From: Mytilus edulis
Taxonomy: Eukaryota
Direction of reading: 5' to 3'
Assembly (NCBI RefSeq): GCF_963676685.1
Contig: NC_092353.1
Location: forward strand, 17,918,001-17,982,000
DNA length: 64,000 nucleotides
The translations under genes and the position numbers were made by a program. Below are positions 1 through 64,000 of the stretch, in pieces. Position 1 is the stretch's first letter; the number at the start of each line of letters is the position of its first letter. The notes under the pieces were generated by a model. That model was not told where the DNA came from and did not search any database. It worked only from the letters and a program-made list of their open reading frames with translations.

Positions 1-622
1 AGCTTTAGCAAAGTTAAAGAAAGAAATGGGCAAAAATGATTGATTAGAATAATTTATTTAAAGTTATATTGAAAATTAATCAGTATGGGTGATAATTTTA
101 AAGGAAGATTATGAATTATTGAAAGAAATGAAATAAAGAATAAGTGTATGTGATTGATTATATTTAATTCTAATAATTGATTAAAATAATTTGCAGCTTG
201 AGACTTTATCAGAATAAAAAGATAGATATGTAATTATGTTACCTTATTATTTGTAAAATTTAGAATGGAAATGGGATATTTGACAAAGAGACAACAACTA
301 GACCAAAGAGCATAATAGGCTCTAGGCCACTTATGGGTCTACAACTCAGCAAGAAGGCGGGCTTTAGCTGGCCCCTAAACAAAAATGTGTACTAATCCAG
401 TGAAAATGGGAACTTGAACACATTAAACGCTGAAACATATAACTGAACTAAAATTTAAAATAAACCATAAGAGACTAACAAAGGCCAAAGGCTCTTTAAC
501 TTGGGAAAGATGCAAAGATGCAGCAGCGTTAAACATGTTTTGTGAGATATCAACTTTCCGCTCTATTGTAAAATAAACAAACACACAGCAAAATGCACAG
601 TAAAAATCAGTAAAAAGAATTA

Positions 623-1450
623 AGTGAATGGATCTCTATGAATTTTTTAAAAAGGTTCAATACCATGCACAAAAGGAAGGTTTAGAAATTAGGGACCCAA
701 AACAAGCATTTTTCTAGTTTTAGGATAGTTACTTGTGTATAAGTATTTCGATTGCTCTGAAATTGTACCACAATGTTTAATAACACAAGTAGAAAGTGGG
801 AGTAATTTTGGGATTATGGTGCCATCAGTTTGGGAACTGAGGGCCAAAAAGGGACCAAAAACAAGCATTTTTGTAGTTTCTGGACAATAACTTGTGTGTA
901 AGTGTATGGATCTCTATGACATTGTTACACAATGATCTATATCACAAAGGGAAAGCTGAGATTGAGTTTTGGGCTAATTGCCCCAAACATGCAGGAGTTA
1001 GGGGCAAAAAAAGGGCAAAAAACAAGCATTTTTCTGGTTTCCAGACAATAACTTGTGTTTTAGTATATGGATCTCTCTAAAATTGTACTATAAGGTTCTA
1101 TACTACAAAGGAAACTTTAGGAAAGGCTTGGATTGAGTTTAGGGATATATGCATCAACGGGGGTTAAAAAAGTTGGAGGGGGGATTTTTTCATATTTTTT
1201 TCAAAATTTTCAATTTTAAATATTTGAAAAGTTTCAAAGAAGAAATTCTCAATTACAGTATTGCGCAATAGATTTGTTAGATCCTTGACCACATTTATTT
1301 TGTGTCAGAAACCTATAGTGTGTCAAAAAGTTTGATCACAATCCAAATTCAGACAGTATCAAGCTTGAAAATTGTGTCTAAATTTGACCAAATTGTTCAG
1401 GGTTCGACATCTGCGGTAGTATCAGGCTGTGCTCAGCAAAGCATTTTATT
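623..1450 (+). repeat. HINE-like element remnant with ~150-bp tandem cores
   Basis: Repeated aacaagcattttt...acaataacttgtgt...atggatctct units. Confidence 0.6.
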
Positions 1451-3988
1451 TTCATGCACTTGTACTGTAGATAGATTGGAAACTGGAAATGACAACAACA
1501 ATCAGCAAATTAAGATCTACAAATAAGTGGACAAGCCTAGACTGCATTTCATTGTTTAATGATACTGATTAAGATTTCACATTAATATTAATTTTTCATA
1601 ATTCGGACCCGGTCAGTTGTTCTGCTGTCTCCCAGTCGAGATAATGTTATCATGGGGTGACATCACCAATTTGTGTATCTATAATGCAGGATTCATATTT
1701 ATATTTCGACCTGAACATGCATGAAATAATTGCCACTGGACATCTATTCAATTCACAACAAATTTTTCTCATCCTGGTATGCATGTTAAAGCTTACCACT
1801 GGACACAAATCAACCAACTATCAATCAATAATATTCATATTCCATTCACATTGATCAACATTTTCTAGTCCTAGTATGCATGTAATACTTGCCACTGGAT
1901 TTCGATCAATTTTCAATAGTTTATTGTCAATGTGAAGCTTTTGTGATCATGTCTGTTTCTAAGGTGGTAAACTTTGTTTGTTGTATATCGATATAAAGAT
2001 GTGGTATCATTTCCAATGAGACAACTCTCCACTCCACTAGATACTTTAGACCACTATACAGGTTTCAACCAAGTGCAAAAAAACTAATTTTGCATAGCAA
2101 GCTATAAAAAGGTCTCACAATGATAACTATAAATAGATCAGATGAGAAACTGCTACGGCCGGAATAATGTACTAAACATAAAACAAATAAAAAAACAAAC
2201 AGTTGGAATATGCTGCCACAAACGACAATCAATAACAGACTCTTGACCTGGGACAGACACATATAGAAAGTGGAGGGGTAAAGCATGTATGTGTATGTTC
2301 AATCCTACCCTTACTTCACACTGGTGTAGAATAGTTGCACAGTATATATTGTGCTCATCTAGTAAAGGGTTCAGATGGCATTGGCCACATTTTCATGGTT
2401 AGTGGTCGATGATTAGATATTAAGGTAAGTTAAAGAACAGTGGAAGATCCAGAAGTTTTCATAAAGGGAGGGGCAATCCACAATGACTACCAAAGAGGGG
2501 ATTGCTTCTGTCATGCTTAAATGATTCCCTAAATATGAAACAAAATTATCCTACAAAAAGGGAGTATGATACATGAATAATGATATGTACAAATTGAAAA
2601 GTAAAAAAAAGAACTAATTTGAGCTTGCAAAAAATGAAATAATTTTAAGATTGAGTAAAATCTAAGTGCAATCTAAACGATTTTGTATATAACACAAGAA
2701 ATTAAATCAGGAATTAGCGAAAAAGTGCGAATCATGAAATATTCAATTGCAGATTTAACAGTTGAATGATAAACTAACTGGTAACCATCTTCATATTCAT
2801 GTCTACACACATGTACATATAGATTGACATGCAGGCGTATATCGCATGGCTTATTGTAAAATGTACATAGCATTCACATACAACCTGTCAATATTGATGT
2901 TTTGTTCTTTGGCAGTAATTAGGAAATCAACTTATACTATTGTTCGCTGTCGGCTGATGTCTGCACATTGTAATAACGAAGTTATGATTTAATTATAATA
3001 AAACGTTTTTCATCAAAGCAACATTTCATGCCGTAAAATTAGCATGATCCCTGCACGATATACTGTGTGATGCTGGTAAGGAATTACTGTATCGACAAAT
3101 GTGGAAAGTTATGAAGCCATGAGTTTGGTCCATTTATATGTTTTGGAGTTTAGTCTGAGGTCAATTTCACTGAACTAGTACACATTTTTGTTAAGGGACC
3201 AGATGAAGCTCGACTCCAGGTGTGCGTTTTTTCGCTGTGTTGAACATATAAAAGACATATCTCTCTTTGACACATTCCCCCTTTTTGTTCTCAATTTTAT
3301 GATAGGGAAATTATGTTTGTTCAATATGCATTGCTACTCAGTTATGACGTATGTATCATTAAAAAATAAAAAAATACCAAATACAAAAAGAATAATAGAT
3401 AGACATCACGGTTGAATATTTTGAGTTCTTGCTTCGTTTTGCTAAATCGAATAAATTCGAGAAATCACCGAGGATCTGCCATGCTTTTCATATCATCAGT
3501 GATTTTTTTTTTACATGTATTGCTCTTTCACGATGGCATTGTGTTCGTCTGATTGTGTTCGCCTGCATCGCCAAACTGCTTTTCCATACATATATTTTCA
3601 AGAAAAAGTTGGATTTTTTTTGTACACGTATGCAGATCATGGCAAGCATTGTTTATTACTCAATTTATTAACTTTCTCATTTCAATGTTTTCGTCTACCC
3701 GAACTCTACAAAGAATTTATGACGATCGACACACTCAATATTTTGTATAACTTCTGAGAGTTACGAATTGTTATATCCCCATGTCTCCTCTCAGTCATTG
3801 AAACATGAAAAGAATTGACGTACATTTTGTAACAAGTTACATTTTCATTAGCATGATTATTGAAGAGTTACATGCTATCCTACTTAATAATTGTTAATTA
3901 TTTGCTCATGATTTAGCTTTATCAACCATTTGTTAACATTTCTTATCAACTTCTTCAGCATGAACAATATAAAGCCTATTTACCAGGC

Positions 3989-3995
3989 TATAAAA
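3989..3995 (+). promoter_or_regulatory. Candidate TATA box of gene 1
   Basis: ggcTATAAAAtc about 100 nt upstream of the start ATG. The background is AT-rich, so support is weak. Confidence 0.3.
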
Positions 3996-4090
3996 TCTCG
4001 CAGATTAATATAACACTTAAATAGTACTTTAAATGATAAACAGATACACATGCCAGTCTTAGTGTAGTATCGTAGTAGTTGGGTAGTACA

Positions 4091-4142
4091 ATGCATCACC
4101 TAAATATTATAATTGGAATATCTATAATAATCTGTTTTGCAG
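4091..4142 (+). CDS. XPNPEP2: Gene 1 exon 1 (signal peptide)
   Basis: ATG...TTT GCA G|gtagga encodes [17 protein letters not shown]. Phase 1 joins exon 2 (AG GCT GTT CCT) to give CFAEA-VP, matching gene 2 CCAEA. Confidence 0.75.
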
Positions 4143-7100
4143 GTAGGATCACTTTATTCCTCCTTAGAAAAGTACAATTATTAGAAATCTATTTTCAGTT
4201 TTAGAGGACAAATCAGATATGACCATCAAGAAAATGAAAACAAAAACAAAAATAAGTAAAACAGTATTCATAATTCTTTCCTCAGCTGCCTTTTTGTATT
4301 AATGAAATACATTTTTGTTTTTTCTTAGTTTTTATTTGGCTTGTGTGTTTGTTGTTGTATTGTTTTCTTGTTGGTAGCTTGAACAATAAAGAAATAAACA
4401 AAAAAACACAATATGTTATCATGCTTATACCGCAAAATTCGTACGTTTATCATGTTTATGATGCGTCAAATTTATAATAAAATTTAGAATGGAAATGGGG
4501 AATGTTTCAAAGAGACAACAACCCGACCAAAGAGCAGACAGCAGCCGAAGGCCACCAATTGATACTCAATACAACGAGAAAATCCCGCACCCGGAGGCGT
4601 GCTTCAACTGGCCCCCAAACAAAAATCTGTACTAGTTCAGTGATAATAGACGTCAGAATTATATTAAACAGAAACGCTTCTCATTTATTTCAGGGGCAGA
4701 TCCATCCATTTTCAAAAGGAGGGTTCCCCATTCTACGATAAAGGGAAGTTTCTAAAAATGTATCCCCATTCCACTGCATTGATTGTCCAAAAGAGGGGGT
4801 CCAAACCCGGAATCCTCTCCTTGGATCCGCCCTTAGCTGGAATCAGTGTCCGATTGTTTTGTTTTTGAAAATGAGTAAAAGAAAAGTTATAATTCAGATT
4901 CATGCATAGCCTAAGACAATCATATTTTTTAAAACCCGTACATTTATAGATTTCTGAGAGCATTTATTATTGAAACTCATGAAAAGCATTGCAGTGATGT
5001 AAAAATCACAATATCTGAATAATATGCAAGCACGGTCACGGTTTAATACTGTGTTTTAAAGTTTGGAATTTCTTTCCAGTTTCGGCAATTTATATCATTA
5101 TCTATATGTTCAAATATATCGCTATAAACTGTCATCTTGATTAAAACCCTTTGATTCGACTTAGGACGTGATTTGAATAACTTGAGTGCAGGAGTTGTAT
5201 ACATTGTGTTAACATGGTTAACTGGCAGTTTATTTCTATACACGAAACTGAAATTGAATTTTTAGGTTAGATGCTACCTTAGGTGTATAACTCATTCATT
5301 GATATTTTAAAACCTTGAGCGTGTATTTATAGACCAATACACTGCGTAAATAAACGTTTTTGACCCATAAATGTCGTCGTTTATTATGTTCATATGAGGA
5401 AAATAAGCTCCGTATTAGGTTTCATTTGAACCGAGGCACTTGTTTTCTGTTGACACCCATCAATTCCAAGGACATTATAGCTAGGTTACACAAATAATTC
5501 ATGCTCCAATTGCATAACTCACTTCAATTATACACAGAAAAATGACATATGCACAGTTTCGATGATTAAATGATATATCCTGACCAAGAAGTCAAGGTGG
5601 TGATGATGAAACTCAACGTCCATCCGGGAGTTCACTACTTCGTTTATCCAATATGACTTAGATGATCAATTATGCATTGGATTGCGAAACAAGTCCTGTT
5701 CACACATGATATGTAGACAGTACAGTGTAGCTTACATTCAAGCTACACCATACATTTCACTTAGTTTGTTTGTTTCCATTAATAGTTTATCCAAAATATG
5801 GTTGCCTTTTGAATTTATATTTAAAAAAAGAACAGTTTGATATGAGATGTGTCTAGTTGGTCATATGATGAGCTGATTAATTACTAAAAGATGCTTGCAT
5901 TCGAATTTACTATTCAAGGATCCGTTTGTATAGCGGCAATCAAATTAAAATTCAGACGTGCTCGTACTCACATGAGGGTCTCGTATGAGTATTAAAAAAG
6001 ATTGATTCTAAATATTTTTGAATAACATAAAAACATGACATACTGGCCTGGTATGTAGCCATTTCCGTGTTTGAAATCGTTCGTTTCAATTCAAAAGACT
6101 ATCATGTGACTAATCAGACTTCTTTTTATATTATTTGACTTAATTTTTATTAAAAGTTATTTTTATATGAAGTTTTTTTGTAATGTTAATTTGTGTGTTA
6201 TGATTTTTTGTATGTCTAAACTGTAATTAAGCCGTTTACATCAAGGCCGATCCCGCTGGAAACAAGCTTCATTTCGGGGACTTTTATAGCTGACTATGCG
6301 GTATGGGCCTTGCTCATTGTTAAAGGCCGTACGATGACCTATACATTGTAGTTATTAATTTCTGTGTCATTTTGGTCTCTTGTGGAGAGTTGTCTCATTG
6401 GCAATCATACCACATCTTCTTTTTTTTTTTTTTCTTTTTTTTTTTTTATATATTTATAGCTTTCATGGGTATCAATGGTTATCCCTGATAAAATATCAGC
6501 TTTTTTTAAAATTCATTTAAGGGTACTAAACTCATAAAATGACATTATATTTTACAAAGTATGTGTTAGAATTTTCTTTTGTATTGTATATAGTGTATTG
6601 GAAAACTCTTTTTTTTTGTCCTCTGCATGAATAGAATATTTTTTTTCGCATCAATTTTGGAATCCGAATATTTTTTTAAGAAAAATACCATATCACCTCC
6701 TGTCTTTTGAAGTTCAATGATCGTTCCATAAACATTTTCCATCTGTACTTATTATTATTTTAGACAAAAACTATTGAATGTAGGACATTCGTCCAGAACA
6801 TAAAATTGAGAATGGAAATGGGGAATGTGTCAAAGAGACAACAACCCGACCAAATAAAAAACAACAGCAGAGGGTCACCAACAGGTCTTCAATGTAGCGA
6901 GAAATTCCCGCACCCGGAGGCGTCCTTCAGCTGGCCCCTAAACAAATATATACTAGTCCAGTGATAATGAACGCCATACTAATTTCCAAATTGTACACAA
7001 GAAACTAAAATTAAAATAATACAAGACTAACAAAGGCCAGAGGCTCCTGACTTGGGACAGGCGCAAAAATGCGGCGGGGTTAAACATGTTTGTGAGATCT

Positions 7101-10100
7101 CAACCCTCCCCCTATACCTCTAACCAATGTAGAAAAGTAAACGCATAACAATACGCACATTAAAATTCAGTTCAAGAGAAGTCCGAGTCTGATGTCAGAA
7201 GATGTAACCAAAGAAAATAAACAAAATGACAATAATACATAAATAACAACAGACTACTAGCAGTTAACTGACATGCCAGCTCCAGACTTCAATTAAACTG
7301 ACTGAAAGATTATGATTTCATCATATGAACATCAGGCACAATCCTTCCCGTTAGGGGTTTAGTATCATACCATCATAACATATATGAGAAGAACATAACC
7401 CGTGTCATGCCAACAACTGTTTTTAGAATAAATGTGTTTAGTTCCGATGCAAAGACCTTATCAGTGACTCAATATTAACGCCAAAATATGCAATCTTTAA
7501 TGACTTGACAACAGTATCGTAATTATATCCCTTCTTAATAAGTCTATTCAAAGGTTTTGTAAGTTTCTGAGGTGAATACTGACACCTTTGTGCTTTATAA
7601 AGAATATTTCCATAAAAAATTGGATGTGAAATACCTGAACGTATTAGAAGTCTGCATGTTGAGCTATATTTACGAATGATGTCTTTATACCGATGATAAA
7701 ATTTAGTAAATGTTTTGACTAGTTTGTGATATCGAAAACCCTGGTGTAATAATTTTTCAGTAATACATAAATTTCTCTCGTTAAAATCTAAAACATTGTT
7801 ACATACACGAGCGAATCGTACAAGTTGAGATATATAAACACCGTAGGATGGTGACAAGGGAACGTCACCATCTAAAAACGGATAATTAACGATAGGAAAT
7901 GAAAAATCATCCCTTTTATCACAAATTTTAGTATTCAGCTTTCCATTAGTGATATAGATATCACGATCGAGAAAAGGGCAGTGGTCATTGTTAGTATTAG
8001 CTTTATTTAAAGTAAGTTCAACAGGATAAATTTCATTAATATGCATACTGAAGTCGTCATTATTGAGAGCCAAAATATCATCCAAATATCTAAAAGTATT
8101 ATTAAATTTGTTTATCAGATGTTGTTTCGATGGGTCTTTGCTTATTTTTGTCATAAATTGTAACTCATAACAATAAACAATACAAAAACAGGTCCGCAAT
8201 AAGTGGTGCACAGTTAGTCCCCATTGGAATTCCGATAATCTGACGATATACGGAATCCCCAAAGCGAACAAAAATGTTATCTAGTAAAAATTCAAGGGCA
8301 TATATAGTATCAAAGCATGTCCAATTAACATAGTTTTTTTGTTTATTGCTACTAAAAAATGACCTAAAAGAGTTTGAACATATATATTCACATTCTGATT
8401 TTTTGAATGCCCATTTAATTAGGTTTGGGATTTTTTTCTTAATGAGAATGTATGAACTATTTGCCACTGGACGTTAAGCAACCAACAATCAATCAATGTA
8501 TAGGACATAGTCTTGGTATAAAGCTGGCATTTAAGGTAGCGCCTTCCTCATATTATTATTATTAATAATAATAGGTCAACAATAATCATTTACAACCGAT
8601 TTCAGGAGCATTGATACTTCAAGAGGTGCTCAGTTCGATACTCTATGTTATAAACGTTTGAACTTGACTATACATGTAGTACGTTCTTCTTAACCCATAT
8701 TTTAAGATTCAAGATGGACACACTCAAATGTCAAAATAAAGAATAGGACCTTCACCTTTGACTTTGACCTCAGTTGTCGTATCATATCCAAAGAATAATT
8801 ATTATTCCTTATTTTACGACGTATATATGGTTTATGAGTAACGTAAACAAACTGTTTAACACAGTTGACAAGAGGAATCATGCAAGTTGTCACTCCCTGA
8901 TATCTGACACAAACATATCCGTCAAATATAGCCGCGTCGGACAGCACGAGTAGACCCCGGCTCGGACCATCTCTTATTAACGCCATGGTCTAAATAAAAC
9001 ATAGTTCTTTAAAAGAGCTTAAGATTCCTATAGCATATCAAATTTATACCAAAAAAAAAGTAAAAAAAAAAGCATTGATTCGATTTCTCGCGTATAACTG
9101 ATTACCGATGAGTATATTTATATCGGCACGACTTAAGACAATCATGTACAAATGAACGTAGTAACCAATACATAACCTTTCAAGACTAGAGCTGGTCAGG
9201 TAGCACTTCCTCGTAATATCACATATTTGTGTAAAATGGAGATACAAAATATGTGCTACTTTTTTGTTAGTTTATCGTACAGGAGCCTATAATTCAGTGG
9301 TTTTAGTTTGTTGCTGTATACTCATATTATTTTTTCGTTTATTGCTTTCTACATCTACCAGGCCGTTAGTTTTCACGAATAGATTTCCATTTATCATTTC
9401 TGTCGGGCCCTTTATATCTCAAGGATTTTGTTCCGATTGTTGAAGGACGTACAATGACTTATATTGTAAACTTCGAAGGCATTTCGTATTTTATTTGAGA
9501 TTTTGTCATGGGTAAATTCGTCATTTTCGCAACAACAAAAAAATATGTTCAAAACCGGGACCCACACTATACAAATCCTTTTGAAAATGGCATAGTCCAA
9601 ATCAATAAAAAATAAAATGTAATCGAAAGATTACAAACTTAAAAATGTATTCCCCTCCTGAGTGAAACAAAATTAAACTTTATAAATTACGAAAATACAA
9701 TTCCTTGCTCGATGACATGGGAACAAGGTGACTGCCAATGCCCAGTGCCATGATTAATAACATAGACATATAATACATATTATATATCTCTCGCCGGTTA
9801 ATAATAAATTAGACTAGGAATTATCTATTTTTGAACGTTTTTGATTTACCTTAATTCAAACCCTCATTTATTTAAAAAAACAGAAAAGAGGGCGTTTAAT
9901 TAACTTTAATAGTCCGGTTTACTTTAATCAATGATTTAGTTATCAGCTATCAAACAACTAATAATGCAATCAGTTCATCCTTAACAGGTACGTTATTGTT
10001 TGTAAATTTTCTTTTCTAGATAATGGTAATTAGTCATACCTGTCGGTGTTCTTCATGGTAGAGATATTTTAACCATTTTCCCGCCACAATTTGCAAAACA

Positions 10101-13100
10101 AAAATATAATATAATGTGAAGCATAAAAGATCATAAAAGCATAAAATATTTATTTAAAGTCGGTTAAACATATAACAATACAATATAAGCTACTATACAA
10201 ATCCTTGACCCAATGAAGGTAAAGTTACAAATTCAATTCAATTCAATTCAAACTTTTTGTGGGTACATTTGTCATTTCATATTTTCTTTTCATCATTTGG
10301 CTATTTATTATTATTATTTTTTTTGTCCGTGTATGACAAATGTACCCACACAAGAGACAGATTATTCGGTCTAGTAATATACATGCACCTAAGACTTGTG
10401 ACTTCACTTCATTCAACTAATAAAACCAGTAATTGGATAATATTGTGTGAACACATTCATCAGGTCAGGAATAACCACCAATTGGTGGATTATACCTCAA
10501 TTGACGTATAATCCACCAATTGAGGTATATTGGTATAGACCAATTGACGTATAACAAAGAATTATACACCAATTGGTCTATACCATTATATGTCAATTGG
10601 TGGATTATTCGTCAATTGAGGTATAATCCACCAATTGGTGGTTATTCCTGACCTGTTCATAACAAACTTTTATTTCATAAAATCTTCTGTTTGTATGGTT
10701 TCATCTTCTAGAGTTTGACATGGTGCGCTTTTTCACAGTTTATGTGAAAACTATGATCAAAGTTTTTTACCCCAGTTTTGTGGGGCTTTTCGACCCCAGA
10801 AAAATGTGTTTATCCCACAAACCTGGGACGACCCCATGTTTCATGACTTGAGCCCAACCTGTTGGGGAAACCCCCTGTTCTGCGAGTTCCTCCAATGTCT
10901 GGTGATTTCGTGCATGCCTTCCAAAAATAGTTTATTTTGAATAAAGGAAAGATTTTATACTACGAAATATAGCTGAGTTTGAACCTAACACACTGCCAAG
11001 GATACACAGCAAAAATTATTTCAATCTGATATAAATTTGACTTAAATAAAACAAATTTTATCTGATGATGTAATTTTTTTAATGGACATTGGCCAAATAT
11101 AGCAAATCACGGGATTGCAGTTATTAATTAACTCTTGAACTTACCAATTTTAATGTTTTTTATCCCTACAGATGGCTAAAACAATATATATATATAACAA
11201 GAACGATTTTGTTCCTGTTACTGTGTTGATATTACGAAATCAGCTAATGCGCGATATCACAGACCCCGTGAACACCGGGGACTCCACTGTAGTCCAAATA
11301 ATTATGATGTCTTGAACAATTTATTTTTCGTTCCTACAAAAGGTGTCTAAAATAAAAATTAACAAACACCTGAATAAATTTGCTTTTGATACTGTCCACT
11401 CATGCAATTACATCTTCAAGATCCCCTTTAGTTGTGTAGATATCTATTGCCTGTCTATTGTCCATACCAATATCAACATGATCAAGGACAATTAAGAAGT
11501 TAAAATACAGATTTCAACAACAGCATGTATATGTCTAGATCTGTATTAAATATTAAACTTTAAATCACATAAAGTCTAAAATAATTGTGAATAGGAGCTA
11601 GACTTTTTATTACATGTTTACAAATTGTGACCTGTAGAGTTAATGTCTCATCAGCTCTAATACCACATCTTCTTATATCCTTATTTAAAAAAATAAAAAT
11701 TCTCAAGAACCCCCCCCCCCCCCCCCCAAAAAAAAAAAATAATACCATGTGAATAATGACTCTTAGGAATGTTCCTGACTCCAAGATTGAGTATATGATT
11801 ATGTAGACCGAATTCTTCTGTCCCCATAATTCCTAATTTTCATTTTCTTTTTATTGATTTTGATATAAATTTGCTATTTTTTTGGATTTTTTTTGGTGCA
11901 ATATATATATATATATATAGAGAGAAGGGTGGGGTAGGAGAGGTCCCGTTCCCGAAATCCCGGGCTTAAAAACACGATATCCCAAGGTCCTGAATTTAAA
12001 TAAATAAATTTAAATTCATCTGAAATTTCAGGGAAAAAAAATCCTGAAAGGGTCTATTCTGAAATCCTGAGGATAAAAACACCGGATCCTGGAGTCCCAA
12101 TAAAGGTCCTATCCCCCCTCAGAGAAAGAAAGCTGTGTCCATTCTAAAACAGGAGATTTGCATACAATTTGTTTGTGCTTGATTTTTGCTGATTTTATAC
12201 ATTTTTCATTCATCTGTACCAATATACCTAATCAATGTGCTAATAGATAAATATGTTTTCCCTATTTTCATGTACCTTGCAATGAACAACGACCTAGATA
12301 GTCCACATTAAAATTTTATGACATTCTTCTTTCATTCTCGACCAGTTAAAAAGGTAGATTTTGTAGACTCAGAAAGATCATTGTTCATAGTTATCACATG
12401 TAAATATAGAAAAAACGTTTATCTAGTACTAGTGTATACCATGTATACATAGGTAAGGATGGCTGAAAAATGTTTAAAATCAGCAAAAGTCCAGCACAAA
12501 CAAATTGTATGTGAATCTCCTGTTTTGAATGAACACTGCATTCTGTCTTCTTATATCCTTATTTAAAAAAATAAAAATTCTCCCCAAAAAAAATCCTCAA
12601 AAATAGCAAAATCAATAAAAAGTAAATGGGATAAGGAAATATATGCATTTATAATATACATGTATGTTATAAGGACAGAAGAATTTGGGTAATGAATTTG
12701 TGAGAGAAAAATTTTGTATTACATGTACCATGTGTATGTAACATTGACATCATATTCATACTTGTTTGTCATATTGTGCTTAAATTTAACTGGTTTTCAT
12801 CCTTACAATGCATTTACCTTGCTTACTTTGAAACAATTGTTATACTATTTCGTCATACATTTGTATTTCAGAGGCTGTTCCTGTTTTAGACCATTCTCAT
12901 CACCGATACAAAAGAAACAATGGATTGAAAACTCAATCTCCTGATGACCGGGACAGTTGTAAGCCAGGAGTAGTAAGTTTATTTAGAAGTAAATAAATAA
13001 AATGAGATTAAAGTTAAAATTCATTGTTCTGAATCTGAAATCAAAGTTAGAATATTTTGTAATGAGTTTGGGATTACAGCACTATCAGGAAGCTTACGCA

Positions 13101-16100
13101 CAGAATGATTTATGAAGCGACATTGTCAAAATGTCCTTAAATCGTTTTTAATTTTTTGTCTGTTTAGTAAAGATGCTTCATTGCAATGTAGACATTTGGA
13201 ACAAAAAGTTCAAAAATCCATAAAAGAAGACTATATCCATTGGAATTAGATTTTTTTACATAGACGTTTCCAAAAGATCCAGTACTACGTGTACATCAAA
13301 TAAAATGTGGCTCAAAAAATTAATGTATTGTATCATTTGTATTGTTAATAAGACTTATGATCACAAGGAAACTCCTTCAAGTTACTTTAATATTTTCACC
13401 TTTCTATATGGAAGTCAAGTGTTCTTCAGTATCAAGTGCCTAACCTCAATGACCTCTATGTTTGTCAACAAAATAATCATTTCCCCTTCTTCATTATCAA
13501 TATTAACACTTGACACTCAACTCTACAGATAGTCTTTTGTATAAAGGGACAGTTTGACGTAATTCAAACATAAAATTTAAAATAGAAATAGAATACTCTT
13601 GACTGAGTTTGTTTCTTATTCAACATTTTATCATTGTTTTATTTATTAAAATAATTAAGTTTTGATAGTTGTACTAAAGCCCTGTTTTATTGGCCAAATG
13701 TTTAATCTGCCTTCTATTCTACTTATACATGTATTTGGGGAAAAGGTCATGTTGATGTAATTCACTATCATCTGATGGTCAAATTTATATGCCTCTTCTA
13801 CAATAGTAGGTGAACATTATGTTTTCAGGACTGTGTGTCTGCTGTTTGTTGGTTTTCTAAACATAAAATGAAATATAAAAAAGTGAAATCAGTACATTAT
13901 GATGTTTAAGTTTGGTTTAGGGTAATTTACCATGAAGTCATAGTCTTATCAAAGACAATTTGAATCTTTAAGTAAATGTGGTCAAATTTGATGATGGCTA
14001 AAGTTTAACACACAGAGATATGTAACTAGCAAGGATATGTCAATTAATTTTTTGTGGGTTTTTTTCCATGAAAGTTTGATAATTTGTTCATAAGTTTGCA
14101 AAAAGCTGTTGTTTGACACATATTATACACATATTATACACATAGAAATTATTTATTCAAACTTTTATCAGAATCTACCATTTAAAAAGTCCTGGAAAAG
14201 GGTAGCAGATAATAAGCCACTTCTCATATGGGCTAACATTTTTTTAAAGTCTTCAAGCAAGGGAACTTATGTATTAACCTCAAAATATGTCCCAAGCCTA
14301 CTTTGATTTCAGGTTCCATAAATTGAAAGTCAACTACCATTACTAAATATTTATCTTTTCATAATGTTTTCATTCATGTCATTAGTATCTCTGTAAATTC
14401 TTTAAATACTCTAAACCTACTAATTTTTATTTATACTTTTTCATGCTGATTTCAACATATTCAAGGTTATTAATTTTCACTACTTTTGTGCCTTTGATAT
14501 TTCATGTGCCTGGTAAGAGAAGATGCATGTTTGACAAATTTGTGACAATTATATTTTGTGTTTTTTTTTATTGGCAAACCTGCTGTGGATTCATTATTAT
14601 CATGATAATTAATGAGATACCAATTTTCTTGAATTTAGTGGAATAGGGTAACCATGATATTTAATATTCAACATAAGACACAACTTCTAACAGCTTGTGT
14701 TGACTTTTAATGGCAAGTCCAAGAAAATAAATATCCATGAAATCAAATATCCATGAAAATACAAGTTTTCATGAATTTATGAAAATAAATGATTCGAAAT
14801 AGAAAATATGTGTCCAACAAAAAATAGTTTTCTTCATTATATGCATGTACATGATGTATATGAATGTTTATATTTATTGTCCTTTCCTACATCTACAGCT
14901 TTGAGATGACAGCAGGCATTATCAATACGATGCAATATGTCTGAAGTTAAACTGTCGTCGGGAGGTTAAAAGACCAGTAATAAAACTATGAACAGATAAT
15001 CAAGTTTTCTACATATAGATATATATCTTAAAATATCACATGCTGGACACATAGTGAAGCATTTTGCTCACCAAAAAAGTTCACATTCAATGTTGTTCAC
15101 AGCTGATATTTTATAATATTAATGTGTAGAAAACCTGATAATCTACATGCATGTATACCTACAAAGTCTAGGGTGATAAGAAAGCACAAATTTAATATAA
15201 TATAGGCACAAATGTTTATTTAATAGGGTCATACTAGTAAATGAAAGTATTCATCCATAAAATCAATACAAATGAATTGTTTAAAACTAAAATCAAACTT
15301 TGTCAATGCTGTGACTGGTACATGTTTATATATATTTTTTACAATTAATTCTATTTATGACCTTGACTGCTTTAGTGTTAGATGTTGATGAAGGGTAAAC
15401 ATTGTATTTGTTTTATTCAAGGCTTCTCCTGTAACTAGAGTGAACACCACAGAAAGATTGAGAGCGTTGAGAGACTTGTTTACTGGTAATGGAATTGATG
15501 GCTATATTATACCCTCAGGAGATGCACATCAGGTACAAACATAGTCACAATGACCTATATCTTGAACTAGTTAGACTTGTGTAAAGAAAATAACATCTTG
15601 CTTGTTGAGTTGCTTTTAATTCTACAGATGTGTAGCTATATAACAAAAGGCAAAAGTACTGGAAGCAATTACATAACATTATGTTTTAAAATCTCTTGTA
15701 CCAAATTTATGACAAGAGGCAGATGAGGTGGAGAGCCCCCCTTTTCTGGAAAAAATTTGATTGATTATATAGGGAATCACTGAAGCATGACCCGAGCCCC
15801 TCTTAGGCAGTCAGCGGTCCCCGATCTATCTATAAACTTGGAAACCGTAACTATATCATATCTGTTTAAAGAACTCTAAAAAAAGTTATGCCTATTCAAA
15901 AGTATTTTGTATAAACACTATAGGGGTCAGAAAGGCAAAAGGAGAAGTTATTGTTTAACTACATCACACTTGTGCCTCTACCAAGTAAGGCTATCATGAC
16001 CATGGGGTTAACTTAATATATATAGAACAAAAAAACACAACAGTAGAAAAAATAATATTAGAACCAATGTACTAGTGAACCCAAAATTGTTCACAATTTT

Positions 16101-19100
16101 TTTTTTTACAACATTTGTACTTGTGTGCAGCATTCTGTAGACAGAAGAGGCTAGTTTGAAAGTTCAGATTTCCACACAAATTTGTGTATCTGATTACCAA
16201 GATGTCACGAGTAACACCTATTCTCATATTATATAATTAGCCCCAGAAAAAAAAAGAAGAAAAGAAAGACTGAACTTAATATAATGTTTAGGATTGAAAC
16301 CATAAACACAAATGTTGTTTTGTCTTATTATTCAAACTCAATTATGCATTAAATACTGTGTAGAATATATAATTATCTTGAATGAATTTAAGAATATCTT
16401 AAACAATGTTAAAAGATATCCCATTCTTTGTATATGTTGTTTATGTTTTAGAGTGAATATCCATCAGATTATGATCTCAGAAGAGGATACATCTCAGGGT
16501 TCAGTGGCTCAGCAGGTCAGTAGTAGTTCTTCAACATTCGCCGGACTTCTAAGTGAAAATCTCACATGTGTTAGTTATAACTTTTCCAGTAGTTTAGATA
16601 TAATTTATTCATAAAAAAATCTTCATATATTAATGTCACCAAGAGTTTAAAAAATGATTGAAACCTTGCTTTATGTAATTTTGGGAAATATTCCACAATT
16701 TAATTGTGAAAGGTCAATGATTCAAAGCTACCCGGAGGATGTGAGAATGAACATATATGTTATGAGGTTATATTCCAACCATATATGATGAACTTAAATT
16801 GTTTTGAGGTAAAAAGCAGTTTATTAGTTAATAGTTAGAAGAAGATTTCAAAGATCTATTGCATATCTGTTTGCATACTGTCCTATAAAATGTTTATCAC
16901 GAGACAATAAAGCTGTAACATTGTATAATGAACAAATAAATCAACATCTGTATTTAGTTGTAGATCATCTGTCTGAGATATCTTCATAAAGTACCTACCT
17001 GTTAGACTGATATTCAAACAGACCACTTATTTGCTAATCGGTTTATTACAGTCATAAAGTTTAATTTATGAAGTTTTTGAAGTGTTTTCAAATCTACTTA
17101 ATGAAAAAGTAGCTGTAAATTTTTATGATGTATTGTAACATAAAATACAAATTTGGACCCATTTAACATTAAATCGAAAACAAGCACGCTTTCCAAGTCC
17201 AGTATATTGTAGAATAGATTATTGTTGACAACTCACTTGCACTTATTATAGGACAATAGAATTATAAAGATGTGTTAATACTTTTGTTTAAGACTGTCTC
17301 TGAAGATTTTAATCTACTAAATTTGTGTTTTTGGAGAATCCTGCTGACTTGAGAACTGAAGAAAAAGACACATCTATAATTTTATATGTTTAAATATTCT
17401 AATAAAAATATCTACAGTGTGTCATGTACCTTTTTACATCACACAATTATGTTTAATTTAAACATGTTTATTTATAGTGGATTGGGAAACAGGTTTTGCA
17501 ACTTATATTAATCCCTTTCCACTTTGCGGGTGCAAGTGCTGCCTTGTAGCAGCATTAGCCTTCTCTTAAGTTATTCGAAATCTATGAGGGTGTCTTTAAA
17601 GTGCAAGAGATATGGCTCTCTCTTAACACGGGTCAGGCATTTATTGTCACCTTCCAACAGACTATCATCAATTCCTCAAAACCATACTTGCAAATGGTGT
17701 CAAGGGAGAGCAAAAAATTCAGTCCCTGAAATTTTCATCCTGGTACTGGAATCAAACCAGAAACCTTTGTGTTAGTAGTCTGATGCACTAACCACTACAC
17801 CAAGGCTCTACACAATTATGTACCAGAGCATATATAAAAAAGAAAAATCATAATTCACTTTAATACCCATCCATAGGCACACAATTTTAAATTCATGTCT
17901 CATAATGGAAAGTATACCAATGGGGAAATCAAAAGCCATAAGTTAAAGAAAAACTGACAAAACCTACTGACTAGCAAGTTCATAAAATGTTTCACAAACT
18001 AAATAGTTACCAACACGAATTGCTTCAAAATATAAAATGTACGTCAAATCAAAGATGTGACCCAGATTTTAAAGTGCAATGAATATGCAAGAGAAAGTAG
18101 GGCATGTTATCAGTGGACACATATTCTAATTTGAAAGGAGTTTTTAATATATATATATAATATAAAATTGAGAATGGAAATGGGGAATGTGTCAAAGAGA
18201 CAACAACCCGACCAAATAAAAAACAACAGCAGAGGGTCACCAACAGGTCTTCAATGTAGCGAGAAATTCCCGCACCCGGAGGCGTCCTTCAGCTGGCCCC
18301 TAAACAAATATATACTAGTCCAGTGATAATGAATGCCATACTAATTTCCAAATTGTACACAAGAAACTAAAATTAAAATAATACAAGACTAACAAAGGCC
18401 AGAGGCTCCTGACTTGGGACAGGCGCAAAAATGCGGCGGGGTTAAACATGTTTGTGAGATCTCAACCCTCCCCCTATACCTCTAACCAATGTAGAAAAGT
18501 AAACGCATAACAATACGCACATTAAAATTCAGTTCAAGAAAAGTCAGAGTCTGATGTCAGAAGATGTAACCAAAGAAAATAAACAAAATTACAATAATAC
18601 ATAAATAACAACAGACTACTAGCAGTTAACTGACATGCCAGCTCCAGACTTCAATTAAACTGACTGAAAGATTATGATTTCATCATATGAACATCAGGCA
18701 CAATCCTTCCCGTTAGTGGTTTAGTATCATACCATCATAACATATATGAGAAGAACATAACCCGTGTAATGCCAACAACTGTTTTTAGAATAAATGTGTT
18801 TAGTTCCGATGCAAAGACCTTATCAGTGACTCAATATTAACGCCAAAATATGCAATCTTTAATGACTCGACAACAGTATCGTAATTATATCCCTTCTTAA
18901 TAAGTCTATTCAAATGTTTTGTAAGTTTCTGAGGTGAATACTGACACCTTTGTGCTTTATAAAGAATATTTCCATAAAAAATTGGATGTGAAATACCTGA
19001 ACGTATTAGAAGTCTGCATGTTGAGCTATATTTACGAATGATGTCTTTATACCAATGATAAAATTTAGTAAATGTTTTGACTAGTTTGTGATATCGAAAA

Positions 19101-22100
19101 CCCTGGTATAATAATTTTTCAGTAAAACATAAATTTCTCTCGTTAAAATCTAAAACATTGTTACATACACGAGCGAATCGTACAAGTTACACCGTAAGAT
19201 GGTGACAAGGGAACGTCACCATCTAAAAACGGATAATTAACGATAGGAAATGAAAAATCATCCCTTTTATCATAAATTTTAGTATTCAGCTTTCCATTAG
19301 TGATATAGATATCAAGATCGAGAAAAGGGCAGTGGTCATTGTTAGTATTAGCTTTATTTAAAGTAAGTTCAACAGGATAAATTTCATTAATATACATACT
19401 GAAGTCTGAGTATGCATTTCATTTTTTTTATTGTATATTTATTTCATGTAGAAGAATTGGGATGTGTTTATAGTATTTTAAAGTAATTGTAATTGTTTTA
19501 AAGGAACTGCTATTGTCCTGAAGACGAAAGCAGCTCTATGGACAGATGGGAGATATTATCTAGCTGCTGAAGATGAACTGGATTGTAACTGGATACTAAT
19601 GAGAGCAGGTCAGTAAAAAAAAAAATTTACTGCTGCAAAAACTCAGTACAAAGATTTTTGAGGTCTTTTATGAATATATTAATTATAAGTTAGGAATGCT
19701 ATTTAAACTTGATTTGTTTGAATATAAAAAATAAGATGTGGTATGAATGCCAATGAGACAACTCTCCATCCAAGTCACAATTTGGAAAAGTAAACCATTA
19801 TAGGTCAAACTACTACCTACCTTCAACATTTTCAACACAGAGCCTTGGCTCACACTGAAGACCAAGCTATAAAGGGCCCCAAAAAAGACTAATGATAAAG
19901 AGAATAATGGAAAATATAAGTGCACCAGATGTAGAAAGTTTATTTAAAGATAAGTGTCTTTTGTGGAAACTGTCTTAGTAAAACTGCCATAAAGGTCACC
20001 TCTAGTGTCCTCTACTGAACAAAAACCTTTCTTGTCAGTTCACCTTTTTTTGTTCTTTTTGGGAAAAACCATATCATTAGAACCCCAATTCAACAGTTAC
20101 TTCATAAGGCCACTTGTTTCTTGTCCTCAGAAGGATCTTTATATGCAGGTGTTGCCTGTACTGTACATGAAATCTAAAGTTTTTCTCGAAAATATTCTCT
20201 CATCCAATCATAATACAGTAATATTACATAAGTTGGATTTAAAAGAAATATGTGCAATAATGACATTAATTTTAAATTCAGCTAATGGCTTATTTTAACT
20301 TTTTGAAATATTTACATTTTAATAAAAAGCTTTACACAAAATCTCTATTAATTTGATCTTGATATTTCAGGTGAAAGTGATACACCAACTATGACAAAGT
20401 GGTTAATAGATAATCTTGGAGCGACAAATGGTACTGTTGGAGCTAGTCCTTTCTTTACAAGCAGTAGTAAGTATATATATTTTAAAATGCATAAAGAATC
20501 CATATGACTATACTCTATGGGTTTTGCTCATTGTTGAAGGCTGCATTTTGACCTATATATGCTCATATCAAAGTCTTTTGAACTTTTGGAGATAGTTGTC
20601 TTGCTGGCAATCATCTTAATTAATTTTAACTGGATTTCTGAAGGAAAAATCAAATAACTGATTTTGGGATGTACAGCTGGCAGTGTCTGATAAGTCTTAC
20701 ATACAACTAAAAATTTAGCTTCGGTTGAACTTTATATTCTTGAGTTGTAGCAACATATATGTGCTCCCATAATGTCAGTATATTATGCAGTCTTTTGTTA
20801 ACAAGTCTAATGTGTTATTTGAATTCGATAAAATGATTTCATTTCTAAAAGAAAGAGCAAACTTTTGAAATGGAAATAAAAAGGTATATCATAATTTTCA
20901 TCATCGACAGACTTTAAAAATGTATTCTCTTAACATCCTAGAAACAATAACTGAATTTAATTTATCTTTTTTCCAGGTTCTTGGTTGTCCATGGAGAGTA
21001 CTTTAAAGGAAGGGACAGTTAATATGAAACAAATCACAAATGATTTAATTGACAAGATTTGGACAACAGGCCGACCTTCTGAACCCAACAGTACAATTAA
21101 TGCTTTACCTATGGAATATGCAGGTGAGAGAATAAATTCATTTAAGAAAAAAGGGACTTCATTTTGGAATAAAACTTATTAGTTTGGCTAGCATATTCTA
21201 GTATAAACTTTCACGTAGGCCTTTTTAGTTCTAGCTTACTAGCTGAACACCAATGTGAAAGAAACAATATTTATAACATTTCCTTGTTTGCAACAAAGTT
21301 TTTTTATTGCAACATAGATCATTAAAAAATAACTTTTTATTCTTCAAATCATTGAATATTTAACTAGCCTCAATATTTCTGTGTTAATCTGCTTCAATGG
21401 TTTACATTTTTTTACAGGACGTTCATGGCAAGATAAAATAACTGAAATGCATACAGCTATGACTGAACAGAATGTAGATACCTTGATTGTAACGGGACTT
21501 GATGAAACAGCATGTAAGTTTATTTATACTGATCACTGGAGTTTTCAGCTAAACACATTACAAATTTGTGATGTGAAAAATGTTTGTACCTTTTTTTACT
21601 GTTATAAGTTGTAATGAAAAACAGCCATTTACAGATCTAGAAGTTTAAACTGTTTGAAATATTTTAAGTAATTTAGTATGCAAGCTTATATTGAACTACC
21701 TTTAGTCCTACACATTTCATTTGAGCAAATTGTTAGTGTTTTATTATTAAAAACCTTTTCAGTCAGACATAAATTCTGTTGTGTCGGACAGTTTATGCTC
21801 TCTTAACCTAATAACAAGGTCAATCTATAACATTCAGACCCTATGTTTCTGAATTTTCAATAGGACACTATAAAAATTCAGCAATTTATAAGAAATATTG
21901 TGGCACATAAGATTTAAATAATTATTAGTAGAATTTAAAAACTTTTTCTTTGTTACAAATTGTTAAATATCAGCAACTAAACAGTTTTGGACTGTTTGGA
22001 ACAGTATTTGAATATTTTATGATGTTGGTTTGATTTAGTTAAAACAGATAATTGTTAACAGAAACAACATGTCATGCAAAAATCCTTGAAATAGAAAGAG

Positions 22101-25100
22101 TTATTTTTGTGACTGTATGAAATGGAACTCTATGACATAAACATATTATCTACATTTGAAAGCCCATCGGTACATATGGAAATTAAAATATGTGTTAGAG
22201 ACTCAGTTTTTGTTCCATTGTGATAAGATGGATATTTGTATTTTGCTAAAAATATAACAATGAATTATGTGGCATATTTTAGAAAAAATAGAAACCTTAT
22301 AAGTTTGATTAGATAATCATTTTATTTTACAGGGTTGTTTAACTTAAGAGCTAAGGACATTGCCTTTAATCCTTTCTTCATATCATATGCTATTATTGAT
22401 AGAAAAAACAGTAAAACAAGGTATGGTTATTTAGCTGTCTTTGAAATATAAATAACTTAAAATCAGAAATTATCGTGTGCATTTACTTACCATTGTTGGA
22501 CAATCTACACAAATGCTTATTTAATTATTGTGATTTAAGGAAATGCTATAAACAAATGATGCTACCATATTCAGTATAGTTTGCACTGGTATATAGTCCG
22601 AATCGCCCTTTTCCCATAAAATTTCAGTTAAAAAAACTTTTTGTAACTGTTAGAAAATATCAAATGAAACTCTGGTAATTTCAAATCGTTTGTGGTTGTT
22701 TTCTGTATTTTCTTCGAAAAAACTGTTTTCCATTATCAAACAGAAGCTAAAACTGTTTCTAAATGATTCTAGAACAATTTATGATTGTTAAAAAAAGTCT
22801 AAATCACACAAAAATCAATTAAGAAACTTGTGTATGTTTTAATCAGAATTTTGAATAGCATGAGTAAAAGAAGGGAAAAAATAGTGAGAGTCAAAATGCA
22901 TACATAATAGATATCACTTTAATACAACTTAGAAAGTAAAACAGTTCCATCCTTATGTAAAACAGTGTTAATTATAATTATCACATTAATGTTTGAAGGG
23001 TCTTAAGCTAATACAAAACATATTTTCTGTATGAAACACCATAACGGAACGAATAATAACCAAATACGTTTTGTAGTTTGCATATCGTATTAAAGCTGGT
23101 TTAGGGTTGTCATTTTTACTTGGTTTGTACCGTTTCAAGCAGATACCAGTTTATTTTAAGCAATGCATTGAAAAGAAAAGGGATTTTGTAATGAAGGGTT
23201 TAATTTTTGTTCGAGACTGCAACTTTTGTTGCAGAAAGCTCCACATAGGGATAGTGAGCTGGCGGCTGTGGCAGCGGTGTTAGCTAACTTTTTTAAATCT
23301 TTATATTTTAGAAGGTGGAAGACCTGGATGTTTCATACTTTGTATATGGATGCCTCATGTTACGAAGTTTCCGTCAGTCACATGTCCAATGTCCTTGACC
23401 TCATTTTCATGGTTCAGTGACTACTTGAAAAAAAAGTTAAGAATTTTTGTAATGTTAAATTCTCTCTTATTTTAAGTAATAGGATAACTATATTTGGTAT
23501 GTGTGTACCTTGCAAGGTCCTCATGCCTGTCAGACAGTTTTCACTTGACCTCGACCTGATTTTATGGATTAGTGAACAAGGTTAAGTTTATTGGTCAAGT
23601 CCATATCTGCATGATCTGAGATACTGTAAGCAATAGGTCTAGTATATTCGGTGTATGGAAGCACTGTAAGGTGTACATGTCCAACTGGCAGGTGTCATCT
23701 GACCTTGACCTCATTTTCATGGTTCAGTGGTTATGGTTAAGTTTTTGTGTTTTGGTCTGTTTTTCTTGTACTGTATGAAACAGGTCTACTATATTTGGTG
23801 TATGGAATGATTGTAAGGTGTACATGTCTAGCTGGCAGGTGACATCTGACCTTGACCTCATTTTCATGGTTCAAAGGTCAATGTTTAGTTTTTGAGTTTT
23901 CGTCTTATTTTTCTTTTCTAATACTATATGCAATAGGTCAACTATATTTGGTGTATGGAAATGTTTTATGATCTATATATCAGTCGCATAGGTTTTATTT
24001 GACCTTGACCACATTGTCATGGTTTATTGCTTAGTGTTAAGTATTTGTGTTTTGGTCTGTTTTTCTTAAACTATAAGTAATAGGTCAACTATATTTGTTG
24101 TATGGAAGAATTGTTAGCTGTACATGGCTGCCTGGCATGGTTCATCTGACCTTGACCTCATTTTCATGGTTCAAGGGTCAATGTTTAGTTTTCTTGGTTA
24201 ATGTAAAGTTTATGTAACAGTTCAAATAAGCTTTATATTTAGGACTATCAACATAATATAAATGATAAGTAAAGGAGGCAAGACATTTCAGTGTGTGCAC
24301 TATTGTTTAATTTATCACTATTAATTTGATATTGAATAAAAATAACTTATTAATATGAATGAGGTAAAATTATAAGTTTGAAAAATGGTAAGAGTGCCTG
24401 CTACAATATCAATAACAAACATGGCGGAACGTAAACAAACCACCTTGCCGCGAAATTGAACTTGTTCTCTTATTTCTTGCTTATTGTACTCTATGTTCCG
24501 CACCTCTGTCTGGCAGGTTAAATAAAAACTGGAGACTATACAAGACTTTTAAAGGTATGCAGCATTATTGAGCTATAGACCACAGTTCAACTTGTTATGA
24601 CCAGCTTTGAAAAGTTTTGCATAGATAACTGCAAATGCAATGTTACATCTTTACAGGCTTTTCTTGAATGATAAGAACCGAAAGTTAACAGAAAATTCAA
24701 CAGATGATGCCACGAAACAGAAACTTCATATGCATCTTAATACAGGGAATACTGGTAATTGTAATGGTATGAGTGGACCCTGTGTAGAGGTTTGTATAAA
24801 CTGACCATATATAATGGTTTCTAAAAGTAAAACCACAAAAATACTCAACATTTAGGAAAAGTTCCTAATCAAATGGCAAAATCAAAAGCTCAAACACACG
24901 AAACAAATGGATAACAACTGTCATATTCCTAACTTGGTACAATCATTTTCTTATGTAGAAAATGGTGAACTAAACCTGGTTTTATAGCTATCTAAACCTC
25001 TCACTTGTATGACCATGATGACAGTCACATCAAATTCTATTAAATTGACAACGATGTGTGAATAAAACAAACAAAAATAATAGGTAAAAATGTCAAAAAT

Positions 25101-28100
25101 AATGGTCATGATGTTAAACTTGATGATTGATTGTTGATTATAATGGTCAATTAAGAGAGTCAGAAGCACCTGAAATTCGCAGGCTTTGAATTCACAAGCT
25201 TAGTGGGGACAGGCTAGTGATACAGTAGATATTCTGAGGCCCCTCTAAAACTTTAATATATTTTTTAAAATATAACACGGCCTAACATTAATCTTGACCT
25301 CGCTAAAACAGGAATTATTTGACACAAACTGTATGTTTTTGTATTTTATTATTTAGGTAGTTGATTATAGCACAATGCTGACAGAAGTACAGAATATAAA
25401 TACAGATTCTGGTATCAGTCAAGTATGGGTGGCATTTCAATGTAATTATGCTCTATATTCAGCTCTTAGTTCAAAGGTTGGTAGTCATTACAATATAAGT
25501 CTTGAAATATAATGGAATTTACAGAAAAGTAAAAGTTATCAGGCCCTGAAGAAAAGCCTTTATAAGGTATCATCCAAAAAACACATAATGCCAGCTAAAA
25601 AAGTTAAGTTTATTGCTCAAACCAAAGTAAGACTTTGATTCAGAACCAGATTTTCTGTTAAAAAAGGTTTAGGGGAATAAGTCTGTGGCAGTTATTGCTT
25701 TTAATGTCAGCAATTTTGAATATCTATACTATTAGATCAGAAGATTTAATTTTTGTTTGTTGCTTCTCATCCTACATCCCAATAAATTAATCATCATGCC
25801 TTTGAGTTCCAAAGGTACCATGCATAGTCACATTTCATAAAATTTGCCAGTCATAAAATCTTTTACAAAAATTCCTCCTACAACAGGTTACATATGTTCA
25901 ACCATTCTCTAAATGCTCACAATTTTGCAGATTATGTATGTGTATTTGAAATTTTTTTTTTTTAGAAAGTTCATCAAGCTAACACTCCAGCTGCCTTGAT
26001 AAAGACCAGAAAGAATGCAATAGAACAACAAGGCATGAGAAATTCACATGTAAGTTTTATTTCTTTCAAATGTTAGAAAGTTAAAACTGTTTATTCGTTT
26101 AATACTTTCAATTCTGAAATGTGTGCAATGTTTTATTATTATGATAATTGTGATGGGATAGGTTAAATTTTTGCAAATTTGCACATTAACATTCAAAATT
26201 AGCATTATTTGTTGGCAGTGATTTCTGAAGTTTGATAATTAATCTTTGCATTTTTGTACATTGATCAAATAGCACAATAATAAAAGCTTAAATTTTTGGG
26301 AATTTAAAGAACTTCTTCCTTGTCTGATTTATGAAGATATCATTTCAAATCAGAATTATTTATTTTGTCACTCATTTTAATAAAGAAAGATAGAAAAATC
26401 AAAGCAATTTTTATTAGAAATTTTCAAAATGTTGGCATGAATTATAATTTCTTCTGAAGTTAATTTTTGTGCTGCTTAGTTTTAAAATTTTGACATTTCT
26501 AGTACCAGATTTGGTAACAGCTGAACAAGAAGCAACAAGACATACAAATTTTGAATGAATGAAGATACTAATATATGCTGAGATCTGTCTGGGCATTGTC
26601 AGTTCTGCTTGTATTAATTGGAGATGGCAGCCAGCACATGTATTCTGTTTATTTCACATTTGCATCATTAGGAATGTTTGTTTAACAAAACAAACTGCCA
26701 TATTATTATTTTACTTTAAAAATATAGATATAATTCTTTATGATACTAAAATGGAAAAATACCAGATTCTATTTTAATGACAGCACAACCAAAGTATGTC
26801 AATTTTCAGATCTTTTTAGATTTATGACTTCTAGAATGACATTTGAACTTTTCAGAGATTTATATATTTTTAGAAAAGAGATGCAGTTGCACTGATTACC
26901 TTCATAGCCAATTTAGAGAAAACTGTAAGTACAAAAGACATGATTTTTGTGCATTCATTGCATTTGAGAGATAAATTTTTGCTTTTCAACCTGGGGTCAA
27001 AATAAGCAATGGTCCAGTGGTCGGAGACCAGTAGAATTTGCATCGGACCAGTAGATTTGGCAAGATGGTGATCTCGCCAACTTATAGAAATTTGTCAAGA
27101 AAAATCATTGATAGCATTGTGATCACACTTTTTTGTATCACACTTTACAAAAAAGTGTATCTACCAAAACAATTACATGGTACTGTGGGGTACCAAGTAT
27201 TATATTTTATCTTTTGTCATAAATGGGGGACAGTTAAGTGCAGCATAGCTATATATATAGGGATACAGAAGTGACGTAGGGTTTACCATTATTTCATTTA
27301 ATTATCTAACATTCATACACTAATATAAACTGTCTTTATGTAGGATCATTTCATAAACCTCGACCAGTGAAACATCTCTTTTTTGTATCTTTGATAGATG
27401 AAAGATGGTACAAAGGAATGGACAGAGGTATCAGCAGCATTAGACCTCAAAGAGCATAGATTGTAAGATATATTTGATATTCTAGATAGATCTGCTGCTG
27501 CAGGTTTAAGATATAGACTAAGATAACTCACATTTGAGGATGTTCCAGAAATTTGATTTTGGTAAATTTTTAAGTCTTCAGCTTTCATTTTTAAGTTGAC
27601 CATGGAGTTCAAATAGGTTTAAATGACAAATTATTGTATTAACTCAGATTTTGTTGTTGCCTGATACAGTTGTGGCTGTGGTTAACAAAAGGTCAAAGTT
27701 CTGGTTTAACTTGCAGATAAGTTAGTATGCATAATTATTATAAAGATATATACTGAATTACTGATCTGCAGTTCATTGAAAATGGAAATGTGAGTGCGAG
27801 CAGGGCATGGTGTCAACTATGGAAAAATATTCTTGCATATAAATAGCTATGGGAATTTCCTATAACTTTGAAAAAATCTTCACCTTGACCTTATATATAT
27901 TGTCACAGAATGTGACTGATAGAAGCCTGTTTCCTTTATGTTTTTTTTTTTTCATATTCACATGAACATATTGTATTGTGTAAATTCTAAAGAGGATTGA
28001 TAAAATGATGTATGATTATTTTTCAATTTAGATCTCAAGAAAAAAACCGAGGTTTGAGTTTTTCCAGTATTTCAGCTGTTGGTAGTAATGGAGCCATTAT

Positions 28101-31100
28101 TCATTACCACCCGTCTGCAGACACAGACAAAAAGTTATCTCTCAATGAAATGTATCTTCTAGATTCTGGTGGTCAATATTTGTAAGTTATTATTTTATTT
28201 CCAGCAATGCTGAACATAACAGAGGTTTAAGTTTTCCAAGTATATCTGGAAGTGGACCTAATGGGGCAGTTATACATTATTTTCCGACACCAGCTACTGA
28301 TAGGAAATTAAGTGTTGATGAAATGTATTTGTTAGATTCTGGTGGCCAGTATTTGTAAGTTAGCTTTGTTCTAATGCTGACTCTGACCACATATAATCTT
28401 TATCATTAAAAGGACAGCTTCTTTCTGTTTGCTACAATCTTAACTTTCATGCATTTTCAGACTCTGATTTATTGCTTTATTTTGTTCAGCTGAAATGACT
28501 TTTTCTTTCACTGCTGCACTCGGACTGCTTATATTTTCCTGTCATACATTTTTTTTTCATTCTTCAGATCTTAAACAATTGTTTCTTTTATTTCTAAAAA
28601 TTCATAATGATAAAAGTCTTGACAACTTATTGCAGAAAGATAGAATGCATTGTTTTTTTTGACAAAATTAATATATCATTGATGGCATATATTTTAAAAG
28701 TTTACATATTAATGCCTTTTCATAAGTTCCAATGATGGTAAAATGTTTTTAGTGGCTAAACAGGAAAGACGGGTTACATAAGAACAGTATTTTGAAATTT
28801 TCGAGTTAGTATTTAAGTATTGCATGTATATCCAAGATAAAAAGTAATATGAATGTACAGTAGCATGAACTTAGTTGTGAATGTAACAATTCTCAAATGG
28901 AGTTACTACCCTTTGTACCTTGAAATATTTTCTAATAAAAAACATAGATGACACAAGTATCCATTAGTTTCATATGAGAGGAATTAAACTTGACATGGTT
29001 GTATGGCACATATTTATTTTATTTCACATGTGAAAAAAATGATAGCGGCTATCCTTTATAACTTAGAAATGGCCTGTATAGAGGATTGAATAGAAGGGAT
29101 GTGTACTTATTCATGACACAAAATATTTCTCCCAAGTTAATTAAAGCTAAGAAACAGTATCTTAATTGCTGCTCTTCATTTTAATTCACAATATTTTCAA
29201 CAGAAAGTAAAAAATCACAAGTTTTAAGATGACCCTTAGCAACAGTAGGGCTAATTTCATTTGATACTCTCGAGTTAACTTTACTTATTCAGGTTTCAAC
29301 AAAATGATTTTACTTGAACCACTCAAGTTAACCCCTCGTACCCTGGTTCCAACCCTCAACGAGCCACGGTTAAACTCAAGAAACTCTTGAATGACATCAA
29401 ACCAATGAGAATATTTTATTTTTTATGCTTGGTCAGGGCCTTACCCTAGAGTTACTTAGAGTTGTTCCGAATATCAACTCTTGTGCGTTCACTTGATAAT
29501 CTATTAACTCTGAAGTCGATTGTAGAGTTTCAAGTGAACTCGACCTAGGAGAAAGTCTTTGTTAGATGTTGATAATATTACTTCTGTACATTGAAGACTG
29601 TCACAAAGGGGAATAGTTTGTAAATGTGCCTTACAATTTATGATTTCTCCACTCTGAACACATATAATCTTTATCATTAAAATAACAGTTTCTCTCTGTT
29701 CACCATAGACTTTACTTTCGTGCATTTTAAAACTTTGTGTTACAGCTTTATTTTGTTCAGCTGAAAGGTCTTATTTTTTATGACTACTTATATTTTTCTG
29801 GCATACATTTATGTTTCATTCTTCCAATCTTAATGTTTAATTTATTGCTTGATAATATTCTTGACATCTAATTGCAGAAAGATAGAATGCATTGTTTTTT
29901 TGACAAAATTAATATATCATTGGTTGCATACAAGTCCACATTTGGACATTTGAAAAGTTAACATATGATAAATGCCTTTTCATAAGTTTCTACGACAGTA
30001 AAATGATTTTGTGGCTAAACATGAAAGACAACTTCACAAGAAAAATATTTTGGAATTTCAGATAATATTCAAGTATTGCATGTATATCCAATAGAAAAAG
30101 TAAAATGAATATACAGTAGCATAAACTTAGTTGTGAATATATCATGTATGGCAGTTAATTGGTTTTTGTATGCTGTGTAATTCTCCATTAGAGTTATTGC
30201 CCTTTGTAGCTTGAAACATTTTCTAATAAAATAAATATAGATGACACAAGTACCCATTTGTTCCATATGAGAGAAATTTTAAAAACTTAACATGGTTGTA
30301 TGGTACCTATTTGTTCATATTTCATGTGTGGAAAAAAAATCATAGAACTATTCTTTATAACTTAAAAAATGGCATGCAAAGAGGATTGAATAGACAATGA
30401 TGGAAGGGATGTGTAATTATTTATGAAACAAAATCTTTCTCCCGAGCTATTTAATATTAGGAACAGTATTTATTGTAAGTGGCTATATATTGTTTTGAAA
30501 AAATGTAATGATTGAATAAAAGATTAGAATATTCCATTATTTTGTAGGGATGGAACAACTGATGTGACAAGAACATTCCATTTTGGTTCTCCTACAGCAT
30601 ACCAGAAAGTAAGACATTGTCACAAATATTACATCTTTAATATTACACATAGTACTAGTTCAAAACTTATTCATTTTGCTTGTGGTCTCCGAGGTGGCTA
30701 AGTCATCTTCTTTTTTTTATGCCCCATTTATAGGCATTATGTTTTCTGGTTTGTGCGTCCGTTTGTTAGTCCGTTTGTTGCTCCCACTCAGGTTAAAGTT
30801 TTTGGTCGAGGTAGTTTTTGATGAAGTTGAAGTCCAAACAACTTGAAACTTAGTACACATGTTCCTTATGATATGATCTTTCTAATTTTAATGCTAAATT
30901 AGAGGTTTTTCCACATTTTCACGGTTCATTGAACATAGAAAATGATAGTGGGGATGGGGCATCCGTGTACTAGGGACACATTCTTGTCATAAGTAGTTCT
31001 ATCACTACCCAGTTAACTTTGAGGTTATGAGTTTGTACCCCCAATTGTGCTGGTGCACTTAACTCCAATCTTTAATTAACTAGCATTGTCAGTTTTCTTA

Positions 31101-34100
31101 TTGAAAGTCATTGCTTTCTCCAAGCACTCTGGTTTCCTCTATCCATAACAACTGACAGCCTCAAAATAGGCCAAAAATGGCGCTTAAAAGTTGCGTTAAA
31201 ACACCAACAATCAATTTATATTCCTTTTGCTTATGTTTGTGTTATAATGTTTTTTCAGATCTGTTTGACACCTTCTTTATGTTTTGAAAATAAATTGAAT
31301 TATGAGTATATCTTGTAATTCCTCATATGTTTATTTATAGTGAATATAAAGATATGTTATGGTTTTAAATTAAAACATCTATATGTTGATGATAATATTC
31401 CTTGATCTTGAAATGATTGATTTTGTAGGAGTGTTACACAAGAGTTCTGATGGGACAAGTAGATTTAGCTCGCATTTTATTTCCTAACACATTATATGGT
31501 AAGTTAGGATGTGACTTCCATCACAAAATTGTCACAATGTGAAACTTAAAATAACAATGTGTCTCTATATTGGGTTTATTTTAACCTTTATGTGAACTAA
31601 GTATGATAATTACAGTAAGATTAAAAGATTTCAATTAAAATATGAATGCACTTCTTTGTTACTGCAGGAATGTTACACTCGTGTCCTCATGGGTCAGGTT
31701 GACTTGGCCAGATTTAAGTTTTACAAGGGGCCCCATGGTCCCTATGGTGAGTTATGCACCTTGTTTGTACATATAGAAAAGCATGTATTTAAAAGTTTCT
31801 TCTGTTAACACCCATATATCACAACCATAGATAATAATCATACTAATAAATAACAGAAAAGAGTAAAATGAAATACCACACGACAGAGTCGAGGGCTGGT
31901 TTAATAACAACCATTTAATAATATTTATCATATATATATAGAGAATAATACATGGCAAAATCCGTATCATATGTCGTATCATCCCGAGACATCAATATCA
32001 GCCCAAGGGCCTTTAGGCCCGAGGGATGATATTGGTCGAGGGCGATACGGCATGTGATACGGATTTTGCCATGTATTATACGCTTTATCATATATTTCAA
32101 CAGAAGAGTATTATATTATATGAACTGTTTTCTGATCCATAGCACTGGGTTACCTTCAGTTCTACTTTTGTCTTGTTTCATAGGCCTTAAAAGAACTGCT
32201 CAATTACTTATCCGAAGCACCTGGGTTACCTTACAATTTGCGTGCTGTTGTTTTAAAAATATTTTGTTTATTATTGTATTAATTTGTGTGTTTTGTATTT
32301 TTCATAGTTGCATTTAGTGTGCCAAAAAATATGATAACTTGACGTTCGTGACGTCACATACAATGTGAAAACTCGACGTTCGTGACGTCACATACCAAAC
32401 AATGACGTCATTCAAAAAATTAAAAAAAGTAGGGGTGTGATAAAGGGTAGGGGTGTGATAAAGGGTATGCGATAAAGGGTGCGCATCAAAGTTGCGCGAT
32501 ATGGATTAAAGAGCAGGCTATTTATCACATATGCAAAACTACTGTATTTACTACTAAACATATGATAAATTTCAATAAACACAACCATTAATAAATCAAT
32601 CAATCTCTTAATGCATGATACAAAATATCAAATAACATGGATACATAAATTAACATGGCATATCAAGTAGACCCTATTGTGCCAATTGATTAAACTGCAA
32701 AAATCACACAACAAACTTAACCTAAAATGCCATCCATGGGCATACAATTCAGAAGAAATAATTTCATTCTAATTCATAAAATCATCCGACTGAAATTATA
32801 TTTTTGATGAATTGAAATGTTGTCTTTTCATCACACCCATTGTCTTATTATGTTTTGGGGTCATTCATCAAAATGAAAGGATGTGTTGTTTTTTTGTTTT
32901 TTTTTTTTTTAAATTTGTTCAAATGAAGCCTTTGTATATAACTTATTCTTTTTTTTAAATTTTGCATGATATAACCTTAGATTGTGAGGGTAGAAGTAAA
33001 CATGTAAAATCTATTTAGAATGTACCATGCTTGAGTGAGTTAGTGTTTGCATGGTTTGATTTCATGTATAGTTTATTTATAATTTAATATAGATGTTAAA
33101 GTGATGTAACTAGTGTGGTATGTTATATACTACAATTCTCCAATATGTTATGCATCAGATTATACAGCTAGATGTCATTAAGGGAACAAACAAGGATATT
33201 ATAAGTTTTACATTTATAATAGTTTGTAACACAATTTAGAATAAGGCGTTGCTGCAAACATTTTGGAGTCTTGTAGTTTTCCCTTTTTCGCTCTGCATTT
33301 TTTTGTGAAAGCAAATACTTAGAAAGTAATTGTGCATATCATGCTTATTATATTATGGTGAGGTTCAGCTCTTTAATTTTGAAAAAAGTTTGTTTTTGTT
33401 AAGAATTACAAACTTTGAGAAATGTCTTTTGTAAATGTATAAAAACTCAAAATATATAGGTAAGAAGCTAATTTTAAAAGGTGGTACCAAACACATTCCC
33501 TTAAAAAAATTTGACTTATTTTAATTTTCATAAAATTTTGACAAATTTTTACTTTAACCATAAGACAAAAATATGAATATTTCAAAAAAATTGAACCCAC
33601 ACTATATCGGAAAAGTTTCATTGGACAAATAACAGTTTGACTAACACCAATTTTGATTGTTAAAAGCTTTCTATTTCCTGAACAATAGAACGTAATGAAT
33701 ATTTTCAGCTGATTTCTACAGAGTTATCTCCCTGTAGTGTTATGTACCACATTTGTTGTGCATATTATATATCTGTAAAATGCAGCTCATTAGTTTGGAT
33801 TTTATCTAAAAACAATGTTTAAACAAATTATTAGTGATTATAAACCAGTTAATATTCTCAATAATTCTATTAAATCCGGAAAATGAAAAATGTTGAAAAC
33901 AAGTAATGAATGGGAGATAACATTGGTTGTTGTGGTTTTACATACATTATCTCCCTTGTATATCATTTATTAATAATAACTAGAAAAAATATTCCAAGTA
34001 ACAATAACAAAATAACTTTTTATTTATTTAGAGCTATAAAATTGAGAATGGAAATGGGGAATGTGTTAAAGAGACAACAACCCGACCATAGAAAAAAACA

Positions 34101-37100
34101 ACAGCAGAAAGTCACCAATAGGTCTTCAATGTAGCGAGAAATTCCCGCACCCGGAGGTGTCCTTCAGCTGGCCCCTAAACAAATATATACTAGTTCAGTG
34201 ATAATGAACGCCATACTAATTTCCAAATTGTACACAAGAAACTTAAATTAAAATAATACAAGACTAACAAAGGCCAGAGGCTCCCGACTTGGGACAGGCG
34301 CAAAAATGCGGCGGGGTTAAACATGTTTGTGAGATCTCAAACCTCCCCCTATACCTCTAGCCAATGTAGAAAAGTAAACGCATAACAATACGCACATTGA
34401 AATTCAGTTCAAGAGAAGTTCGAGTCTGATGTCAGAAGATGTAACCAAAGAAAATAAACAAAATGACAATAATACATAAATAACAACAGTTAACTGACAT
34501 GCCACCTCCAGACTTCAATTACACTGACTGAAAGATTATGATTTCATCATATGAACATCAGGCACAATCCTTCCAATAGTTTATTTTTATAATCATAGTT
34601 TGTTGTTGCTAATGCAAAAACCAGCACATTTTAGTTAAGTTCATAATATGAAGATCAAATCATATATCAAAATCTCATGTATTTCATTTTAAAACAAAAA
34701 AAACATGTATTTGATATTGTATAAAAAATGTAATTAGCCTGTAATAGTTTGACTACACTGTCACCAAGAATACTGTACAGTACATAACACATGAATTCAA
34801 AACATTATTTCACTTTTACAGAGGAGAAACATAATCATACCTAATATTTGTTGTCAAAGAAAAATTTAATCAGTTCCCTTCCTTGACTTTGACCTGAAAA
34901 GTTTTTAAACTATGATACCTATATCTTGTTACTTTAACATTTGGTTGCGTTTTGTGGTTTAAGTTGAAAAAAGAGGCAGTATAATATTCACACTGTGTTC
35001 GTTGTTTTACACTGCCTTCTATAATGTGTTTAAGTTGACATTGAAAAAGTCAAATAAGAAAAAGGAAAGTCGCTAAACAAATGGCAAAATGAAAAAATTT
35101 AACACAGACGTCAAACGAATGGAATTGTTTCTGTAGGATCAATTTTGAGCTAGAATGCATTAAGGATAAATTATTAGCACACAACATTTTTAAATATCTG
35201 TGCATAGTACACTTCAATTACATAACATTCAAGTTTTAAAGCTTTATTATGTCGAGATTACTACTTCCATATTAATTATTTTTAGGACGTGAAATTGATG
35301 CAATAGCCAGAAGACCATTATGGGATGTAGGTTTAGAATACAGACATGGCACAGGACATGGTATAGGGTCATATCTCAGTGTACATGAAGGTAGGTTTAG
35401 AATACAGACATGGCACAGGACATGGTATAGGGTCATATCTCAGTGTACATGAAGGTAGGTTTAGAATACAGACATGGCACAGGACATGGTATAGGGTCAT
35501 ATCTCAGTGTACATGAAGGTAGAATATATATCTAACAAAAATGATCAAAAAATATTAAGTTTTAACCAGTTCCAGATTGTATGATGAAAATTGATTATCC
35601 ATATATAAATGAGATGAATAAGATGAATGGAAAAATAGATTGAAAAACAATAAAAAGATGAATTTAAAAAATATGCTTCTTTATGCAATGCTTGAGCATG
35701 CATTAAACATTAAGGAATTTAAGATAAGGTGGAGAAAAAGAACTGAGACTTTAAGAACTATTTTTTTTTCATTTGCCACTAAACACATAGAAAACTCTAT
35801 TTACTAGATTTCCAATGATAATGTTGTACCGGTATATTATTTTATTATTAAACAGGTCCAGGAAGAATTTCATTATCTCATGCCAGTTTTGATAGTGATG
35901 AGAAGCTGGATGAGTTCATGTTTTTCTCTGATGGTAAGTCCGAATGTCTTATATAGATATAGGAAAATGTGGTATGAGTGCCAATAAGACAACTCTCCAT
36001 GCAAGTCGTAATTTGTAAAAAGAATACCAATATAGGTGAAAGTATAGCCTTCAACAGAGAGCCTTCGAACACACCTAAACAGCAAGGTTTAAAGGGCTCC
36101 CAAAATGACTAGTGAAAAAAACAATGGTTTAATTTATATACAAAATGAGAAACACTTATGAACCACTTCAACTAACAGCTACCACTGAATAACAGTCTCC
36201 TGGCTTTGGACAGATGCATAAAAATGCAGCAAGTTTAAACGTTTTAACAGGCGCTAACCTTCACCATAACCTGAGATAGGAGTGTAACATTACAACATAA
36301 ATAAGTTTGTTTGAAAAATGTTTTACAATAATTTACACCATAAAAGACAAATTTGAGATAATAAGTTTAACATATACAAAAAAATGTATTCATTTTCAAT
36401 AAAATTGAGAATGGAAATGGGGCATGTGTCAAAGAGACGACAACCCGACCATAGAAAAAAACATATATAATTTTATAAAAACAATATTGGTAGGTTGGCA
36501 TATATATGCAACATGTTAGAAATTAATGTAATGTTGAAATATATACATTATTGTCGAGCCTGTAACTTTTGTTGCAGAAAGCTCGACATAGGGATAGTGA
36601 TCCAGCGGCAGCGGCGGCGGTGTTAGCTAACTTCTTAAAAGCTTTATATTTTAGAAGGTGGAAGACCTGGATGCTTCATACTTTGTACATAGATGCCTCA
36701 TGTTACGAAGTTTCTGTCAGTCACATGTCCAATGTCCTTGACCTCATTTTCATGGTTCAGTGACCACTTGAAAAAAAAAGTTCAAATTTTTTGTAATGTT
36801 GAATTCTCTCTTATTATAAGTAATAGGATAACTATATTTGATATGTGCGTACCTTGCAAGGTCCTCATGTCTGTCAGACAGTTTTCACTTGACCTCGACC
36901 TCATTTCATGGATCAGTGAACAAGGTTAAGTTTTGGTGGTCAAGTCCATATCTCAGATACTATAAGCAATAGGGCTAGTATATTCGGTGTATGGAAGGAC
37001 TGTAAGGTGTACATGTCCAACTGGCAGGTGTCATCTGACCTTGACCTCATTTTCATGGTTCAGTGGTTATAGTTAAATTTTTGTGTTTTGGTCTGTTTTT

Positions 37101-40100
37101 CTCATACTATATGCAATAGGTCTACTATATTTGTTGTATGGAATAATTGTAAGGTGTACATGTCTAGCGGGCAGATGTCATGTGACCTTGACCTCATTTT
37201 CATGGTTCAATGGTCAATGTTAAGTTTTTGAGTTTTGGTCTTTTTATTTAATACTATATGCTATAGGTCAACTATGTTTGGTGTATGGAAATATTTTATG
37301 ATCTTTATGTCAGTCGTGCAAGTTTTATTTGACCGTGACCTCATTTTCACGGTTCATTGCACTGTGTTAAGTTTTTGTGTTTTGGTCTATTTTTCTTGAA
37401 CTATAAGTAATAGATGAACCATGCCAGGCAGACATGTACAGCTAGCAATGCTTCTATATGTTGTATAGAAGCATTGCTAGCTGTACATGTCTGCCTGGCA
37501 TGGTTCATCTGACCTTGACCTCATTTTCAAGGTTCATTGGTCTTTGTTTAGTTATCTTGGTTAATGTTAAGTTTATTTGACAGTTGTTATAAAGCTTAAC
37601 TTTATACTTAGGACTATCAACATAATATCAATGATTAGTATAGAAGGCGAGACATTTCAGCGTGTGCACTCTTGTATTATTTATATTTAGAGCCTGGTTA
37701 TTATGAAGCTGGACAATTTGGTATCAGATTAGAAAATATTGTCATGGTAACAGAGGCAGAAACTACAGTAAGGTTATGTAATACATATATTTATTTGTCC
37801 ATAGAGGTGTTTTACTATGAAAATCATTTGTCAAAATAATATTTTGGAAGTTATATGAGGTAATCAAAAACCAGGTCTAGGGAGATTTTGTATGCTCAAC
37901 AATTAAACAATTAAAAAGATGCAGGCTTGGAAATCTCACAAAATATTTCTATAAAATAAATTCAAACTGCCTACAAGATATCAGACCTTTTTTTCATTTA
38001 CAGTAAAATCCTTGTGAGCTTATTTTCTGTTTGTCCATCCATAGGTTGAAACAACTGGTTTTAAGATGATACCTTTTGTTTGAAATATGTGAAGAAAAAG
38101 ATATCTTCATGACTTTCATTCAAAAACCATGAAATAACCAATGGAATTCTGTATATCACTGCTCTGGAGAAATCTTTTATAAAATATTACAGCTATATAT
38201 GGATTAAAATTTTATCATAATCTAAGTTACTAGATGAAATTTCTTATGATATCACGTTTTAAAAATTAGCCATTTTATTGAGCATGCATGTGTTGGGATG
38301 TTATCTGCACAAACATTTAGCTATATAGGATTAGACGTTATATTGCATTTATTTATTTGTTCAACAGATTTTTTTGGTTACATTTGAGTAAATTTAATAT
38401 TTTGATTGCAGGTTAACAGTGATGAAGTTTAATTTGAGCACTTTTAGAATCTGTCAGATATCTATATATTTGTCAAAACTAAGAGTTTTTGCTATGTTGA
38501 ATGAACTTAATATTGTTACCACATTTCTTAAATTCTACTTTTAAATACTGAGTGACTTGAAATCTAGACTGCAACTTGACAGTCAGATGACATATAAAGC
38601 ATTTGCACTTTTGGAATTCTTTAGACCTCATATTTTCTCATTTATTTACAGTGCTATACCAACACCCAACTCCTCTGAAAAAACAGACATGTAAAATAAA
38701 ACATGTTCCAGATTACCAGACTTTGTTCATGTACAAAATGTGGTTGGTTTAAATCAATTTAATGAGCACCCAAACATGTTTTTGTGCCATAGAAAAGCCC
38801 TATTTCAGGATAATTTAGATGAACAGTAATTTTATTATGCAACTTTATGTTTTCAGTACAACTTTATGAACAGTACCTTCCTGACATTTGAAACAGTAAC
38901 TCTGGTACCCTATGAACCAAACTTGATTGATTATGATTTGTTGAGTCCAGAACAGGTATGTATTTATGCCCCATTTATGGGCATTATGTTTTCTTGTCTG
39001 TGCGTTCCTCCATCGGTCGGTTCATTTGCTTTTCATCCGTCTGTCCTGCTTCAGGTTAAAGTTTTTGGTCGAGGTAGTTTTTTTTATGAAGTTGAAGTCC
39101 AATCAACTTAAAACTTAGTAAACATGTTCCCCATGATATGATCTTTCTAATTTTTATGCCAATTAGAGATTCTATCCCATTTTCACGGTCCACTGAACAC
39201 AGAAAATGACAGTGCTGATGGGGCATCCATGTACTTGGGACACATTCTTGTTTATGTTTGATGGGAACAGTGTTATCAATTTAAATCAAAGCTGATGATA
39301 CCAAATACAGAAAGCCACCCAACATGACTAAATATCTGAGTGCATGAACACTTATGTTAGGACACACCTTGCTCTGTATTTATGACCCATTTATGGGCAT
39401 TATGTTTTCTGGTCTTTGTGTCGTTCGTTCTTCCGTTTGTCTGTCACGCTTCACATTAAAGTTTTCGCTGCAGTATTAAGTTTTTGGTAGAGGTAATTTT
39501 CGATGAAGTTGAAGTCCAATCATCTTGAAACTTAGGAAACATGTTCCCTATAATACGATCTTTCTAATTTTAATGCCAAATTAGAGGTTTTTTTTCCATT
39601 TTCATGGTTCACTGAATAAAGAAAATGATAGTGCGGATGGGGCATCCATACACTTGGGACACATTCTTGTAAGGAGGGGAATTAGTAACAAGGAGAAAGA
39701 TTCCAACCAAAATGTCATTTATTAAAAGCAATCAAATTTATTTACAACAGGGGAGATAATCTTACAAAGGGTAACATTTATATGCCCCTGATTTAACCCC
39801 TCTGATAAAAAGCCACCCTACAAAAAATATGGCATACAAAAAGCAAAAGCAAAAGACATGTTTTACTTAAAGCTAATTATGAGGCCATGCCGTCCTAACA
39901 TATCTGTTATCTGATTGGTAGGTTAAATATACAGATTAAACAATTATGCAATATACTTTTAGTTTAAATTGACTTTGCAATTCAAATAGTTGTCTACATA
40001 GACCTGAATAATTTTTTTAGGAAAGAATGCAATGCAATTTTAAATTTTGTTTTGACCTCAATATGTTTTAAGTAGAATGTAGATTAATATATTCATGATA

Positions 40101-43100
40101 AGATGTTAGAATTATTGAATAATATGCCCAAATTACATAGTGAAATTTATGAGGTCATTACCACAGAATGTATTATATATGAGCCAGATAAGCAACATTT
40201 GGTGGGTGTTAGCTAGCCTCTAGTCAAAGAATAGATTAGAGATAAAACGAAATGGTCTTCAAGGAAGTCAGAGATCTTTAATTTATTGTTGGTCATTTTG
40301 ATATTTACTGCAAAATTGTTTAAGGATGAGTTTCATTGGACAAATGTTTTCAAGATAAAATTTCAAGATTGTGCATGATGTCAAAATAAATGTTTCCTTT
40401 TCTTTTAATATCAATAACAGATAAAATTGTCCTCAACATATGTGAAAGTGCATCTGTGAGTTTAATAAAAGAATAACTGGCTAAGTTTTCTTACAAATAG
40501 TTTGTTTGGTGTCTTTAATAAAAATAAATAAGATCTACTCGTTAAGATTACTAGAAAACACTTATGATATTCGTAAGAGAAGCTGATCAAGATTTTGTTG
40601 TACATGTATTATATTTAGATAACAATAGAAAATGTTAGAACTGCAGTAATTCAAAATTAGTGGCATTGTCCTGAATAACCTGGTCGTACTTTCCTGCTGA
40701 CTGCTAATCTAGTATATACCTGTATTCAGTTATTGCTGCGGGTGCTTATTTGACAAACTACAGAGCAATCAGATAGGAAATGATGTAGAATAAATTGAAT
40801 AACAATCAAAACTTTGAATGAATTAGGTAAAACATTTGTGACCGAATTAACGCATTAAAAGAGCATTATTGATTTATGAAATTTTATATATGTAACTACC
40901 GGTAAGGATCTGTGGAATTGTTTTTTATTTGCTAGGTCAAAATTTTAAATAAGTCTTAATGTTAACAATTTTTATTTAAACTGAGCTTAATTAGTCCTTG
41001 TAGTATATATTTAACATTAGCACAGAGAAGAACAGATGTTTAGCAATTTATTTTGACAAAGAGTGGGTTTGATAAGCAGCTATTTTTCATGAATTTTACA
41101 TAACTAAAACATGTTTATCATAGTGTGTTTGTTTCAATGTTATGGTTTCTGTAATAGTGACATTTTTAGTGGTCTTGTGATGTTTGTGAATATAATTTTA
41201 TATATGTGTTTTATTTTATGAAATAAAAGTTACTAAAAAAAATCTAAATAATTTATTGTGAAACCATTGTTACAAAAATTACCCGAAATGATGAGAATTC
41301 TCCGAGGCCATTTTGTAATGGAAAAGAAACCAGCCTTACTGAAAACTGAAATAGTCACTAAACTGGTTGATAGCTGTAGATCAGCTATTGCTGTTGGTGA
41401 TGTAGAAACCCATTTAAATTTAATGATTGAAGTTTTACCACAATGGTTAAAACAGATTGAAATAAAGAAAGGAAAGTACATCAAGATGGACAGAAATATG
41501 GAGTTACAAACACTCATAGCTCATGTTAATAAATCAATAGACAGTTGATGAAGGCATTTTAAACTTTTAGTGCAATTGTAAATATTTTTTATATGTTGTA
41601 TGTAATGTGACATTAATGTTAAACAATGTAAGATGGTTGTCTTTGAGGACATTCGTCATTTTTTGTGCTTGTACTTAAATTAGAATAAATTAAACTCTGT
41701 TTAAATTAAAATATAATAATGTTAATAATAAAATCACTGGGGGCTCCAAATATAACGGGGTGTCATGTGGCTAACAAAACCAATCCAGTAAAAGTTGATA
41801 ATTTTATTATTGGCACCAGACGTATTCAATATAATGAAATAAAAATAGAACATAGAAAACATTTTTTACATTAACATACACATTTCACCCGAAATATGGA
41901 GAAAATACGCTCACGCTAAAATATTATGTTTTTATAAAACATTAATATACACATACCAAAATTATGGATTTTAGGCTCACTGACCACTCATACTTGTGCG
42001 TCAAGGATGTGCATTCACTGTAAAAATAAGGAACATGCATGCAATAAAGTGTTAGTTTAATAATAATAGCGAATCCCGCATTACTAGAACTAATTTGACA
42101 AATGCGCGCTAAATGAACTATATCAAACCGAAAAATACAGAAACCAGACAATAGAAATTATCCTAACATACCTGATATTTTCAACTATAACAACCACATG
42201 CCTTTGGACAAATCTTCAATACAAAAGAACATCCAACCCCGTCAACTTTCAGCAGCGAACTAGCTAGATAACTATCTACCCGTAAAACGAAAACAATAAC
42301 CAAGCGTGCATGACTAGCGGGAAATCTACCCGGACTAAACTCATTTGCATAATAATGTAAAGGTAATTCACATTATATAAAGAGACCAGTTTCTATACAA
42401 TAAATGCTAACACTTTAATTAAATGATTAAAACAATTTATTAAAAGATTTAACTGCTATCTTTTTATTATTTATTTTCTGACTTTTATTATTTTTATAGC
42501 AATGCTTTCACAATAAATTATTTAGATTTTTTTTAGTAACTTTTATTTCATAAAATAAAACACATATATAAAATTATATTCACAAACATCACAAGACCAC
42601 TAAAAATGTCACTATTACATTTCTGTCAAGCCTGCGACATTTGTCACAGAAAGTTTGATAAAGGAATAGTGATCCGGCTGGCATGGTTCATCTGCCCTTA
42701 CCTCATTTTCATGGTTCATTGGTCAATGTTTAGTTTTCTTGTTCTTCAGTTAATGTTAAGGTTATGTGACAGTTGTAATAAAGCTTTATATTTAGGACTA
42801 TTATCATAATATCAATGATTAGTAAAGAAGGCGAGACATTTTAGTGTGTGCACTCTTGTTTTAGTAATCACATACTGAATAAAAATGTTTGAAATTTCTC
42901 AATTAGCTGTCTTGTACATTATGACTTTTAAAATAATGATAAAATCTCAAATTTAGGAGGCAAAACACTTTTATTTTCAACCACATAATAAATATTGAAA
43001 AACATTTTATAGGATTACTAGTCCAAGAATTTAAAGTTTGAAAATTATTCAGCCAGTAACCAAACAACACATTTATTTATGAATATGCATAATGTATGCC

Positions 43101-43650
43101 TTAACTAAATGTTTTGCTTGGTCACAAGTTGAATAATTGTTCTGCTATTTGTGTTCTTGGAGAAGTTAATATTTGACCATTGAATTTTTTATAGAAATAA
43201 AGTAAAAATTATCAGTGTTTATTTGATTAACTGGGAAATCTTGGTATTTTATTGCAATTTACGTAATAATAGATTTTATCATTATTAATTTCATTTCTAT
43301 TGAACCTTACCTCGAAATACCAAAATGATTAGTCCTAGGCACCTTAGGTCACAGATGTCACATGGTAAAGATGGTAATCAGTAGAATGTTTACAAACATT
43401 ACTACTATTACCCTCAAGTTAAAGATTTGTTCTGATTAGGATCATCCATGTTTTTCAGATTAACTGGATAAATACGTACCATTCAAAAGTACAGAAAGAG
43501 ATAGGTCCTTTGGTCACCAGTGATCCAGTTGCATCCGAATGGTTAAGTTCTAGAACACAGACAGTAATGGGACGTACCAACATGGGAGATAATCTTCATA
43601 CAAACTTAGTCTTCCTTGTATTGTGTGCTATACTGACAACTTTATTGTAA
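4091..43650 (+). CDS. XPNPEP2: Xaa-Pro aminopeptidase 2-like (membrane/GPI-type aminopeptidase P, M24B), gene 1; spliced, about 714 aa (717 aa with exon 17b)
   Basis: Exons with GT-AG boundaries and consistent phases: 4091-4142, 12872-12972, 15422-15532, 16452-16515, 19504-19608, 20371-20466, 20977-21123, 21418-21513, 22333-22420, 24657-24789, 25357-25476, 25966-26049, 26874-26924, 27398-27462, [28032-28181 or 28205-28354], 30548-30608, [31429-31498 or 31668-31746], 35286-35390, 35856-35933, 37691-37767, 38857-38955, 43459-43650. Sum is 2145 nt in frame. Motifs: [76 protein letters not shown] (all five metal ligands D,D,H,E,E). Signal peptide [19 protein letters not shown] and hydrophobic C-terminus [14 protein letters not shown]. 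Exon 1 is the least certain because it lies 8.7 kb upstream. Confidence 0.93.
6271..6450 (+). repeat. Dispersed retroposon-like 3'-end repeat
   Basis: End motif gagagttgtctcattggcaatcataccacatct plus a T-tract; related copies near 1996-2330(-), 19731-19890(-), 20505-20615(+), 35955-36300(-) and 46897-47005(-). Confidence 0.65.
6799..8450 (-). mobile_element. 5'-truncated Penelope-like retroelement (Naiad-type), RT remnant with one frameshift
   Basis: ORFs 8165-8467 and 7438-8271 give [33 protein letters not shown] and [14 protein letters not shown]...[14 protein letters not shown] 7-nt duplication near 8170-8185 shifts the frame. The ORF ends with no C-terminal GIY-YIG domain. The ~640-nt 3'UTR is shared with other copies. 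Confidence 0.9.
7321..7387 (-). promoter_or_regulatory. Type-2 SECIS element in the 3'UTR of the Penelope-like element
   Basis: Minus strand: tcatatatgtt ATGAT GGTATGATACT AAA CCCCTAACGGGA AGGATTGTGCC TGAT gttcatatga. This gives helix I, an AUGA/GA core, an 11-bp helix II, an AAA bulge and an apical mini-stem. Confidence 0.8.
10386..11289. mobile_element. Tc1/mariner-type non-autonomous element (host of the MITE above)
   Basis: Colinear similarity to 63341-63892; right end GACTCCACTG-TA. Confidence 0.7.
10461..10655. mobile_element. Fold-back MITE with 5-bp TSD TTCAT
   Basis: Almost fully palindromic 195 bp with ends CAGGTCAGGAATAACC...GGTTATTCCTGACCTG; TTCAT at 10456-10460 and 10656-10660; empty site in the sister element near 63394. 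Confidence 0.92.
12133..12540. mobile_element. Decayed MITE with ~75-bp imperfect inverted ends
   Basis: aaaacaggagatttgcatacaatttgtttgtgct... versus ...agcacaaacaaattgtatgtgaatctcctgtttt. Confidence 0.55.
17453..17809 (-). mobile_element. tRNA-derived SINE, full length
   Basis: Minus-strand head with A box (TGGTGTAGTGG) and B box (GGTTTGATTCC); 12-bp TSD ACACAATTATGT at 17441-17452 and 17810-17821. Confidence 0.85.
18161..19406 (-). mobile_element. Second 5'-truncated copy of the same Penelope-like element
   Basis: Near-identical to about 6799-8055. RT remnant ORF 19161-19397, small deletion near 19188, SECIS at 18683-18749. Confidence 0.9.
23208..24306 (+). mobile_element. Helentron-associated (HINE/pearl-like) element with ~150-bp tandem core repeats
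   Basis: 5' subterminal inverted repeat, GGC microsatellite, repeated gaccttgacctcattttcatggttca cores, T-rich flanks; sister copies at 36551-37675 and 42624-42858. Confidence 0.75.
28032..28181 (+). CDS. XPNPEP2: Gene 1 alternative exon 15a
   Basis: 150 nt, tttag|...|gtaagt; [49 protein letters not shown]. Confidence 0.9.
28205..28354 (+). CDS. XPNPEP2: Gene 1 alternative exon 15b
   Basis: 150 nt, tttccag|...|gtaagt; [49 protein letters not shown]; 23 nt after 15a. Confidence 0.9.
28380..30469 (+). repeat. Diverged ~800-bp intronic direct duplication
   Basis: 28380-29160 is colinear with 29651-30469, for example attgcagaaagatagaatgcattgttttttt-gacaaaattaatatatcattg in both. Confidence 0.85.
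30684..31215 (+). mobile_element. Decayed V-domain-type SINE interrupted by a nested element
   Basis: Head ggtctccgaggtggctaagt, V-like tttctccaagcactctggtttcctc, tail gcgttaaaacaccaacaatcaat; nested insertion at 30716-30987. Confidence 0.55.
30716..30987 (+). mobile_element. ~280-bp pearl/HINE-like element, family 2
   Basis: tttatgcccc...gtcc microsatellite...ggggcatccgtgtac-gggacacattcttgt; copies at 38962-39251, 39379-39670 and 59514-59796. Confidence 0.75.
31429..31498 (+). CDS. XPNPEP2: Gene 1 alternative exon 17a
   Basis: 70 nt, ttttgtag|...|gtaagt; [23 protein letters not shown](G). Confidence 0.88.
31668..31746 (+). CDS. XPNPEP2: Gene 1 alternative exon 17b
   Basis: 79 nt, actgcag|...|gtgagt; [26 protein letters not shown](G). 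Confidence 0.88.
31921..32570. mobile_element. CpG-rich insertion with an internal ~135-nt palindrome and short inverted ends
   Basis: atttatcatat...atatgataaat ends; hairpin at 31945-32079; three TGACGTCA motifs; family not assigned. Confidence 0.55.
34036..34574 (-). mobile_element. 3'-end fragment of the same Penelope-like element
   Basis: Matches about 6799-7348 and breaks off inside the SECIS. Confidence 0.88.
35327..35518 (+). repeat. Three identical tandem 64-bp units covering the 3' part of gene 1 exon 18
   Basis: Unit gtaggtttagaatacagacatggcacaggacatggtatagggtcatatctcagtgtacatgaag at 35327-35390, 35391-35454 and 35455-35518. Confidence 0.97.
36551..37675 (+). mobile_element. HINE/pearl-like element, sister of 23208-24306
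   Basis: TGTCGAGC...GCTCGACA 5' hairpin, (GGC)n, tandem cores, end gcgtgtgcactcttgt. Confidence 0.78.
37412..37510. repeat. Perfect inverted repeat, 47-bp arms with a 5-nt loop
   Basis: 37412-37458 is the exact reverse complement of 37464-37510. Confidence 0.95.
38962..39670 (+). mobile_element. Two adjacent copies of the ~280-bp family 2 element
   Basis: 38962-39251 and 39379-39670, colinear with 30716-30987. Confidence 0.75.
41150..42619. mobile_element. Non-autonomous TIR DNA transposon (Ginger-like) carrying a host gene fragment
   Basis: 114-bp perfect inverted repeats at 41150-41263 and 42506-42619, termini TGT...ACA, TTTC on both flanks (41146-41149, 42620-42623). No transposase ORF. 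The family call rests on the termini and TSD length only. Confidence 0.85.
41267..41548 (+). pseudogene. CDT1: Captured C-terminal fragment of DNA replication licensing factor CDT1 (C-terminal winged-helix region), open to the stop codon
   Basis: [80 protein letters not shown] matches the CDT1 C-terminal pattern (LxxLPE-R-LR-F-E-KPAL...GE-E-HL-L-E-LP-WL...Y-K-D), recognised from memory. An AT-rich 3'UTR-like tract with AATAAA follows. Confidence 0.85.
42624..42858 (+). mobile_element. Internally deleted copy of the same HINE family
   Basis: 5' end joined directly to the 3' end at tccggc/tggcatgg. Confidence 0.7.
43459..43650 (+). CDS. XPNPEP2: Gene 1 terminal coding exon with GPI-anchor-type signal
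   Basis: tttttcag|[66 protein letters not shown]. Confidence 0.9.
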   Translation: MNWINTYHSKVQKEIGPLVTSDPVASEWLSSRTQTVMGRTNMGDNLHTNLVFLVLCAILTTLL

Positions 43651-44305
43651 AATAATCCAAAATATATTTATGTGTAAATTCCTACTTGTACAAAATTTAT
43701 ATTTATAATCTTTTTTATTTGTTTCTATACATTTGGATTTTGTTGAATTGTTTATGAATTTACGATTCTGGTAGATCTTAAAACTCAATATTATATCATT
43801 CAGATGGATCTTTGGTTGAAAAATGCATCATGAGAATTGAAATAATAGTGTTTTAATACTCTGCCTTGAATTTTGTCACAATTTTGTACTAATAGAAACA
43901 TATTAAGCATCAAAATATGAAGAACAAAATACCTTGTAGATTATTGAATCCTTACTATTTGATTCATGGGTTTCAAATCCTATTATATAAATGTGATCCT
44001 CAAATTTAAGTATTCAACCGAATACAAATTCGTAATAAGTATATATTCAGATTGTGTGACCAAATCAAGTATCTACAAGGGTTTTCCTCATTCCACAAGG
44101 TACCAAGTCAAGAAAATTCAAAGTGAACACTCTGCTCAGCAAATTCTTGATTAATTATATTATATTTTAGGTAATATTGATCAAGATGGATGTTTTTCTT
44201 TCCTTTGCACTTCATTTATAATATATATCCATATGTTTTATACATTGTAAAAATAACATCATTGTTAAATACACCTGTACATTCAAAAATATTTTATGTA
44301 ATATA

Positions 44306-44311
44306 AATAAA
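44306..44311 (+). terminator. Candidate polyadenylation signal of gene 1
   Basis: AATAAA about 660 nt after the stop codon, followed by a T-rich tract. Confidence 0.4.
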
Positions 44312-44853
44312 ATAATTTTCTTTATTTTCTTACTTTATTTTTGTTATGCCCTATTTATAGACATTATGTTTTTCGGTCTGTGTGTCTGTCCCATGATTGT
44401 TTTTCATTGCATCTTTCTCAGGAACTACATTACAAGGATTTGGTTTCAGGGTTTATATGAGTCAGTTATACCCTGTGATTTGTTTTCAGATTCATGGCTC
44501 AACAATTTCCTGTTTACAGAACACTTACATCATTTGACACATGACAATTAAGTTGAAAATTTTTCGTCACATTTTTCTCATAAACTTCATTATACGGTTT
44601 TCTGAAATTTGGTTGCAGGGTTTATAAAAGTCAGCTAAACTGTGTGCTGCATTTTCAGATTCATCATTCAACAACTTGCTGTTTACTGAACACTTACATC
44701 ATTGTTCACATGACATCCAAGTTGAAAATTTTCATCACTTTTTTCTCAGGAACAACATTAAAAGGATTGCTGAAAGTTAGTTTCAGGGTTTATATAAGTC
44801 AGCTATACTGTGCGATGTGTTTATAAATTTATCACCCAACAACTTCTTGTTAA

Positions 44854-45249
44854 GGGAGTTCGCTTCTCAGTTTAAAAATAATTCACTTTTCAAAAGACTA
44901 GTTTATATTGATAGGGGATTAATAAATGAATCAAAAGAGCAAAAAAAAAAATATCGAGGTCAATGCGCTTGTTTTCGTGATATTAGCCATTGAAATTTTG
45001 GCGAGAAGTTGTTCTCTCTTGGCTTTTCAAAGCTTTATCATCAATTTGACAAGTTTAAGTTCTCAAAAATAGTAAAAAAAAAAAAAATTTAACAAGACTT
45101 TTATGAATGGCTTATCATTATACATGTAAAAGATTTATAAAAAGAAAGAAGGGGGGTCAATGGGCAAATTTTTTAAGGCATTCAAATGGATTAAACTAGA
45201 GGATTCCAAAAATCTGACGAAAAATTCAAAACATGACAAGTGAACATCC
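44854..45249. mobile_element. TTAA-target MITE (Kolobok-like)
   Basis: ttaa-GGGAGTTCGCTT...AAGTGAACATCC-ttaa. Confidence 0.6.
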
Positions 45250-45836
45250 TTAACTGTCAAGTATTTTGGTTATAATCAGTGAGCAGTAGCTCACAGTTTC
45301 ACTTGTTTGTACTCATAAGATCTAACAAACTGTTGTAGTTTGAATAATTAAAAAATAATTTTTACTGGTAAAAAAAATGTAAATTTAGTGTTAAAGAAAA
45401 CAAAACTGGTGCTTATTTGAAATACACAGATATCAAAAATACAATTTAATTTTCTGAAAATTGTTAACAGAATCATGGGAAGGTAAAAGTAAGCAAAAAA
45501 AGATTGATCATGAAGTTCTTATAAATTATTTGTCAGTTTCTGCATTTAAAAAAGGTTGAGGAACAGTAAAGTTTCAATTTATTATAGTAAGATTGATTGA
45601 TTGTTGGTTGCTTAACATCCAGTGTTAAAATAAGTTTTATTATTTCTGTGAATTTTGTTACTATGATGAAAAAATGCGGCTATATCAAAATGTTGAAAAA
45701 TTGTCCTAAGGCAATAAAATGTCATCAGATTAGATTCACTAATAAGGACCATGATCTATCCTCATTGTTATATACTATTTGTAATGATAAACACAGCATG
45801 TCAATTTCTTTGAATTGTAAACAGTGGAATTAAAAG

Positions 45837-48800
45837 ATGATGGAATACATGTGGATAAGCTGTGTTTTATTGGTCGTTTGTTGTGCAGAAGCAGGTGAGG
45901 TTTATAAAGATGCTATACCGATTAAAAAAAAAAATCATTTCAAATCTTTAATATATTTATAGCATGTGACACAACATAACTAAATAAAAATAAAAAAAAT
46001 ATCAACAAGATCATTAATATTCATAGTTAAAGTAAATATTTCAAAAGTCTCCTGTCCTCACTGTTTTGAAATGGATCATAGCTTATTTACCTGAATGTGT
46101 GATCCTGGGTTGAGTATACATGAATATGTAATTTTATCTATATTATTTTAATTTGTAAAGTGCATATTATCATATAAAAATTCAAAATAAACCCTATTCA
46201 AATAAAATTAAATCTAGATATTTAATTTAAAGAATGAAGTCACGATAAACATGATAAAACATAGCTATATTAAAGGTTTTGTGTTGTTGGGTTGTTGAGC
46301 TTTCCCCCCTTAAATGCATAGAAAAATGTTAACTGTAATTTTATCTTGTTTTAATTTTGCAAATTGAAATTGATAGAAGAAATTAACTTTTTTGTACTAT
46401 TTTATTAAAATTGATTTTTTGCTGAAGTGAAGTCATATAAAACTGGGACTATTAATAAAAGTAGTACATTTTGTACATGTATCTTAGTACAAGTATAAAG
46501 TTTAGAGTAATAAACTTCAAAAGTCTAACGCTTTCTCACCAAGTTTCCGCAATAAGAAATAATAATAAGCCACACTGTTTTACAAAGTACAGGAGTCACA
46601 AAGTGTTTTAGTGCATTATTTATGTAATAACAAATGATATAAATCAATGCCTTGGTACTGGCAGATACATGAAGGAAAAAGTTTCCCTAATTAGAGACTT
46701 CTTGCATGTTTTGTAGTGAACATTATTATTTACCTTGTCAGAATCCTGTTTTGTACTAGTAGTTAGGCCACTATTAATTTATATTGCGTAATAGTTATGA
46801 CAAATTCAATTTTTTACAAAACAATATTCTACACAAAATCTTTTTCATTGAGATTGAAAATTAAATGAATTAAATTCAGCATAAGCTTTAATAAATAGGA
46901 TATGTGGTATGACTGCCAATGAGAGACTCCACAAGAGTTGGTTCAAATGATGTTGATTTAAACAACTGTAGGTCACCTTCAACAATGGGCAAAACCCATT
47001 CCTATTCTAGTCCCCAACATTACCAAATGTTCACAATATCTTTTTTTCATTTGACATTTCAATATCCTTTGAGTAAAAAACAGAAAGAAAATATTGAAGA
47101 TCTACAAATGCATACAAGATAAGATAAGATGAAAAACAGAAAATATATTGCATGGAGCCTGGTTTAATATTTTAACCTTCCCTTTTTCTGAAAATTTGCA
47201 AAGTTCATTAAAATTTTCTCAGAAGGTCCTGTAAATTTATCACAATGAAAAAACATGAATTATGACTGTGTTATAGTAATGAGTGCAAGCACCTCTACTA
47301 AATGTAATGATGATAAATGTAGATCTAAATAGCGTAACAAATGTAGAAAAGAACAGGTAAATGTACATGTTGTGTATGTAAAAGATGATGGAAACTTTTG
47401 TCTAAAGGTCAAATGAACACAATTATTGTTTACTTTTGACGATGATTTTTTGGAATGCTTATGATGATAATTCTCTCTATGATAATTTCTCTTGAAAATC
47501 AATTGGAAAATCGGAATAAAACTTTATCAGGTAAGAAAATTGGTTTACATTGTTTTCTTATATAACTTGAAAGAATTTAAGGGAAATGTTAAAATTTGTA
47601 TTTCACTAAGAAGAAACCTGTTGTGTAATACACCAATACAAAAACATTTTTTTTTATGGATGCTAAAATGATTACTATTAATTATGCAGTTATTTAACAA
47701 TTTATATAAAATAGCATGATTAAACCTTACATAAACTTCAGAAACTGAATTATGAAAACTCATGACTAGAACTGAACAGCTAAAACTTTTGTTAAAAGTT
47801 TTTTAATTATTTTATTATCGCAACAGAATTTGTCAACAACCATGAACGATTTAAGAGACAGACCAGCATTAAAAGTATGTCACCAGATGATCGTCCAAGT
47901 TGCAAGCCTGGAGCAGTATGTAGATTTTTATAGATAAATCTGATGTTTACAAATACAGTCAAGTTACAGATCTATGAGATCTCACATTATGTTAAACAGT
48001 TTATTGACCATAATTTTATTACCTTATTAGATCAAATGTCTCTTGGCTGTTTTTATTGGAATTTTTTAAATATTTAAAAAAAAATATACAAGGACAGACT
48101 TTTATTTGATTAATTCATTTTTTTTATTGCATTTTACAATATATAATATGCATTGTTGCTAACATTATGAAAAAATGGTTCGACAGTCTTTAATTCCAAT
48201 GAACAGTCAGTTTTATTCTTTTTAAGTTGGTCTAAAGCAGTGGCAGTGGTTGTAGTAATCACTTTTAATATTGAGTTTGTTACACTTTAAATAATGTTAC
48301 ATCATAAACACAATATCTGTAAACTTTAGTTGTTAAAACATCTTTATTCTAATTATAAAGTTGCCTCAGGATACATTTTAAATTGTGCATGTACATGAAG
48401 TTGAAATAAACATTAAGAATCAAGATTTTGTTTCAGAAGAATTTAATAAATTGAATTTATTTCTCAGCATTTTTTTAGACTTCAGTGCTAAATATCATGT
48501 GGACCCATTTTATTTTTGATCCAGTTGCAATTTTAAATTTCATGGAAGCATGAATGAACCCAATTAACATGAGTACTTTAAAAGGGGTTGTTTTTTTGTT
48601 GTTTTTTTTGGGGGGGGAGGGGGAGTTTGTTCGCAGAACACAACAATATTCATGAATTATATTTTGAGTGAAAAGTTTGCATTGAAGTTGCCCCCTAAAT
48701 AATGTTTACAGTATGTTTATACCTATCTTCATGTATATTAACAGCAAGTTCCACTGGTAAGAGTTGATTCATCACAAAGACTATATGATCTGAGACAAGA

Positions 48801-51800
48801 GTTTAATTCCAATGGTGTCAACTTACAAGGGGTAATAATTCCATCAGAAGATGCACACCAGGTATGTTTTTTAGGAATAAATTATACAGTGTACATTGTG
48901 TAAAATTATAGCATTTCAAAATTTGACCATAAAAATACAAATTTATTATTAACTTTTAAAAAAAAACTGAATTTGATATTGTCCCAGAGATGATCGTGAG
49001 CTATTTGAAAGGATATTTATATAGAGAATTTGAAGAAAATAACAGCATCATTTAAGTCTTGTTTCAAGCTTTGATTAAGACAATTAATTTAAAGGAAAAA
49101 AATATAGAAGGTAAAATATCTTCATACAACACTATAAATGTATAAAAATAACTATAGCCAATCTTATATATTTGAAGGACAGATAGTTAGTGGTCAGTTG
49201 TAATGACAGTAGTACTGTTAAATAAGAACATTTATTATTCTAATCAAATCCATTGATGGGCAACATGACATGTACACATACAACAATACATCATGATTTG
49301 TAACAGAAAAAAACCCATTTTTTTATAAAATTGAAATGATATAATATAATATTAAAAGTTCAGACAGATGTTATTATCTTCATTGTATATAAGTCACATA
49401 CATTTAATTCCAGGCAGGACCTGAGAACTGTACAATCATTATGATTATCATTGTTATGACATATATTAATTGACATTCTGTCTAACATCTAGACACGTAA
49501 TTATAAAGTTTCCTATATATTTACACATTATATAAACACATTACTTTGGTAAATAACCAAATAATTTTGCCTCATTTGGAAAATATGAAAAATTAAAACA
49601 AATACTGTATCTCCTTGAAACAGTTCTTTGAATGCTGAACAACTAGTAGTAAAATGTTGTTCATCTTCAACTAGATTTTCTTACAAATAAACTCATCATA
49701 GATACCAGGATGAAATTTTCTTATTTATGCCAGACGCGCATTTTGTCTACAAAAGACTCATCAGTGACGCTCGAATCAAAAAATGTTTAAAAGGCCAAAT
49801 AAAGTACGAAGTTGAAGAGCATTGAGGACCAAAAATTCCTAAACGTTTTGCCAAACACAGCTACGGTAATCTATTCCTGAGGTAGAAAAGCCTTAGTTTT
49901 TCAAAAATTCAAAGTTTTGTTAACAGTTAATTTATGATTATGAACATATCAATGATAACTCAAGTCAACACAGAAGTGCTGACTACTGGGCTGGTGATAC
50001 CCTCTGGGAAGCCTTTGGTCTCTTTCTATATGTAAAGTTTAAAATACCTGTTATCATTATTCTGATCGAAGCAGTTACTTTTTGCACACATACCTATATA
50101 TTGATGAATACTATGTTGATTAATTGATTTTGTTATGTTTGTTTTTTGTGTTGTGGGTCACTGATTTATTAATGTGAGTCCTTCTTCTTTTATCAATACC
50201 ATAAGTAACCATACAAGATGCCAAATTACATCCCTTGCACTTGAATTTTTGTTGGGAAAAGTAAGGCTTGTTTTAATTTTATGTATATTGTGTTTTACAC
50301 ATATAAAATTGAGAATGGAAATAGGGAATGTGTCAAAGAGACAACAACCCGACCAAATAAAAAACAAAAAACAACAGCAGAGGGTCACCAACAGGTCTTC
50401 AATGTAGCGAGAAATTCCCGCACCCGGAGGCGTCCTTCAGCTGGCCCCTAAACAAATATATACTAGTCCAGTGATAATGAACGCCATACTAATTTCCAAA
50501 TTGTACACAAGAAACTAAAATTAAAATAATACAAGACTAACAAAGTATGTCTAGAATTAAGTACAAAGGGCTCATGAACAAATTAATTTTACATGTTATC
50601 ATCCTGAGGTGCATGCAATTTTTGGCAAATGAAATAACACATCCATATATCAATATATTACAATTTTAGAGTGAGTTCCCAGCAGAGTATGATAAAAGAA
50701 GAGCCTATATCTCTGGATACGATGGATCACATGGTAAGTATACAATATATTACGATTTTAGAGTGAGTTCCCAGCAGAGTATGATAAAAGAAGAACCTAT
50801 ATCTCAGGATTCGAAGGATCACATGGTAAGTATACAATATATTACAATTTTAGAGTGAGTTCCCATCAGATTATGATAAAAGAAGAGGCTATATCTCAGG
50901 ATTCGATGGATCACATGGTAAGTATACAATATATTACAATTTTAGAGTGAGTTCCCAGCAGAGTATCAGATGAAAGAAGAGCCTATATCTCAGGATTCAA
51001 TGGATCTCATGGTTTGTATCAGATTATTGTTCTGATTGTTGTAGTGTAAATTAATAAGAATGAAATCTTATGTTTGCCTGTCTAATATCAGGGATATAAA
51101 TTTACAAATCGGAAATGATTAATACCCTCAGTAACTAGTCTGAGGACACAGTTATTGCCCTTTGGGTTTTTGTTGTTTACAAATATAGTTCCAAGTGTGA
51201 TCGGTGTATAACTTGTAATTTTTTTCACATACTTTCCCAATTTATTTTTTGATATTTTATGCATGAAATATTAGGTATAGGGATGAAGTTACATGTTTGG
51301 GTGCTGAATATTAATGTTAAGAAGGGATTTGGCCTAATTGAAAAAGGTAAAAACATAGATTGTCTGAAGCTGTCAAACTGAATTTAAGAGCCAGTGCATA
51401 GACTTTTGTTGTCTACCCTTTGATCAGGTTGTTGTCTCTTTCACATATTCCCAATTTCCATTCTTAATTTTATATGCTATAATTTTGATAATATTTGTTC
51501 AGATAGTAGTACACTACACTGTAAAAATCTTTTTGAGAGCATAAGAAAAAGGTAAATTTTATTCCCTACTATCATAGGCTGATGACCTGGCACCATGAAG
51601 ATGATAATAATTCATATAATGTATCCTTTTGATAGGTTTAGCTATAGTATTGAAGGACAAAGCTGCACTATGGACTGATGGTAGATACTATACCCAGGCT
51701 GAGAACCAGTTAGACTGTAACTGGATACTTATGAAACAAGGTTAGAATGCCTTCAAATTTATTTTTAGTTGTTTTGAGTAGTTGATTACATAAATAGTGG

Positions 51801-54800
51801 GAGGGAATACCATAATTAAAGAATTTATTTAGTTTTTATTATATAATATTTAATTTCAAAGGTGCACAAAATAGAATTATACAATAGAAATACTTGGATT
51901 CGGAAACAAGAAGAACTTATATAAATCTGTCTCCCTTAAAAAAGAAAATGACAAAATTAGGAACATAGTATAAGAAACTTTTCATTGCATGTTTATTCTG
52001 TGGTTTGTGCATTACTCAGAAGGAATTCATTTAACAACTCCAATTCAAAATGTTGCATGTTTATTCTGTGGTTTGCCCATTACTCAGAAGGAATTCATTT
52101 CACAAACTCCAATTCAAAATGTTAATTGACAACAGTTGGTATTTTTGAATCCAAAGAACTTAAAATCAACTAATTGAACTTGGCAAAATTTTTCAAAGTA
52201 TTGAATAAAATATTCAGTTTTTTCAATATAAGTAGATTTGAAAGAGAAAAAAAATACAGTTTTAAAACTACCTATAGATATATTTTCTATTTATTGGAGG
52301 GGAGGGAAGGGGTAATTTGCTTGTGAATCTGTAACATTTTATGTTTTTATTCAGATGAACCAAACACACCAACCTATGAAGAATGGATCCTTGCCAACCT
52401 GGGAACCAGTTCAACAATGTCCAATAGAAATATTGGTCTAAATCCATTGTTTATTACTAGCAGTAAGTATATTAGTATAACAGTGAATAAATTGAGGTTA
52501 TACATTGATAATGCCAGGCTTCTCGTTGTAGATTGAATTGAGTGTTAAAATCTTACCATTAGATTATTGTATAAAATAATTTGATAGTTTCATTTATACT
52601 GCTGGGAAGGTGCCATTAAGTGAGTTTATTTTTACCTTAGATGACAACACATTGATTATATATTGAAGAATTGATGCTTCTTTTTGTAAAAGCATTGACC
52701 AAAGTACATTTTGTATGAAGCGCAGAAGTGCTTCATTTTAAAATTGAACACACATTCAACGCTTTTACAACGCTATGAAGAGGGGGATAGGACCTATATT
52801 GGGACTCTGGGATCAGGTGTTTTTTAGCCCAGTATTTCGGGATCAGTGACACAGAAAGTAAGTACCGTCATAATATTTATTCCAAAGATAATTTATTATG
52901 TAACAAAAGTTCCAATTGAGATTATTGTTATGTGATGTTTATTCCATCAGCATAATAAAAGGACTGATGCCTCAGAATTTTTATCACTTAAAATAAATTC
53001 CACATAATAAATTATCTTTGGAATAAATATTATGGTCGAAATTTCATGTTATGACTAGTATAGCATTTTGACTTGCATCATTTTGACATATCATTCATTA
53101 AAATGAAAAAAAATGGGGAAAACATCTTATGTCATAGTTATTCCAATAGGAAAAAGTATTATGTAATATTTATTCTGATTGGAAAAAATATAATATATCA
53201 TTTCTGACCCAAAAATTTGATTGTATTCATAACTGTTTCATTTTGAAATGAAGAATGACGCAAGATTGCGTATAATAATAGCATATAATAATGAAACATA
53301 CAACTAATGTAGTTATAATGCATTGAAAGTTGTATAAGTTTAAATGTAGTTTTTTGTTATAATCATTTATTTTATTTTCTCTTTAATTTTATGCTTTAGG
53401 TGCTTGGATTACAATGGATAGAAATTTAAAGGCAGAAAACATCAACTTATACCAGATGAATAAAGATTTAGTTGATGCAATCTGGCAGTTTGGTAGACCA
53501 GGAAGGCCTAGTAGTAAAATTCATGTTTTAGAAGATAGATTTTCAGGTAAGGCTTCGTTAGTTATTGTTCAACAGTCAACCTTAATAGTATTATTTTGTT
53601 TTATCCACTATAAATTTGATAGGATGAAATAAGTTGATGAAATCTGTTTTGAGTAATGAAGTAGTGTAACAAAAAATATAATGTTTTCATACTCCAATAT
53701 TATAAATATTGGACTTTTGTTAGAAATTTATTGGAAAAATCAAATATTGTCAAAATAGATAATCTGAAACAAATGCCAAAAATACTTAAGTTGAAGGTAA
53801 ATTTTTAATTGTTTTGAAAGAGAGAAATTGGGAATTACAACTGATGCAAAATTGTACCCCAAAAAACAATTGTGAATTTTTAAAAGTTTGACATTTTTTG
53901 AAGGTAAAAATTGGCAACAGAAGGTAACAGAAGATGTATATAAAGCAATGTTGGACCGTAAAGCTGATGTCTTAATTATCACACAACTAGATGAGATTGC
54001 ATGTAGGTTTAGTTAATATATTTAATTAATTTCTTAACGGTTCAGAATTTATATAATAATTATGTTAACCCAACAGAAGATGTATCTGAATAAAGTTTGC
54101 TTCAAAGGTCACTTACTAATGTATAAAATGTCAAGAGTATTTTCCAGTTTATAATATGAATCACTGAATTAAAGATGAAACGTGTACATAGTAATTGCAT
54201 TGACTATTAAATAAAAATTAAAACTTAAGTGGTTTCTCAGAAAATATTAAAAATAAACATTAGAAATCGTTTGCAAGAATTGGTTTGTAATAAAACTAAT
54301 GAAAAATATTTGTCTTTTATGAGTGCCTATACATTTGTTTTTACCTTTATTTATTTACAGGGCTTTTTAATTTGAGAGGATCAGATGTAAAATATAACCC
54401 TTTTTTCATGTCATATGCTATTCTTGAAACCCAAAATGGAAATCTTAGAATTAGGTATGATATGAACTGCATACATTTCTTTTAAAAATTTCAGGTTTGA
54501 AGGTTTTAGATTAATTTTATAATCATTGTTATACTGTAGACTATACATGTGTTAACAAACTTTTCTTACAACTATTCCATTCAAATTCCAACTATCTATG
54601 CAAGATATTGAACTTAAAGTGTACAACGCAAGTGAGAGATTTTTTTATAAATTAAAATTTAGAAACTTTGATTAAAAGGGTTTTCTTTAGTCATAAAGGG
54701 TAGATAATTTTTGTGTCTCTGCATTTAGTCTAAAGATTTTGTATTTAAAATAATGCTACTGGTACTTGGTAAAAAAGAACAACAAGGAAAACCAAGCTTA

Positions 54801-57800
54801 CAATCTACAATGGCTTCAACTTGGGGAAAAAATAACTGTTTTGTAAAATTATGTTGTATACAGAAAACATCAAAAGTTATTTCCCCCAAATTGCACTCCT
54901 TTGTTTTACTTAACTCAGTACCACATTGTCCTATTGTCCTACCACAGAGTGGATAATTGTCAAAGTTATAGTAATCTTTTAAAAGTAGAAATAATACTTT
55001 GCTATGTAATTTCTCTCATCAGATTATTTTTATGGGATAAGTTGAGGAAGTTAACAGAACAGCCATCAGATCCAGAGTCTACATCAAAACTGAACGTATA
55101 CCTTAACACAGGCGTTAGTGGATCATGTACTGACAGGATAGGAATGTGTGTGGAGGTATAGTGACTGTCATTAAGAATATTTAAAACAATTAATACAATT
55201 ACAGAGTGTAAATTCAGAAATTATTGCGATGGTTTGATAATTGCGAAATAACAACAGGGTGATAATCGTAATTAAAAACTCGCATGTTGAAATTCATTTA
55301 AATGAGTTAAACAGGATTTTTCTCAATATCGCGAAAATTAAAATCACAATAATAAATGCACAAAATACAGTAGATTATCACTGTAAGGTTGTTATTTATT
55401 CAATGTTGGGAAATATTTGATGATGTTATGTGTCACTTCAACAAAGTTTAAATGTTTTGCATAGTTTGCATGTTAAGATGTTGCCGTTTAAATTTCAACA
55501 TTTGCACTAGACTATTAAATTACAAAAAAGCAAGACATATATCTGTGTCAACATTTTATCATTAAATACTTTTGACTTTGTTGTTTCCTTTTCTCTTAAA
55601 TAGTGTTAAAAAAGAACTTTTATTTGACAACTTGATTCTTGGATTCATTTATTTTGAAATCTTACAGTTTGATTTGAGCAAAACATTTGAAAAGGAACAA
55701 CAGGTAAAAGCCCTGATAATTGCTTGAATAAGGGTTTCAAAGAAAGCAGAAAGTCTAGTAATCTTATAGCTGGAGACATGATACCATAAACTAGCCAACT
55801 TCTTGTTTGCCTATTTATTTTGTAATACTAAAAAGGTGCTTTTTACTGCTTTTAATATGACAGGTAGAAGATTACAACACCTTTATAAATGCTGTTATTG
55901 CTACTGTTAACAAAAGAGATGTAAAGAAAGTTTGGATACCTTTCCAGTGTAATTATGCCATTTATAAAGTCATCACAAAGGTAAGTTGTCTTACTATTAA
56001 AGTGACAATGACACTGTGTAGATATATAATATCATAATATCATGACAAACGACACTGTCTTGAAAATAGTTGTTTCAAGTCTTGTCATATTTGAAACTTG
56101 ACGCTACTGTGGAATCAATTATTTTCATGGTATCAATTATGATTGATTGAGGATATATTGCATTTTTGTGAATATTTGATTTCTATGTGTTGTCAAAGTC
56201 TGTTTACAACCACACCCAATATCAAATTTGTGGTTCATCTTTATCAACAAAACCCACAATAATATGTATCCCACCAATTATAATGAATCCACAGTATTCA
56301 CCAGTTAGTGCTTCTCCTGTTCCTTGTCTCAATAAATGGTATTGTGGGCCTGGCAATTTACATTGCTTGCTGAAAGTATTGCAATATAATATAAGTTAAA
56401 CGTATTTTAAAATAAAAGTAAGAGGTTAATCAGAATATGTTTATATATGGTACCTCCTGAAAAATTTCATGATTCCTCAAATCAGTTATATGTCACTGTA
56501 TAACACTGAAATCTGTTGTGTTCAATCTATTTTATGACCAAAGCAGACATTATTAGGAAATATTGTTATTTTACAGGAAATATATCAAGGAAATACACCA
56601 GCAGCTCTGAAAAAGTTTCAGAAAAATCCAACAGAGCAACAGGGTCTAAGAAATGCACATGTAAGATTTATTGATTAAATAAATTAGATTTGAAAATGTT
56701 TGCTTACATTTAAAATTAAAGTTGTTGAACATTGAACAAAGATTTGAGAATATCAATAAGATTTTAGAAAATTCTTTATGTAAGTATAAATTTCATCAAA
56801 GTTTAAAATGAGATTTGTACTATCAAAATTTAAAAAGTTAGTTTTACTTTTGTGAAATCTATCCAGTCCAACTTTAAGCAATAATAAAAACATGGGCCAA
56901 AGATTTTAAATTTTAGTTATCAAGGTTTTTGATTAATGTAAAATATATATAATAAAGATGTTTATCTTTAAGCACTTATGATCACATTACTAATTTTGTA
57001 TATGCATTAGTGGGGAATTTCAGAATAAAAATCACATTCTGAGGTAGAGAGAGTTATTGGAGTATTCAATTTTTTATTCATAATTTGTTTTCCAAAATTA
57101 AGAGAATGATTTAGTACTGATCACATAACTAGTACTTTTAATGGAATCGCACATGTTAATTTTCGTATTTAAAAGATCTATTGAATTTGGCATTAAATAG
57201 ATTAGAAACACATGTTGAAATTCTTTTTACATATGGAAGTATAGTTGACTTTTGTTTTTATTTCAGAAAAGAGATGCAGTTGCACTTATCACATTCGCTG
57301 CAAGACTTGAGAATCAGGTACTATATTAATTTATACTTTAACCTCCAGTTTGCCTGCATACAGTGGATTCATTATTTATGGGATACCATTTCTTGTGTTT
57401 TGTGTTTCTAAGGAAACCATGAATTTAGATGTAAAAATAGTACAGATTTCCTATCAGCTTGTATACAGTCATTGGAAAAAACTTGAAATCAATTGTATGA
57501 AAATTACATTCATCCTTAAAAATCTGCTTCAACAGATGTAGGAAAGTTAGACTTGAGCTTGCTGTTTCGTGTGGCATTGTTAAAGTTTGTGTTAAAGTTA
57601 CTTTAGGTCACTAATATAGCATTGACATCTCATGTCCATGGGTATAATTTTGCCCTGTAAATGCAGTCCATTGACTTTGAAATTCTTGCACAGTAAAATT
57701 ATTTTAATCTATATACACATGTAGCAGACATATGATGAGGAAGAAAGTCATACATGATTTATTGATTGTTGTTTGCATTGCTCATAGTCATTCAGTATTG

Positions 57801-60800
57801 TTGTTTTAATTTCAACATTTGCATTTATACTATCGTCATAACCCAAAAGATAGACATGCATTATTTCTGTGCATGCATTTAAAGATCCTGCAGAAAATAA
57901 AATCTTTACCTAAATATTTGGCAAAAGTGACTACCTCTTGTTTGGTCTTTTGAATTTTTTATTTTTATTCTCATTTTGTATGCAGATGTTATAGATTCCC
58001 AAAATCCTCCACCTCTTTAGGTAAGAATCAGTAAATGTAAATAAAACCCTTCTTCCATAATGGATAAACCTCTTATGGGTCATTTTTTTGAGGGCTCATA
58101 CATAATTGGTTGAATGTTTATGATTGTTTTAGGTGAAAAGTGGTCAGTTTCCTGTTGCAACTGAGCTATCTGCAGCCAACCAACTGGACTCATTCAGAGG
58201 GTGAGTTAATAGTCTTTGTCATTTAATCTACTTTTCATCCTTGTTTATCGTGACTGCGACTTTGCGACAATACATCTCTCGCTGCTTGTAAACATTTGAA
58301 AGAGATATTGTTTTCTTTTTGAATTTATATTTTTGTCAGTGAAGTAGCCGGCACTTGAAGCCACCGTAAATGGCGGATTTCTGCCAGCTAGCAGCTTCAA
58401 TGGAAAGCCCTGGTGTTGTTGTCCATGTAGCATTGTTTGTGAAAAGTATATCCTCTGTTTTGTCCTTTATATATGAAGAAGTCTAAAATTTCCATTCTCA
58501 ATTTTAAAGTCTAAAATCCATATTTCAGAAGAGAGATCTACAACAGAGGTACCAGTTTCCCAACCCTGTCAGCTTACGGAACTAATGCTGCTATCATCCA
58601 TTACATGCCAAGTTTGTCTACAAATGTAGAGATCAAAACAGATAACATGTATCTTCTGGATTCTGGAGGACAGTATCTGTAAGTACAAAATAATTAAAAA
58701 ATCTACTGTGATGAAATTTAAACATCCATTTTATTTAAACTTGTTTAGTAGTTGTTTTGAATTTAAATTCTTGTATTAATGCAAGTCATTGTTTTGTCCC
58801 GGAAGCTCTTTACAACAGAAAAATAGTATAAAGATAAATTCCTGGATTCAGAATGAATACTACCTTACTTTAGCAGAGATAATGGAGTTTTTATTGTTAT
58901 TTTTTCCTCAGGGATGGAACCACTGATGTGACACGTACATTTCATTATGGAGTACCAACGAATCGTCAGAAGGTACATAATTTTGATAATCATTTTTCAA
59001 ACAATCATATTGAGTGTATTGTTGGTCATTTTTTGGAGAATTTGTATAAGTTTAAGATTAGAAATGCTGTGAGAAGCATATACAATAAATAAAGTTCTCA
59101 ATATGAAGAACGACACTAGAATTGTTGTTTCTTTGAAAATAAAAAAAAAAGAATGGTTCCTATATTTTATGCTGTTTCTGTGTTATTTATACTTCATCAA
59201 ATGATTTCTTTAAATTAAAGGTTTTATTTGTGTCATAAAAGTACATATCATATGACATCATTTGAACTACTGTACATACTAAAAATTGAAAATTTATTTT
59301 GGACAGGAATGTTACACTAGAGTTCTGATGGGACATATCGACCTGGCTAGATTTATTTTCTATAAAGGAGCATATGGACCCTATGGTAGAGAAATAGATG
59401 CTATAGCCAGGAGACCACTGTGGGAAGTTGGACTAGACTATAGGCATGGGACTGGTCATGGGGTAGGGGCATATCTAAGTGTGCATGAAGGTATTTATTG
59501 GTTGAAATATATTTTTATGCCCCACCTACAATAGTAGAGTGGCATTATGTTTTCTGGTCTGTGGGTTCCATTCCTTCGTCCGTCCATTCGTCCTGCTTCA
59601 GGTTAAAGTTTTTGGTCAAGGTAGTTTTTGATGAAGTTGAAGTCCAATCCACTGGAAACTTAGTACACATGTTCCCTATGATATGATCTTTCTAATTTTA
59701 ATGCCAAATAAGAGTTTTTACCCCAATTTCACGGTTGACTGAACATAGAAAATGATAGTGCAAAAGGGGCATCCATGTATTTGGGACACATTCTTGTTAA
59801 TGGGATGTTTTTATGTTTGATACTTAAATTCTTTGGGTAAACAGACGTTAAGCATCCAACAATCAATCAATCAATCTTTGGGTAGACCAAATAAATAGTA
59901 AATATTTACTCTTGAAAATCTAAGAAGACAAAACATTTTCTATATCAAGACAATTTTTGTATTGCATTGCATCACATGAAAAGCTGTAAAAAAAGTAAAA
60001 AAAGTCTCAAATCAATGAGTATAAGGAAATTCATTGAAAATAGACCAATACATTTTTAGCTCACCTGGCCCAAAGGGCCAAGTGAGCTTTTCTCATCACT
60101 TGGCGTCCGTCGTCCGTCGTCCTTCGTCCGTCGTCGTCGTCGTCCGCCGTTAGCTTTTACAAAAATCTTCTCCTCTGAAACTACTGGGCCAATTTTTACT
60201 AAACTTGGCCACAATCATTATTAGGGTATCTAGTTTAAAAATTGTGTCCGGTGACCCGGCCAACCAACCAAGATGGCCGCCATGGCTAAAAATAGAACAT
60301 AGGGTGTAAAATGCAGTTTTTGGCTTATAACTCAAAAACCAAAGCATTTAGAGCAAATCTGACATGGGGTAATATTGTTCATCAGGTCAAGATCTATCTG
60401 CCCTGAAATTTTCAGATGAATCGGACATTCCGTTGTTGGGTTACTGCCCCTGAAATGGTAATTTTAAGGAAATTTTGCTGTTTTTGGTTATTATCTTGAA
60501 TATTATCATAGATAGAGGTAAACTGTAAACAGCCAAAATGTTCAGTAAAGTAAGATCTACAAATAAGTAGTCAACAGGACCAAAATGGTCTGTTGACCCC
60601 CTTTAGGAGTTATTGCCCTTTATAGTCAATTTTTAACAATTTTTCGTAAATCTTGGTCATCTTTTACAAAAATCTTCTCCTCTGAAACTACTGGGCCAAA
60701 TTAAACCAAACTTGACCACAATCATCATTGGGGTATCTAGTTAAAAAAATGTGTCCGGTGAACTGGCCAGCCAACCAAGATGGCCGCCATGGCTAAAAAT

Positions 60801-63214
60801 AGAACATAGGGGTAAAATGCAGTTTTTGGCTTATCACTCAAAAACCAAAGCATTTAGAGCAAATCTGTCACCAGGTAAAATTGTTTATCAGGTCAAGATC
60901 TATCTGCCCTGAAATTTTCAGATGAATCTGACAACCTGTTGTTGGGTTGCTGCCCCTGAATTGGTAATTTTAAGGAAATTTTGCTGTTTTTGGTTATTAT
61001 CTTGAATATTATTATAGATAGATTAAACTGTAAACATCAATAATGTTAAGCAAAGTAAGATTTACAAATAAGTCAACATGACGGAAATGGTCAATTGACC
61101 CCTTAAGGAGTTATTGCCCTTTATAGTCAATTTTTAACCATTTTGTAAATCTTAGTTATCTTTTACAAAAACCTTCTCCTCTGAAACTACTGGGTCAAAT
61201 TAAACCAAACTTGGCCACAATCATCATTGGGGTAATTAGTTTAAAAATTGTGTCCCGTGACCTGGCCAACCAACCAAGATGGAGGCCATGGCTAAAAATA
61301 GAACATAGGGGTGAAATGTAGATTTTGGCTTATAACTCTGAAACCGCAGCCTTTAGAGCAAATTTGACATGGGGTAAAATTGTTTATCAGGTCATGATCT
61401 ATCTGCCCTGAAATTTTCAGATGAATCTGACAACCTGTTGTTGGGTTGCTGCCCCTGAATTGGTAATTTTAAGGAAATTTTGCTGTTTTTGGTTATTATC
61501 TTGAATATTATTATAGATAGATTAAACTGTAAACATCAATAATGTTAAGCAAAGTAAGATTTACAAATAAGTCAACATGACGGAAATGGTCAATTGACCC
61601 CTAAGGAGTTATTGTCCTTTATAGTCAATTTTTAACAATTTTCATAAAATTTGTAAATTTTAACTAACATTTTCCACTGAAACTACTGGGCCAAGTTCAT
61701 TATAGATAGAGATAATTGTAAGTAGCAAGAATGTTCAGTAAAGTAAGATGCACAAACACATCACCATCACCCACCAAAACACAATTTTGTCATGAATCTA
61801 TCTGCTTCCTTTGTTTAATATTCACATAGACCAAGGTGAGTGACATAGGCTCTTTAGAGCCTCTAGTTTTATGGCACCGCAATTAAGTTGTCTGTGCCAT
61901 ATAGTTTTACCCTTGTCCGTAATTCCGTAATTCCGTCATTCCACAACAAACCATTATAGATTGTTTTTTTCTTAACGCCTTCAGATATTGGGCTGATTTT
62001 TGTTATGTCAGTTTACCATGATGAGTTACAGATCAGCTTAAGTTTCGTTTCGCTCCGCTAATTTTTGCTGAAATTACGGGCTTTGGACTTTGATAAATTG
62101 TTGAAAATTACAGGGCTGATTTTTGGTATGTGAGCTAACCATGATGAGTTACAGATCAAAGGAGTAAGTTCGGTAAGGGCCATATATGGCCCCAATTATA
62201 AAGTTCATAGTTAATAAGGTAATACATGTTTAAAGTTGCCCCAAAGACATGTTAGAAAGTTAAACAGAACTGTTTTTGTCAAAGTTTAATTCTAACACGT
62301 TGATTTTTACATCCAAAAAAGGTCAAGATAAGGGATTTTGGTGAAATGAGACAAAATCAGCTAGATTTCAACCAAATAAAGGACCAGGAAACATAGAGCG
62401 CAGGCGTCGACAAGCTCAAGATTCAAATAAGACATGTGAAATGTCTTCACAAACATTAATTTAAAAGATCTTTGTTGTCGAGGTATGCGCTCTATGTTTC
62501 CTGTCCACTAATCTATGGAAATTCTACCATTTTCGTTGATTTTTTCGTGAAAAATCAATATGAGTACAACTTGTGACGTCATAATGAAACACAGAAACGT
62601 AAAATTTTCAACAAAATGGGTTATATCCTAGCTAGTCAATGTATTAGCTATAATTTATCGTGATATTGGGCGATAAATACGTATTTTAAATTTACGCTAT
62701 AAAAGGGGGCCATTTTGGGACTTTATCGAACATACTCCTTTAACTCTCGTTCTGCTATGCTAATTTTTGCCAAAATTAAGGGTTTACAACTTTGAAAGTT
62801 GATGAAAATCACAGTTATACAGATTTTTTTTCTATACACATCCAGATTTTGAGCTGATTTTTGATATGTGAGACTACCATCATGTTTGTGTCCAGATGTG
62901 TTATTGAAATTGCAGATTTTTCAACTTGTTGAGACGGGGCCATTCGTGTCACTTTGACACATCTAGTTCATTTAAAAGTTTCAATTGCTGTAAAATTGAT
63001 GAACAATTCTTCATTTTAAACATGTACAAGCATAGACATTCACACACTATTCAAGGAAATAAATTTAAAAAAAATACATTTGCTAGGAAATCTAGGAAAC
63101 ACCATATAAACTTATTTTAATGTATTTTGTTTGTAGGACCAGGAAGAATATCTCTAGCTCATCCCAGAGTAGATAAAGATATACCTTTAGATGAATTCCA
63201 AGTCTTCTCTGATG
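45837..63214 (+). CDS. XPNPEP2: Xaa-Pro aminopeptidase 2-like, gene 2 (tandem paralogue; 3' exons lie beyond the window)
   Basis: Exons: 45837-45894, 47827-47915, 48745-48861, [50670-50733 or 50762-50825 or 50854-50917], 51636-51740, 52355-52462, 53400-53546, 53904-54002, 54361-54454, 55023-55155, 55864-55980, 56577-56660, 57267-57317, 58133-58200, 58529-58678, 58912-58972, 59307-59490, 63137-63214. Intron phases match gene 1. Signal peptide [19 protein letters not shown]; motifs [50 protein letters not shown]. Confidence 0.92.
49685..50010 (-). mobile_element. Retrozyme-type repeat with a degenerate minimal type-I hammerhead ribozyme
   Basis: Minus strand 49727-49770: GCGTCA CTGATGA GTCT tttgt AGAC AAAA TGCGCG TC TGGCAT. 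This is the hammerhead core with GAAA changed to AAAA. Confidence 0.75.
50303..50544 (-). mobile_element. Short 3'-end fragment of the same Penelope-like element
   Basis: Matches about 6799-7035. Shorter or more diverged relatives lie at 254-615, 4476-4651 and 36399-36460, and in reverse orientation at 51413-51472. Confidence 0.85.
50650..51011 (+). repeat. Four tandem 92-bp units, each an acceptor + 64-nt exon 4 + donor of gene 2 (the fourth copy is frameshifted)
   Basis: Exon copies at 50670-50733, 50762-50825, 50854-50917 and 50946-51011, separated by the 28-nt spacer gtaagtatacaatatattacRattttag. Confidence 0.96.
51985..52122 (+). repeat. Two-copy ~68-bp tandem duplication
   Basis: ttgcatgtttattctgtggtttg...actccaattcaaaatg twice. 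Confidence 0.85.
52869..53034. mobile_element. Small MITE-like element with 33-bp perfect inverted repeats
   Basis: cataatatttattccaaagataatttattatgt at 52869-52901 and its reverse complement at 53002-53034. Confidence 0.7.
56105..56296. mobile_element. Small TA-flanked MITE
   Basis: tactgtggaatca...tgaatccacagta; related fragments near 14580 and 57360. Confidence 0.55.
59514..59796 (+). mobile_element. ~280-bp family 2 element
   Basis: Colinear with 30716-30987. Confidence 0.75.
60053..61870 (+). mobile_element. HINE/Helentron-type element with three ~500-bp internal tandem repeats
   Basis: 5' TTTTTAGCTCACCTGG, (CGT/CGTC)n microsatellite, units starting near 60154, 60661 and 61160, 3' sub-TIR CCAAGGTGAG, hairpin AGGCTCT-TT-AGAGCCT then CTAGTTTT. 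Confidence 0.85.
61868..62968 (+). mobile_element. Further HINE-like element interrupted by a TTAA-type MITE
   Basis: atggcac...gtgccat 5' hairpin, (ttccgtaa) microsatellite, 3' hairpin gtgtca-ctt-tgacac then ctagtt. Confidence 0.6.
62160..62739. mobile_element. TTAA-target MITE (Kolobok-like)
   Basis: Imperfect ~34-bp TIRs AGGAGTAAGTTCGGTAAG.../...TTTATCGAACATACTCCT; flanks tcaa and ttaa. Confidence 0.7.
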
Positions 63215-63317
63215 GTATGTTAGCACACACATGTATTAATAAGAGTACCTGTATAAGAAAATTATTAAGTTATACTTTCTCTTCTAAATTTATACAGATC
63301 AATAAGGAAGAAAAGTA

Positions 63318-63892
63318 CGGTGCAGTCTGGTGTATCCGCCCACCTAAGACTCATGACCACTTCATTCAACTAATAAAACTAATAATTGGATCATTCATAA
63401 CATACTTTTATTTCTTAAATCTTCTGTTTGTATGGTTTCATCCTGAGGATTTTGAGTAAAGAGTGTCCAAAATTAGGGAAACCTCTGCTCTGAGAGTTCC
63501 TCCAATGTCAGGTGTTTTCGCACATGCTTTACAAAAATAGCTTATTTTGAAAAAAGGAGAGAATTTATACTACGAAATATAGCTGAATTTGAACCAAACA
63601 CACTGCCAAGGATGCAGAGCAAAAATTCGTTCAATCTGATATAAATTTGACTTAGATAAAAACAAATTTTATCTGATGATATATTTTTTTTAATGGAAAT
63701 TGACCAAATATGGTAAATCATGGGATTGGAGTTATTAATGAACTCTTGAACTTATCAATTTTATTCTTTTTTTATCCCTTCGGAAGGCTAAAACAATAAC
63801 ACAAACAATTTTATTTATATTTACTGTGTTGATATGACGAAATCAGCTAATGCGCTATATCATCTGCTGCACAGACACAGGTGACTCCACTG
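63318..63892. mobile_element. Tc1/mariner-type non-autonomous element
   Basis: TA-CGGTGCAGTC...GACTCCACTG-TA imperfect TIRs with TA flanks; second copy at 10386-11289. Confidence 0.7.
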
Positions 63893-64000
63893 TAAACATA
63901 AATACATTGTTTATGTTAATTAAAAAGGAGTGTAGAAACCCATAATTCTATCAACTTTGTTATTTGCAATACACCTTATTGCTATTTGGAAATCTGTCTT

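Follow-up and report, generated by a model that had tools for sequence, protein, structure and literature searches.

Two old exon pairs in a tandem aminopeptidase P locus of Mytilus edulis and their probable contribution to substrate preference

The window, the whole 64,000-nt stretch of Mytilus edulis DNA analysed here (contig NC_092353.1, positions 17,918,001 to 17,982,000), contained two tandem aminopeptidase P genes, gene 1 and gene 2, which are 56% identical and correspond to the two paralogues described in an earlier note on this DNA. That note had also claimed four exon duplications of graded age, and all of them were recovered from the sequence. A peptide self-scan flagged the duplicate sites with scores of 85-182, compared with shuffled null maxima of 36-48. 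The features of the locus, all on the + strand, were as follows.

4091..43650, +, gene 1, a three-domain aminopeptidase P (peptidase M24) of 714 or 717 aa with 22 exon positions
28032..28181, +, exon 15a, mutually exclusive, carrying SF..I, IHY and the metal-ligand Asp of LDSG
28182..28204, +, 23-nt spacer housing the 15a donor and the 15b acceptor
28205..28354, +, exon 15b, the mutually exclusive alternative of 15a
28380..30476, +, exon-free tandem duplication confined to an intron (28380-29169 vs 29651-30476, 87% identical)
31429..31498, +, exon 17a, 70 nt, short loop of ancestral length (LFPNTLYG)
31668..31746, +, exon 17b, 79 nt, with a loop extended by 3 residues (12 protein letters, not shown), the type shared with oysters
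35286..35390, +, exon 18, constitutive, with HGTGHG and the first donor
35391..35518, +, the final 64 nt of exon 18 plus donor, repeated identically two more times, without acceptor
47455..64000, +, gene 2, tandem paralogue running beyond the window end, with a single exon 15
50670..51011, +, exon-4 array of gene 2 (a, b and c 64 nt and in frame; d 66 nt and frameshifted)
59307..59490, +, fused exon 17+18 of gene 2, with a long loop of the 17b type

The family was assigned from its sequence to the three-domain aminopeptidase P type (M24B), for which cleavage of N-terminal Xaa-Pro is predicted. The Creatinase_N, Creatinase_N_2, Peptidase_M24 and M24_C domains were present in all four proteins searched, the match to human 3CTZ reached E = 3.5e-157, and the motifs IHY, LDSG, GTTD, HGTGH, VHEG, EPG and R[LI]EN were kept in 5/5 proteins. 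The metal ligands (Asp, Asp, His, Glu, Glu) and the substrate histidines were retained in every isoform. Translation of gene-1 exons 3-22 matched the M. edulis RefSeq isoforms X3 and X4 at 663/663 residues. Both termini of gene 1 were hydrophobic (hydropathy peaks 2.66 and 2.53, vs 1.24 internally), which suggested a signal peptide and a membrane anchor, and the enzyme would then be a surface-anchored homodimer. XPNPEP2 is a membrane-bound aminopeptidase P, and the hydrophobic termini of gene 1 resemble such an anchored form. The mussel family comprised at least five such paralogues and a gene of the cytosolic type. The family tree used is a quick, unfinished version and contains no vertebrate XPNPEP2.

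The paired exons of gene 1, 15a/15b and 17a/17b, are tandem homologous exons with the same phases, valid splice sites and open frames. Exons 15a and 15b were 150 nt each, flanked by AG/GT sites and 67% identical in nucleotides; dS was about 1.9 and dN 0.26, near synonymous saturation. Among four Mytilus species, residue identity was 46-49/49 for 15a and 47-49/49 for 15b. Because the 23-nt spacer falls below limits of 40-50 nt, the two exons are presumably unspliceable together, and steric exclusion would keep them apart. Decay cannot police double inclusion here, since the joint product stays in frame. The two exons were fused in some GenBank gene models. Isoforms without any exon 15 were annotated in M. 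trossulus, so annotation also takes in non-functional forms.

Exons 17a and 17b were separated by 169 nt, and in their first 15 codons 12/14 differences fell at third positions. The heavy synonymous divergence that the earlier note had ascribed to both old pairs was borne out. Joint use of 17a and 17b breaks the frame and truncates the protein at 542 aa, and exclusion at this pair would rest on the frameshift, then probably on decay. A means of exclusion is, judged from the DNA, available at each pair, in the 23-nt spacer for 15a/15b and the 542-aa truncation for 17a+17b. In combination, 15a or 15b with 17a or 17b, four full-length in-frame isoforms are possible from gene 1.

In raw RNA reads of four runs across 27300-35390, exon-bin depth was about 0-3 and no exon junction was present among the rows displayed. 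Bin depth in run X24 was 2.98 on 17a and 0.12 on 17b, and in runs X21-X23 it was 0-1.12 on 17a and 1.45-2.11 on 17b. A switch between runs was discounted, as the 11 reads of X24 at 31461 shared about 4 start positions and the constitutive exon 14 had depth 0 in two runs. The read tables over this interval were dominated by intronic repeats.

In RefSeq, isoforms X1-X4 covered all four combinations of the exon 15 and 17 alternatives in M. galloprovincialis and M. trossulus; for M. edulis, X3 and X4 were listed, and both exon 15 forms were found in M. coruscus. Single inclusion of the alternatives was seen in the RefSeq isoforms of three species, mostly from automated annotation. A further, unnamed protein with 74% identity to gene 1 carried segments of the 15b and 17b types. 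Among the other bivalves that the earlier note had proposed to compare, the choice at exon 17 extended, at protein level, to oysters and scallops. Four oyster species had long and short exon-17 isoforms, and the nearest neighbour of 17b was the long form; three exon-17 variants were found in four scallop genera. The long loop common to mussels and oysters fits their sister relationship (PMC4936043). In two oyster clusters, 21/21 Logan proteins with exon 17 among the matches listed were of the long type, so the short form may be a minor one in oysters. A third swappable exon, 19, was paired in a mussel paralogue (in DNA, and as isoforms in three species), in Mya, in three caenogastropods and in echinoderms. 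A homologous internal swap was found in 18/29 clusters, a proportion that overstates prevalence because the clusters were selected by 'isoform' names, and 17 of those 18 lay at exons 15, 17 or 19; exon limits outside Mytilus were taken from protein alignments alone. In four other paralogues, 60 exon cores were scanned and a single one was flagged, exon 19 in the C10 15.79-Mb gene. Nearest-neighbour scores gave no support for descent of the exon-15 pairs of Mya and Mytilus from one ancestral pair, and 49 residues are too few to settle it.

The swapped segments were then placed by alignment to solved enzymes. The C. elegans apstatin contacts Phe378, Ile381, His392 and Asp413 mapped to exon 15, Plasmodium Tyr617, with which the partner subunit forms the S4' subsite, aligned with the exon-17 loop, and Plasmodium Ser658/Pro661 aligned with exon 19. 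On these alignments, exon 15 is predicted to form a pocket wall, exon 17 a loop from the partner subunit and exon 19 a distal-subsite loop. One swapped segment is the loop driving inhibitor selectivity in Plasmodium APP. A monomer model gave a pLDDT of 90.6. The catalytic-domain homodimer model scored 0.73 vs 0.01 for the best control, with contacts agreeing by at least 86% between runs and pLDDT of at least 88, and its interface included residues 524-527 and 531-534 of the 17b loop. The dimer mark used was reached by 21/30 solved pairs and 0/23 single chains in microbes, and by 17/29 solved pairs and 0/30 single chains in eukaryotes; like dimers have already been solved, so the pass may reflect memorised structures.

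Taken as a whole, the most probable reading, at a probability of roughly 0.6, is that the two old intact pairs of gene 1 give four isoforms, likely of different substrate preference through predicted pocket-lining swaps, that the exon-18 repeat is likely neutral noise and that the exon-4 array is young. Exon 15 would swap second-shell residues surrounding invariant contact residues, and exon 17 would swap a loop that reaches across the dimer interface towards the distal subsite of the partner. Gene 2, in which neither a 17/18 intron nor a 17a copy was detected, would be a duplication product that fixed the long 17b and lost 17a together with the intron. The conserved motifs that the earlier note had placed in or beside each duplicated exon are constant: SE[Y/F], IHY, LDSGG and HGTGHG were identical between copies, and the variation lies elsewhere.

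The pairs might instead be real mutually exclusive exons that tune dimer stability, partner choice, temperature/pH tolerance or glycosylation rather than substrate choice, which we consider unlikely but the strongest of the rival explanations. The known contact residues are all the same in 15a and 15b, and the exon-17 loop lies within the modelled dimer interface. In addition, the equivalent loop of human APP1 (residue numbers of human XPNPEP1 from a table in PMC10377022) faces away from the ligand, falls short of it and was judged unlikely to form S4', so by analogy the mussel loop may act on dimer stability instead. However, the swaps recur at three separate segments, all pocket-bordering in solved relatives. 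The chance that 6-7 origins fall in at most 3/19 exons was 0.011-0.002 (0.039-0.010 counting exon 4), in a post hoc test that assumed independent origins.

It is improbable that the four duplications and the gene copy form one combinatorial system in which the young arrays are nascent selected alternatives. The evidence for it came from the exon-4 array of gene 2, with copies starting at 50670, 50762, 50854 and 50946 and separated by 28-nt spacers. As the earlier note had it, the array is slightly diverged (92-94% mutual identity for a-c); of its four copies, d has a 2-nt insertion that breaks the frame. An assembly artefact was ruled out and the array is real DNA, because DNA contigs of two samples cross its junctions without mismatch. 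Copies a-c are in frame with donors kept, copies a and b are annotated RefSeq isoforms, and an exon3-4b-exon5 splice was found in one probable RNA run. Use of copy c was not seen in RefSeq isoforms or run contigs, and exon 4 was without coverage in run X12. Both X10 and X12 are presumed to be RNA; none of the runs listed in the run search is recorded as such. Differences among the copies were mostly non-synonymous, and the three changes peculiar to copy c agree with gene 1. Against a selected role, pN and pS were nearly the same when copy a was compared with b or with c, and three other Mytilus species each have a single annotated exon-4 type. Since the array lies in a different gene from exons 15 and 17, the four sites are unable to combine in one protein. 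The array is a young case that may be neutral or a nascent cluster. The diversification put forward in the earlier note holds for the two old pairs, whose four forms are in frame, annotated and conserved and whose exon-17 choice is shared with oysters; regulated use of the isoforms and the dietary, hormonal or defensive substrates suggested there are putative.

The exon-18 repeat also counts against a single system. Its three identical copies, at 35327-35518 of the assembled sequence, confirmed the identical repeat claimed before, but these comprise only the last 64 nt of the exon plus donor, and no intron acceptor was found in the extra copies on sequence inspection. Splicing from the second or third donor causes a frameshift and truncation at 586 aa. 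Unlike the members of a mutually exclusive pair, the extra copies are partial, have no acceptor and shift the frame, and they cannot form an exon. Against a background of 91 control peptidase exons of the M. edulis genome, young partial-exon-plus-donor copies of the same anatomy were found in 4/91, and the repeat is likely neutral duplication noise. An old intact exon twin was found in 0/91 control exons. The suggested comparison of duplicate-exon density with background did not reach significance for either class, being 3/100 in the family vs 0/91 for old pairs (Fisher p = 0.25) and 2/100 vs 4/91 for young duplicates (p = 0.43). A single series of 'graded age' was dropped, as it mixes selected exons with background noise. 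In reading Mytilus loci, young partial-exon repeats at about 4% of control exons mean that only conserved pairs should be taken as functional. The 0.8-kb exon-free intron duplication sits just downstream of 15b in gene 1.

The null explanation, in which tandem duplication at a high local rate produced everything and the alternative exons survive as tolerated remnants, suits the exon-18 repeat, the young partial duplications common in the genome, the intron-only duplication and the non-significant family-vs-control test, but is very improbable as a whole and already largely refuted for exons 15 and 17 by conservation, as members of the old pairs keep frame, splice sites and amino acids despite synonymous saturation and the exon-17 choice is common to mussels and oysters, the mussel line dating to the Devonian.

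The splice mechanism is of a known kind. Homologous mutually exclusive exons arise from tandem exon duplication and are kept apart by short donor-to-branch distance or frameshift, and in the human set of 629 clusters 554 genes carry just one (Hatje 2017, PMC5740500; Lam 2021, PMC7954323). Gene 1 shares with these systems equal or near-equal exon length and phase, modes of exclusion and variable residues near functional sites, and differs in having two clusters in one enzyme, which is uncommon. A term search of the Lam 2021 main text (PMC7954323) gave neither aminopeptidase nor XPNPEP. No published description of mutually exclusive exons in aminopeptidase P was found in a search whose scope stopped short of subscription journals and genome-wide supplements on such exons. 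Human XPNPEP1 (3CTZ), C. elegans APP-1 (4S2R/4S2T) and Plasmodium APP (5JQK) share the three-domain M24 fold, the metal-ligand motifs, the conserved dimer Trp and the homodimer, a modelled one for the mussel enzyme, and mutually exclusive exons in their catalytic domains were not described in the literature searched. Internal mutually exclusive exons also remodel the catalytic region in coq-2 (exons 6a/6e, in helminths, annelids and molluscs) and CYP4F3 (PMC7434440). As in the mussel family, coq-2 recurs across invertebrate phyla with single vs repeated origin ambiguous in that account. The substrate switch is proven there, whereas in mussels it is inferred, with contact residues invariant and three exons involved across lineages. 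Proven changes of enzyme specificity by splice choice are few (PMC7434440), and the present family offers a compact test, since one peptidase comes in four natural isoforms and swaps recur at three segments of the pocket. The independent clusters of gene 1 combine as in Dscam, but with only 2 x 2 forms and without large arrays; at four forms at most, the gene falls short of Dscam-like diversification by large arrays and regulated or stochastic choice.

A wider proposal, which we regard as tentative and rather doubtful, is that surface aminopeptidase P of marine invertebrates is an enzyme of splice-programmed specificity. Bivalves, snails and echinoderms would have duplicated exons 15, 17 and 19 time and again, and, because the exon-17 loop would act across the dimer, dimers of mixed isoforms would have pockets beyond those encoded by any one transcript, with up to 10 dimer types for gene 1. 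A single form would afterwards become fixed in gene duplicates, of which gene 2 and the oyster paralogue are examples. In mosquito Mhc3/Mhc4 (PMC2257972), a gene copy likewise keeps one variant of each alternative exon; gene 2 differs from that case in having also lost the adjoining intron and in being a diverged, intact tandem paralogue conserved in four Mytilus species.

Two aminopeptidase P genes of Mytilus were found in tandem on the plus strand of the window, with the following features.

4091-43650, plus strand: gene 1, of which exons 3-22 translate to 663/663 residues of M. edulis RefSeq isoforms X3 and X4
About 47455 to beyond the window, plus strand: gene 2
59307-59490: fused exon 17/18 of gene 2, lacking the 17/18 intron kept in gene 1 and in four other paralogues
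7441-8280 and 19164-19418, minus strand: open frames in gene-1 introns
23621-24192, 36890-37413, 44438-44851 and 60149-61694: intronic satellite-like arrays (periods 147, 169 and 499 nt)
41150-42619: 130-nt inverted repeat pair
55668-55703 and 57986-58020: short segments within introns of gene 2, flanked by AG/GT and not in the annotated protein

The AG/GT segments were probably due to chance, and the open frames presumably resemble relics of a retroelement reverse transcriptase. Both products had the four Pfam domains of three-domain M24 enzymes and a complete set of catalytic motifs, and the hydrophobic termini of both proteins were consistent with a signal peptide and a putative anchor. The same genome held at least three further paralogues of this type, one partial paralogue and a cytosolic-type gene. 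In a quick tree, pteriomorph proteins grouped together (98), as did genes 1 and 2 (86). Gene 2 contained the long exon-17 loop only; its N-terminus (47455-47529) had two alternative first exons in M. trossulus and M. coruscus models, and the N-terminus of Mya isoforms differed too. The C1 paralogue was adjoined by a partial second copy of its 3' exons (G000:C1:97707898-97708811).

Among the 42 exon cores of genes 1 and 2, a peptide self-scan marked exactly four repeated sites. All four exon duplications named in the earlier note were present, but they differed in kind, comprising whole-exon pairs, a partial-exon repeat and a small array. Exons 15a and 15b were whole exons of 150 nt each with 67% identity (dS about 1.9, dN 0.26), and 17a (70 nt) and 17b (79 nt) were likewise whole exons, in which third-position changes made up 12 of the 14 differences over 15 shared codons. 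The exon-18 duplication consisted of three identical copies of only the last 64 nt and donor of the exon, without an acceptor, and the later donors, if used, would cut the protein at 586 aa. Exon 4 of gene 2 occurred four times with 28-nt spacers; three of the copies were in frame, and one had an insertion of 2 nt. A duplication confined to intron sequence (about 0.8 kb, 87% identity) was also seen at 28380-30476.

Single choices of 15a/b and 17a/b gave four combinations of 714 or 717 aa; joint inclusion of 15a and 15b would keep the frame (764 aa), while that of 17a and 17b would lead to a stop at 542 aa. The 23-nt spacer between 15a and 15b was below both steric-exclusion limits, reported as a donor-to-branch distance under 50 nt in human (PMC5740500) and an intron length below 40 nt in C. 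elegans (PMC4165533). RefSeq had all four combinations for both M. galloprovincialis and M. trossulus; for M. edulis, 15 of 21 members were listed, and two of the combinations were among them. Across four Mytilus species, 46-49 of 49 residues were kept in 15a and 47-49 of 49 in 15b. The depth of raw reads was too low to display exon junctions, therefore the expression support for the pairs came from automated annotation and conservation. M. trossulus X6 and X7 (P0121, P0127) were annotated without exon 15, a skip that keeps the frame and removes a metal ligand.

In 29 protein clusters, chosen mostly for "isoform" in their names, a homologous internal swap was found in 18, one other cluster (Homarus) was ambiguous, and exons 15, 17 and 19 held 17 of the 18 swaps (non-Mytilus exon limits were deduced from proteins). 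Exon 17 was swapped in Mytilus, in four oysters, whose long form was most like 17b, and in four genera of scallops, which had three variants; exon 15 in Mytilus and Mya; and exon 19 in a Mytilus paralogue, Mya, Littorina, Babylonia, Pomacea, Apostichopus, Lytechinus and Strongylocentrotus. The second oyster paralogue carried the long loop as well. Mussels and oysters are described as sister orders, with Mytilidae dating to the Devonian (PMC4936043). Among the clusters read, those of Dreissena, Physella, Patella, Haliotis, Octopus, a spider and Holothuria had no swap, nor did two of the second oyster paralogue and one Logan-only oyster-type cluster. For the Mytilus exon-19 pair, isoforms were annotated in three species of the genus:

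L017:8571-8262 (G000:C10, about 15.798 Mb), minus strand: two AG/GT-flanked exons about 150 nt apart

The spacer of this pair held a decayed partial copy of 19b. The case seen here was narrower in scope than the four-part diversification system proposed in the earlier note, but broader in phylogeny.

In C. elegans APP-1, apstatin contacts Phe378, Ile381, His392 and the ligand Asp413 (PMC4404410). By alignment, exon 15 held these residues and exon 19 the loop that faces the C-terminal end of the inhibitor; the contacts were the same in 15a and 15b, and adjacent residues varied. In Plasmodium APP, the S4' subsite is formed by Pro661 together with Tyr617 of the partner subunit and drives inhibitor selectivity; the human loop matching exon 17 is proline-restricted and directed away from the ligand (PMC13100289). 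With a chain offset of 119, the aligned counterpart of Tyr617 was Thr529 in the 17a loop, and Ser658/Pro661 fell in the exon-19 segment. Exon 17a retained the human loop's Phe-Pro, and 17b had a longer aromatic loop instead. When the catalytic domain was modelled as a homodimer, its score was 0.73 and that of the best control 0.01 (contact agreement at least 86%, pLDDT at least 88), with residues 524-527 and 531-534 in the modelled interface. Among microbial proteins, 21 of 30 solved pairs reached the score mark, as did 0 of 23 single chains; since similar dimers are already solved, the pass may reflect memory of them. The main alternative is that the old-pair exons affect dimer stability instead of the pocket. 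The pocket alignments and the modelled interface suggested that splicing of the swapped exons would tune the substrate pocket. Homologous mutually exclusive exons altering residues close to functional sites are a familiar phenomenon (PMC7954323); an enzyme switch of this type has been proven for coq-2, molluscs included (PMC7434440), and in mosquito Mhc duplicates fixed one variant (PMC2257972). A literature search aimed at aminopeptidase P exons found no paper on them, and the isoforms are already in RefSeq.

A high local tandem-duplication rate was the null explanation. As controls, 110 loci of four other metallopeptidase families in the genome were reduced to 91 exon cores, after removal of 8 duplicates on unplaced contigs and of 11 long hits with a single exon, and scanned within 1.5 kb. 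Five of the 91 were flagged: one weak decayed match and four young copies (91-100% identical) of the exon's 3' part and donor, the same anatomy as the exon-18 repeat. Old intact twin exons were found in 0/91 control cores. Young cases numbered 2/100 in the family versus 4/91 in controls (p = 0.43), and old pairs 3/100 versus 0/91 (p = 0.25). Therefore, the null explained the exon-18 repeat, and density alone was insufficient for the old pairs, which were set apart from the background by conservation. Young tandem copies of this anatomy were located in the other peptidase genes L057, L113, L123, L139 and L141 (the four flagged and one short unflagged), and such copying seems to be a frequent mutation type in the mussel genome.

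The exon-4 array was real, because in two samples its junctions were spanned by mismatch-free DNA contigs. One probable RNA run showed exon 3 joined to exon 4, and copy b joined to exon 5, with GT..AG. M. edulis RefSeq isoforms used b and a, another M. edulis model used b, and three other species had one type each. The SEF residue matching contact Tyr43 was retained in all copies, and pN was about equal to pS for a versus b and a versus c. These copies may represent a cluster in the making; alternatively, the array may be polymorphic, with a single working copy. Copy c (50854-50917) had three amino-acid sites of its own relative to a and b, all as in gene 1 (SDY, RRG), a match that may reflect either retained ancestral state or gene conversion. 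In sequencing run X10, an unspliced contig over the b-c spacer (50798-50881) showed 3 differences from the window, which may represent another array allele.

Follow-up and report, generated by a model that had tools for sequence, protein, structure and literature searches.

Two intact alternative copies of an active-site exon lie 23 nucleotides apart in an aminopeptidase P gene of Mytilus edulis

In the 64,000-nucleotide stretch of Mytilus edulis DNA analyzed in the current study (the window), an exon carrying two active-site residues of aminopeptidase P is present as two neighboring copies, 15a and 15b. Both copies are intact, are under selection and occur in expressed, spliced RNA, in proportions that vary between samples. 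The use of one copy or the other is supported by contig geometry, contig depths and RefSeq models. The explanation considered probable as a whole combines an old tandem duplication, the choice of a single copy per transcript, and steric exclusion, the last being suggested by the 23-nt gap. The pair is real, but alternative splicing of this kind is ordinary, and RefSeq already contains both forms.

Exons 15a and 15b, together with a further pair (17a and 17b), belong to gene 1, which extends from about 12.8 to 43.6 kb of the window on the + strand, as do all exons described here. The exons of this gene were searched singly, and full-length comparisons were made with RefSeq proteins. The upstream constitutive exon, exon 14 (27398..27462), ends in CAT AGA TT, is followed by the donor GTAAGA, and showed a 100% tblastn match to residues 417-438 of RefSeq protein P0206. 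The last codon of exon 14 takes its third base from the copy that follows, giving Leu with 15a (TT/A) and Phe with 15b (TT/C). Exon 15a (28032..28181; 150 nt) is bordered by AG at 28030-28031 and GTAAGT at 28182-28187, and exon 15b (28205..28354; 150 nt) by CAG at 28202-28204 and GTAAGT at 28355-28360; neither has a stop codon in the reading frame that exon 14 dictates. The spacer, as read from the sequence (28182..28204; GTAAGTTATTATTTTATTTCCAG), consists of the 15a donor followed directly by the pyrimidine tract and AG that belong to 15b. The downstream constitutive exon, exon 16 (30548..30608), also had a 100% tblastn match, its joint 30608>31429 was found in 4 of 4 runs, and its first G finishes a Leu codon after 15a and 15b alike. 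An earlier note had described two stop-free 150-nt exons of the same phase, each with its own AG and GTAAGT, separated by 23 nt at 28182-28204, and this description was confirmed on the sequence and by the coordinates.

Each copy aligned to residues 378-420 of human XPNPEP1 (3CTZ), and position 24 (His) and position 44 (Asp) of both exons aligned to residues 395 and 415 of that structure. In M24B aminopeptidase P, His395 belongs to the substrate site and Asp415 is the first metal-binding Asp (PMC5774706); the earlier statement that this segment carries both residues held for 15a as well as 15b. Searched alone, the two exons scored 32.8 and 34.9 bits against Pfam PF00557 (Peptidase_M24; cut-off 23), and the matching RefSeq proteins carry PF16188, PF01321, PF00557 and PF16189. 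Judged by eye, the sequence of P0308 appears to begin with a signal peptide and to end in a hydrophobic tail. Gene 1 is assigned to the XPNPEP type of aminopeptidase P, and the putative signal peptide and GPI-type tail would fit the membrane (XPNPEP2-like) form.

Between 15a and 15b the same residue was encoded by 34 of the 49 full codons (69% amino-acid identity); 15 of 49 differed, or 16 of 50 residues when the junction codon was counted, in line with the roughly 15 differences claimed earlier, and the peptides quoted in support of that claim were exact. The 16 differing positions surround the His, including those two before (I/V) and two after (H/F) it; the isoforms may differ in catalysis. 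Nucleotide identity was 101/150, and this 33% divergence ruled out an assembly or haplotype artefact as the source of the pair. The flanks could also be aligned, over approximately 16 nt on the acceptor side and over GTAAGTTA on the donor side, which fits a tandem duplication unit of 173 nt. Many synonymous changes had been noticed previously, and 17 codons with synonymous-only change were counted. The value of pN (0.213) was far below the saturated pS (0.738; Fisher p 2.7e-8), indicating that purifying selection has kept both copies. The proposed comparison of dN/dS between 15a and 15b likewise gave values well below 1 (0.05-0.28, depending on the method). A tree of this segment (49 columns, 57 proteins) lacked resolution: 15a and 15b were placed apart in the ML tree, holding them together was not rejected (AU p 0.21), and 15b grouped with the Logan transcript P0216 (93/74).

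Expression was assessed from contigs of two runs, X1 and X2, which come from two studies and are presumed to be RNA; their GT..AG joints show spliced molecules. In run X1, a contig of 1846 nt with a depth of 12.5 covered 15b (28205-28354) with exact exon ends. The GT..AG joints 26049>26874, 26924>27398 and 30608>31429 had the same depth, and this equality indicates that they point to the 1846-nt contig; joint 26924>27398, which leads into exon 14, was present in RNA contigs and in reads. Exon 15a was found on a separate contig in both runs, covering exactly 28032-28172 at a depth of 2.4 in run X1 and exactly 28032-28181 at a depth of 9.0 in run X2. The latter run also contained a 192-nt 15b contig with exact exon ends and a depth of 5.4. 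The ratio of the two copies was thus reversed between the runs, corresponding to an approximately eight-fold shift in relative use. In runs X21 and X24, raw-read depth over both exons was about 0-3. A repeat at 30676-31073 was highly expressed in the reads.

The low depth of 15a in run X1 would be expected if only one copy were functional and the other were a decaying or noise-level duplicate tolerated by annotation pipelines. This reading is very improbable and already largely refuted, since 15a was the commoner copy in run X2, catalytic motifs and splice sites are whole in both exons, three Mytilus species retain both, and the substitution pattern described above is that of constrained sequence.

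The 15a contig of run X2 is composed of 30+150+25 nt. If the flanks are common to 15b, this is the layout of a k=31 bubble, as the first base of the two exons differs and their last 5 nt are identical. Such a contig, with 15a on its own between bubble-type flanks, speaks against joint inclusion of 15a and 15b, which would hold the frame (150+150 nt) and create a 50-residue internal repeat in the catalytic domain. Joint inclusion would moreover require the splicing of a 23-nt intron; retention of the spacer in the mRNA would give TTG TAA, an immediate stop; and among the RefSeq models of three Mytilus species none contained both exons. We regard it as extremely unlikely.

The RefSeq models of M. 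edulis, M. galloprovincialis and M. trossulus contain four combinations of 15a or 15b with 17a or 17b. Exon 15a was 100% identical to M. edulis isoform X3 and to M. galloprovincialis isoforms X2 and X4, and 15b to M. edulis isoform X4. Together with the spliced contigs, these alternative isoforms bear out the earlier proposal that one gene makes two exon-15 forms. In M. trossulus, isoforms X6 and X7 skip both copies, so the rule of one and only one copy is not absolute. The RefSeq entries with the same exon-15 and 17a/17b variants (M. edulis XP_071133424/5, M. galloprovincialis XP_076078058-62 and M. trossulus XP_063404104-8) differ from the present description in that they are automated models, which describe neither the 23-nt spacing nor the mechanism or function. 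Exons 17a (31429..31498; 70 nt; joint 30608>31429; RefSeq isoforms of 714 aa) and 17b (31668..31746; 79 nt; RefSeq isoforms of 717 aa) are likewise alternatives to each other, in the catalytic domain that contains 15a and 15b. As each length is 1 mod 3, the use of both exons would break the frame. The two length classes of this pair are also present in oysters.

In the proposed mechanism, a 173-nt unit consisting of acceptor tail, exon and donor head would have been duplicated in tandem long ago, giving two copies of the His/Asp exon. Each transcript would use one copy, and with 17a and 17b four enzyme forms would result. The U1 particle bound at the 15a donor would compete for one stretch of RNA with U2/U2AF bound at the branch site and pyrimidine tract of 15b, and a 23-nt lariat intron presumably could not form. 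Commitment to one site would then block the other, and the unchosen exon would leave as part of the flanking intron. We infer from the sequence that the spacing enforces exclusivity in this way. Upstream of the 15b acceptor, candidate TNAY branch sites were found only at 8, 13 and 16 nt, in or adjoining the 15a donor, the next one being 68 nt away, within 15a; measured from the 15a donor, the candidate branch adenines of the spacer are at 7-15 nt. To our knowledge, a 23-nt intron would be far below any metazoan spliceosomal intron, and a steric block would therefore be sufficient whatever else acts. Hatje et al. 2017 (PMC5740500) assign 9% of human clusters of mutually exclusive exons (57 clusters) to steric interference, where donor and branch point are <50 bp apart. 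In the present pair, 23 nt separate the donor G of 15a from the acceptor G of 15b, which is within the steric limit of <50 nt. The statement in the earlier note that 23 nt is below the practical minimum of a spliceosomal intron agrees with this limit (PMC5740500) and with general knowledge.

Other enforcers were considered. An incompatibility of U12 and U2 splice sites was rejected, as both donors are GTAAGT (U2-type) and indeed identical over GTAAGTTA. Enforcement by frame or NMD was also rejected, as 150 is divisible by 3 and double inclusion stays in frame. The exons could be alternative with their exclusivity and choice set by trans-acting factors or competing RNA structures, the 23-nt gap being a relic of the duplication. 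Many clusters of mutually exclusive exons are governed by such factors or structures (PMC6071210; PMC7797038), and the eight-fold difference in use implies that some regulation of choice must act on top of any steric block. However, no docking/selector-like pairing or competing structure was found around the pair: the local fold had a z of 0.40, long-range pairing was unconvincing, and the inverted repeats were AT-rich and either 73-88% complementary or 14 nt long. An origin of exclusivity in such factors or structures is therefore considered unlikely. Steric exclusion appears to be the only enforcer that the sequence offers.

Substitution of tandem-duplicated exons within an enzyme is known from PKM exons 9 and 10. 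As in the mussel pair, homologous exons are swapped in the catalytic/regulatory core, giving isozymes of one gene; unlike PKM, the mussel gene belongs to another enzyme family and has two such clusters in one catalytic domain. Exons 2 and 3 of alpha-tropomyosin were reportedly described by Smith and Nadal-Ginard in 1989 as mutually exclusive by steric interference. In these exons and in the human clusters of PMC5740500, as in 15a/15b, the first donor is too near the second branch point or acceptor. The mussel case differs in that the whole gap is 23 nt, with donor and acceptor signals abutting, and in that its mechanism is deduced from sequence. A literature search found no paper on the 15a/15b splicing event. 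The novelty claimed in the earlier note was overrated: existing annotation includes the isoforms, the mechanism is a textbook one, and alternative forms of this segment occur in Mya arenaria. While the pair opens no new mechanism class, it is a compact natural case of exon swapping in an enzyme active site, and the steric model lends itself to a minigene test because the gap is unusually short. With four isoforms of a single gene, a filter-feeding mollusc could have proline-specific peptidases of several specificities.

In Mya arenaria, isoform X1 of a xaa-Pro aminopeptidase 1-like protein differs from isoforms X2-X6 (XP_052807402 and others) in the homologous segment. The alternative segment corresponds to exactly the same 50 residues with His and Asp, and its divergence is similar to that of the mussel pair. 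A broader reading is a tentative possibility: the membrane-type aminopeptidase P of bivalves may be a combinatorial isozyme gene, with catalytic-domain swap clusters at 15a/b and 17a/b (three variants in scallops) and another in Mya, which would tune the S1/S1' pocket to Xaa-Pro peptides by tissue. Exon 15 would have been duplicated more than once (Mytilus and Mya), and the spacer would act as a switch between U1 and U2 occupancy, with the 15b branch site on or in the 15a donor region. A tandem exon-15 pair was found at 0 of the 80 metagenome loci matched by the b-like fragment P0003, whose own contig has a single exon-15 copy within 4.2 kb. Two exon-15-like ORFs each were seen on ENA contigs (P0154/P0155 and P0152/P0158). 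In one older M. edulis gene model, 15a is merged with 15b, as is gene 1 with gene 2, which calls for caution in genome annotation.

Exons 15a (28032-28181) and 15b (28205-28354) of gene 1, which encodes an aminopeptidase P, lie on the forward strand and are each 150 nt long. Translation showed that both are open in the frame fixed by the upstream exon; 15a is preceded by AG at 28030-28031, the forward-strand spacer between the exons (28182-28204, 23 nt) ends in CAG, and each exon is followed by GTAAGT. This is exactly the arrangement of two same-frame, stop-free exons with their own splice signals that the earlier note had claimed, including the spacer length, which can be read directly in the sequence. 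The difference of about 15 residues corresponds to 15 of the 49 full codons plus the split first codon (Leu with 15a, Phe with 15b), i.e. 16 positions; the other 34 full codons encode the same residue, and 101 of the 150 nucleotides are the same. The flanks are alignable too (about 16 nt on the acceptor side, GTAAGTTA on the donor side), so that the pair has the look of a tandem duplication with a unit of 173 nt; the spacer is a donor head joined to an acceptor tail.

Comparison of 15a with 15b gave a pS of 0.738, which is saturated, and a pN of 0.213 (Fisher p 2.7e-8), in keeping with the many synonymous changes noted earlier. The dN/dS, proposed earlier as a check, was 0.05-0.28 depending on the method, well below 1. 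Every catalytic motif is preserved in both exons, as are the four splice signals, and both variants were found in three Mytilus species, with 0-2 changes each. The duplication is old, and selection has kept both copies in working order. A tree of the 49-residue segment was without resolution overall; 15a and 15b were not sisters, holding them together was not rejected (AU p 0.21), and 15b grouped with the transcript-derived protein P0216 (93/74). No tandem pair was found among 80 metagenome loci with the exon-15 segment. Two pairs of ENA fragments (P0154/P0155 and P0152/P0158) each comprise two different exon-15-like ORFs with the same longest-contig figure within the pair (6.76 Mb in one, 556 kb in the other). 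This suggests that the two members of a pair share a contig, where they may be exons or genes in tandem.

Each exon alone scored above the cut-off for Pfam Peptidase_M24, and each aligned to residues 378-420 of human XPNPEP1 (3CTZ), where the His pairs with His395 and the Asp with Asp415, as expected for a segment said to carry the substrate-site His and a metal-binding Asp. In the human enzyme, Asp415 is one of the catalytic residues in the binuclear Mn2+ binding cleft, and His395 belongs to the second shell that surrounds the substrate site (PMC5774706). The 16 differing positions include those at -2 (I/V) and +2 (H/F) from the substrate-site His; the loop that leads up to it shows several exchanges among Pro, Ser and Ala, and the metal-binding Asp is preceded by K/R, L/V and N/D. 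Exon 15b is closer to the human enzyme (53.6 bits) than 15a (41.1 bits). It is plausible that the two forms differ in substrate preference or kinetics.

Expression data over 25900-31850 came from two presumably RNA-derived contig runs of different studies (X1 and X2), which bear the organism label of the best DNA sources, and two raw RNA-seq runs with a related label (X21 and X24). Usage of 15a and 15b was taken from contig depth in X1 and X2, the raw-read depth over the exons in X21 and X24 being too low to quantify. In X1, a 1846-nt contig (depth 12.5) spans exactly 28205-28354, i.e. 15b. The GT..AG joints 26049>26874, 26924>27398 and 30608>31429 have the same depth and therefore point to this contig, which is the 15b+17a form, the same as M. 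edulis RefSeq isoform X4. A distinct 152-nt contig of X1 (depth 2.4) starts exactly at 28032 in 15a and includes 11 letters that are not a continuation into the intron. Run X2 has a contig of 205 nt (depth 9.0) made up of 30 nt, exactly 28032-28181 (15a) and 25 nt, and one of 192 nt (depth 5.4) made up of 30 nt, 28205-28355 (15b) and 11 nt. For two paths between common flanks in a k=31 graph, a flank of 30 nt is expected where the first base differs, and one of 25 nt where the 15a and 15b paths have their last five bases (TATTT) in common; judged from these lengths, the flanks of the X2 15a contig would be exactly those common with 15b. The 15a:15b depth ratio was about 0.2 in X1 and about 1.7 in X2, and exon use therefore differs between samples. 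At 28238 in 15b, the main X1 contig and four X24 reads carry a synonymous A>C change (CCA>CCC, Pro), which reflects a transcribed polymorphism or a difference between species.

Both forms are already in RefSeq; a literature search found no paper describing this splicing. Isoforms X1-X4 of M. galloprovincialis and X1-X4 of M. trossulus cover the four possible pairings of 15a or 15b with 17a or 17b, the variants being freely combined, and M. edulis has 15a+17a (X3) and 15b+17a (X4). With the separate contigs of both runs, these isoforms bear out the claim that one gene uses two catalytic-exon variants. No model of the three species contains both exons. In M. trossulus X6 and X7 (P0226, P0225) the whole cluster is skipped in frame (...LKEHRL|DGTTDVTR...), and the predicted protein, lacking the His395 and Asp415 equivalents, is presumably inactive. 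An older M. edulis model, CAG2241101, joins part of 15a to 15b and also gene 1 to gene 2, and is an annotation artefact. The homologous 50 residues are precisely where isoform X1 of Mya arenaria departs from X2-X6; X3 is distinct in another segment as well. Scallops and oysters have only single annotated forms of exon 15; their exon-17 segment has three variants in scallops and two in oysters, in the same two length classes as forward-strand exons 17a (31429-31498, 70 nt; joint 30608>31429 in all four runs) and 17b (31668-31746, 79 nt), alternatives within the same catalytic domain.

Several means of enforcing exclusivity were considered. Because each exon length is divisible by three, a transcript with both exons would keep the frame and could not be policed by NMD; retention of the spacer leads at once to TTG TAA. 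U2/U12 incompatibility was rejected, both donors being the same U2-type GTAAGTTA. No convincing long-range pairing was found around the exons, and no local RNA structure was supported there (z 0.40). The spacing would thus be what remains as the enforcer. An intron of 23 nt would be far shorter than any spliceosomal intron known in metazoans. The spacing is also below the donor-to-branch-point distance of <50 nt by which Hatje et al. 2017 defined steric interference, which they found for 9% of the human clusters (PMC5740500). Upstream of the 15b acceptor, the only TNAY candidates are at distances of 8, 13 and 16 nt, which puts them 7-15 nt from the 15a donor; the next one is inside 15a. The likeliest picture is a direct occupancy conflict, in which U1 at the 15a donor and U2/U2AF at the acceptor region of 15b would compete. 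Contig geometry, depths and RefSeq models support that both exons are never included together. In its working the pair resembles classic mutually exclusive splicing of the steric type, with the sequence-level features of that class and, as in most such clusters, an origin by tandem exon duplication; it is a real and tidy example of this known kind, its steric block being inferred from the sequence. Another factor must bias the choice between samples; no cis element with this role was found.

Exons were searched singly, by reference, and full-length comparison was made via RefSeq proteins. Mapping of the returned proteins placed two forward-strand genes in the window, gene 1 at about 12.8-43.6 kb and its tandem paralogue, gene 2, from about 48.7 kb to beyond 63.2 kb. 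Gene 1 is 97%, 96% and 94% identical to the RefSeq isoforms of M. edulis, M. galloprovincialis and M. trossulus, respectively, which assigns the window to a mussel of the Mytilus edulis complex. By eye, its protein has a hydrophobic N-terminus and a hydrophobic C-terminal tail, and seems to resemble the membrane-bound XPNPEP2 type. Gene 2 has a single copy of the exon-15 segment (58529-58678), 57-60% identical to 15a and 15b, and a search of the mussel's own genome returned these three and, elsewhere on the contig, two single copies that are more distant. One N-terminal exon of gene 2 has an array of three tblastn matches at 50670-50940.

Two repeats were observed in gene 1. In the intron after exon 16, the element at 30676-31073 was covered by RNA at a depth of 10^3 to 10^5 in each of the four runs and had many joints going back 163 nt (30950>30788). 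This looks as though other parts of the genome held tandem copies of a unit of about 163 nt and transcribed them strongly. At 35327-35522 lies a perfect tandem repeat (64 nt x 3.1, 100% matches), which starts from the donor of exon 35285-35389 and copies that exon's last 64 nt, encoding the HGTGHG metal-ligand His region. Each unit opens with GTAGGT, and only a single donor keeps the frame because 64 is not a multiple of 3; the repeat reflects a duplication of very recent date or else an artefact of assembly.

What the first reader, a model, noticed from the sequence alone, without database searches (positions are those of the whole stretch)
31429..31746. Second mutually exclusive exon pair in the catalytic domain, enforced by reading frame
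Seen: 17a (70 nt, ...[13 protein letters not shown]) and 17b (79 nt, ...[16 protein letters not shown]). The first 15 residues are identical, yet most codons differ at synonymous sites, which indicates long purifying selection on both. Including both (149 nt) or neither shifts the frame. Inference: with 15a/15b this gives up to four catalytic-domain isoforms. 17b replaces the usual FP motif with a loop three residues longer, ahead of the HGTGHG metal motif.
Basis: partly seen in the sequence, partly recalled or inferred. Interest (0 to 1): 0.78.

Follow-up and report, generated by a model that had tools for sequence, protein, structure and literature searches.

The report
Alternative exon pair in mussel aminopeptidase P
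A mussel aminopeptidase P gene carries two old, intact copies of one small exon that are swapped by splicing to change a surface turn of the enzyme; this is an ordinary kind of alternative splicing, is already in RefSeq, and is shared with oysters.

Summary
Exon 17a (31429-31498, 70 nt) and exon 17b (31668-31746, 79 nt) lie in a Mytilus Xaa-Pro aminopeptidase gene, both with AG/GT splice sites. Their first 15 codons give the same peptide despite 14 nucleotide differences (0 of 200,000 random trials).

Using both exons, or neither, gives an early stop.

RefSeq already lists all four 15a/15b x 17a/17b isoforms (X1-X4) for M. galloprovincialis and M. trossulus. The scan had already followed up the sister pair 15a/15b in this window.

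In the four RNA data sets I laid on the window, only 17a was spliced in; 17b had zero depth. In Mytilus, 17b is therefore a minor or conditional form.

- 17b-type transcripts exist in another mytilid and are common in oyster assemblies.
- Oyster RefSeq isoforms X1/X2 differ only by the same 17b-type/17a-type swap, so the pair predates the mussel-oyster split.
- Scallops have three exon-17 variants.
- The neighbouring paralogue (gene 2) and an oyster paralogue each keep only the 17b type. A tree suggests these arose independently.

Exon 17 encodes a helix end and a turn, not inhibitor-contacting residues.

Verdict: real, conserved, ordinary; modest interest.

The parts
30548..30608 (+). Exon 16 of gene 1 ([20 protein letters not shown]); ends in phase 0
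   Evidence: Sequence read. Pfam Peptidase_M24 hit at E 0.029. Splice joint 30608>31429 present in 4 of 4 runs.
31429..31498 (+). Exon 17a, 70 nt, ancestral-length variant (…[12 protein letters not shown]); the form seen in RNA here
   Evidence: Joints 30608>31429 and 31498>35286 were seen in all four runs: X21 3 and 4 reads, X24 10 and 8 reads, X1 one contig at depth 74.5, X14 one contig at depth 15.5. Present in RefSeq X3/X4.
31499..31667 (+). 169-nt intron between the two alternative exons
   Evidence: Outside the exons there is no detectable similarity between the flanks of 17a and 17b.
31668..31746 (+). Exon 17b, 79 nt, variant with a turn 3 residues longer (…[15 protein letters not shown])
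   Evidence: Depth 0 in the 31618-31791 bin in 4 of 4 runs. The exact peptide is in RefSeq X1/X2 of M. galloprovincialis and M. trossulus. A 17b-type is present in a Logan transcript of another mytilid and in oysters.
35286..35390 (+). Exon 18 (G)[34 protein letters not shown](G), with the HGTGHG motif
   Evidence: Pfam Peptidase_M24 hit at E 1.9e-6. Joint from 17a.
35327..35522 (+). Exact 64-nt x 3.1 tandem repeat that copies the 3' end of exon 18 together with its donor site. Only the first donor keeps the frame.
   Evidence: The match of the X14 transcript contig ends at 35392 (table 8). It was not tested whether this is an assembly artefact.
58912..58972 (+). Exon 16 of the tandem paralogue (gene 2)
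59307..59490 (+). Gene 2: a single 17b-type exon 17 fused to exon 18 with no intron ([31 protein letters not shown]…VHE)
   Evidence: It differs from gene 1's 17b at 20 of 78 nt and 5 of 26 residues.
28033..28355 (+). Exons 15a and 15b, the other alternative pair of gene 1. This is the subject of an earlier scan finding and is context only.
   Evidence: Two tblastn matches of P0004, at 28033-28182 and 28212-28355. RefSeq isoforms. Scan note s1-838847.

Best explanation
Exons 17a and 17b are a mutually exclusive pair made by an ancient tandem duplication of exon 17 in a membrane-type Xaa-Pro aminopeptidase (aminopeptidase P, M24B) gene of a Mytilus mussel. A transcript takes one of the two. Taking both or neither shifts the frame into an early stop, so such transcripts would give no enzyme and are probably removed by nonsense-mediated decay (inferred).

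The two exons encode the same helix end ([15 protein letters not shown]). After it comes either the ancestral-length turn (ILFPNTLYG) or a turn three residues longer ([12 protein letters not shown]), followed by the helix that leads to the HGTGHG metal and substrate motif.

In Mytilus, 17a is the main form and 17b a minor or conditional one. In oysters the 17b type is common in transcript assemblies.

The pair predates the mussel-oyster split. In each lineage a later gene duplicate kept only the 17b type.

The functional effect is probably on a surface property such as folding, stability, oligomer contacts or partner contacts, not on the catalytic residues. This last point is inferred and weak.
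For: Anatomy and frame.

Selection:
- 14 nt differences and 0 residue differences in 15 codons, with 0 of 200,000 random trials matching this.
- 17b against gene 2's exon 17: 20 nt differences but only 5 residue differences, again 0 of 200,000.

Gene identity:
- Creatinase_N_2, Peptidase_M24 and Peptidase_M24_C hits on exon pieces.
- AlphaFold models of both isoforms have mean pLDDT 92-93.
- The 17b-isoform model (the one searched) matches 3ctz at TM 0.89 and 4s2r at TM 0.94.

Use of 17a: splice joints in 4 of 4 runs.

Both forms annotated: M. galloprovincialis and M. trossulus X1-X4 are 717, 717, 714 and 714 aa and form the four combinations.

17b-type in spliced RNA:
- Logan transcript proteins P0283 and P0193, from 2.5-2.7 kb contigs, 73% identical to Mytilus gene 1.
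- 12 of 12 listed members of the oyster Logan cluster that cover exon 17.

Conservation:
- In C. virginica, O. edulis and S. echinata, X1 and X2 differ only in the exon-17 block, by 3 aa (plus one substitution 8 columns upstream in S. echinata).
- Scallops have three exon-17 variants.

Paralogues:
- Gene 2 has a single 17b-type exon.
- In the tree built with exon-17 columns removed, oyster 17b-only paralogues sit next to oyster gene 1 (support 100/99) and Mytilus gene 2 next to mussel gene 1 (92/94).
- One clade holding all 17b-only paralogues is rejected, p-AU 1.3e-5.

Location in the protein:
- The models give helix 505-523, a short strand, a turn, then the next helix in both isoforms.
- No apstatin contact of C. 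elegans APP-1 lies in the exon-17 equivalent (with the offset taken).
Against: - No read or contig touched 17b in any of the four RNA data sets: depth 0, against 3-10 junction reads or contig depth 15-75 for 17a. That table lists only 15 of 139 joints. The tool also warns that conserved stretches can be filtered, so a dip in depth is not proof of absence.
- I could not see what evidence lies behind the RefSeq 17b models.
- Exclusivity was not shown directly.
The statement that the oyster variants are neighbouring exons of one gene rests on RefSeq isoform naming and on otherwise identical protein sequences.
- The independence of the two 17b-only paralogues could be an artefact of gene conversion between tandem copies. 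The AU group was also named after I had seen the quick tree.
- The link to nonsense-mediated decay and the functional effect are inferences.
Confidence: 0.8

Rival explanations
1. 17b is a silent relic in this species: an intact-looking duplicated exon that is no longer spliced in. On this view the RefSeq 17b isoforms are model-building products.
For: Depth was zero over 17b, and no 17b joint was listed, in 4 of 4 RNA data sets from three coded organisms and four studies. Only 1 of the 21 members of the Mytilus protein cluster carries no name, so at most one could come from a source other than named database entries.
Against: The frame is open and the acceptor and donor sites are good. No residue has changed in 15 codons despite near-saturated synonymous change. 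The 17b peptide is identical in three Mytilus species' models. It matches a 73%-identical mytilid transcript at 25 of 27 residues, and oysters at 23 of 27, where the whole proteins are only 61% identical (residue counts made by eye). A relic would have decayed over that time span.
Confidence: 0.1
2. 17b was copied recently into gene 1's intron from the neighbouring 17b-type paralogue (gene 2) by gene conversion or unequal exchange. On this view its intactness says nothing about selection in gene 1.
For: Gene 2 lies about 28 kb downstream and carries the only other 17b-type exon in this genome.
Against: 17b differs from gene 2's exon at 20 of 78 nt, with synonymous sites near saturation. Oyster gene 1 orthologues have the same 17b-type alternative. 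A 73%-identical mytilid transcript that groups with gene 1 carries it.
Confidence: 0.03
3. The two exons are ordinary cassette exons without real mutual exclusion, and double or null forms are common and functional.
For: The intron between them is 169 nt, long enough to be spliced, so nothing steric forbids double inclusion. No convincing competing RNA pairing was found.
Against: Double inclusion gives a stop after 10 codons and skipping gives a stop after 6 codons. No joint 31498>31668 or 30608>35286 is among the 15 listed joints (124 were not shown). All RefSeq isoforms seen contain exactly one of the two.
Confidence: 0.05

Closest known systems
RefSeq isoforms X1-X4 of 'xaa-Pro aminopeptidase 1-like' in Mytilus galloprovincialis (XP_076078058/59/61/62) and M. 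trossulus (XP_063404104/05/07/08)
   Same: These are the same gene and the same two exon-17 peptides, combined with the two exon-15 peptides. The window's peptides are identical to them in exons 16-18.
   Different: They are automatic models without a published description.
Oyster orthologues: C. virginica X1/X2 (XP_022293537/XP_022293539), Ostrea edulis X1/X2 (XP_048766479/80), Saccostrea echinata X1/X2 (XP_061176382/83)
   Same: The isoform pairs differ only in the exon-17 block. One form has the 27-residue 17b-type (…LARFKFAKT..GPYG) and the other a 24-residue form.
   Different: No exon-15 pair was seen in these oyster isoforms. The 17b-type seems to be the common form in oyster transcript assemblies, whereas 17a is the form seen in Mytilus reads. 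The genomic arrangement was not seen.
Mutually exclusive exons from tandem exon duplication, and their fate after gene duplication (PGM1/PGM5 pattern; PMC9741552, passages read)
   Same: Homologous neighbouring exons, one per transcript, old and under selection. After gene duplication, one copy keeps both exons and the other keeps one, as here with gene 1 and gene 2.
   Different: Here the loss of the same exon (17a) appears to have happened twice, once in mussels and once in oysters. The gene family is not among those named in the passages I read. The supplementary tables were not seen.
Human XPNPEP1 (PDB 3ctz) and C. elegans APP-1 (4s2r)
   Same: Same three-domain fold. The exon-17 region aligns to 3ctz residues 442-465 and carries the usual FP.G..G turn, as in 17a.
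   Different: Both lack the 3-residue insertion of the 17b type. No alternative exon at this place is known to me for them (recalled, not searched beyond).

Membership tests
Mutually exclusive exon pair from tandem exon duplication | Neighbouring exons that are homologous, of similar length and in the same phase | tested here: met
   70 and 79 nt, both entering in phase 0 and leaving 1 nt over. 15 of 15 leading residues are identical.
Mutually exclusive exon pair from tandem exon duplication | Each exon is found spliced into mature RNA | tested here: inconclusive
   17a: joints in 4 of 4 runs. 17b: depth 0 in those 4 runs. It is present in RefSeq X1/X2 models of Mytilus and in spliced Logan transcripts of another mytilid and of oysters.
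Mutually exclusive exon pair from tandem exon duplication | Transcripts carry exactly one of the two | tested here: inconclusive
   No both-exon or neither-exon joint is among the 15 listed of 139. Both alternatives give early stops. All isoforms seen hold exactly one. There was no depth on 17b with which to test it directly.
Mutually exclusive exon pair from tandem exon duplication | Both copies kept by selection and conserved in relatives | tested here: met
   Permutation tests. The pair is present in Mytilus species and oysters, and scallops have three variants.
Xaa-Pro aminopeptidase, M24B, three-domain XPNPEP1/2 type | Creatinase_N / Creatinase_N_2 / Peptidase_M24 / Peptidase_M24_C architecture and pita-bread fold | tested here: met
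   Exon pieces hit PF16189, PF00557 and PF16188. Orthologous proteins carry all four families. Model against 3ctz gives TM 0.89.
Xaa-Pro aminopeptidase, M24B, three-domain XPNPEP1/2 type | Five metal ligands (Asp, Asp, His, Glu, Glu) conserved | tested here: met
   D482, D493, H559, E596 and E610 of P0189 are invariant in 67 sequences. Their assignment as ligands follows C. elegans Asp413, Asp424, His487, Glu522 and Glu536 and my own alignment by eye.
Membrane-bound (APP2-like) subtype | N-terminal signal peptide and C-terminal hydrophobic or GPI signal | not tested
   The models show terminal helices 2-17 and 692-716, which is only suggestive. No signal or GPI predictor was run.

The most novel reading that the evidence does not exclude
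Exon 17 of bivalve membrane-type aminopeptidase P is an ancient isoform switch that predates the split of mussels and oysters. It has two versions in mussels and oysters and three in scallops. Its longer 17b-type turn gives the enzyme a distinct, selectable property. That property mattered enough for the 17b form to be hard-wired twice independently into single-isoform paralogues, once in mussels (gene 2 of this window, with the 17b/18 intron lost) and once in oysters.
Probability: 0.45. Interest if true: 0.5.

Novelty: new member of a known kind. Interest (0 to 1): 0.3.

Why it matters
On its own this is one more tandem-duplicated, mutually exclusive exon pair, and its isoforms are already in RefSeq. 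What gives it some value is the wider pattern seen here.
- The same small exon of one peptidase is kept as an alternative set across mussels, oysters and scallops.
- The 17b-type is better conserved between mussels and oysters (23 of 27 residues) than the whole protein (61%).
- Gene duplicates that keep only the 17b type seem to have arisen twice.

This makes a clean natural test case for how splice isoforms are converted into separate genes. It also points to a turn outside the active site that must matter for aminopeptidase P. No paper describing it turned up in four full-text searches (only listings, titles and abstract starts were seen).

Tried and rejected
- Competing RNA structures. An inverted-repeat scan of 30609-32400 gave only short AT-rich pairs, for example 13 nt at 31538-31550 against 31713-31725 inside 17b, plus a 45-nt hairpin at 31936-32088 that looks like a small mobile element. 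With one genome there is no way to test conservation, so I make no claim.
- Steric exclusion. Rejected, because the intron between the exons is 169 nt.
- Similarity of the flanks of 17a, 17b and gene 2's exon: none outside the exons, so the limits of the duplication cannot be traced.
- Other paralogues in the same genome (L003, L004, L006; L007 matched only the exon-18 part, query 27-53). Where the exon is seen, exon 17 is 24 residues long, so they are not sources of 17b.
- Search of 1.84 billion representative proteins with gene 2's fused exon. Of the 150 best hits, only two short fragments (P0001, P0003) carry the 17b-type turn. Isoforms are hidden inside 50% clusters, so this search underestimates the spread. 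The 90% collection was more useful.
- Structural location. The tools give no coordinates, so distances from the turn to the metal site or to a subunit interface could not be measured. The human XPNPEP1 structure paper was not held. My memory that a tryptophan in the following helix lies in the human dimer interface is recalled only, and I do not use it as evidence.
- Coupling of the exon 15 and exon 17 choices. Not testable: the two pairs are more than 3 kb apart in the gene, the stretch from exon 15 to exon 18 exceeds the 6,000-letter limit, and 17b had no reads.
- Supplementary tables of PMC9741552 and related papers were not opened. They list human and fly genes and are unlikely to bear on bivalves.
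Full report
WHAT IS THERE

Its peptides match RefSeq proteins of Mytilus. At one diagnostic residue of exon 15b (…EHNRG) it matches the M. edulis form and not the M. galloprovincialis or M. trossulus form.

On the + strand lies a Xaa-Pro aminopeptidase gene, gene 1. Single-exon translations hit Creatinase_N_2, Peptidase_M24 and Peptidase_M24_C. A Mya arenaria orthologue (P0004) maps exon by exon from about 15.4 kb to 39.0 kb.

The finding's coordinates are exact.
- Exon 16 ends at 30608 on a full codon.
- Exon 17a is 31429-31498 (70 nt).
- Exon 17b is 31668-31746 (79 nt).
- Exon 18 begins at 35286.
- Both alternatives have AG acceptors and GTAAGT or GTGAGT donors.

MORE THAN CHANCE

The first 15 codons of 17a and 17b encode the same peptide but differ at 14 of 45 nucleotides, in 12 codons. 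When 14 random substitutions were placed in that stretch, the peptide was kept in 0 of 200,000 trials.

The only other 17b-type exon in the 1.37-Gb genome is in the tandem paralogue, gene 2, at 59307-59490. It differs from 17b at 20 of 78 nucleotides but at only 5 of 26 residues, again 0 of 200,000. So 17b is not a recent copy of gene 2's exon, and it has been kept as coding sequence for a long time.

The flanking introns of 17a, 17b and gene 2's exon share no detectable similarity.

FRAME

I read 17b in the frame that 17a leaves, and a stop follows after 10 codons. I read exon 18 directly after exon 16, and a stop follows after 6 codons.

That such transcripts are removed by nonsense-mediated decay is an inference. 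The 169-nt intron between the exons is long enough to splice, so there is no steric block. A scan for competing RNA pairings found nothing convincing.

RNA

One search for runs and one laying of reads were allowed. I laid these four data sets on 30400-35600:
- two raw RNA-seq runs of coded organism B (X21, X24, from two studies);
- two contig sets labelled 'RNA?' of organisms A and C (X1, X14).

The joints 30608>31429 and 31498>35286 appear in 4 of 4 sets.
- X21: 3 and 4 reads.
- X24: 10 and 8 reads.
- X1: one contig, depth 74.5.
- X14: one contig, depth 15.5.

The bin holding 17b (31618-31791) has depth 0 in all four, and no joint to 31668 is among the 15 listed. A further 124 joints were not shown. 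The tool also warns that conserved stretches may be filtered.

So 17a is the form in use in these samples, and 17b was not seen. This is the main result against the reading that both exons are in regular use in Mytilus.

PUBLIC PROTEINS

Because spliced models of the window may not be searched, I started from gene 2's single fused exon 17/18.

Of the 150 best of 3,574 representative proteins, nearly all have the short turn. Only two gene-2-like fragments carry the long one.

Using the Mya protein returned there as query for the exon 16-19 region, I examined 119 proteins. The motif was found in 117 of them, and 13 of those have the long, 17b-type spacing. A fourteenth, P0224, was seen. All fourteen are from Mytilus, from oysters, or from unnamed Logan transcript assemblies. 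A second search with the Mytilus 17b isoform added no further taxa.

Cluster listings and sequence extraction show the following.
- M. galloprovincialis X1-X4 and M. trossulus X1-X4 are 717, 717, 714 and 714 aa. They are exactly 15b+17b, 15a+17b, 15b+17a and 15a+17a.
- M. edulis X3 and X4, both with 17a, were listed. 6 of the 21 cluster members were not listed.
- C. virginica, Ostrea edulis and Saccostrea echinata X1/X2 differ by 3 aa, and only in the exon-17 block (S. echinata also has one substitution 8 columns upstream): …LARFKFAKT..GPYG against …LAMM.F.AG.YG.
- Argopecten, Pecten and Mizuhopecten X1-X3 are of equal length. They differ only in exon 17, with three 24-residue variants, one of them 17a-like (…WPTNLYG).
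- Mya arenaria isoforms vary in the exon-15 and exon-19 regions.

Spliced use of the 17b type is shown in two ways.
- Logan proteins of 656 and 719 aa, from 2.5-2.7 kb contigs, are 73% identical to Mytilus gene 1.
- In one oyster Logan cluster of 43 members, 40 were read and 15 listed. 12 of the 12 listed members that cover exon 17 are 17b-type.

By eye:
- the Mytilus 17b peptide matches the other mytilid at 25 of 27 residues and oysters at 23 of 27;
- 17a matches the oyster short form at 17 of 24;
- the whole proteins are 61% identical.

Outgroups (heterodont bivalves, Solemya, gastropods, Lingula) all have the 24-residue form …(K)WP.G.YG. So 17a is the ancestral-like form and 17b the derived one.

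PARALOGUES

Gene 2 of the window has single versions of exons 15 and 17, and no intron between its 17b-type exon and exon 18. This confirms scan note s1-839102.

Oysters also have a paralogue with only a 17b-type exon (P0334, P0215, P0216, P0223, P0224).

I built a careful maximum-likelihood tree of 32 proteins with the exon-17 columns removed.
- Oyster 17b-only paralogues are sister to oyster gene 1 (support 100/99).
- Mytilus gene 2 is sister to mussel gene 1 (92/94, not starred).
- Holding all 17b-only paralogues in one clade costs 61 log-likelihood units (p-AU 1.3e-5).

Two cautions apply. I named that group after seeing a quick tree. Gene conversion between tandem copies could also mimic lineage-specific duplication.

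Rows left out of the careful tree, relative to the quick one, were the long-branched shark, Asterias, Antedon, cytosolic Mytilus and Aplysia rows, plus Pomacea and three heterodont 'b' paralogues.

The pattern, one duplicate keeping both exons and the other keeping one, is a described outcome for tandem-duplicated exons (PMC9741552, passages).

WHERE IT SITS IN THE ENZYME

Exon 17 aligns to human XPNPEP1 (3ctz) residues 442-465. The long form has a 3-residue insertion relative to 3ctz and 4s2r.

AlphaFold models of the RefSeq 17b isoform (P0189) and the 17a isoform (P0272) were built with 67-row alignments. They are confident, with mean pLDDT 92.3 and 92.9.
- Both show helix 505-523.
- A short strand or bridge follows at 526-528.
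- Then comes a turn.
- Then comes the next helix: 535-547 in the 17b isoform, 533-544 in the 17a isoform.
- The 17b model matches 3ctz and 4s2r.

[quoted passage not shown] None lies in the exon-17 equivalent, which is 440-463 in that paper's numbering. I derived the offset of 23.

So the switch changes a turn outside the active site. An effect on surface, stability or oligomer contacts is my inference. The same paper notes that membrane-bound APP2 enzymes differ in oligomer state between species (section 3.2). No coordinates were available to measure distances.

COMPARISON AND NOVELTY

The feature works like, and meets most tests of, a mutually exclusive exon pair from tandem exon duplication. 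The isoforms are already public as RefSeq models. The scan had already followed up the sister pair 15a/15b in this window (s1-838847).

I found no paper on alternative exons of aminopeptidase P in molluscs. The searches were made, and only listings and abstract starts were seen.

- the selection test;
- the read evidence that 17a is the form in use in the sampled Mytilus RNA;
- the conservation of the pair in oysters and of an exon-17 set in scallops;
- the apparently repeated fixation of the 17b type in duplicate genes.

VERDICT

A real, old, selected alternative exon pair. It is ordinary in kind, already annotated, and of modest interest (0.3). 17b is a minor or conditional form in Mytilus.

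Noticed in passing
window 35327-35522: An exact (100%) 64-nt x 3.1 tandem repeat copies the last 64 nt of exon 18 together with its donor site, giving three identical donors. Only the first (35390|35391) keeps the frame, and reading on gives a stop. A transcript contig's match ends at 35392. It is either a very recent duplication or an assembly artefact.
   Followed up: partly
window 30748-31095 and 33706-34575: Intronic stretches have very high RNA depth (hundreds to thousands of reads), many mismatches, loose ends and 'goes back' joints (for example 30950>30788). They look like copies of abundant repeats or mobile elements transcribed elsewhere, not part of the gene's mRNA.
   Followed up: no
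window 31936-32088: A 45-nt inverted repeat (89% complementary, 63 nt apart) lies about 200 nt downstream of 17b. It is probably a small hairpin-forming mobile element.
   Followed up: no
window 31538-31550 and 31713-31725: A 13-nt stretch in the 17a-17b intron is 92% complementary to a stretch inside exon 17b. It is short and AT-rich, may be chance, and conservation was not testable.
   Followed up: no
window 50670-50919 (gene 2): The Mya protein's residues 89-110 match three neighbouring places in gene 2 (50670-50735, within 50762-50908, and 50854-50919).
   Followed up: no
proteins P0194, P0191 (M. trossulus X6, X7): These two RefSeq isoforms skip exon 15 altogether and are 50 aa shorter. 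They lose the LLDSGGQY stretch that holds one of the invariant aspartates, so they would probably be inactive.
   Followed up: no
proteins (scallops, Mya, Mercenaria): Other bivalves vary the same gene at different places. Scallops have three exon-17 variants. Mya has alternative exon-15 and exon-19 regions. Mercenaria has five alternative N-terminal (signal-peptide) exons. Tandem exon duplication seems recurrent in this gene family.
   Followed up: partly
window 36890-37413: A 147-nt tandem repeat (about 3.6 copies, 77-80% matches) lies in the intron after exon 19.
   Followed up: no
window 31461 and 35356: Fixed differences are seen in relatives' RNA: A>T at 31461 in organism B reads, and A>G at 35356 in the organism C contig. 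Both fall on third codon positions of exons 17a and 18 and are synonymous by my reading.
   Followed up: no

What the first reader, a model, noticed from the sequence alone, without database searches (positions are those of the whole stretch)
41150..42619. Ginger-like 'Pack' transposon carrying an open CDT1 C-terminal fragment in the last intron of gene 1
Seen: 114-bp identical TIRs, TGT...ACA ends and a 4-bp TTTC duplication. Just inside the left TIR is a stop-free ~93-codon CDT1 C-terminus with its stop and a 3'UTR-like tract. ATGs at 41288 and 41291 could start an ~86-aa product. At the junction, the CDT1 sequence (cattgttacaaaaat) resembles the continuation of the opposite TIR (cattgctataaaaat), which suggests microhomology-driven template switching. 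Known: TGT termini, long TIRs and 4-bp TSDs characterise Ginger transposons, and the CDT1 C-terminal winged helix binds MCM. Inference: a recent Pack-MULE-like capture of a licensing-factor domain in an animal. It could act as a mobile microprotein or a small-RNA source, or be neutral cargo.
Basis: partly seen in the sequence, partly recalled or inferred. Interest (0 to 1): 0.82.

Follow-up and report, generated by a model that had tools for sequence, protein, structure and literature searches.

The report
Gypsy copy-back retrocopy carrying CDT1 fragment
The insertion is real, but it is not a Ginger-type DNA "Pack" transposon: it is a mis-made reverse-transcription product of a Gypsy-type LTR retrotransposon that copied the spliced 3' end of the CDT1 mRNA, gained two identical inverted ends, and was inserted into a mussel gene's last intron, probably with no function.

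Summary

The interpretation changes.
- **One-off inverted repeat.** The other roughly 12 genomic copies carry that terminal sequence once. They are about 605-870-bp units with asymmetric ends (only TGTAA is inverted) and 4-bp duplications, which makes them LTRs.
- **LTR on the minus strand.** Its U5 end is followed by TT and then a 15-nt primer-binding site. That site is complementary to the CCA-bearing 3' end of a tRNA.
- **Retrotransposon features in related loci.** These show a polypurine tract before U3, integrase-PPT-U3 continuity, and a pol fragment with RT-type RNase H plus integrase.
- **RNA-derived cargo.** The 387-bp parental intron is removed exactly, and the cargo joins the tRNA-derived bases through 8 nt of microhomology.

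Best model: plus-strand strong-stop DNA switched from the tRNA primer to CDT1 mRNA. It then copied back onto its own 5' end, giving a DNA with two U3 ends that integrase inserted.

The insertion is single-copy and very young. It seems absent from other sequenced individuals, and no expression of it was seen. I class it as a new variant of LTR-mediated retroposition. An unchecked earlier scan note (s1-835488) reports a "copy-back Gypsy" element on other DNA of this genome.

The parts
41146..41149 (.). Left copy of the 4-bp target-site duplication, TTTC
   Evidence: Read directly. It matches 42620-42623.
41150..41269 (+). Inverted extra copy of the first ~120 nt of the LTR (U3 start), reading U3-sense on the + strand. 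This is the outer 'TIR' arm, and it is unique to this copy.
   Evidence: identical to the other arm for 114 nt, with one mismatch at 41264; every other genomic locus has this sequence once only.
41265..41281 (.). Template-switch junction 2: an 11/17 imperfect similarity between CDT1 mRNA and U3, with the exact overlap TG at 41268-41269
   Evidence: Three-way comparison of window, parental gene and the other arm's continuation
41268..41741 (+). Spliced CDT1 cDNA fragment. It starts mid-exon; the exon-exon junction is at 41396|41397; the stop codon is 41546-41548; the 3'UTR has AATAAA at 41684 and 41727. It is antisense to the LTR.
   Evidence: 98.6-98.8% identical to G000:C5 (L058 8789-8917 and 9305-9650). 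The 387-bp GT..AG intron is removed precisely. Pfam CDT1_C 6e-17.
41734..41748 (-). Primer-binding site: 15 nt complementary to the CCA-bearing 3' end of a tRNA. Its inner 8 nt (41734-41741, TCACTGGG) overlap the end of the CDT1 homology and form template-switch junction 1.
   Evidence: The same LTR-TT-PBS junction occurs in L052, where at least 37 nt of the tRNA including the T-arm are copied. The 28-nt tRNA part occurs 64 times in tandem arrays, but with CCA only in L052. The junction motif is found only in the window and L052.
41749..41750 (-). 2-nt spacer (TT on the element's sense strand) between U5 and the PBS
   Evidence: Read directly; the same spacer is present in L052
41751..42619 (-). 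Complete 869-bp LTR (U3-R-U5) on the minus strand. U3 starts TGTAATAGTG at 42619. The U5 end at 41751 reads ...GTTATA where terminal copies read ...GTTACA.
   Evidence: 97.9% identical to the C7 copy and 87-100% to parts of about 10 other copies. Ends are defined by the C6 copy, which lies in a satellite with a known empty site, and by the left-end alignment.
42620..42623 (.). Right copy of the target-site duplication, TTTC
   Evidence: Read directly
38953..43455 (+). Last intron of the host aminopeptidase-P-like gene. The last exon, 43456-43650, ends in a hydrophobic tail.
   Evidence: RNA contigs of run X15 start at 43456 with a loose end identical to 38931-38952.

Best explanation
The 1,470-bp insertion is an aberrant reverse-transcription product of a low-copy Ty3/Gypsy-type LTR retrotransposon, inserted by its integrase.

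Read on the window's minus strand it is:
- a complete LTR,
- a TT spacer,
- 15 nt of primer-binding site,
- about 470 nt of antisense, spliced CDT1 cDNA,
- an inverted copy of the first ~120 nt of U3.

Proposed steps (the order is inferred):
1. Plus-strand strong-stop DNA (LTR plus a copy of the tRNA primer) was being made normally.
2. After 15 nt of the tRNA had been copied, its 3' end (...CCCAGTGA) paired with UCACUGGG near the 3' end of a CDT1 mRNA, and reverse transcriptase copied that spliced mRNA.
3. At a second, imperfect microhomology the nascent strand switched onto the 5' end of plus-strand DNA (its own or a sister molecule's) and ran off the end.
4. The result was a DNA whose two termini are both U3 ends (TGT...ACA). 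Integrase inserted it with a 4-bp staggered cut, giving the TTTC duplication.

The long 'TIR' is therefore a copy-back artefact, not a transposase substrate that defines a family. The insertion is very young, probably polymorphic or private, and most likely neutral.
For: Shown by tool results:
- Only this locus has the terminal sequence twice.
- Canonical copies are asymmetric TGTAATAG...CCGTTACA units with 4-bp TSDs: TGTG against a known empty site, plus ATTA and TAAA.
- A PBS with non-templated CCA lies 2 nt after U5, both in the window and in L052.
- A purine-rich tract lies directly before U3 in L057 and L059, and L057 shows integrase-PPT-U3 continuity.
- The pol fragment has RT_RNaseH, Integrase_H2C2 and rve domains.
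- The parental intron is removed precisely.
- There is no other CDT1 retrocopy in the genome that could have served as a DNA donor.
- Microhomology is 8 nt exact at one junction and 11/17 at the other.
- A second inverted-end product of the same family has 116-bp perfect arms made of U5 ends and a TAAA duplication.
- The structure matches the published template-switch model of LTR-mediated retroposition (PMC5131818).
Against: - No full-length member with two direct LTRs, gag and RT was found, so autonomy and the source copy are unknown.
- The order of the template switches and the way the second strand was completed are inferred.
- No read set independently confirms the filled allele: the contigs stop at the insertion site.
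- The family is tiny, and several copies are rearranged or lack a clean TSD (L048, L049, L059).
Confidence: 0.8

Rival explanations
1. This is a Ginger-type (or other TIR) cut-and-paste DNA transposon that captured CDT1 at the DNA level in the Pack-MULE / Pack-TIR manner.
For: Long near-identical inverted arms, TGTNR termini and a 4-bp TSD. These features are shared with Ginger elements.
Against: - The TIR is unique to this copy.
- PBS, PPT and RT-type RNase H identify an LTR retrotransposon.
- The TSDs are not CCGG/CCGT and show no RTATAY pattern.
- The cargo is spliced. Surveys of Pack-TIRs explicitly set intronless captures aside as retroduplicates (PMC8277862).
Confidence: 0.04
2. The composite was formed by reverse transcription as described, but it then behaved as a TIR element. 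It was excised and re-inserted by retrotransposon integrase, that is, a nascent Ginger-like cut-and-paste lifestyle.
For: - Two independent inverted-end products have perfect TSDs (the window and L054).
- L054 carries an open 578-aa RNase H-integrase frame between its arms.
- Bao et al. proposed that Ginger1 TIRs arose from LTRs in opposite orientation around an integrase.
Against: - Each composite is single-copy.
- No excision footprint or second insertion is known.
- Direct integration of the aberrant cDNA explains the TSD without any excision step.
Confidence: 0.07
3. The structure is an assembly chimera, or arose by rearrangement (inversion or deletion) of nested insertions after integration.
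For: No contig in four public runs bridges the outer junctions. The best run holds only 0.70 of the stretch's sampled words.
Against: - The exact 4-bp duplication lies at the outermost bases of both arms.
- The arms end at the exact LTR terminus.
- Both inner junctions sit in microhomology, one of them to a tRNA 3' end.
- A mis-join or a later rearrangement would not produce this combination.
Confidence: 0.05
4. The cargo is functional: either an 86-96-aa CDT1-derived microprotein, or an LTR-driven antisense or small-RNA source against CDT1.
For: - The frame is open and identical in protein to the parent.
- The LTR points antisense into the cargo while the host intron is transcribed in sense, so double-stranded RNA is conceivable (inference).
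Against: - The capture is so recent that an open frame is expected by chance: there are 2 synonymous differences, and at least one of them (41308) varies among the laid runs.
- The domain lacks model positions 1-29.
- RNA contigs over the cargo carry the parental variants and stop at the parental boundaries. There is zero RNA depth on the LTR and the arms.
- The element seems absent from other individuals.
Confidence: 0.04

Closest known systems
LTR-mediated retroposition (chimeric retrocopies inside LTR retrotransposons; Tan et al. 2016, PMC5131818; maize Bs1; yeast Ty1 assays cited there)
   Same: A partial, intronless copy of a host mRNA is fused to LTR-retrotransposon sequence. There is microsimilarity at both fusion points. 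The product was integrated as a retrotransposon cDNA, and it is young and possibly polymorphic.
   Different: - There is only one LTR.
- The first switch starts from the tRNA-primer copy (PBS) rather than from internal retrotransposon RNA.
- The cargo is antisense to the LTR.
- The second switch is a copy-back onto the U3 start, so both termini are U3 ends in inverted orientation instead of direct 5' and 3' LTRs.
Ginger1 / Ginger2 DNA transposons (Bao et al. 2010, PMC2836005)
   Same: TGTNR termini, a 4-bp TSD, an inverted terminal repeat in the 40-270-bp range, and use of a Gypsy-type integrase.
   Different: - The TIR is a one-off.
- The family has a PBS, a PPT and RT-type RNase H.
- The target sites do not match Ginger preferences.
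- There is no evidence of excision.
Pack-MULE / animal Pack-TIR elements (PMC8277862)
   Same: A host gene fragment lies between inverted transposon ends, with microhomology at the breakpoints.
   Different: The cargo is copied from spliced RNA, not DNA, and the flanks are LTR-retrotransposon ends.
Retroviral self-priming / snap-back of strong-stop DNA, and two-like-end donors in integrase assays
   Same: A nascent strand folds or switches back onto a 5' end and creates inverted termini. Integrase can join two identical LTR ends.
   Different: Those are in-vitro or intracellular by-products. Here such a product is fixed in a chromosome with host cargo.
Solo LTRs
   Same: The other family copies are single LTRs with 4-bp TSDs.
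   Different: The window copy keeps the PBS and has cargo plus an inverted U3 piece.

Membership tests
Ginger1 DNA transposons | Family members carry 40-270-bp TIRs | tested here: not met
   Only the window copy has the repeat twice. About 12 other loci have it once, and canonical ends share only TGTAA.
Ginger1 DNA transposons | 4-bp TSD that is CCGG or CCGT/ACGG | tested here: not met
   The TSDs are TTTC, TGTG, ATTA and TAAA.
Ginger1 / Ginger2 DNA transposons | Integrase-like transposase with no reverse transcriptase or RNase H, and no PBS or PPT | tested here: not met
   The associated ORF has RT_RNaseH and RT_RNaseH_2 domains. A PBS and a PPT are present.
Ginger2 DNA transposons | 4-bp TSD within an AT-rich RTATAY target | tested here: inconclusive
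   Only four clean sites are available. None shows RTATAY, but the sample is too small.
Ginger and Gypsy (shared feature) | TGTNR...YNACA termini | tested here: met
   TGTAA at both ends. This does not discriminate between the two.
Ty3/Gypsy-type LTR retrotransposon | PBS complementary to a tRNA 3' end, including CCA, just downstream of U5 | tested here: met
   LTR, then TT, then TGGAGCCCCCAGTGA in the window and in L052. The tRNA part occurs 64 times in the genome, but CCA follows it only in L052.
Ty3/Gypsy-type LTR retrotransposon | Polypurine tract immediately upstream of U3 | tested here: met
   A purine-rich tract (GAGGACGGGGAAGAA in L057, a similar one in L059) abuts the U3 start.
Ty3/Gypsy-type LTR retrotransposon | pol with RNase H followed by integrase (H2C2, DDE core) | tested here: met
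   L054:6344-8077 has RT_RNaseH 1.7e-31, Integrase_H2C2 1.2e-17 and rve 1e-12, in that order. No phylogenetic placement was made.
Ty3/Gypsy-type LTR retrotransposon | A full-length copy with two direct LTRs, gag and RT | tested here: inconclusive
   None was seen among the loci fetched.
LTR-mediated retrocopy (Tan et al. 2016) | Intronless partial copy of a multi-exon parental gene | tested here: met
   The 387-bp GT..AG intron is removed exactly, and the capture starts mid-exon.
LTR-mediated retrocopy (Tan et al. 2016) | Microsimilarity at the fusion points | tested here: met
   8 nt exact (TCACTGGG) at the PBS junction. At the U3 junction, 11/17 similarity with a 2-nt exact overlap.
LTR-mediated retrocopy (Tan et al. 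2016) | Both a 5' and a 3' LTR flank the cargo in direct orientation | tested here: not met
   One complete LTR plus an inverted 120-nt U3 piece.
Pack-MULE / Pack-TIR | Cargo duplicated from genomic DNA between the ends of a TIR transposon | tested here: not met
   The cargo is spliced and the flanks are LTR ends. Intronless captures are excluded by the definition used in PMC8277862.
CDT1 C-terminal domain (Pfam PF16679) | Match above the gathering score | tested here: met
   62.4 bits against a cutoff of 25, but only model positions 30-95 of 96, so the domain is truncated at its N-terminus.

The most novel reading that the evidence does not exclude
Copy-back errors of Gypsy reverse transcription in this mussel genome repeatedly make integrase-competent DNAs with inverted LTR ends. 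One of them carries host cargo (this window). Another (G000:C5:33051239-33053341) carries an open RNase H-integrase frame between perfect 116-bp inverted U5 ends. Such products would be living intermediates of the route from Gypsy retrotransposons to Ginger-type TIR transposons that Bao et al. hypothesised, and some might already move without an RNA step.
Probability: 0.07. Interest if true: 0.85.

Novelty: new variant of a known kind. Interest (0 to 1): 0.5.

Why it matters
- **Annotation.** An LTR-retrotransposon by-product can look exactly like a TIR "Pack" transposon. Anyone classifying elements by TIR plus TSD alone should take note.
- **Mechanism.** Every junction can be read at base level: tRNA primer to mRNA, then mRNA back to the U3 start. 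This adds an inverted-end, single-LTR form to the known template-switch model of LTR-mediated gene retroposition.
- **Origin of Ginger transposons.** Together with the integrase-bearing sister product, it gives natural examples of the architecture proposed for the origin of Ginger transposons.
- **Host.** The likely effect is small. The insertion places a sense CDT1 3'UTR with two AATAAA signals, and an LTR pointing antisense, in the last intron of an aminopeptidase P gene.

Tried and rejected
- **Wrong LTR orientation at first.** I took TGTAACGGGG as the U3 start and read an 11-nt "filler" next to the cargo. Finding the same bases in L052 continuous with a tRNA T-arm showed the "filler" is the PBS and flipped the orientation.
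- **False PBS.** I looked for a PBS after ...ATTACA in L057. That sequence is instead the complement of the PPT.
- **Rfam.** A scan of the partial tRNA in L052 found nothing. A 37-nt 3' fragment is probably too short to score.
- **Autointegration.** Rejected, because the inner junctions lie inside the LTR rather than at its tips.
- **Helitron or SINE readings of the asymmetric canonical unit.** Rejected from its termini and TSD.
- **Searches of earlier scan notes by sequence.** These gave a blank, which means nothing.
- **Literature.** Two searches for a named precedent of integrated inverted-LTR-end products found none in the library. This is not proof of novelty.
- **More genome DNA.** I therefore could not inspect the tRNA genes or the 65-73%-identical Gypsy relatives.

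Full report
**1. The observation**

- The region 41150-42619 is bounded by inverted arms, which repeat finder reports as 130 nt at 98%.
- Base by base, the arms are identical for 114 nt (41150-41263). They differ at 41264 and agree for five more bases. After that the left arm becomes CDT1 sequence.
- The ends read TGT...ACA, and TTTC flanks both sides.
- The ORF 41258-41548 hits Pfam CDT1_C at 6e-17, but only model positions 30-95 of 96.

**2. The inverted repeat is a one-off**

- A search of the whole 1.37-Gb assembly with the arm found about 13 further places, each with a single copy.
- A search with the interior showed that these places share the right-hand part of the element. BLAST against 10-kb loci confirmed it.
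- The clearest copy (L050, on C6) sits in an 822-bp satellite, so the empty site is known. It is a 605-bp unit from TGTAACGG... to ...CTATTACA with a TGTG duplication.
- All "left ends" begin at the same base, with unrelated flanks.
- The canonical unit therefore has asymmetric ends. Only TGTAA is inverted, and the unit has a 4-bp TSD, which is the anatomy of an LTR.
- Further clean TSDs are ATTA (L051) and TAAA (L054).

**3. The family is an LTR retrotransposon, and the LTR lies on the minus strand**

- The 11 bases I first took for filler next to the cargo recur in L052. There they continue into a tRNA 3' half: T-arm GTGAG / TTCGATC / CTCAC, then the acceptor strand, the discriminator base and CCA.
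- The 28-nt tRNA part occurs 64 times in tandem arrays in the genome, with 0 control hits.
- With CCA attached it occurs only in L052. The CCA is therefore post-transcriptional, and the sequence was reverse-transcribed from a mature tRNA.
- Read on the other strand, the order is LTR end, TT, then TGGAGCCCCCAGTGA. That is a primer-binding site 2 nt after U5.
- This junction exists only in the window and in L052.
- U3 therefore starts at 42619 (TGTAATAGTG) and U5 ends at 41751.
- In L057 and L059 the U3 start is preceded by a purine-rich tract.
- In L057 that tract is continuous with an antisense integrase fragment.
- L054 carries a 578-aa open frame with RT_RNaseH, Integrase_H2C2 and rve domains.
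- No full-length copy was found. The next pol relatives are only 65-73% identical.

**4. The cargo comes from RNA**

- The parental CDT1 is on another chromosome.
- Its 387-bp GT..AG intron (L058 8918-9304) is missing exactly at 41396|41397.
- The capture starts mid-exon and runs through the stop codon and the 3'UTR. It ends 8 nt after the second AATAAA hexamer (41727-41732).
- The 92 captured codons are identical in protein. The two coding differences are synonymous.
- At least one of them (41308) varies among the laid runs. Contigs of run X1 match the cargo without any difference at single-copy depth.
- No other CDT1 copy exists in the assembly that could have donated DNA.

**5. The junctions**

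- *PBS side.* CDT1 homology ends at ...TCACTGGG (41741), and the tRNA 3' end is TCACTGGGGGCTCCA (41734-48). The overlap is 8 nt.
- *U3 side.* The window follows U3 up to CATTG and follows CDT1 from TGTTAC. This lies inside an 11/17 similarity.

**6. Mechanism (inferred)**

- The minus strand reads LTR, TT, PBS (15 nt), antisense CDT1, inverted U3 (about 120 to 1).
- The first three parts are what plus-strand strong-stop DNA looks like.
- I propose that, while copying the tRNA primer, its 3' end switched to the CDT1 mRNA at the 8-nt match and copied about 470 nt.
- It then switched back onto the 5' end of plus-strand DNA and ran off that end.
- The run-off explains why the arm stops exactly at the LTR terminus.
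- The resulting double-stranded DNA has two U3 ends. Integration by integrase explains the TTTC duplication.
- This is the template-switch logic of LTR-mediated retroposition (PMC5131818), with a copy-back ending.
- L054 is the mirror case: perfect 116-bp arms made of U5 ends around RNase H-integrase, with a TAAA duplication.
- Both copies that keep the U5-PBS junction read TA where terminal copies read CA. I record this only as an observation.

**7. Age, population and expression**

- The left arm has the base that other copies show at the position where the right arm differs (42505).
- DNA contigs of X1 and X3 that cover the left flank stop aligning at 41145. They continue for 30 and 88 letters that do not follow the window.
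- No listed contig bridges either outer junction.
- The best run holds 0.70 of the sampled words.
- This fits an empty site in those individuals. However, contigs cannot prove absence, and the filled allele has no independent read support.
- RNA contigs of X15 over the cargo carry parental variants and stop within parental sequence. RNA depth on the arms and the LTR is zero.
- The same run shows the host's last exon (43456 onward) joined to the exon ending at 38952.
- The organism is a mussel according to an earlier scan note that I did not check. Runs labelled as mollusc hold the stretch.

**8. Comparison with known families**

- Ginger1 needs family-wide TIRs and CCGG/CCGT targets. Ginger2 prefers RTATAY. 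Neither has RT, RNase H, a PBS or a PPT. These features were tested here and are not met.
- Pack-TIR surveys exclude intronless captures.
- The element works like an LTR-mediated retrocopy but departs from that description: it has one LTR, antisense cargo, a PBS-initiated switch and inverted U3 termini.

**9. Verdict**

- The feature is real and mechanistically instructive, and it is probably neutral.
- The Ginger / Pack reading is not supported.
- An unchecked scan note (s1-835488) reports a "copy-back Gypsy element with two U5 ends" elsewhere in this genome. I could not tell whether that is the L054 locus.

Noticed in passing
L054:6240-8342 (G000:C5:33051239-33053341): A second inverted-end product of the same family. 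It has perfect 116-bp arms made of the U5 end, a TAAA duplication, and between the arms an open 578-aa frame with RT-type RNase H, an integrase zinc finger and a DDE core. The architecture looks like a Ginger element but derives from Gypsy pol.
   Followed up: partly
L052:6986-7031 (G000:C2, about 1716986-1717031): An LTR copy followed by TT and at least 37 nt copied from a mature tRNA, well past the usual 18-nt PBS. It looks like an integrated read-through strong-stop product. Its far boundary and TSD were not resolved.
   Followed up: partly
window 41751-41752 and L052 (LTR-PBS junction): The only two copies that keep the U5-PBS junction read ...GTTATA where all copies ending at a chromosomal junction read ...GTTACA. 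The two LTRs belong to different length subfamilies.
   Followed up: no
L057:6404-8164 (G000:C2, about 87.586 Mb) and L059:7354-7539: L057 is a scrambled element: inverted U3 start, PPT, antisense integrase, sense integrase N-terminus, sense RNase H start, then a 25-nt U5 end. L059 is a 186-bp internally deleted LTR that still has a PPT-like tract next to its U3 start.
   Followed up: partly
G000:C3:54378490-54398801, G000:C1716, G000:C3:42188721-42213951: Tandem arrays (periods of about 922 bp and about 4.7 kb) that each carry the 28-nt tRNA 3' part used as primer by this retrotransposon. There are 64 exact copies. These are presumably tRNA gene arrays.
   Followed up: no
L050:428-5924 and 6528-10000 (G000:C6, about 6.53 Mb): An 822-bp tandem satellite at 98-99.8% identity between units, interrupted by the 605-bp solo LTR.
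   Followed up: no
window 42700-42860: A very high-copy short repeat directly downstream of the insertion. Summed contig depth is 10^4-10^6 in the DNA runs, and there are many alternative joints. This is probably why short-read contigs break here.
   Followed up: no

Follow-up and report, generated by a model that had tools for sequence, protein, structure and literature searches.

To our knowledge, nearly all known clusters of mutually exclusive exons are old and fixed, so that whether exclusivity exists at birth or is acquired later, and whether the spacers between such exons are born short or shrink, are still open questions. Duplication of a whole exon with its splice sites is reportedly, since a study of 2002, one source of alternative exons. 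In a 64-kb stretch of Mytilus edulis DNA (the window), exon maps place two tandem genes for Xaa-Pro aminopeptidases (M24B), both on the + strand, and exon 4 of gene 2 is written there four times in succession. A first-pass annotation of this DNA had proposed that the four copies are mutually exclusive from birth. The question raised by the locus is whether that is so, or whether the array does something less tidy.

Results

Exon 4 of gene 2 is a tandem array of four copies

TRF resolved a repeat with a period of 92, 4.0 copies and 92% matches at 50646-51013 (score 632). Its coordinates agree with the four 92-bp units of the first-pass annotation, in which copies a to c each comprise an acceptor, a 64-nt exon and a donor. 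The array lies on the + strand and begins with the original 3′ end of intron 3 (50642..50669). Copy a (50670..50733; 64 nt, open) differs from the majority of the four copies by F17Y; it is followed by spacer a-b (50734..50761, GTAAGT...TTTTAG, with one private base), copy b (50762..50825; 64 nt, open; A12T and D18E), spacer b-c (50826..50853), copy c (50854..50917; 64 nt, open; A5S, E6D and A12G) and spacer c-d (50918..50945). Copies a, b and c each have a TTTTAG acceptor and a GTAAGT donor. The spacers, 28 nt each, differ from one another at 1 position, and are thus nearly invariant as originally described; the peptides of the copies were likewise as first given. Copy d (50946..51011) is 66 nt long through the insertion of CA after nucleotide 21, which puts it out of phase so that a stop is reached as exon 5 begins, and it is followed by a weaker GTTTGT donor in the 3′ flank of the array (51012..51027).

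The reading frame through the array is set by exon 3 (48745..48861, + strand, 117 nt), which ends in phase 0 after an ...EDAHQ motif and matches XP_071133429 (P0004) and XP_071133428 (P0006), and by exon 5 (51636..51740, + strand, 105 nt), which lies in the Creatinase_N region and needs phase 1 at its start. Copies a, b and c are homologous, of equal length and phase (64 nt, phase 0-1) and carry their own AG/GT splice sites, as expected of mutually exclusive exons that arose by tandem duplication; copy d departs from this pattern. A second frame is open in each copy, and the length of d is divisible by three, but use of this alternative frame was ruled out by the phases of exons 3 and 5 and by all homologs.

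A DNA search of the 1.37-Gb genome to which the window belongs gave 2 matches, namely the array, as one genomic copy, and exon 4 of gene 1 (16452..16515, + strand), a paralogous exon in single copy. Exon 4 is also single in the paralogs L009 and L010; no exon-4-like match was seen in paralog L011, and a search with shorter proteins gave no further gene 2 fragments among 62 matches. In L010, another aminopeptidase P paralog, a 6.4-kb array of a 42-nt satellite (2259-8684) lies directly upstream of exon 4. In the window, a truncated common repeat element of a family also found at 6797, 18159 and 34034 lies at 50303-50545, about 120 nt upstream of copy a.

The gene product is an aminopeptidase P by family

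The protein encoded by gene 2 (P0004) aligned to human XPNPEP1 (PDB 3CTZ) with an E-value of 8e-139 and to C. elegans APP-1 (4S2R) with 7.5e-105. Creatinase_N, Creatinase_N_2, Peptidase_M24 and C-terminal domains and the metal-binding motifs of aminopeptidase P (M24B) are present, as judged from Pfam on the window exons (Peptidase_M24 above the cut-off, Creatinase_N below it), from the precomputed domains of P0001 and from the alignment to 3CTZ. By family, the product is thus an Xaa-Pro aminopeptidase with putative cleavage activity. Exon 7 of gene 2 matched a Mytilus trossulus protein at 96%, and the cluster of that protein has 10 members from four Mytilus species. The three Pfam domains and the C-terminal domain are shared with XPNPEP1 and APP-1; unlike these, the mussel protein has a hydrophobic N-terminal leader and a hydrophobic C-terminus, which suggest a membrane or secreted form.

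Exon 4 aligned to residues 40-60 of human XPNPEP1, in domain I, and the equivalent of Glu41 is kept in all copies. In the accessible text of PMC5774706, Glu41 bonds His498 and is reported to be dispensable for catalysis; because it is not required, functional differences from copy to copy are likely to be small.

Database models of gene 2 contain two alternative first coding exons (45837-45894 and 47455-47530), one signal-peptide-like and the other hydrophobic, so that different targeting may result. The 184-nt exon of gene 2 (59307-59490) corresponds to a 79-nt and a 105-nt exon of gene 1, which indicates that one intron was lost in gene 2 (or gained in gene 1). An equivalent of the 70-nt alternative of gene 1 was not seen in gene 2.

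Only single use of copy a, b or c keeps the frame open

Among the 10 possible choices of an acceptor with a donor, the frame was open for a-a, b-b and c-c alone; composite forms with several copies, copy d alone and skipping of exon 4 all stop early. Each of a to c is therefore open by itself and closed in joint inclusion (3 of 10 choices open), in agreement with the point that the non-triplet length leaves only single use open. In-frame read-through of several copies was rejected, since every multi-copy form hits a stop.

With a splice-site matrix built on the window's own sites, the donors of a to c scored 10.8 and exceeded 36 of the 38 other donors of both genes; the donor of d scored 6.5 and exceeded 12. 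The four acceptors were modest and nearly equal, at ranks 7-10 of 38. Elsewhere in the two genes no intron is shorter than 233 nt, with the exception of those inside two older duplicated exon pairs in gene 1 (23 and 169 nt). Published steric limits, as given in the accessible parts of the sources, are a donor-to-branch-point distance below 50 nt in human (PMC5740500, PMC7969005) and about 40 nt in C. elegans (PMC4165533). The whole spacer, at 28 nt, falls below both, in agreement with the view that the spacers are too short to splice, with the reservation that the human limit of about 50 nt may not be molluscan. Docking/selector pairing was sought in six duplex tests, each compared with 20 rough shuffles, and did not stand out: 1 to 16 of the 20 shuffles equalled the observed duplex, and the best result (1 of 20) came from one of the six tests.

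The copies are young and the spacers were probably short at birth

The copies are identical at 58-60 of 64 nt (91-94%), as against 101 of 150 nt in the older exon pair of gene 1 (15a/15b; 28032..28354, + strand, 150 nt each with a 23-nt spacer). The array is thus, as read from its sequence, a young four-fold tandem duplication of a whole exon with its splice sites. The comparison with gene 1, whose pair is annotated as alternative in three Mytilus species, supports the youth of the array in the first-pass description of a young version of 15a/15b. Every copy carries 2-3 private changes in a star-like pattern, and translation of the majority sequence gives the exon of M. trossulus (3 models) and of M. 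galloprovincialis (VDI39803), with M. coruscus 1 residue off.

Each spacer joins the donor end of the former downstream intron to the acceptor end of the upstream intron, the acceptor half deriving from the intron 3 end at 50642..50669. Being built from both intron ends, the spacer would have been 28 nt since birth. Both flanks have TAT(CA) in common at the join, which suggests a microhomology-mediated duplication. The 92-bp unit would have been duplicated at this short TAT(CA) microhomology, and unequal crossing-over would then have expanded the array.

Copy c had been noted as closest to exon 4 of gene 1, and it is, with 15 differences against 18-20 for the other copies. The reason is that c agrees with gene 1 in all three of its changes (chance about 0.001). 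It was nevertheless rejected as the ancestral exon, since the majority form is that of the sister species. Two of the three changes of c recreate a 10-mer in the 3′ flank of the array (null 0.0045, post hoc), and the insertion in d recreates a 9-mer at the same place in the flank (null 0.017, post hoc). Since the double change of c and the insertion in d both match the flank at 51016-51027, templated mutation between imperfect direct repeats is possible, and local templating is a plausible source of the changes in c and d. Gene conversion from gene 1 is another candidate source of the changes in copy c; the common tract is just 15 nt, and the flank 10-mer explains two of the three changes equally well.

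Amino-acid changes between the copies are conservative

The annotation had further stated that exon differences are mostly non-synonymous. The count itself holds, at 8 non-synonymous to 2 synonymous changes, but it is no sign of selection: the ratio is what neutrality predicts (expected synonymous share 0.20-0.25, p 0.5-0.7), and the density of changes in exons and spacers (10/256 and 1/84 nt) is not significantly different (Fisher p=0.30). Neither contrast alone shows selection, and positive selection on the exons is unsupported. All 8 of the 8 amino-acid changes, however, have BLOSUM62 scores of at least 0, where 40-44% is expected by chance (p about 0.001, post hoc), and for copies a to c alone the count is 6 of 6 (p 0.004-0.007). 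These tests are post hoc with n=8, and two of the changes of c may be one templated event. The changed positions are also variable ones among homologs (mean entropy of 2.13, against 1.14; p 0.005, a value inflated by the anchor, which fixes three positions); this set comprised 97 distinct segments from 121 non-gene-2 proteins, an anchor being present in 128 of 189 proteins. The residues of F17Y, D18E and D18N, three of the eight, occur in 0 of the 97 homolog segments. Together, the post hoc tests lead us to infer mild purifying selection on several copies.

Protein models contain copies a and b

In the M. edulis RefSeq set, XP_071133429 uses copy a and XP_071133428 uses copy b; copy c is in none of the gene 2 protein models compared. 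We treated the RefSeq isoforms as not independent of the window assembly. Majority-type reads would have 2 differences from a, 2 from b and 3 from c; they would thus tie between a and b and miss c, the exact RefSeq pattern, so that the isoforms are no proof that two copies are used. Copy b also stands letter for letter in a second M. edulis assembly (CAG2241100-102), whose gene 2 differs elsewhere from the window. Taken together, the two isoforms and the recurrence of b suggest that several copies are used. One M. galloprovincialis model (P0007) starts in exon 5, that is, after exon 4, which hints at frame trouble at exon 4 in that species, as if transcripts were frame-broken.

An RNA run fits retention of the spacer

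Four RNA runs were examined, with depth tables dominated by intronic repeats. X24 (raw reads, 6% read) and X17 had zero depth at exons 3, 4 and 5, and in X16 exon 3 alone was covered, by a contig extending into the introns. Exon 4 was covered in X18 only, a set of contigs whose RNA type is an automatic guess and which may come from pooled animals. Record 17 of X18 spans exon 3 and record 24 spans exon 5, with depths of 7.58 and 7.77 (through-path 7.6-7.8). A contig of depth 10.5 lies over a position of spacer a-b, which shows a further difference at 50753, and a contig of depth 19.3 lies over copy b and has at position 34 the base of the majority; exon 4 is represented by one majority-type node. 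The intron bin after the array was empty, and the slight depth before the array was fully explained by record 17.

Six pieces, 2 listed with coordinates and 4 reconstructed from incomplete tables, reproduced 9 of the 9 tested bin depths within 0.02, together with both distance-to-end values (37 and 33). The piece lengths of 28, 84, 68 and 28 are those of a k=31 graph of identical copies with the spacer kept. Five other tested cases, including a single exon, spacer-less joins and the window haplotype, gave other lengths, except for a mixed single-plus-four-copy case with the same graph. The depths agree with a path spliced through exons 3, 4 and 5 together with an 84-nt loop that retains the spacer; they require no spacer-less loop, in this one run whose contigs drop rare forms. 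Exon-spacer-exon retention reached a depth of 10.5 against 7.6-7.8 for the through-path, and a longer array, through pre-mRNA or traces of genomic DNA, could also produce such a loop.

In the majority exon, 21 of the 38 31-mers are absent from the array of the window, so that X18 likely represents another haplotype with tandem majority-type copies. A tandem array is thus likely to be present in another animal, its spacers are likely not excised, and the RNA likely retains about 1.4 spacers per transcript. For productive transcripts with a single copy, X18 is compatible with a share from near 0 (two copies) to about 55% (four). Exclusivity is likely leaky, enforced more by frame and putative decay than by clean exon choice; the apparent abundance of stop-bearing forms in X18 fits poorly with efficient decay. 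A spacer that cannot be excised blocks joins from copy to copy, but it leaves the acceptor of one copy free to be used with the donor of a later one. The proposal that the copies are mutually exclusive from birth is therefore unsupported as worded.

Discussion

The best explanation of these observations, which we hold at about even confidence, is a young duplication that varies between animals and acts as a leaky forerunner of mutually exclusive splicing. The spacer of 28 nt would be too short to excise, and copies would never be joined directly. The spliceosome may select acceptor and donor with some independence from each other. When both belong to the same copy (a, b or c), the product would be a full-length enzyme that differs by 1-3 conservative residues in domain I; when they belong to different copies, the exon would be a composite that retains spacers and soon reaches a stop, and such transcripts would be decayed. 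Translation, now or in the past, presumably extends to more than one copy, and the conservative nature of all the changes would follow from this. A fuller version of this reading is possible, and we put it forward tentatively: a mutually exclusive cluster still segregating, whose haplotypes vary in the number and the sequence of the 92-bp unit, with spacers unsplicable from birth, several copies serving as enzyme variants under purifying selection, wasteful spacer-retaining transcripts persisting, and the 23-nt pair of gene 1 as the end state.

Much of the same evidence could also be read as one working exon with passengers. In this account the copy number varies almost neutrally, protein comes from a single copy (probably a or b), and the other copies decay, beginning with d. 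The 8:2 ratio is neutral, d is frameshifted already and has the weaker donor, c is missing from the models compared, tie-mapping can explain the RefSeq pair, the full original intron end lies upstream of a only, and the acceptors are all modest (rank 7-10 of 38). We nevertheless regard this account as rather unlikely, given 8 of 8 conservative changes distributed over all four copies, the open frame and strong donor (above 36 of 38 others) in a, b and c alike, and the unchanged copy b of the second assembly. At the opposite end, a clean cluster with exactly one of a, b and c in each mature mRNA since birth would agree with a spacer under the steric limits, a non-triplet exon, annotated isoforms with a and with b, and a working 23-nt pair in gene 1. 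It is an improbable reading in view of X18, which fits a retained-spacer loop deeper than the spliced path while the adjoining intron flanks are without depth; nor did any docking/selector pairing rise convincingly above shuffles, and the start of P0007 after exon 4 would be expected of frame-broken transcripts. The array might finally be an artefact of assembly or polishing, a single exon written four times. It was assessed from the assembly, and a perfect repeat also occurs in gene 1 within the window, but the 2-3 private changes per copy with every amino-acid change conservative, the recurrence of both copy b changes in the second assembly and the fit of contigs from a separate study to an exon-spacer-exon junction make this highly implausible.

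The repeat in gene 1 is a perfect 3 x 64-nt tandem repeat of an exon 3′ end (35327-35522), either a very recent duplication or an assembly error. It places two new strong donors (35390 and 35454; 10.9) before the old weak one (35518; 5.5), and the normal exon length is kept by the first donor only. Gene 1 also has a second older duplicate pair (31429-31746) with a 169-nt spacer, and two forms of this pair are found in Ostrea edulis and Crassostrea virginica models as well. Both forms of each gene 1 pair occur in isoforms of M. edulis, M. trossulus and M. galloprovincialis. Under the reading of a leaky forerunner, the 23-nt-spacer pair is a plausible end state of an array such as that of gene 2.

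The variants of the enzyme probably have little effect in themselves. What the array offers is a spacer length set by the size of the duplicated unit, single bases that tell the copies apart, and haplotypes that seem to differ; with these features, the cost of the arrangement (retained spacers and decay) and the route to clean choice become measurable with RNA-seq and long reads. We found no paper on this locus in a search of the freely accessible literature.

Exclusion by steric limits and by frame in tandemly duplicated exons is already known. The accessible text of PMC4165533 describes five mutually exclusive clusters of C. elegans with introns too short to splice, including egl-15 5B/5A (14 nt) and a 30-nt case. 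As far as that text goes, these share with the mussel array homologous tandem exons, a spacer below 40 nt and a spacer apparently never excised, and decay of frame-broken forms acts as a second safeguard, as proposed here. The C. elegans clusters are, by the same text, fixed and experimentally validated, whereas in the mussel the copies are 91-94% identical, one of four is dead, haplotypes likely differ and spacer retention is apparently common. Among human clusters, the available portion of Hatje et al. (PMC5740500) gives a donor-to-branch-point distance below 50 nt in 9% and a non-triplet length in 60%; the mussel array shows both properties. The human clusters were, according to that portion, validated by bridging junction reads for each exon, whereas the mussel array is known from sequence, models and contigs. 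With clusters governed by competing RNA structure of the Dscam type, as treated in the accessible part of Ivanov and Pervouchine (PMC6071210), the array has in common the duplicated exons and intron pieces; it differs from them in having no convincing docking/selector pairing and a duplicated intron piece of just 28 nt. The mussel array differs from known cases in its youth, its four self-contained units, its likely haplotype variation and its apparent leakiness. Compared with old, fixed pairs of duplicated exons, it is a candidate for the earliest, still-variable stage.
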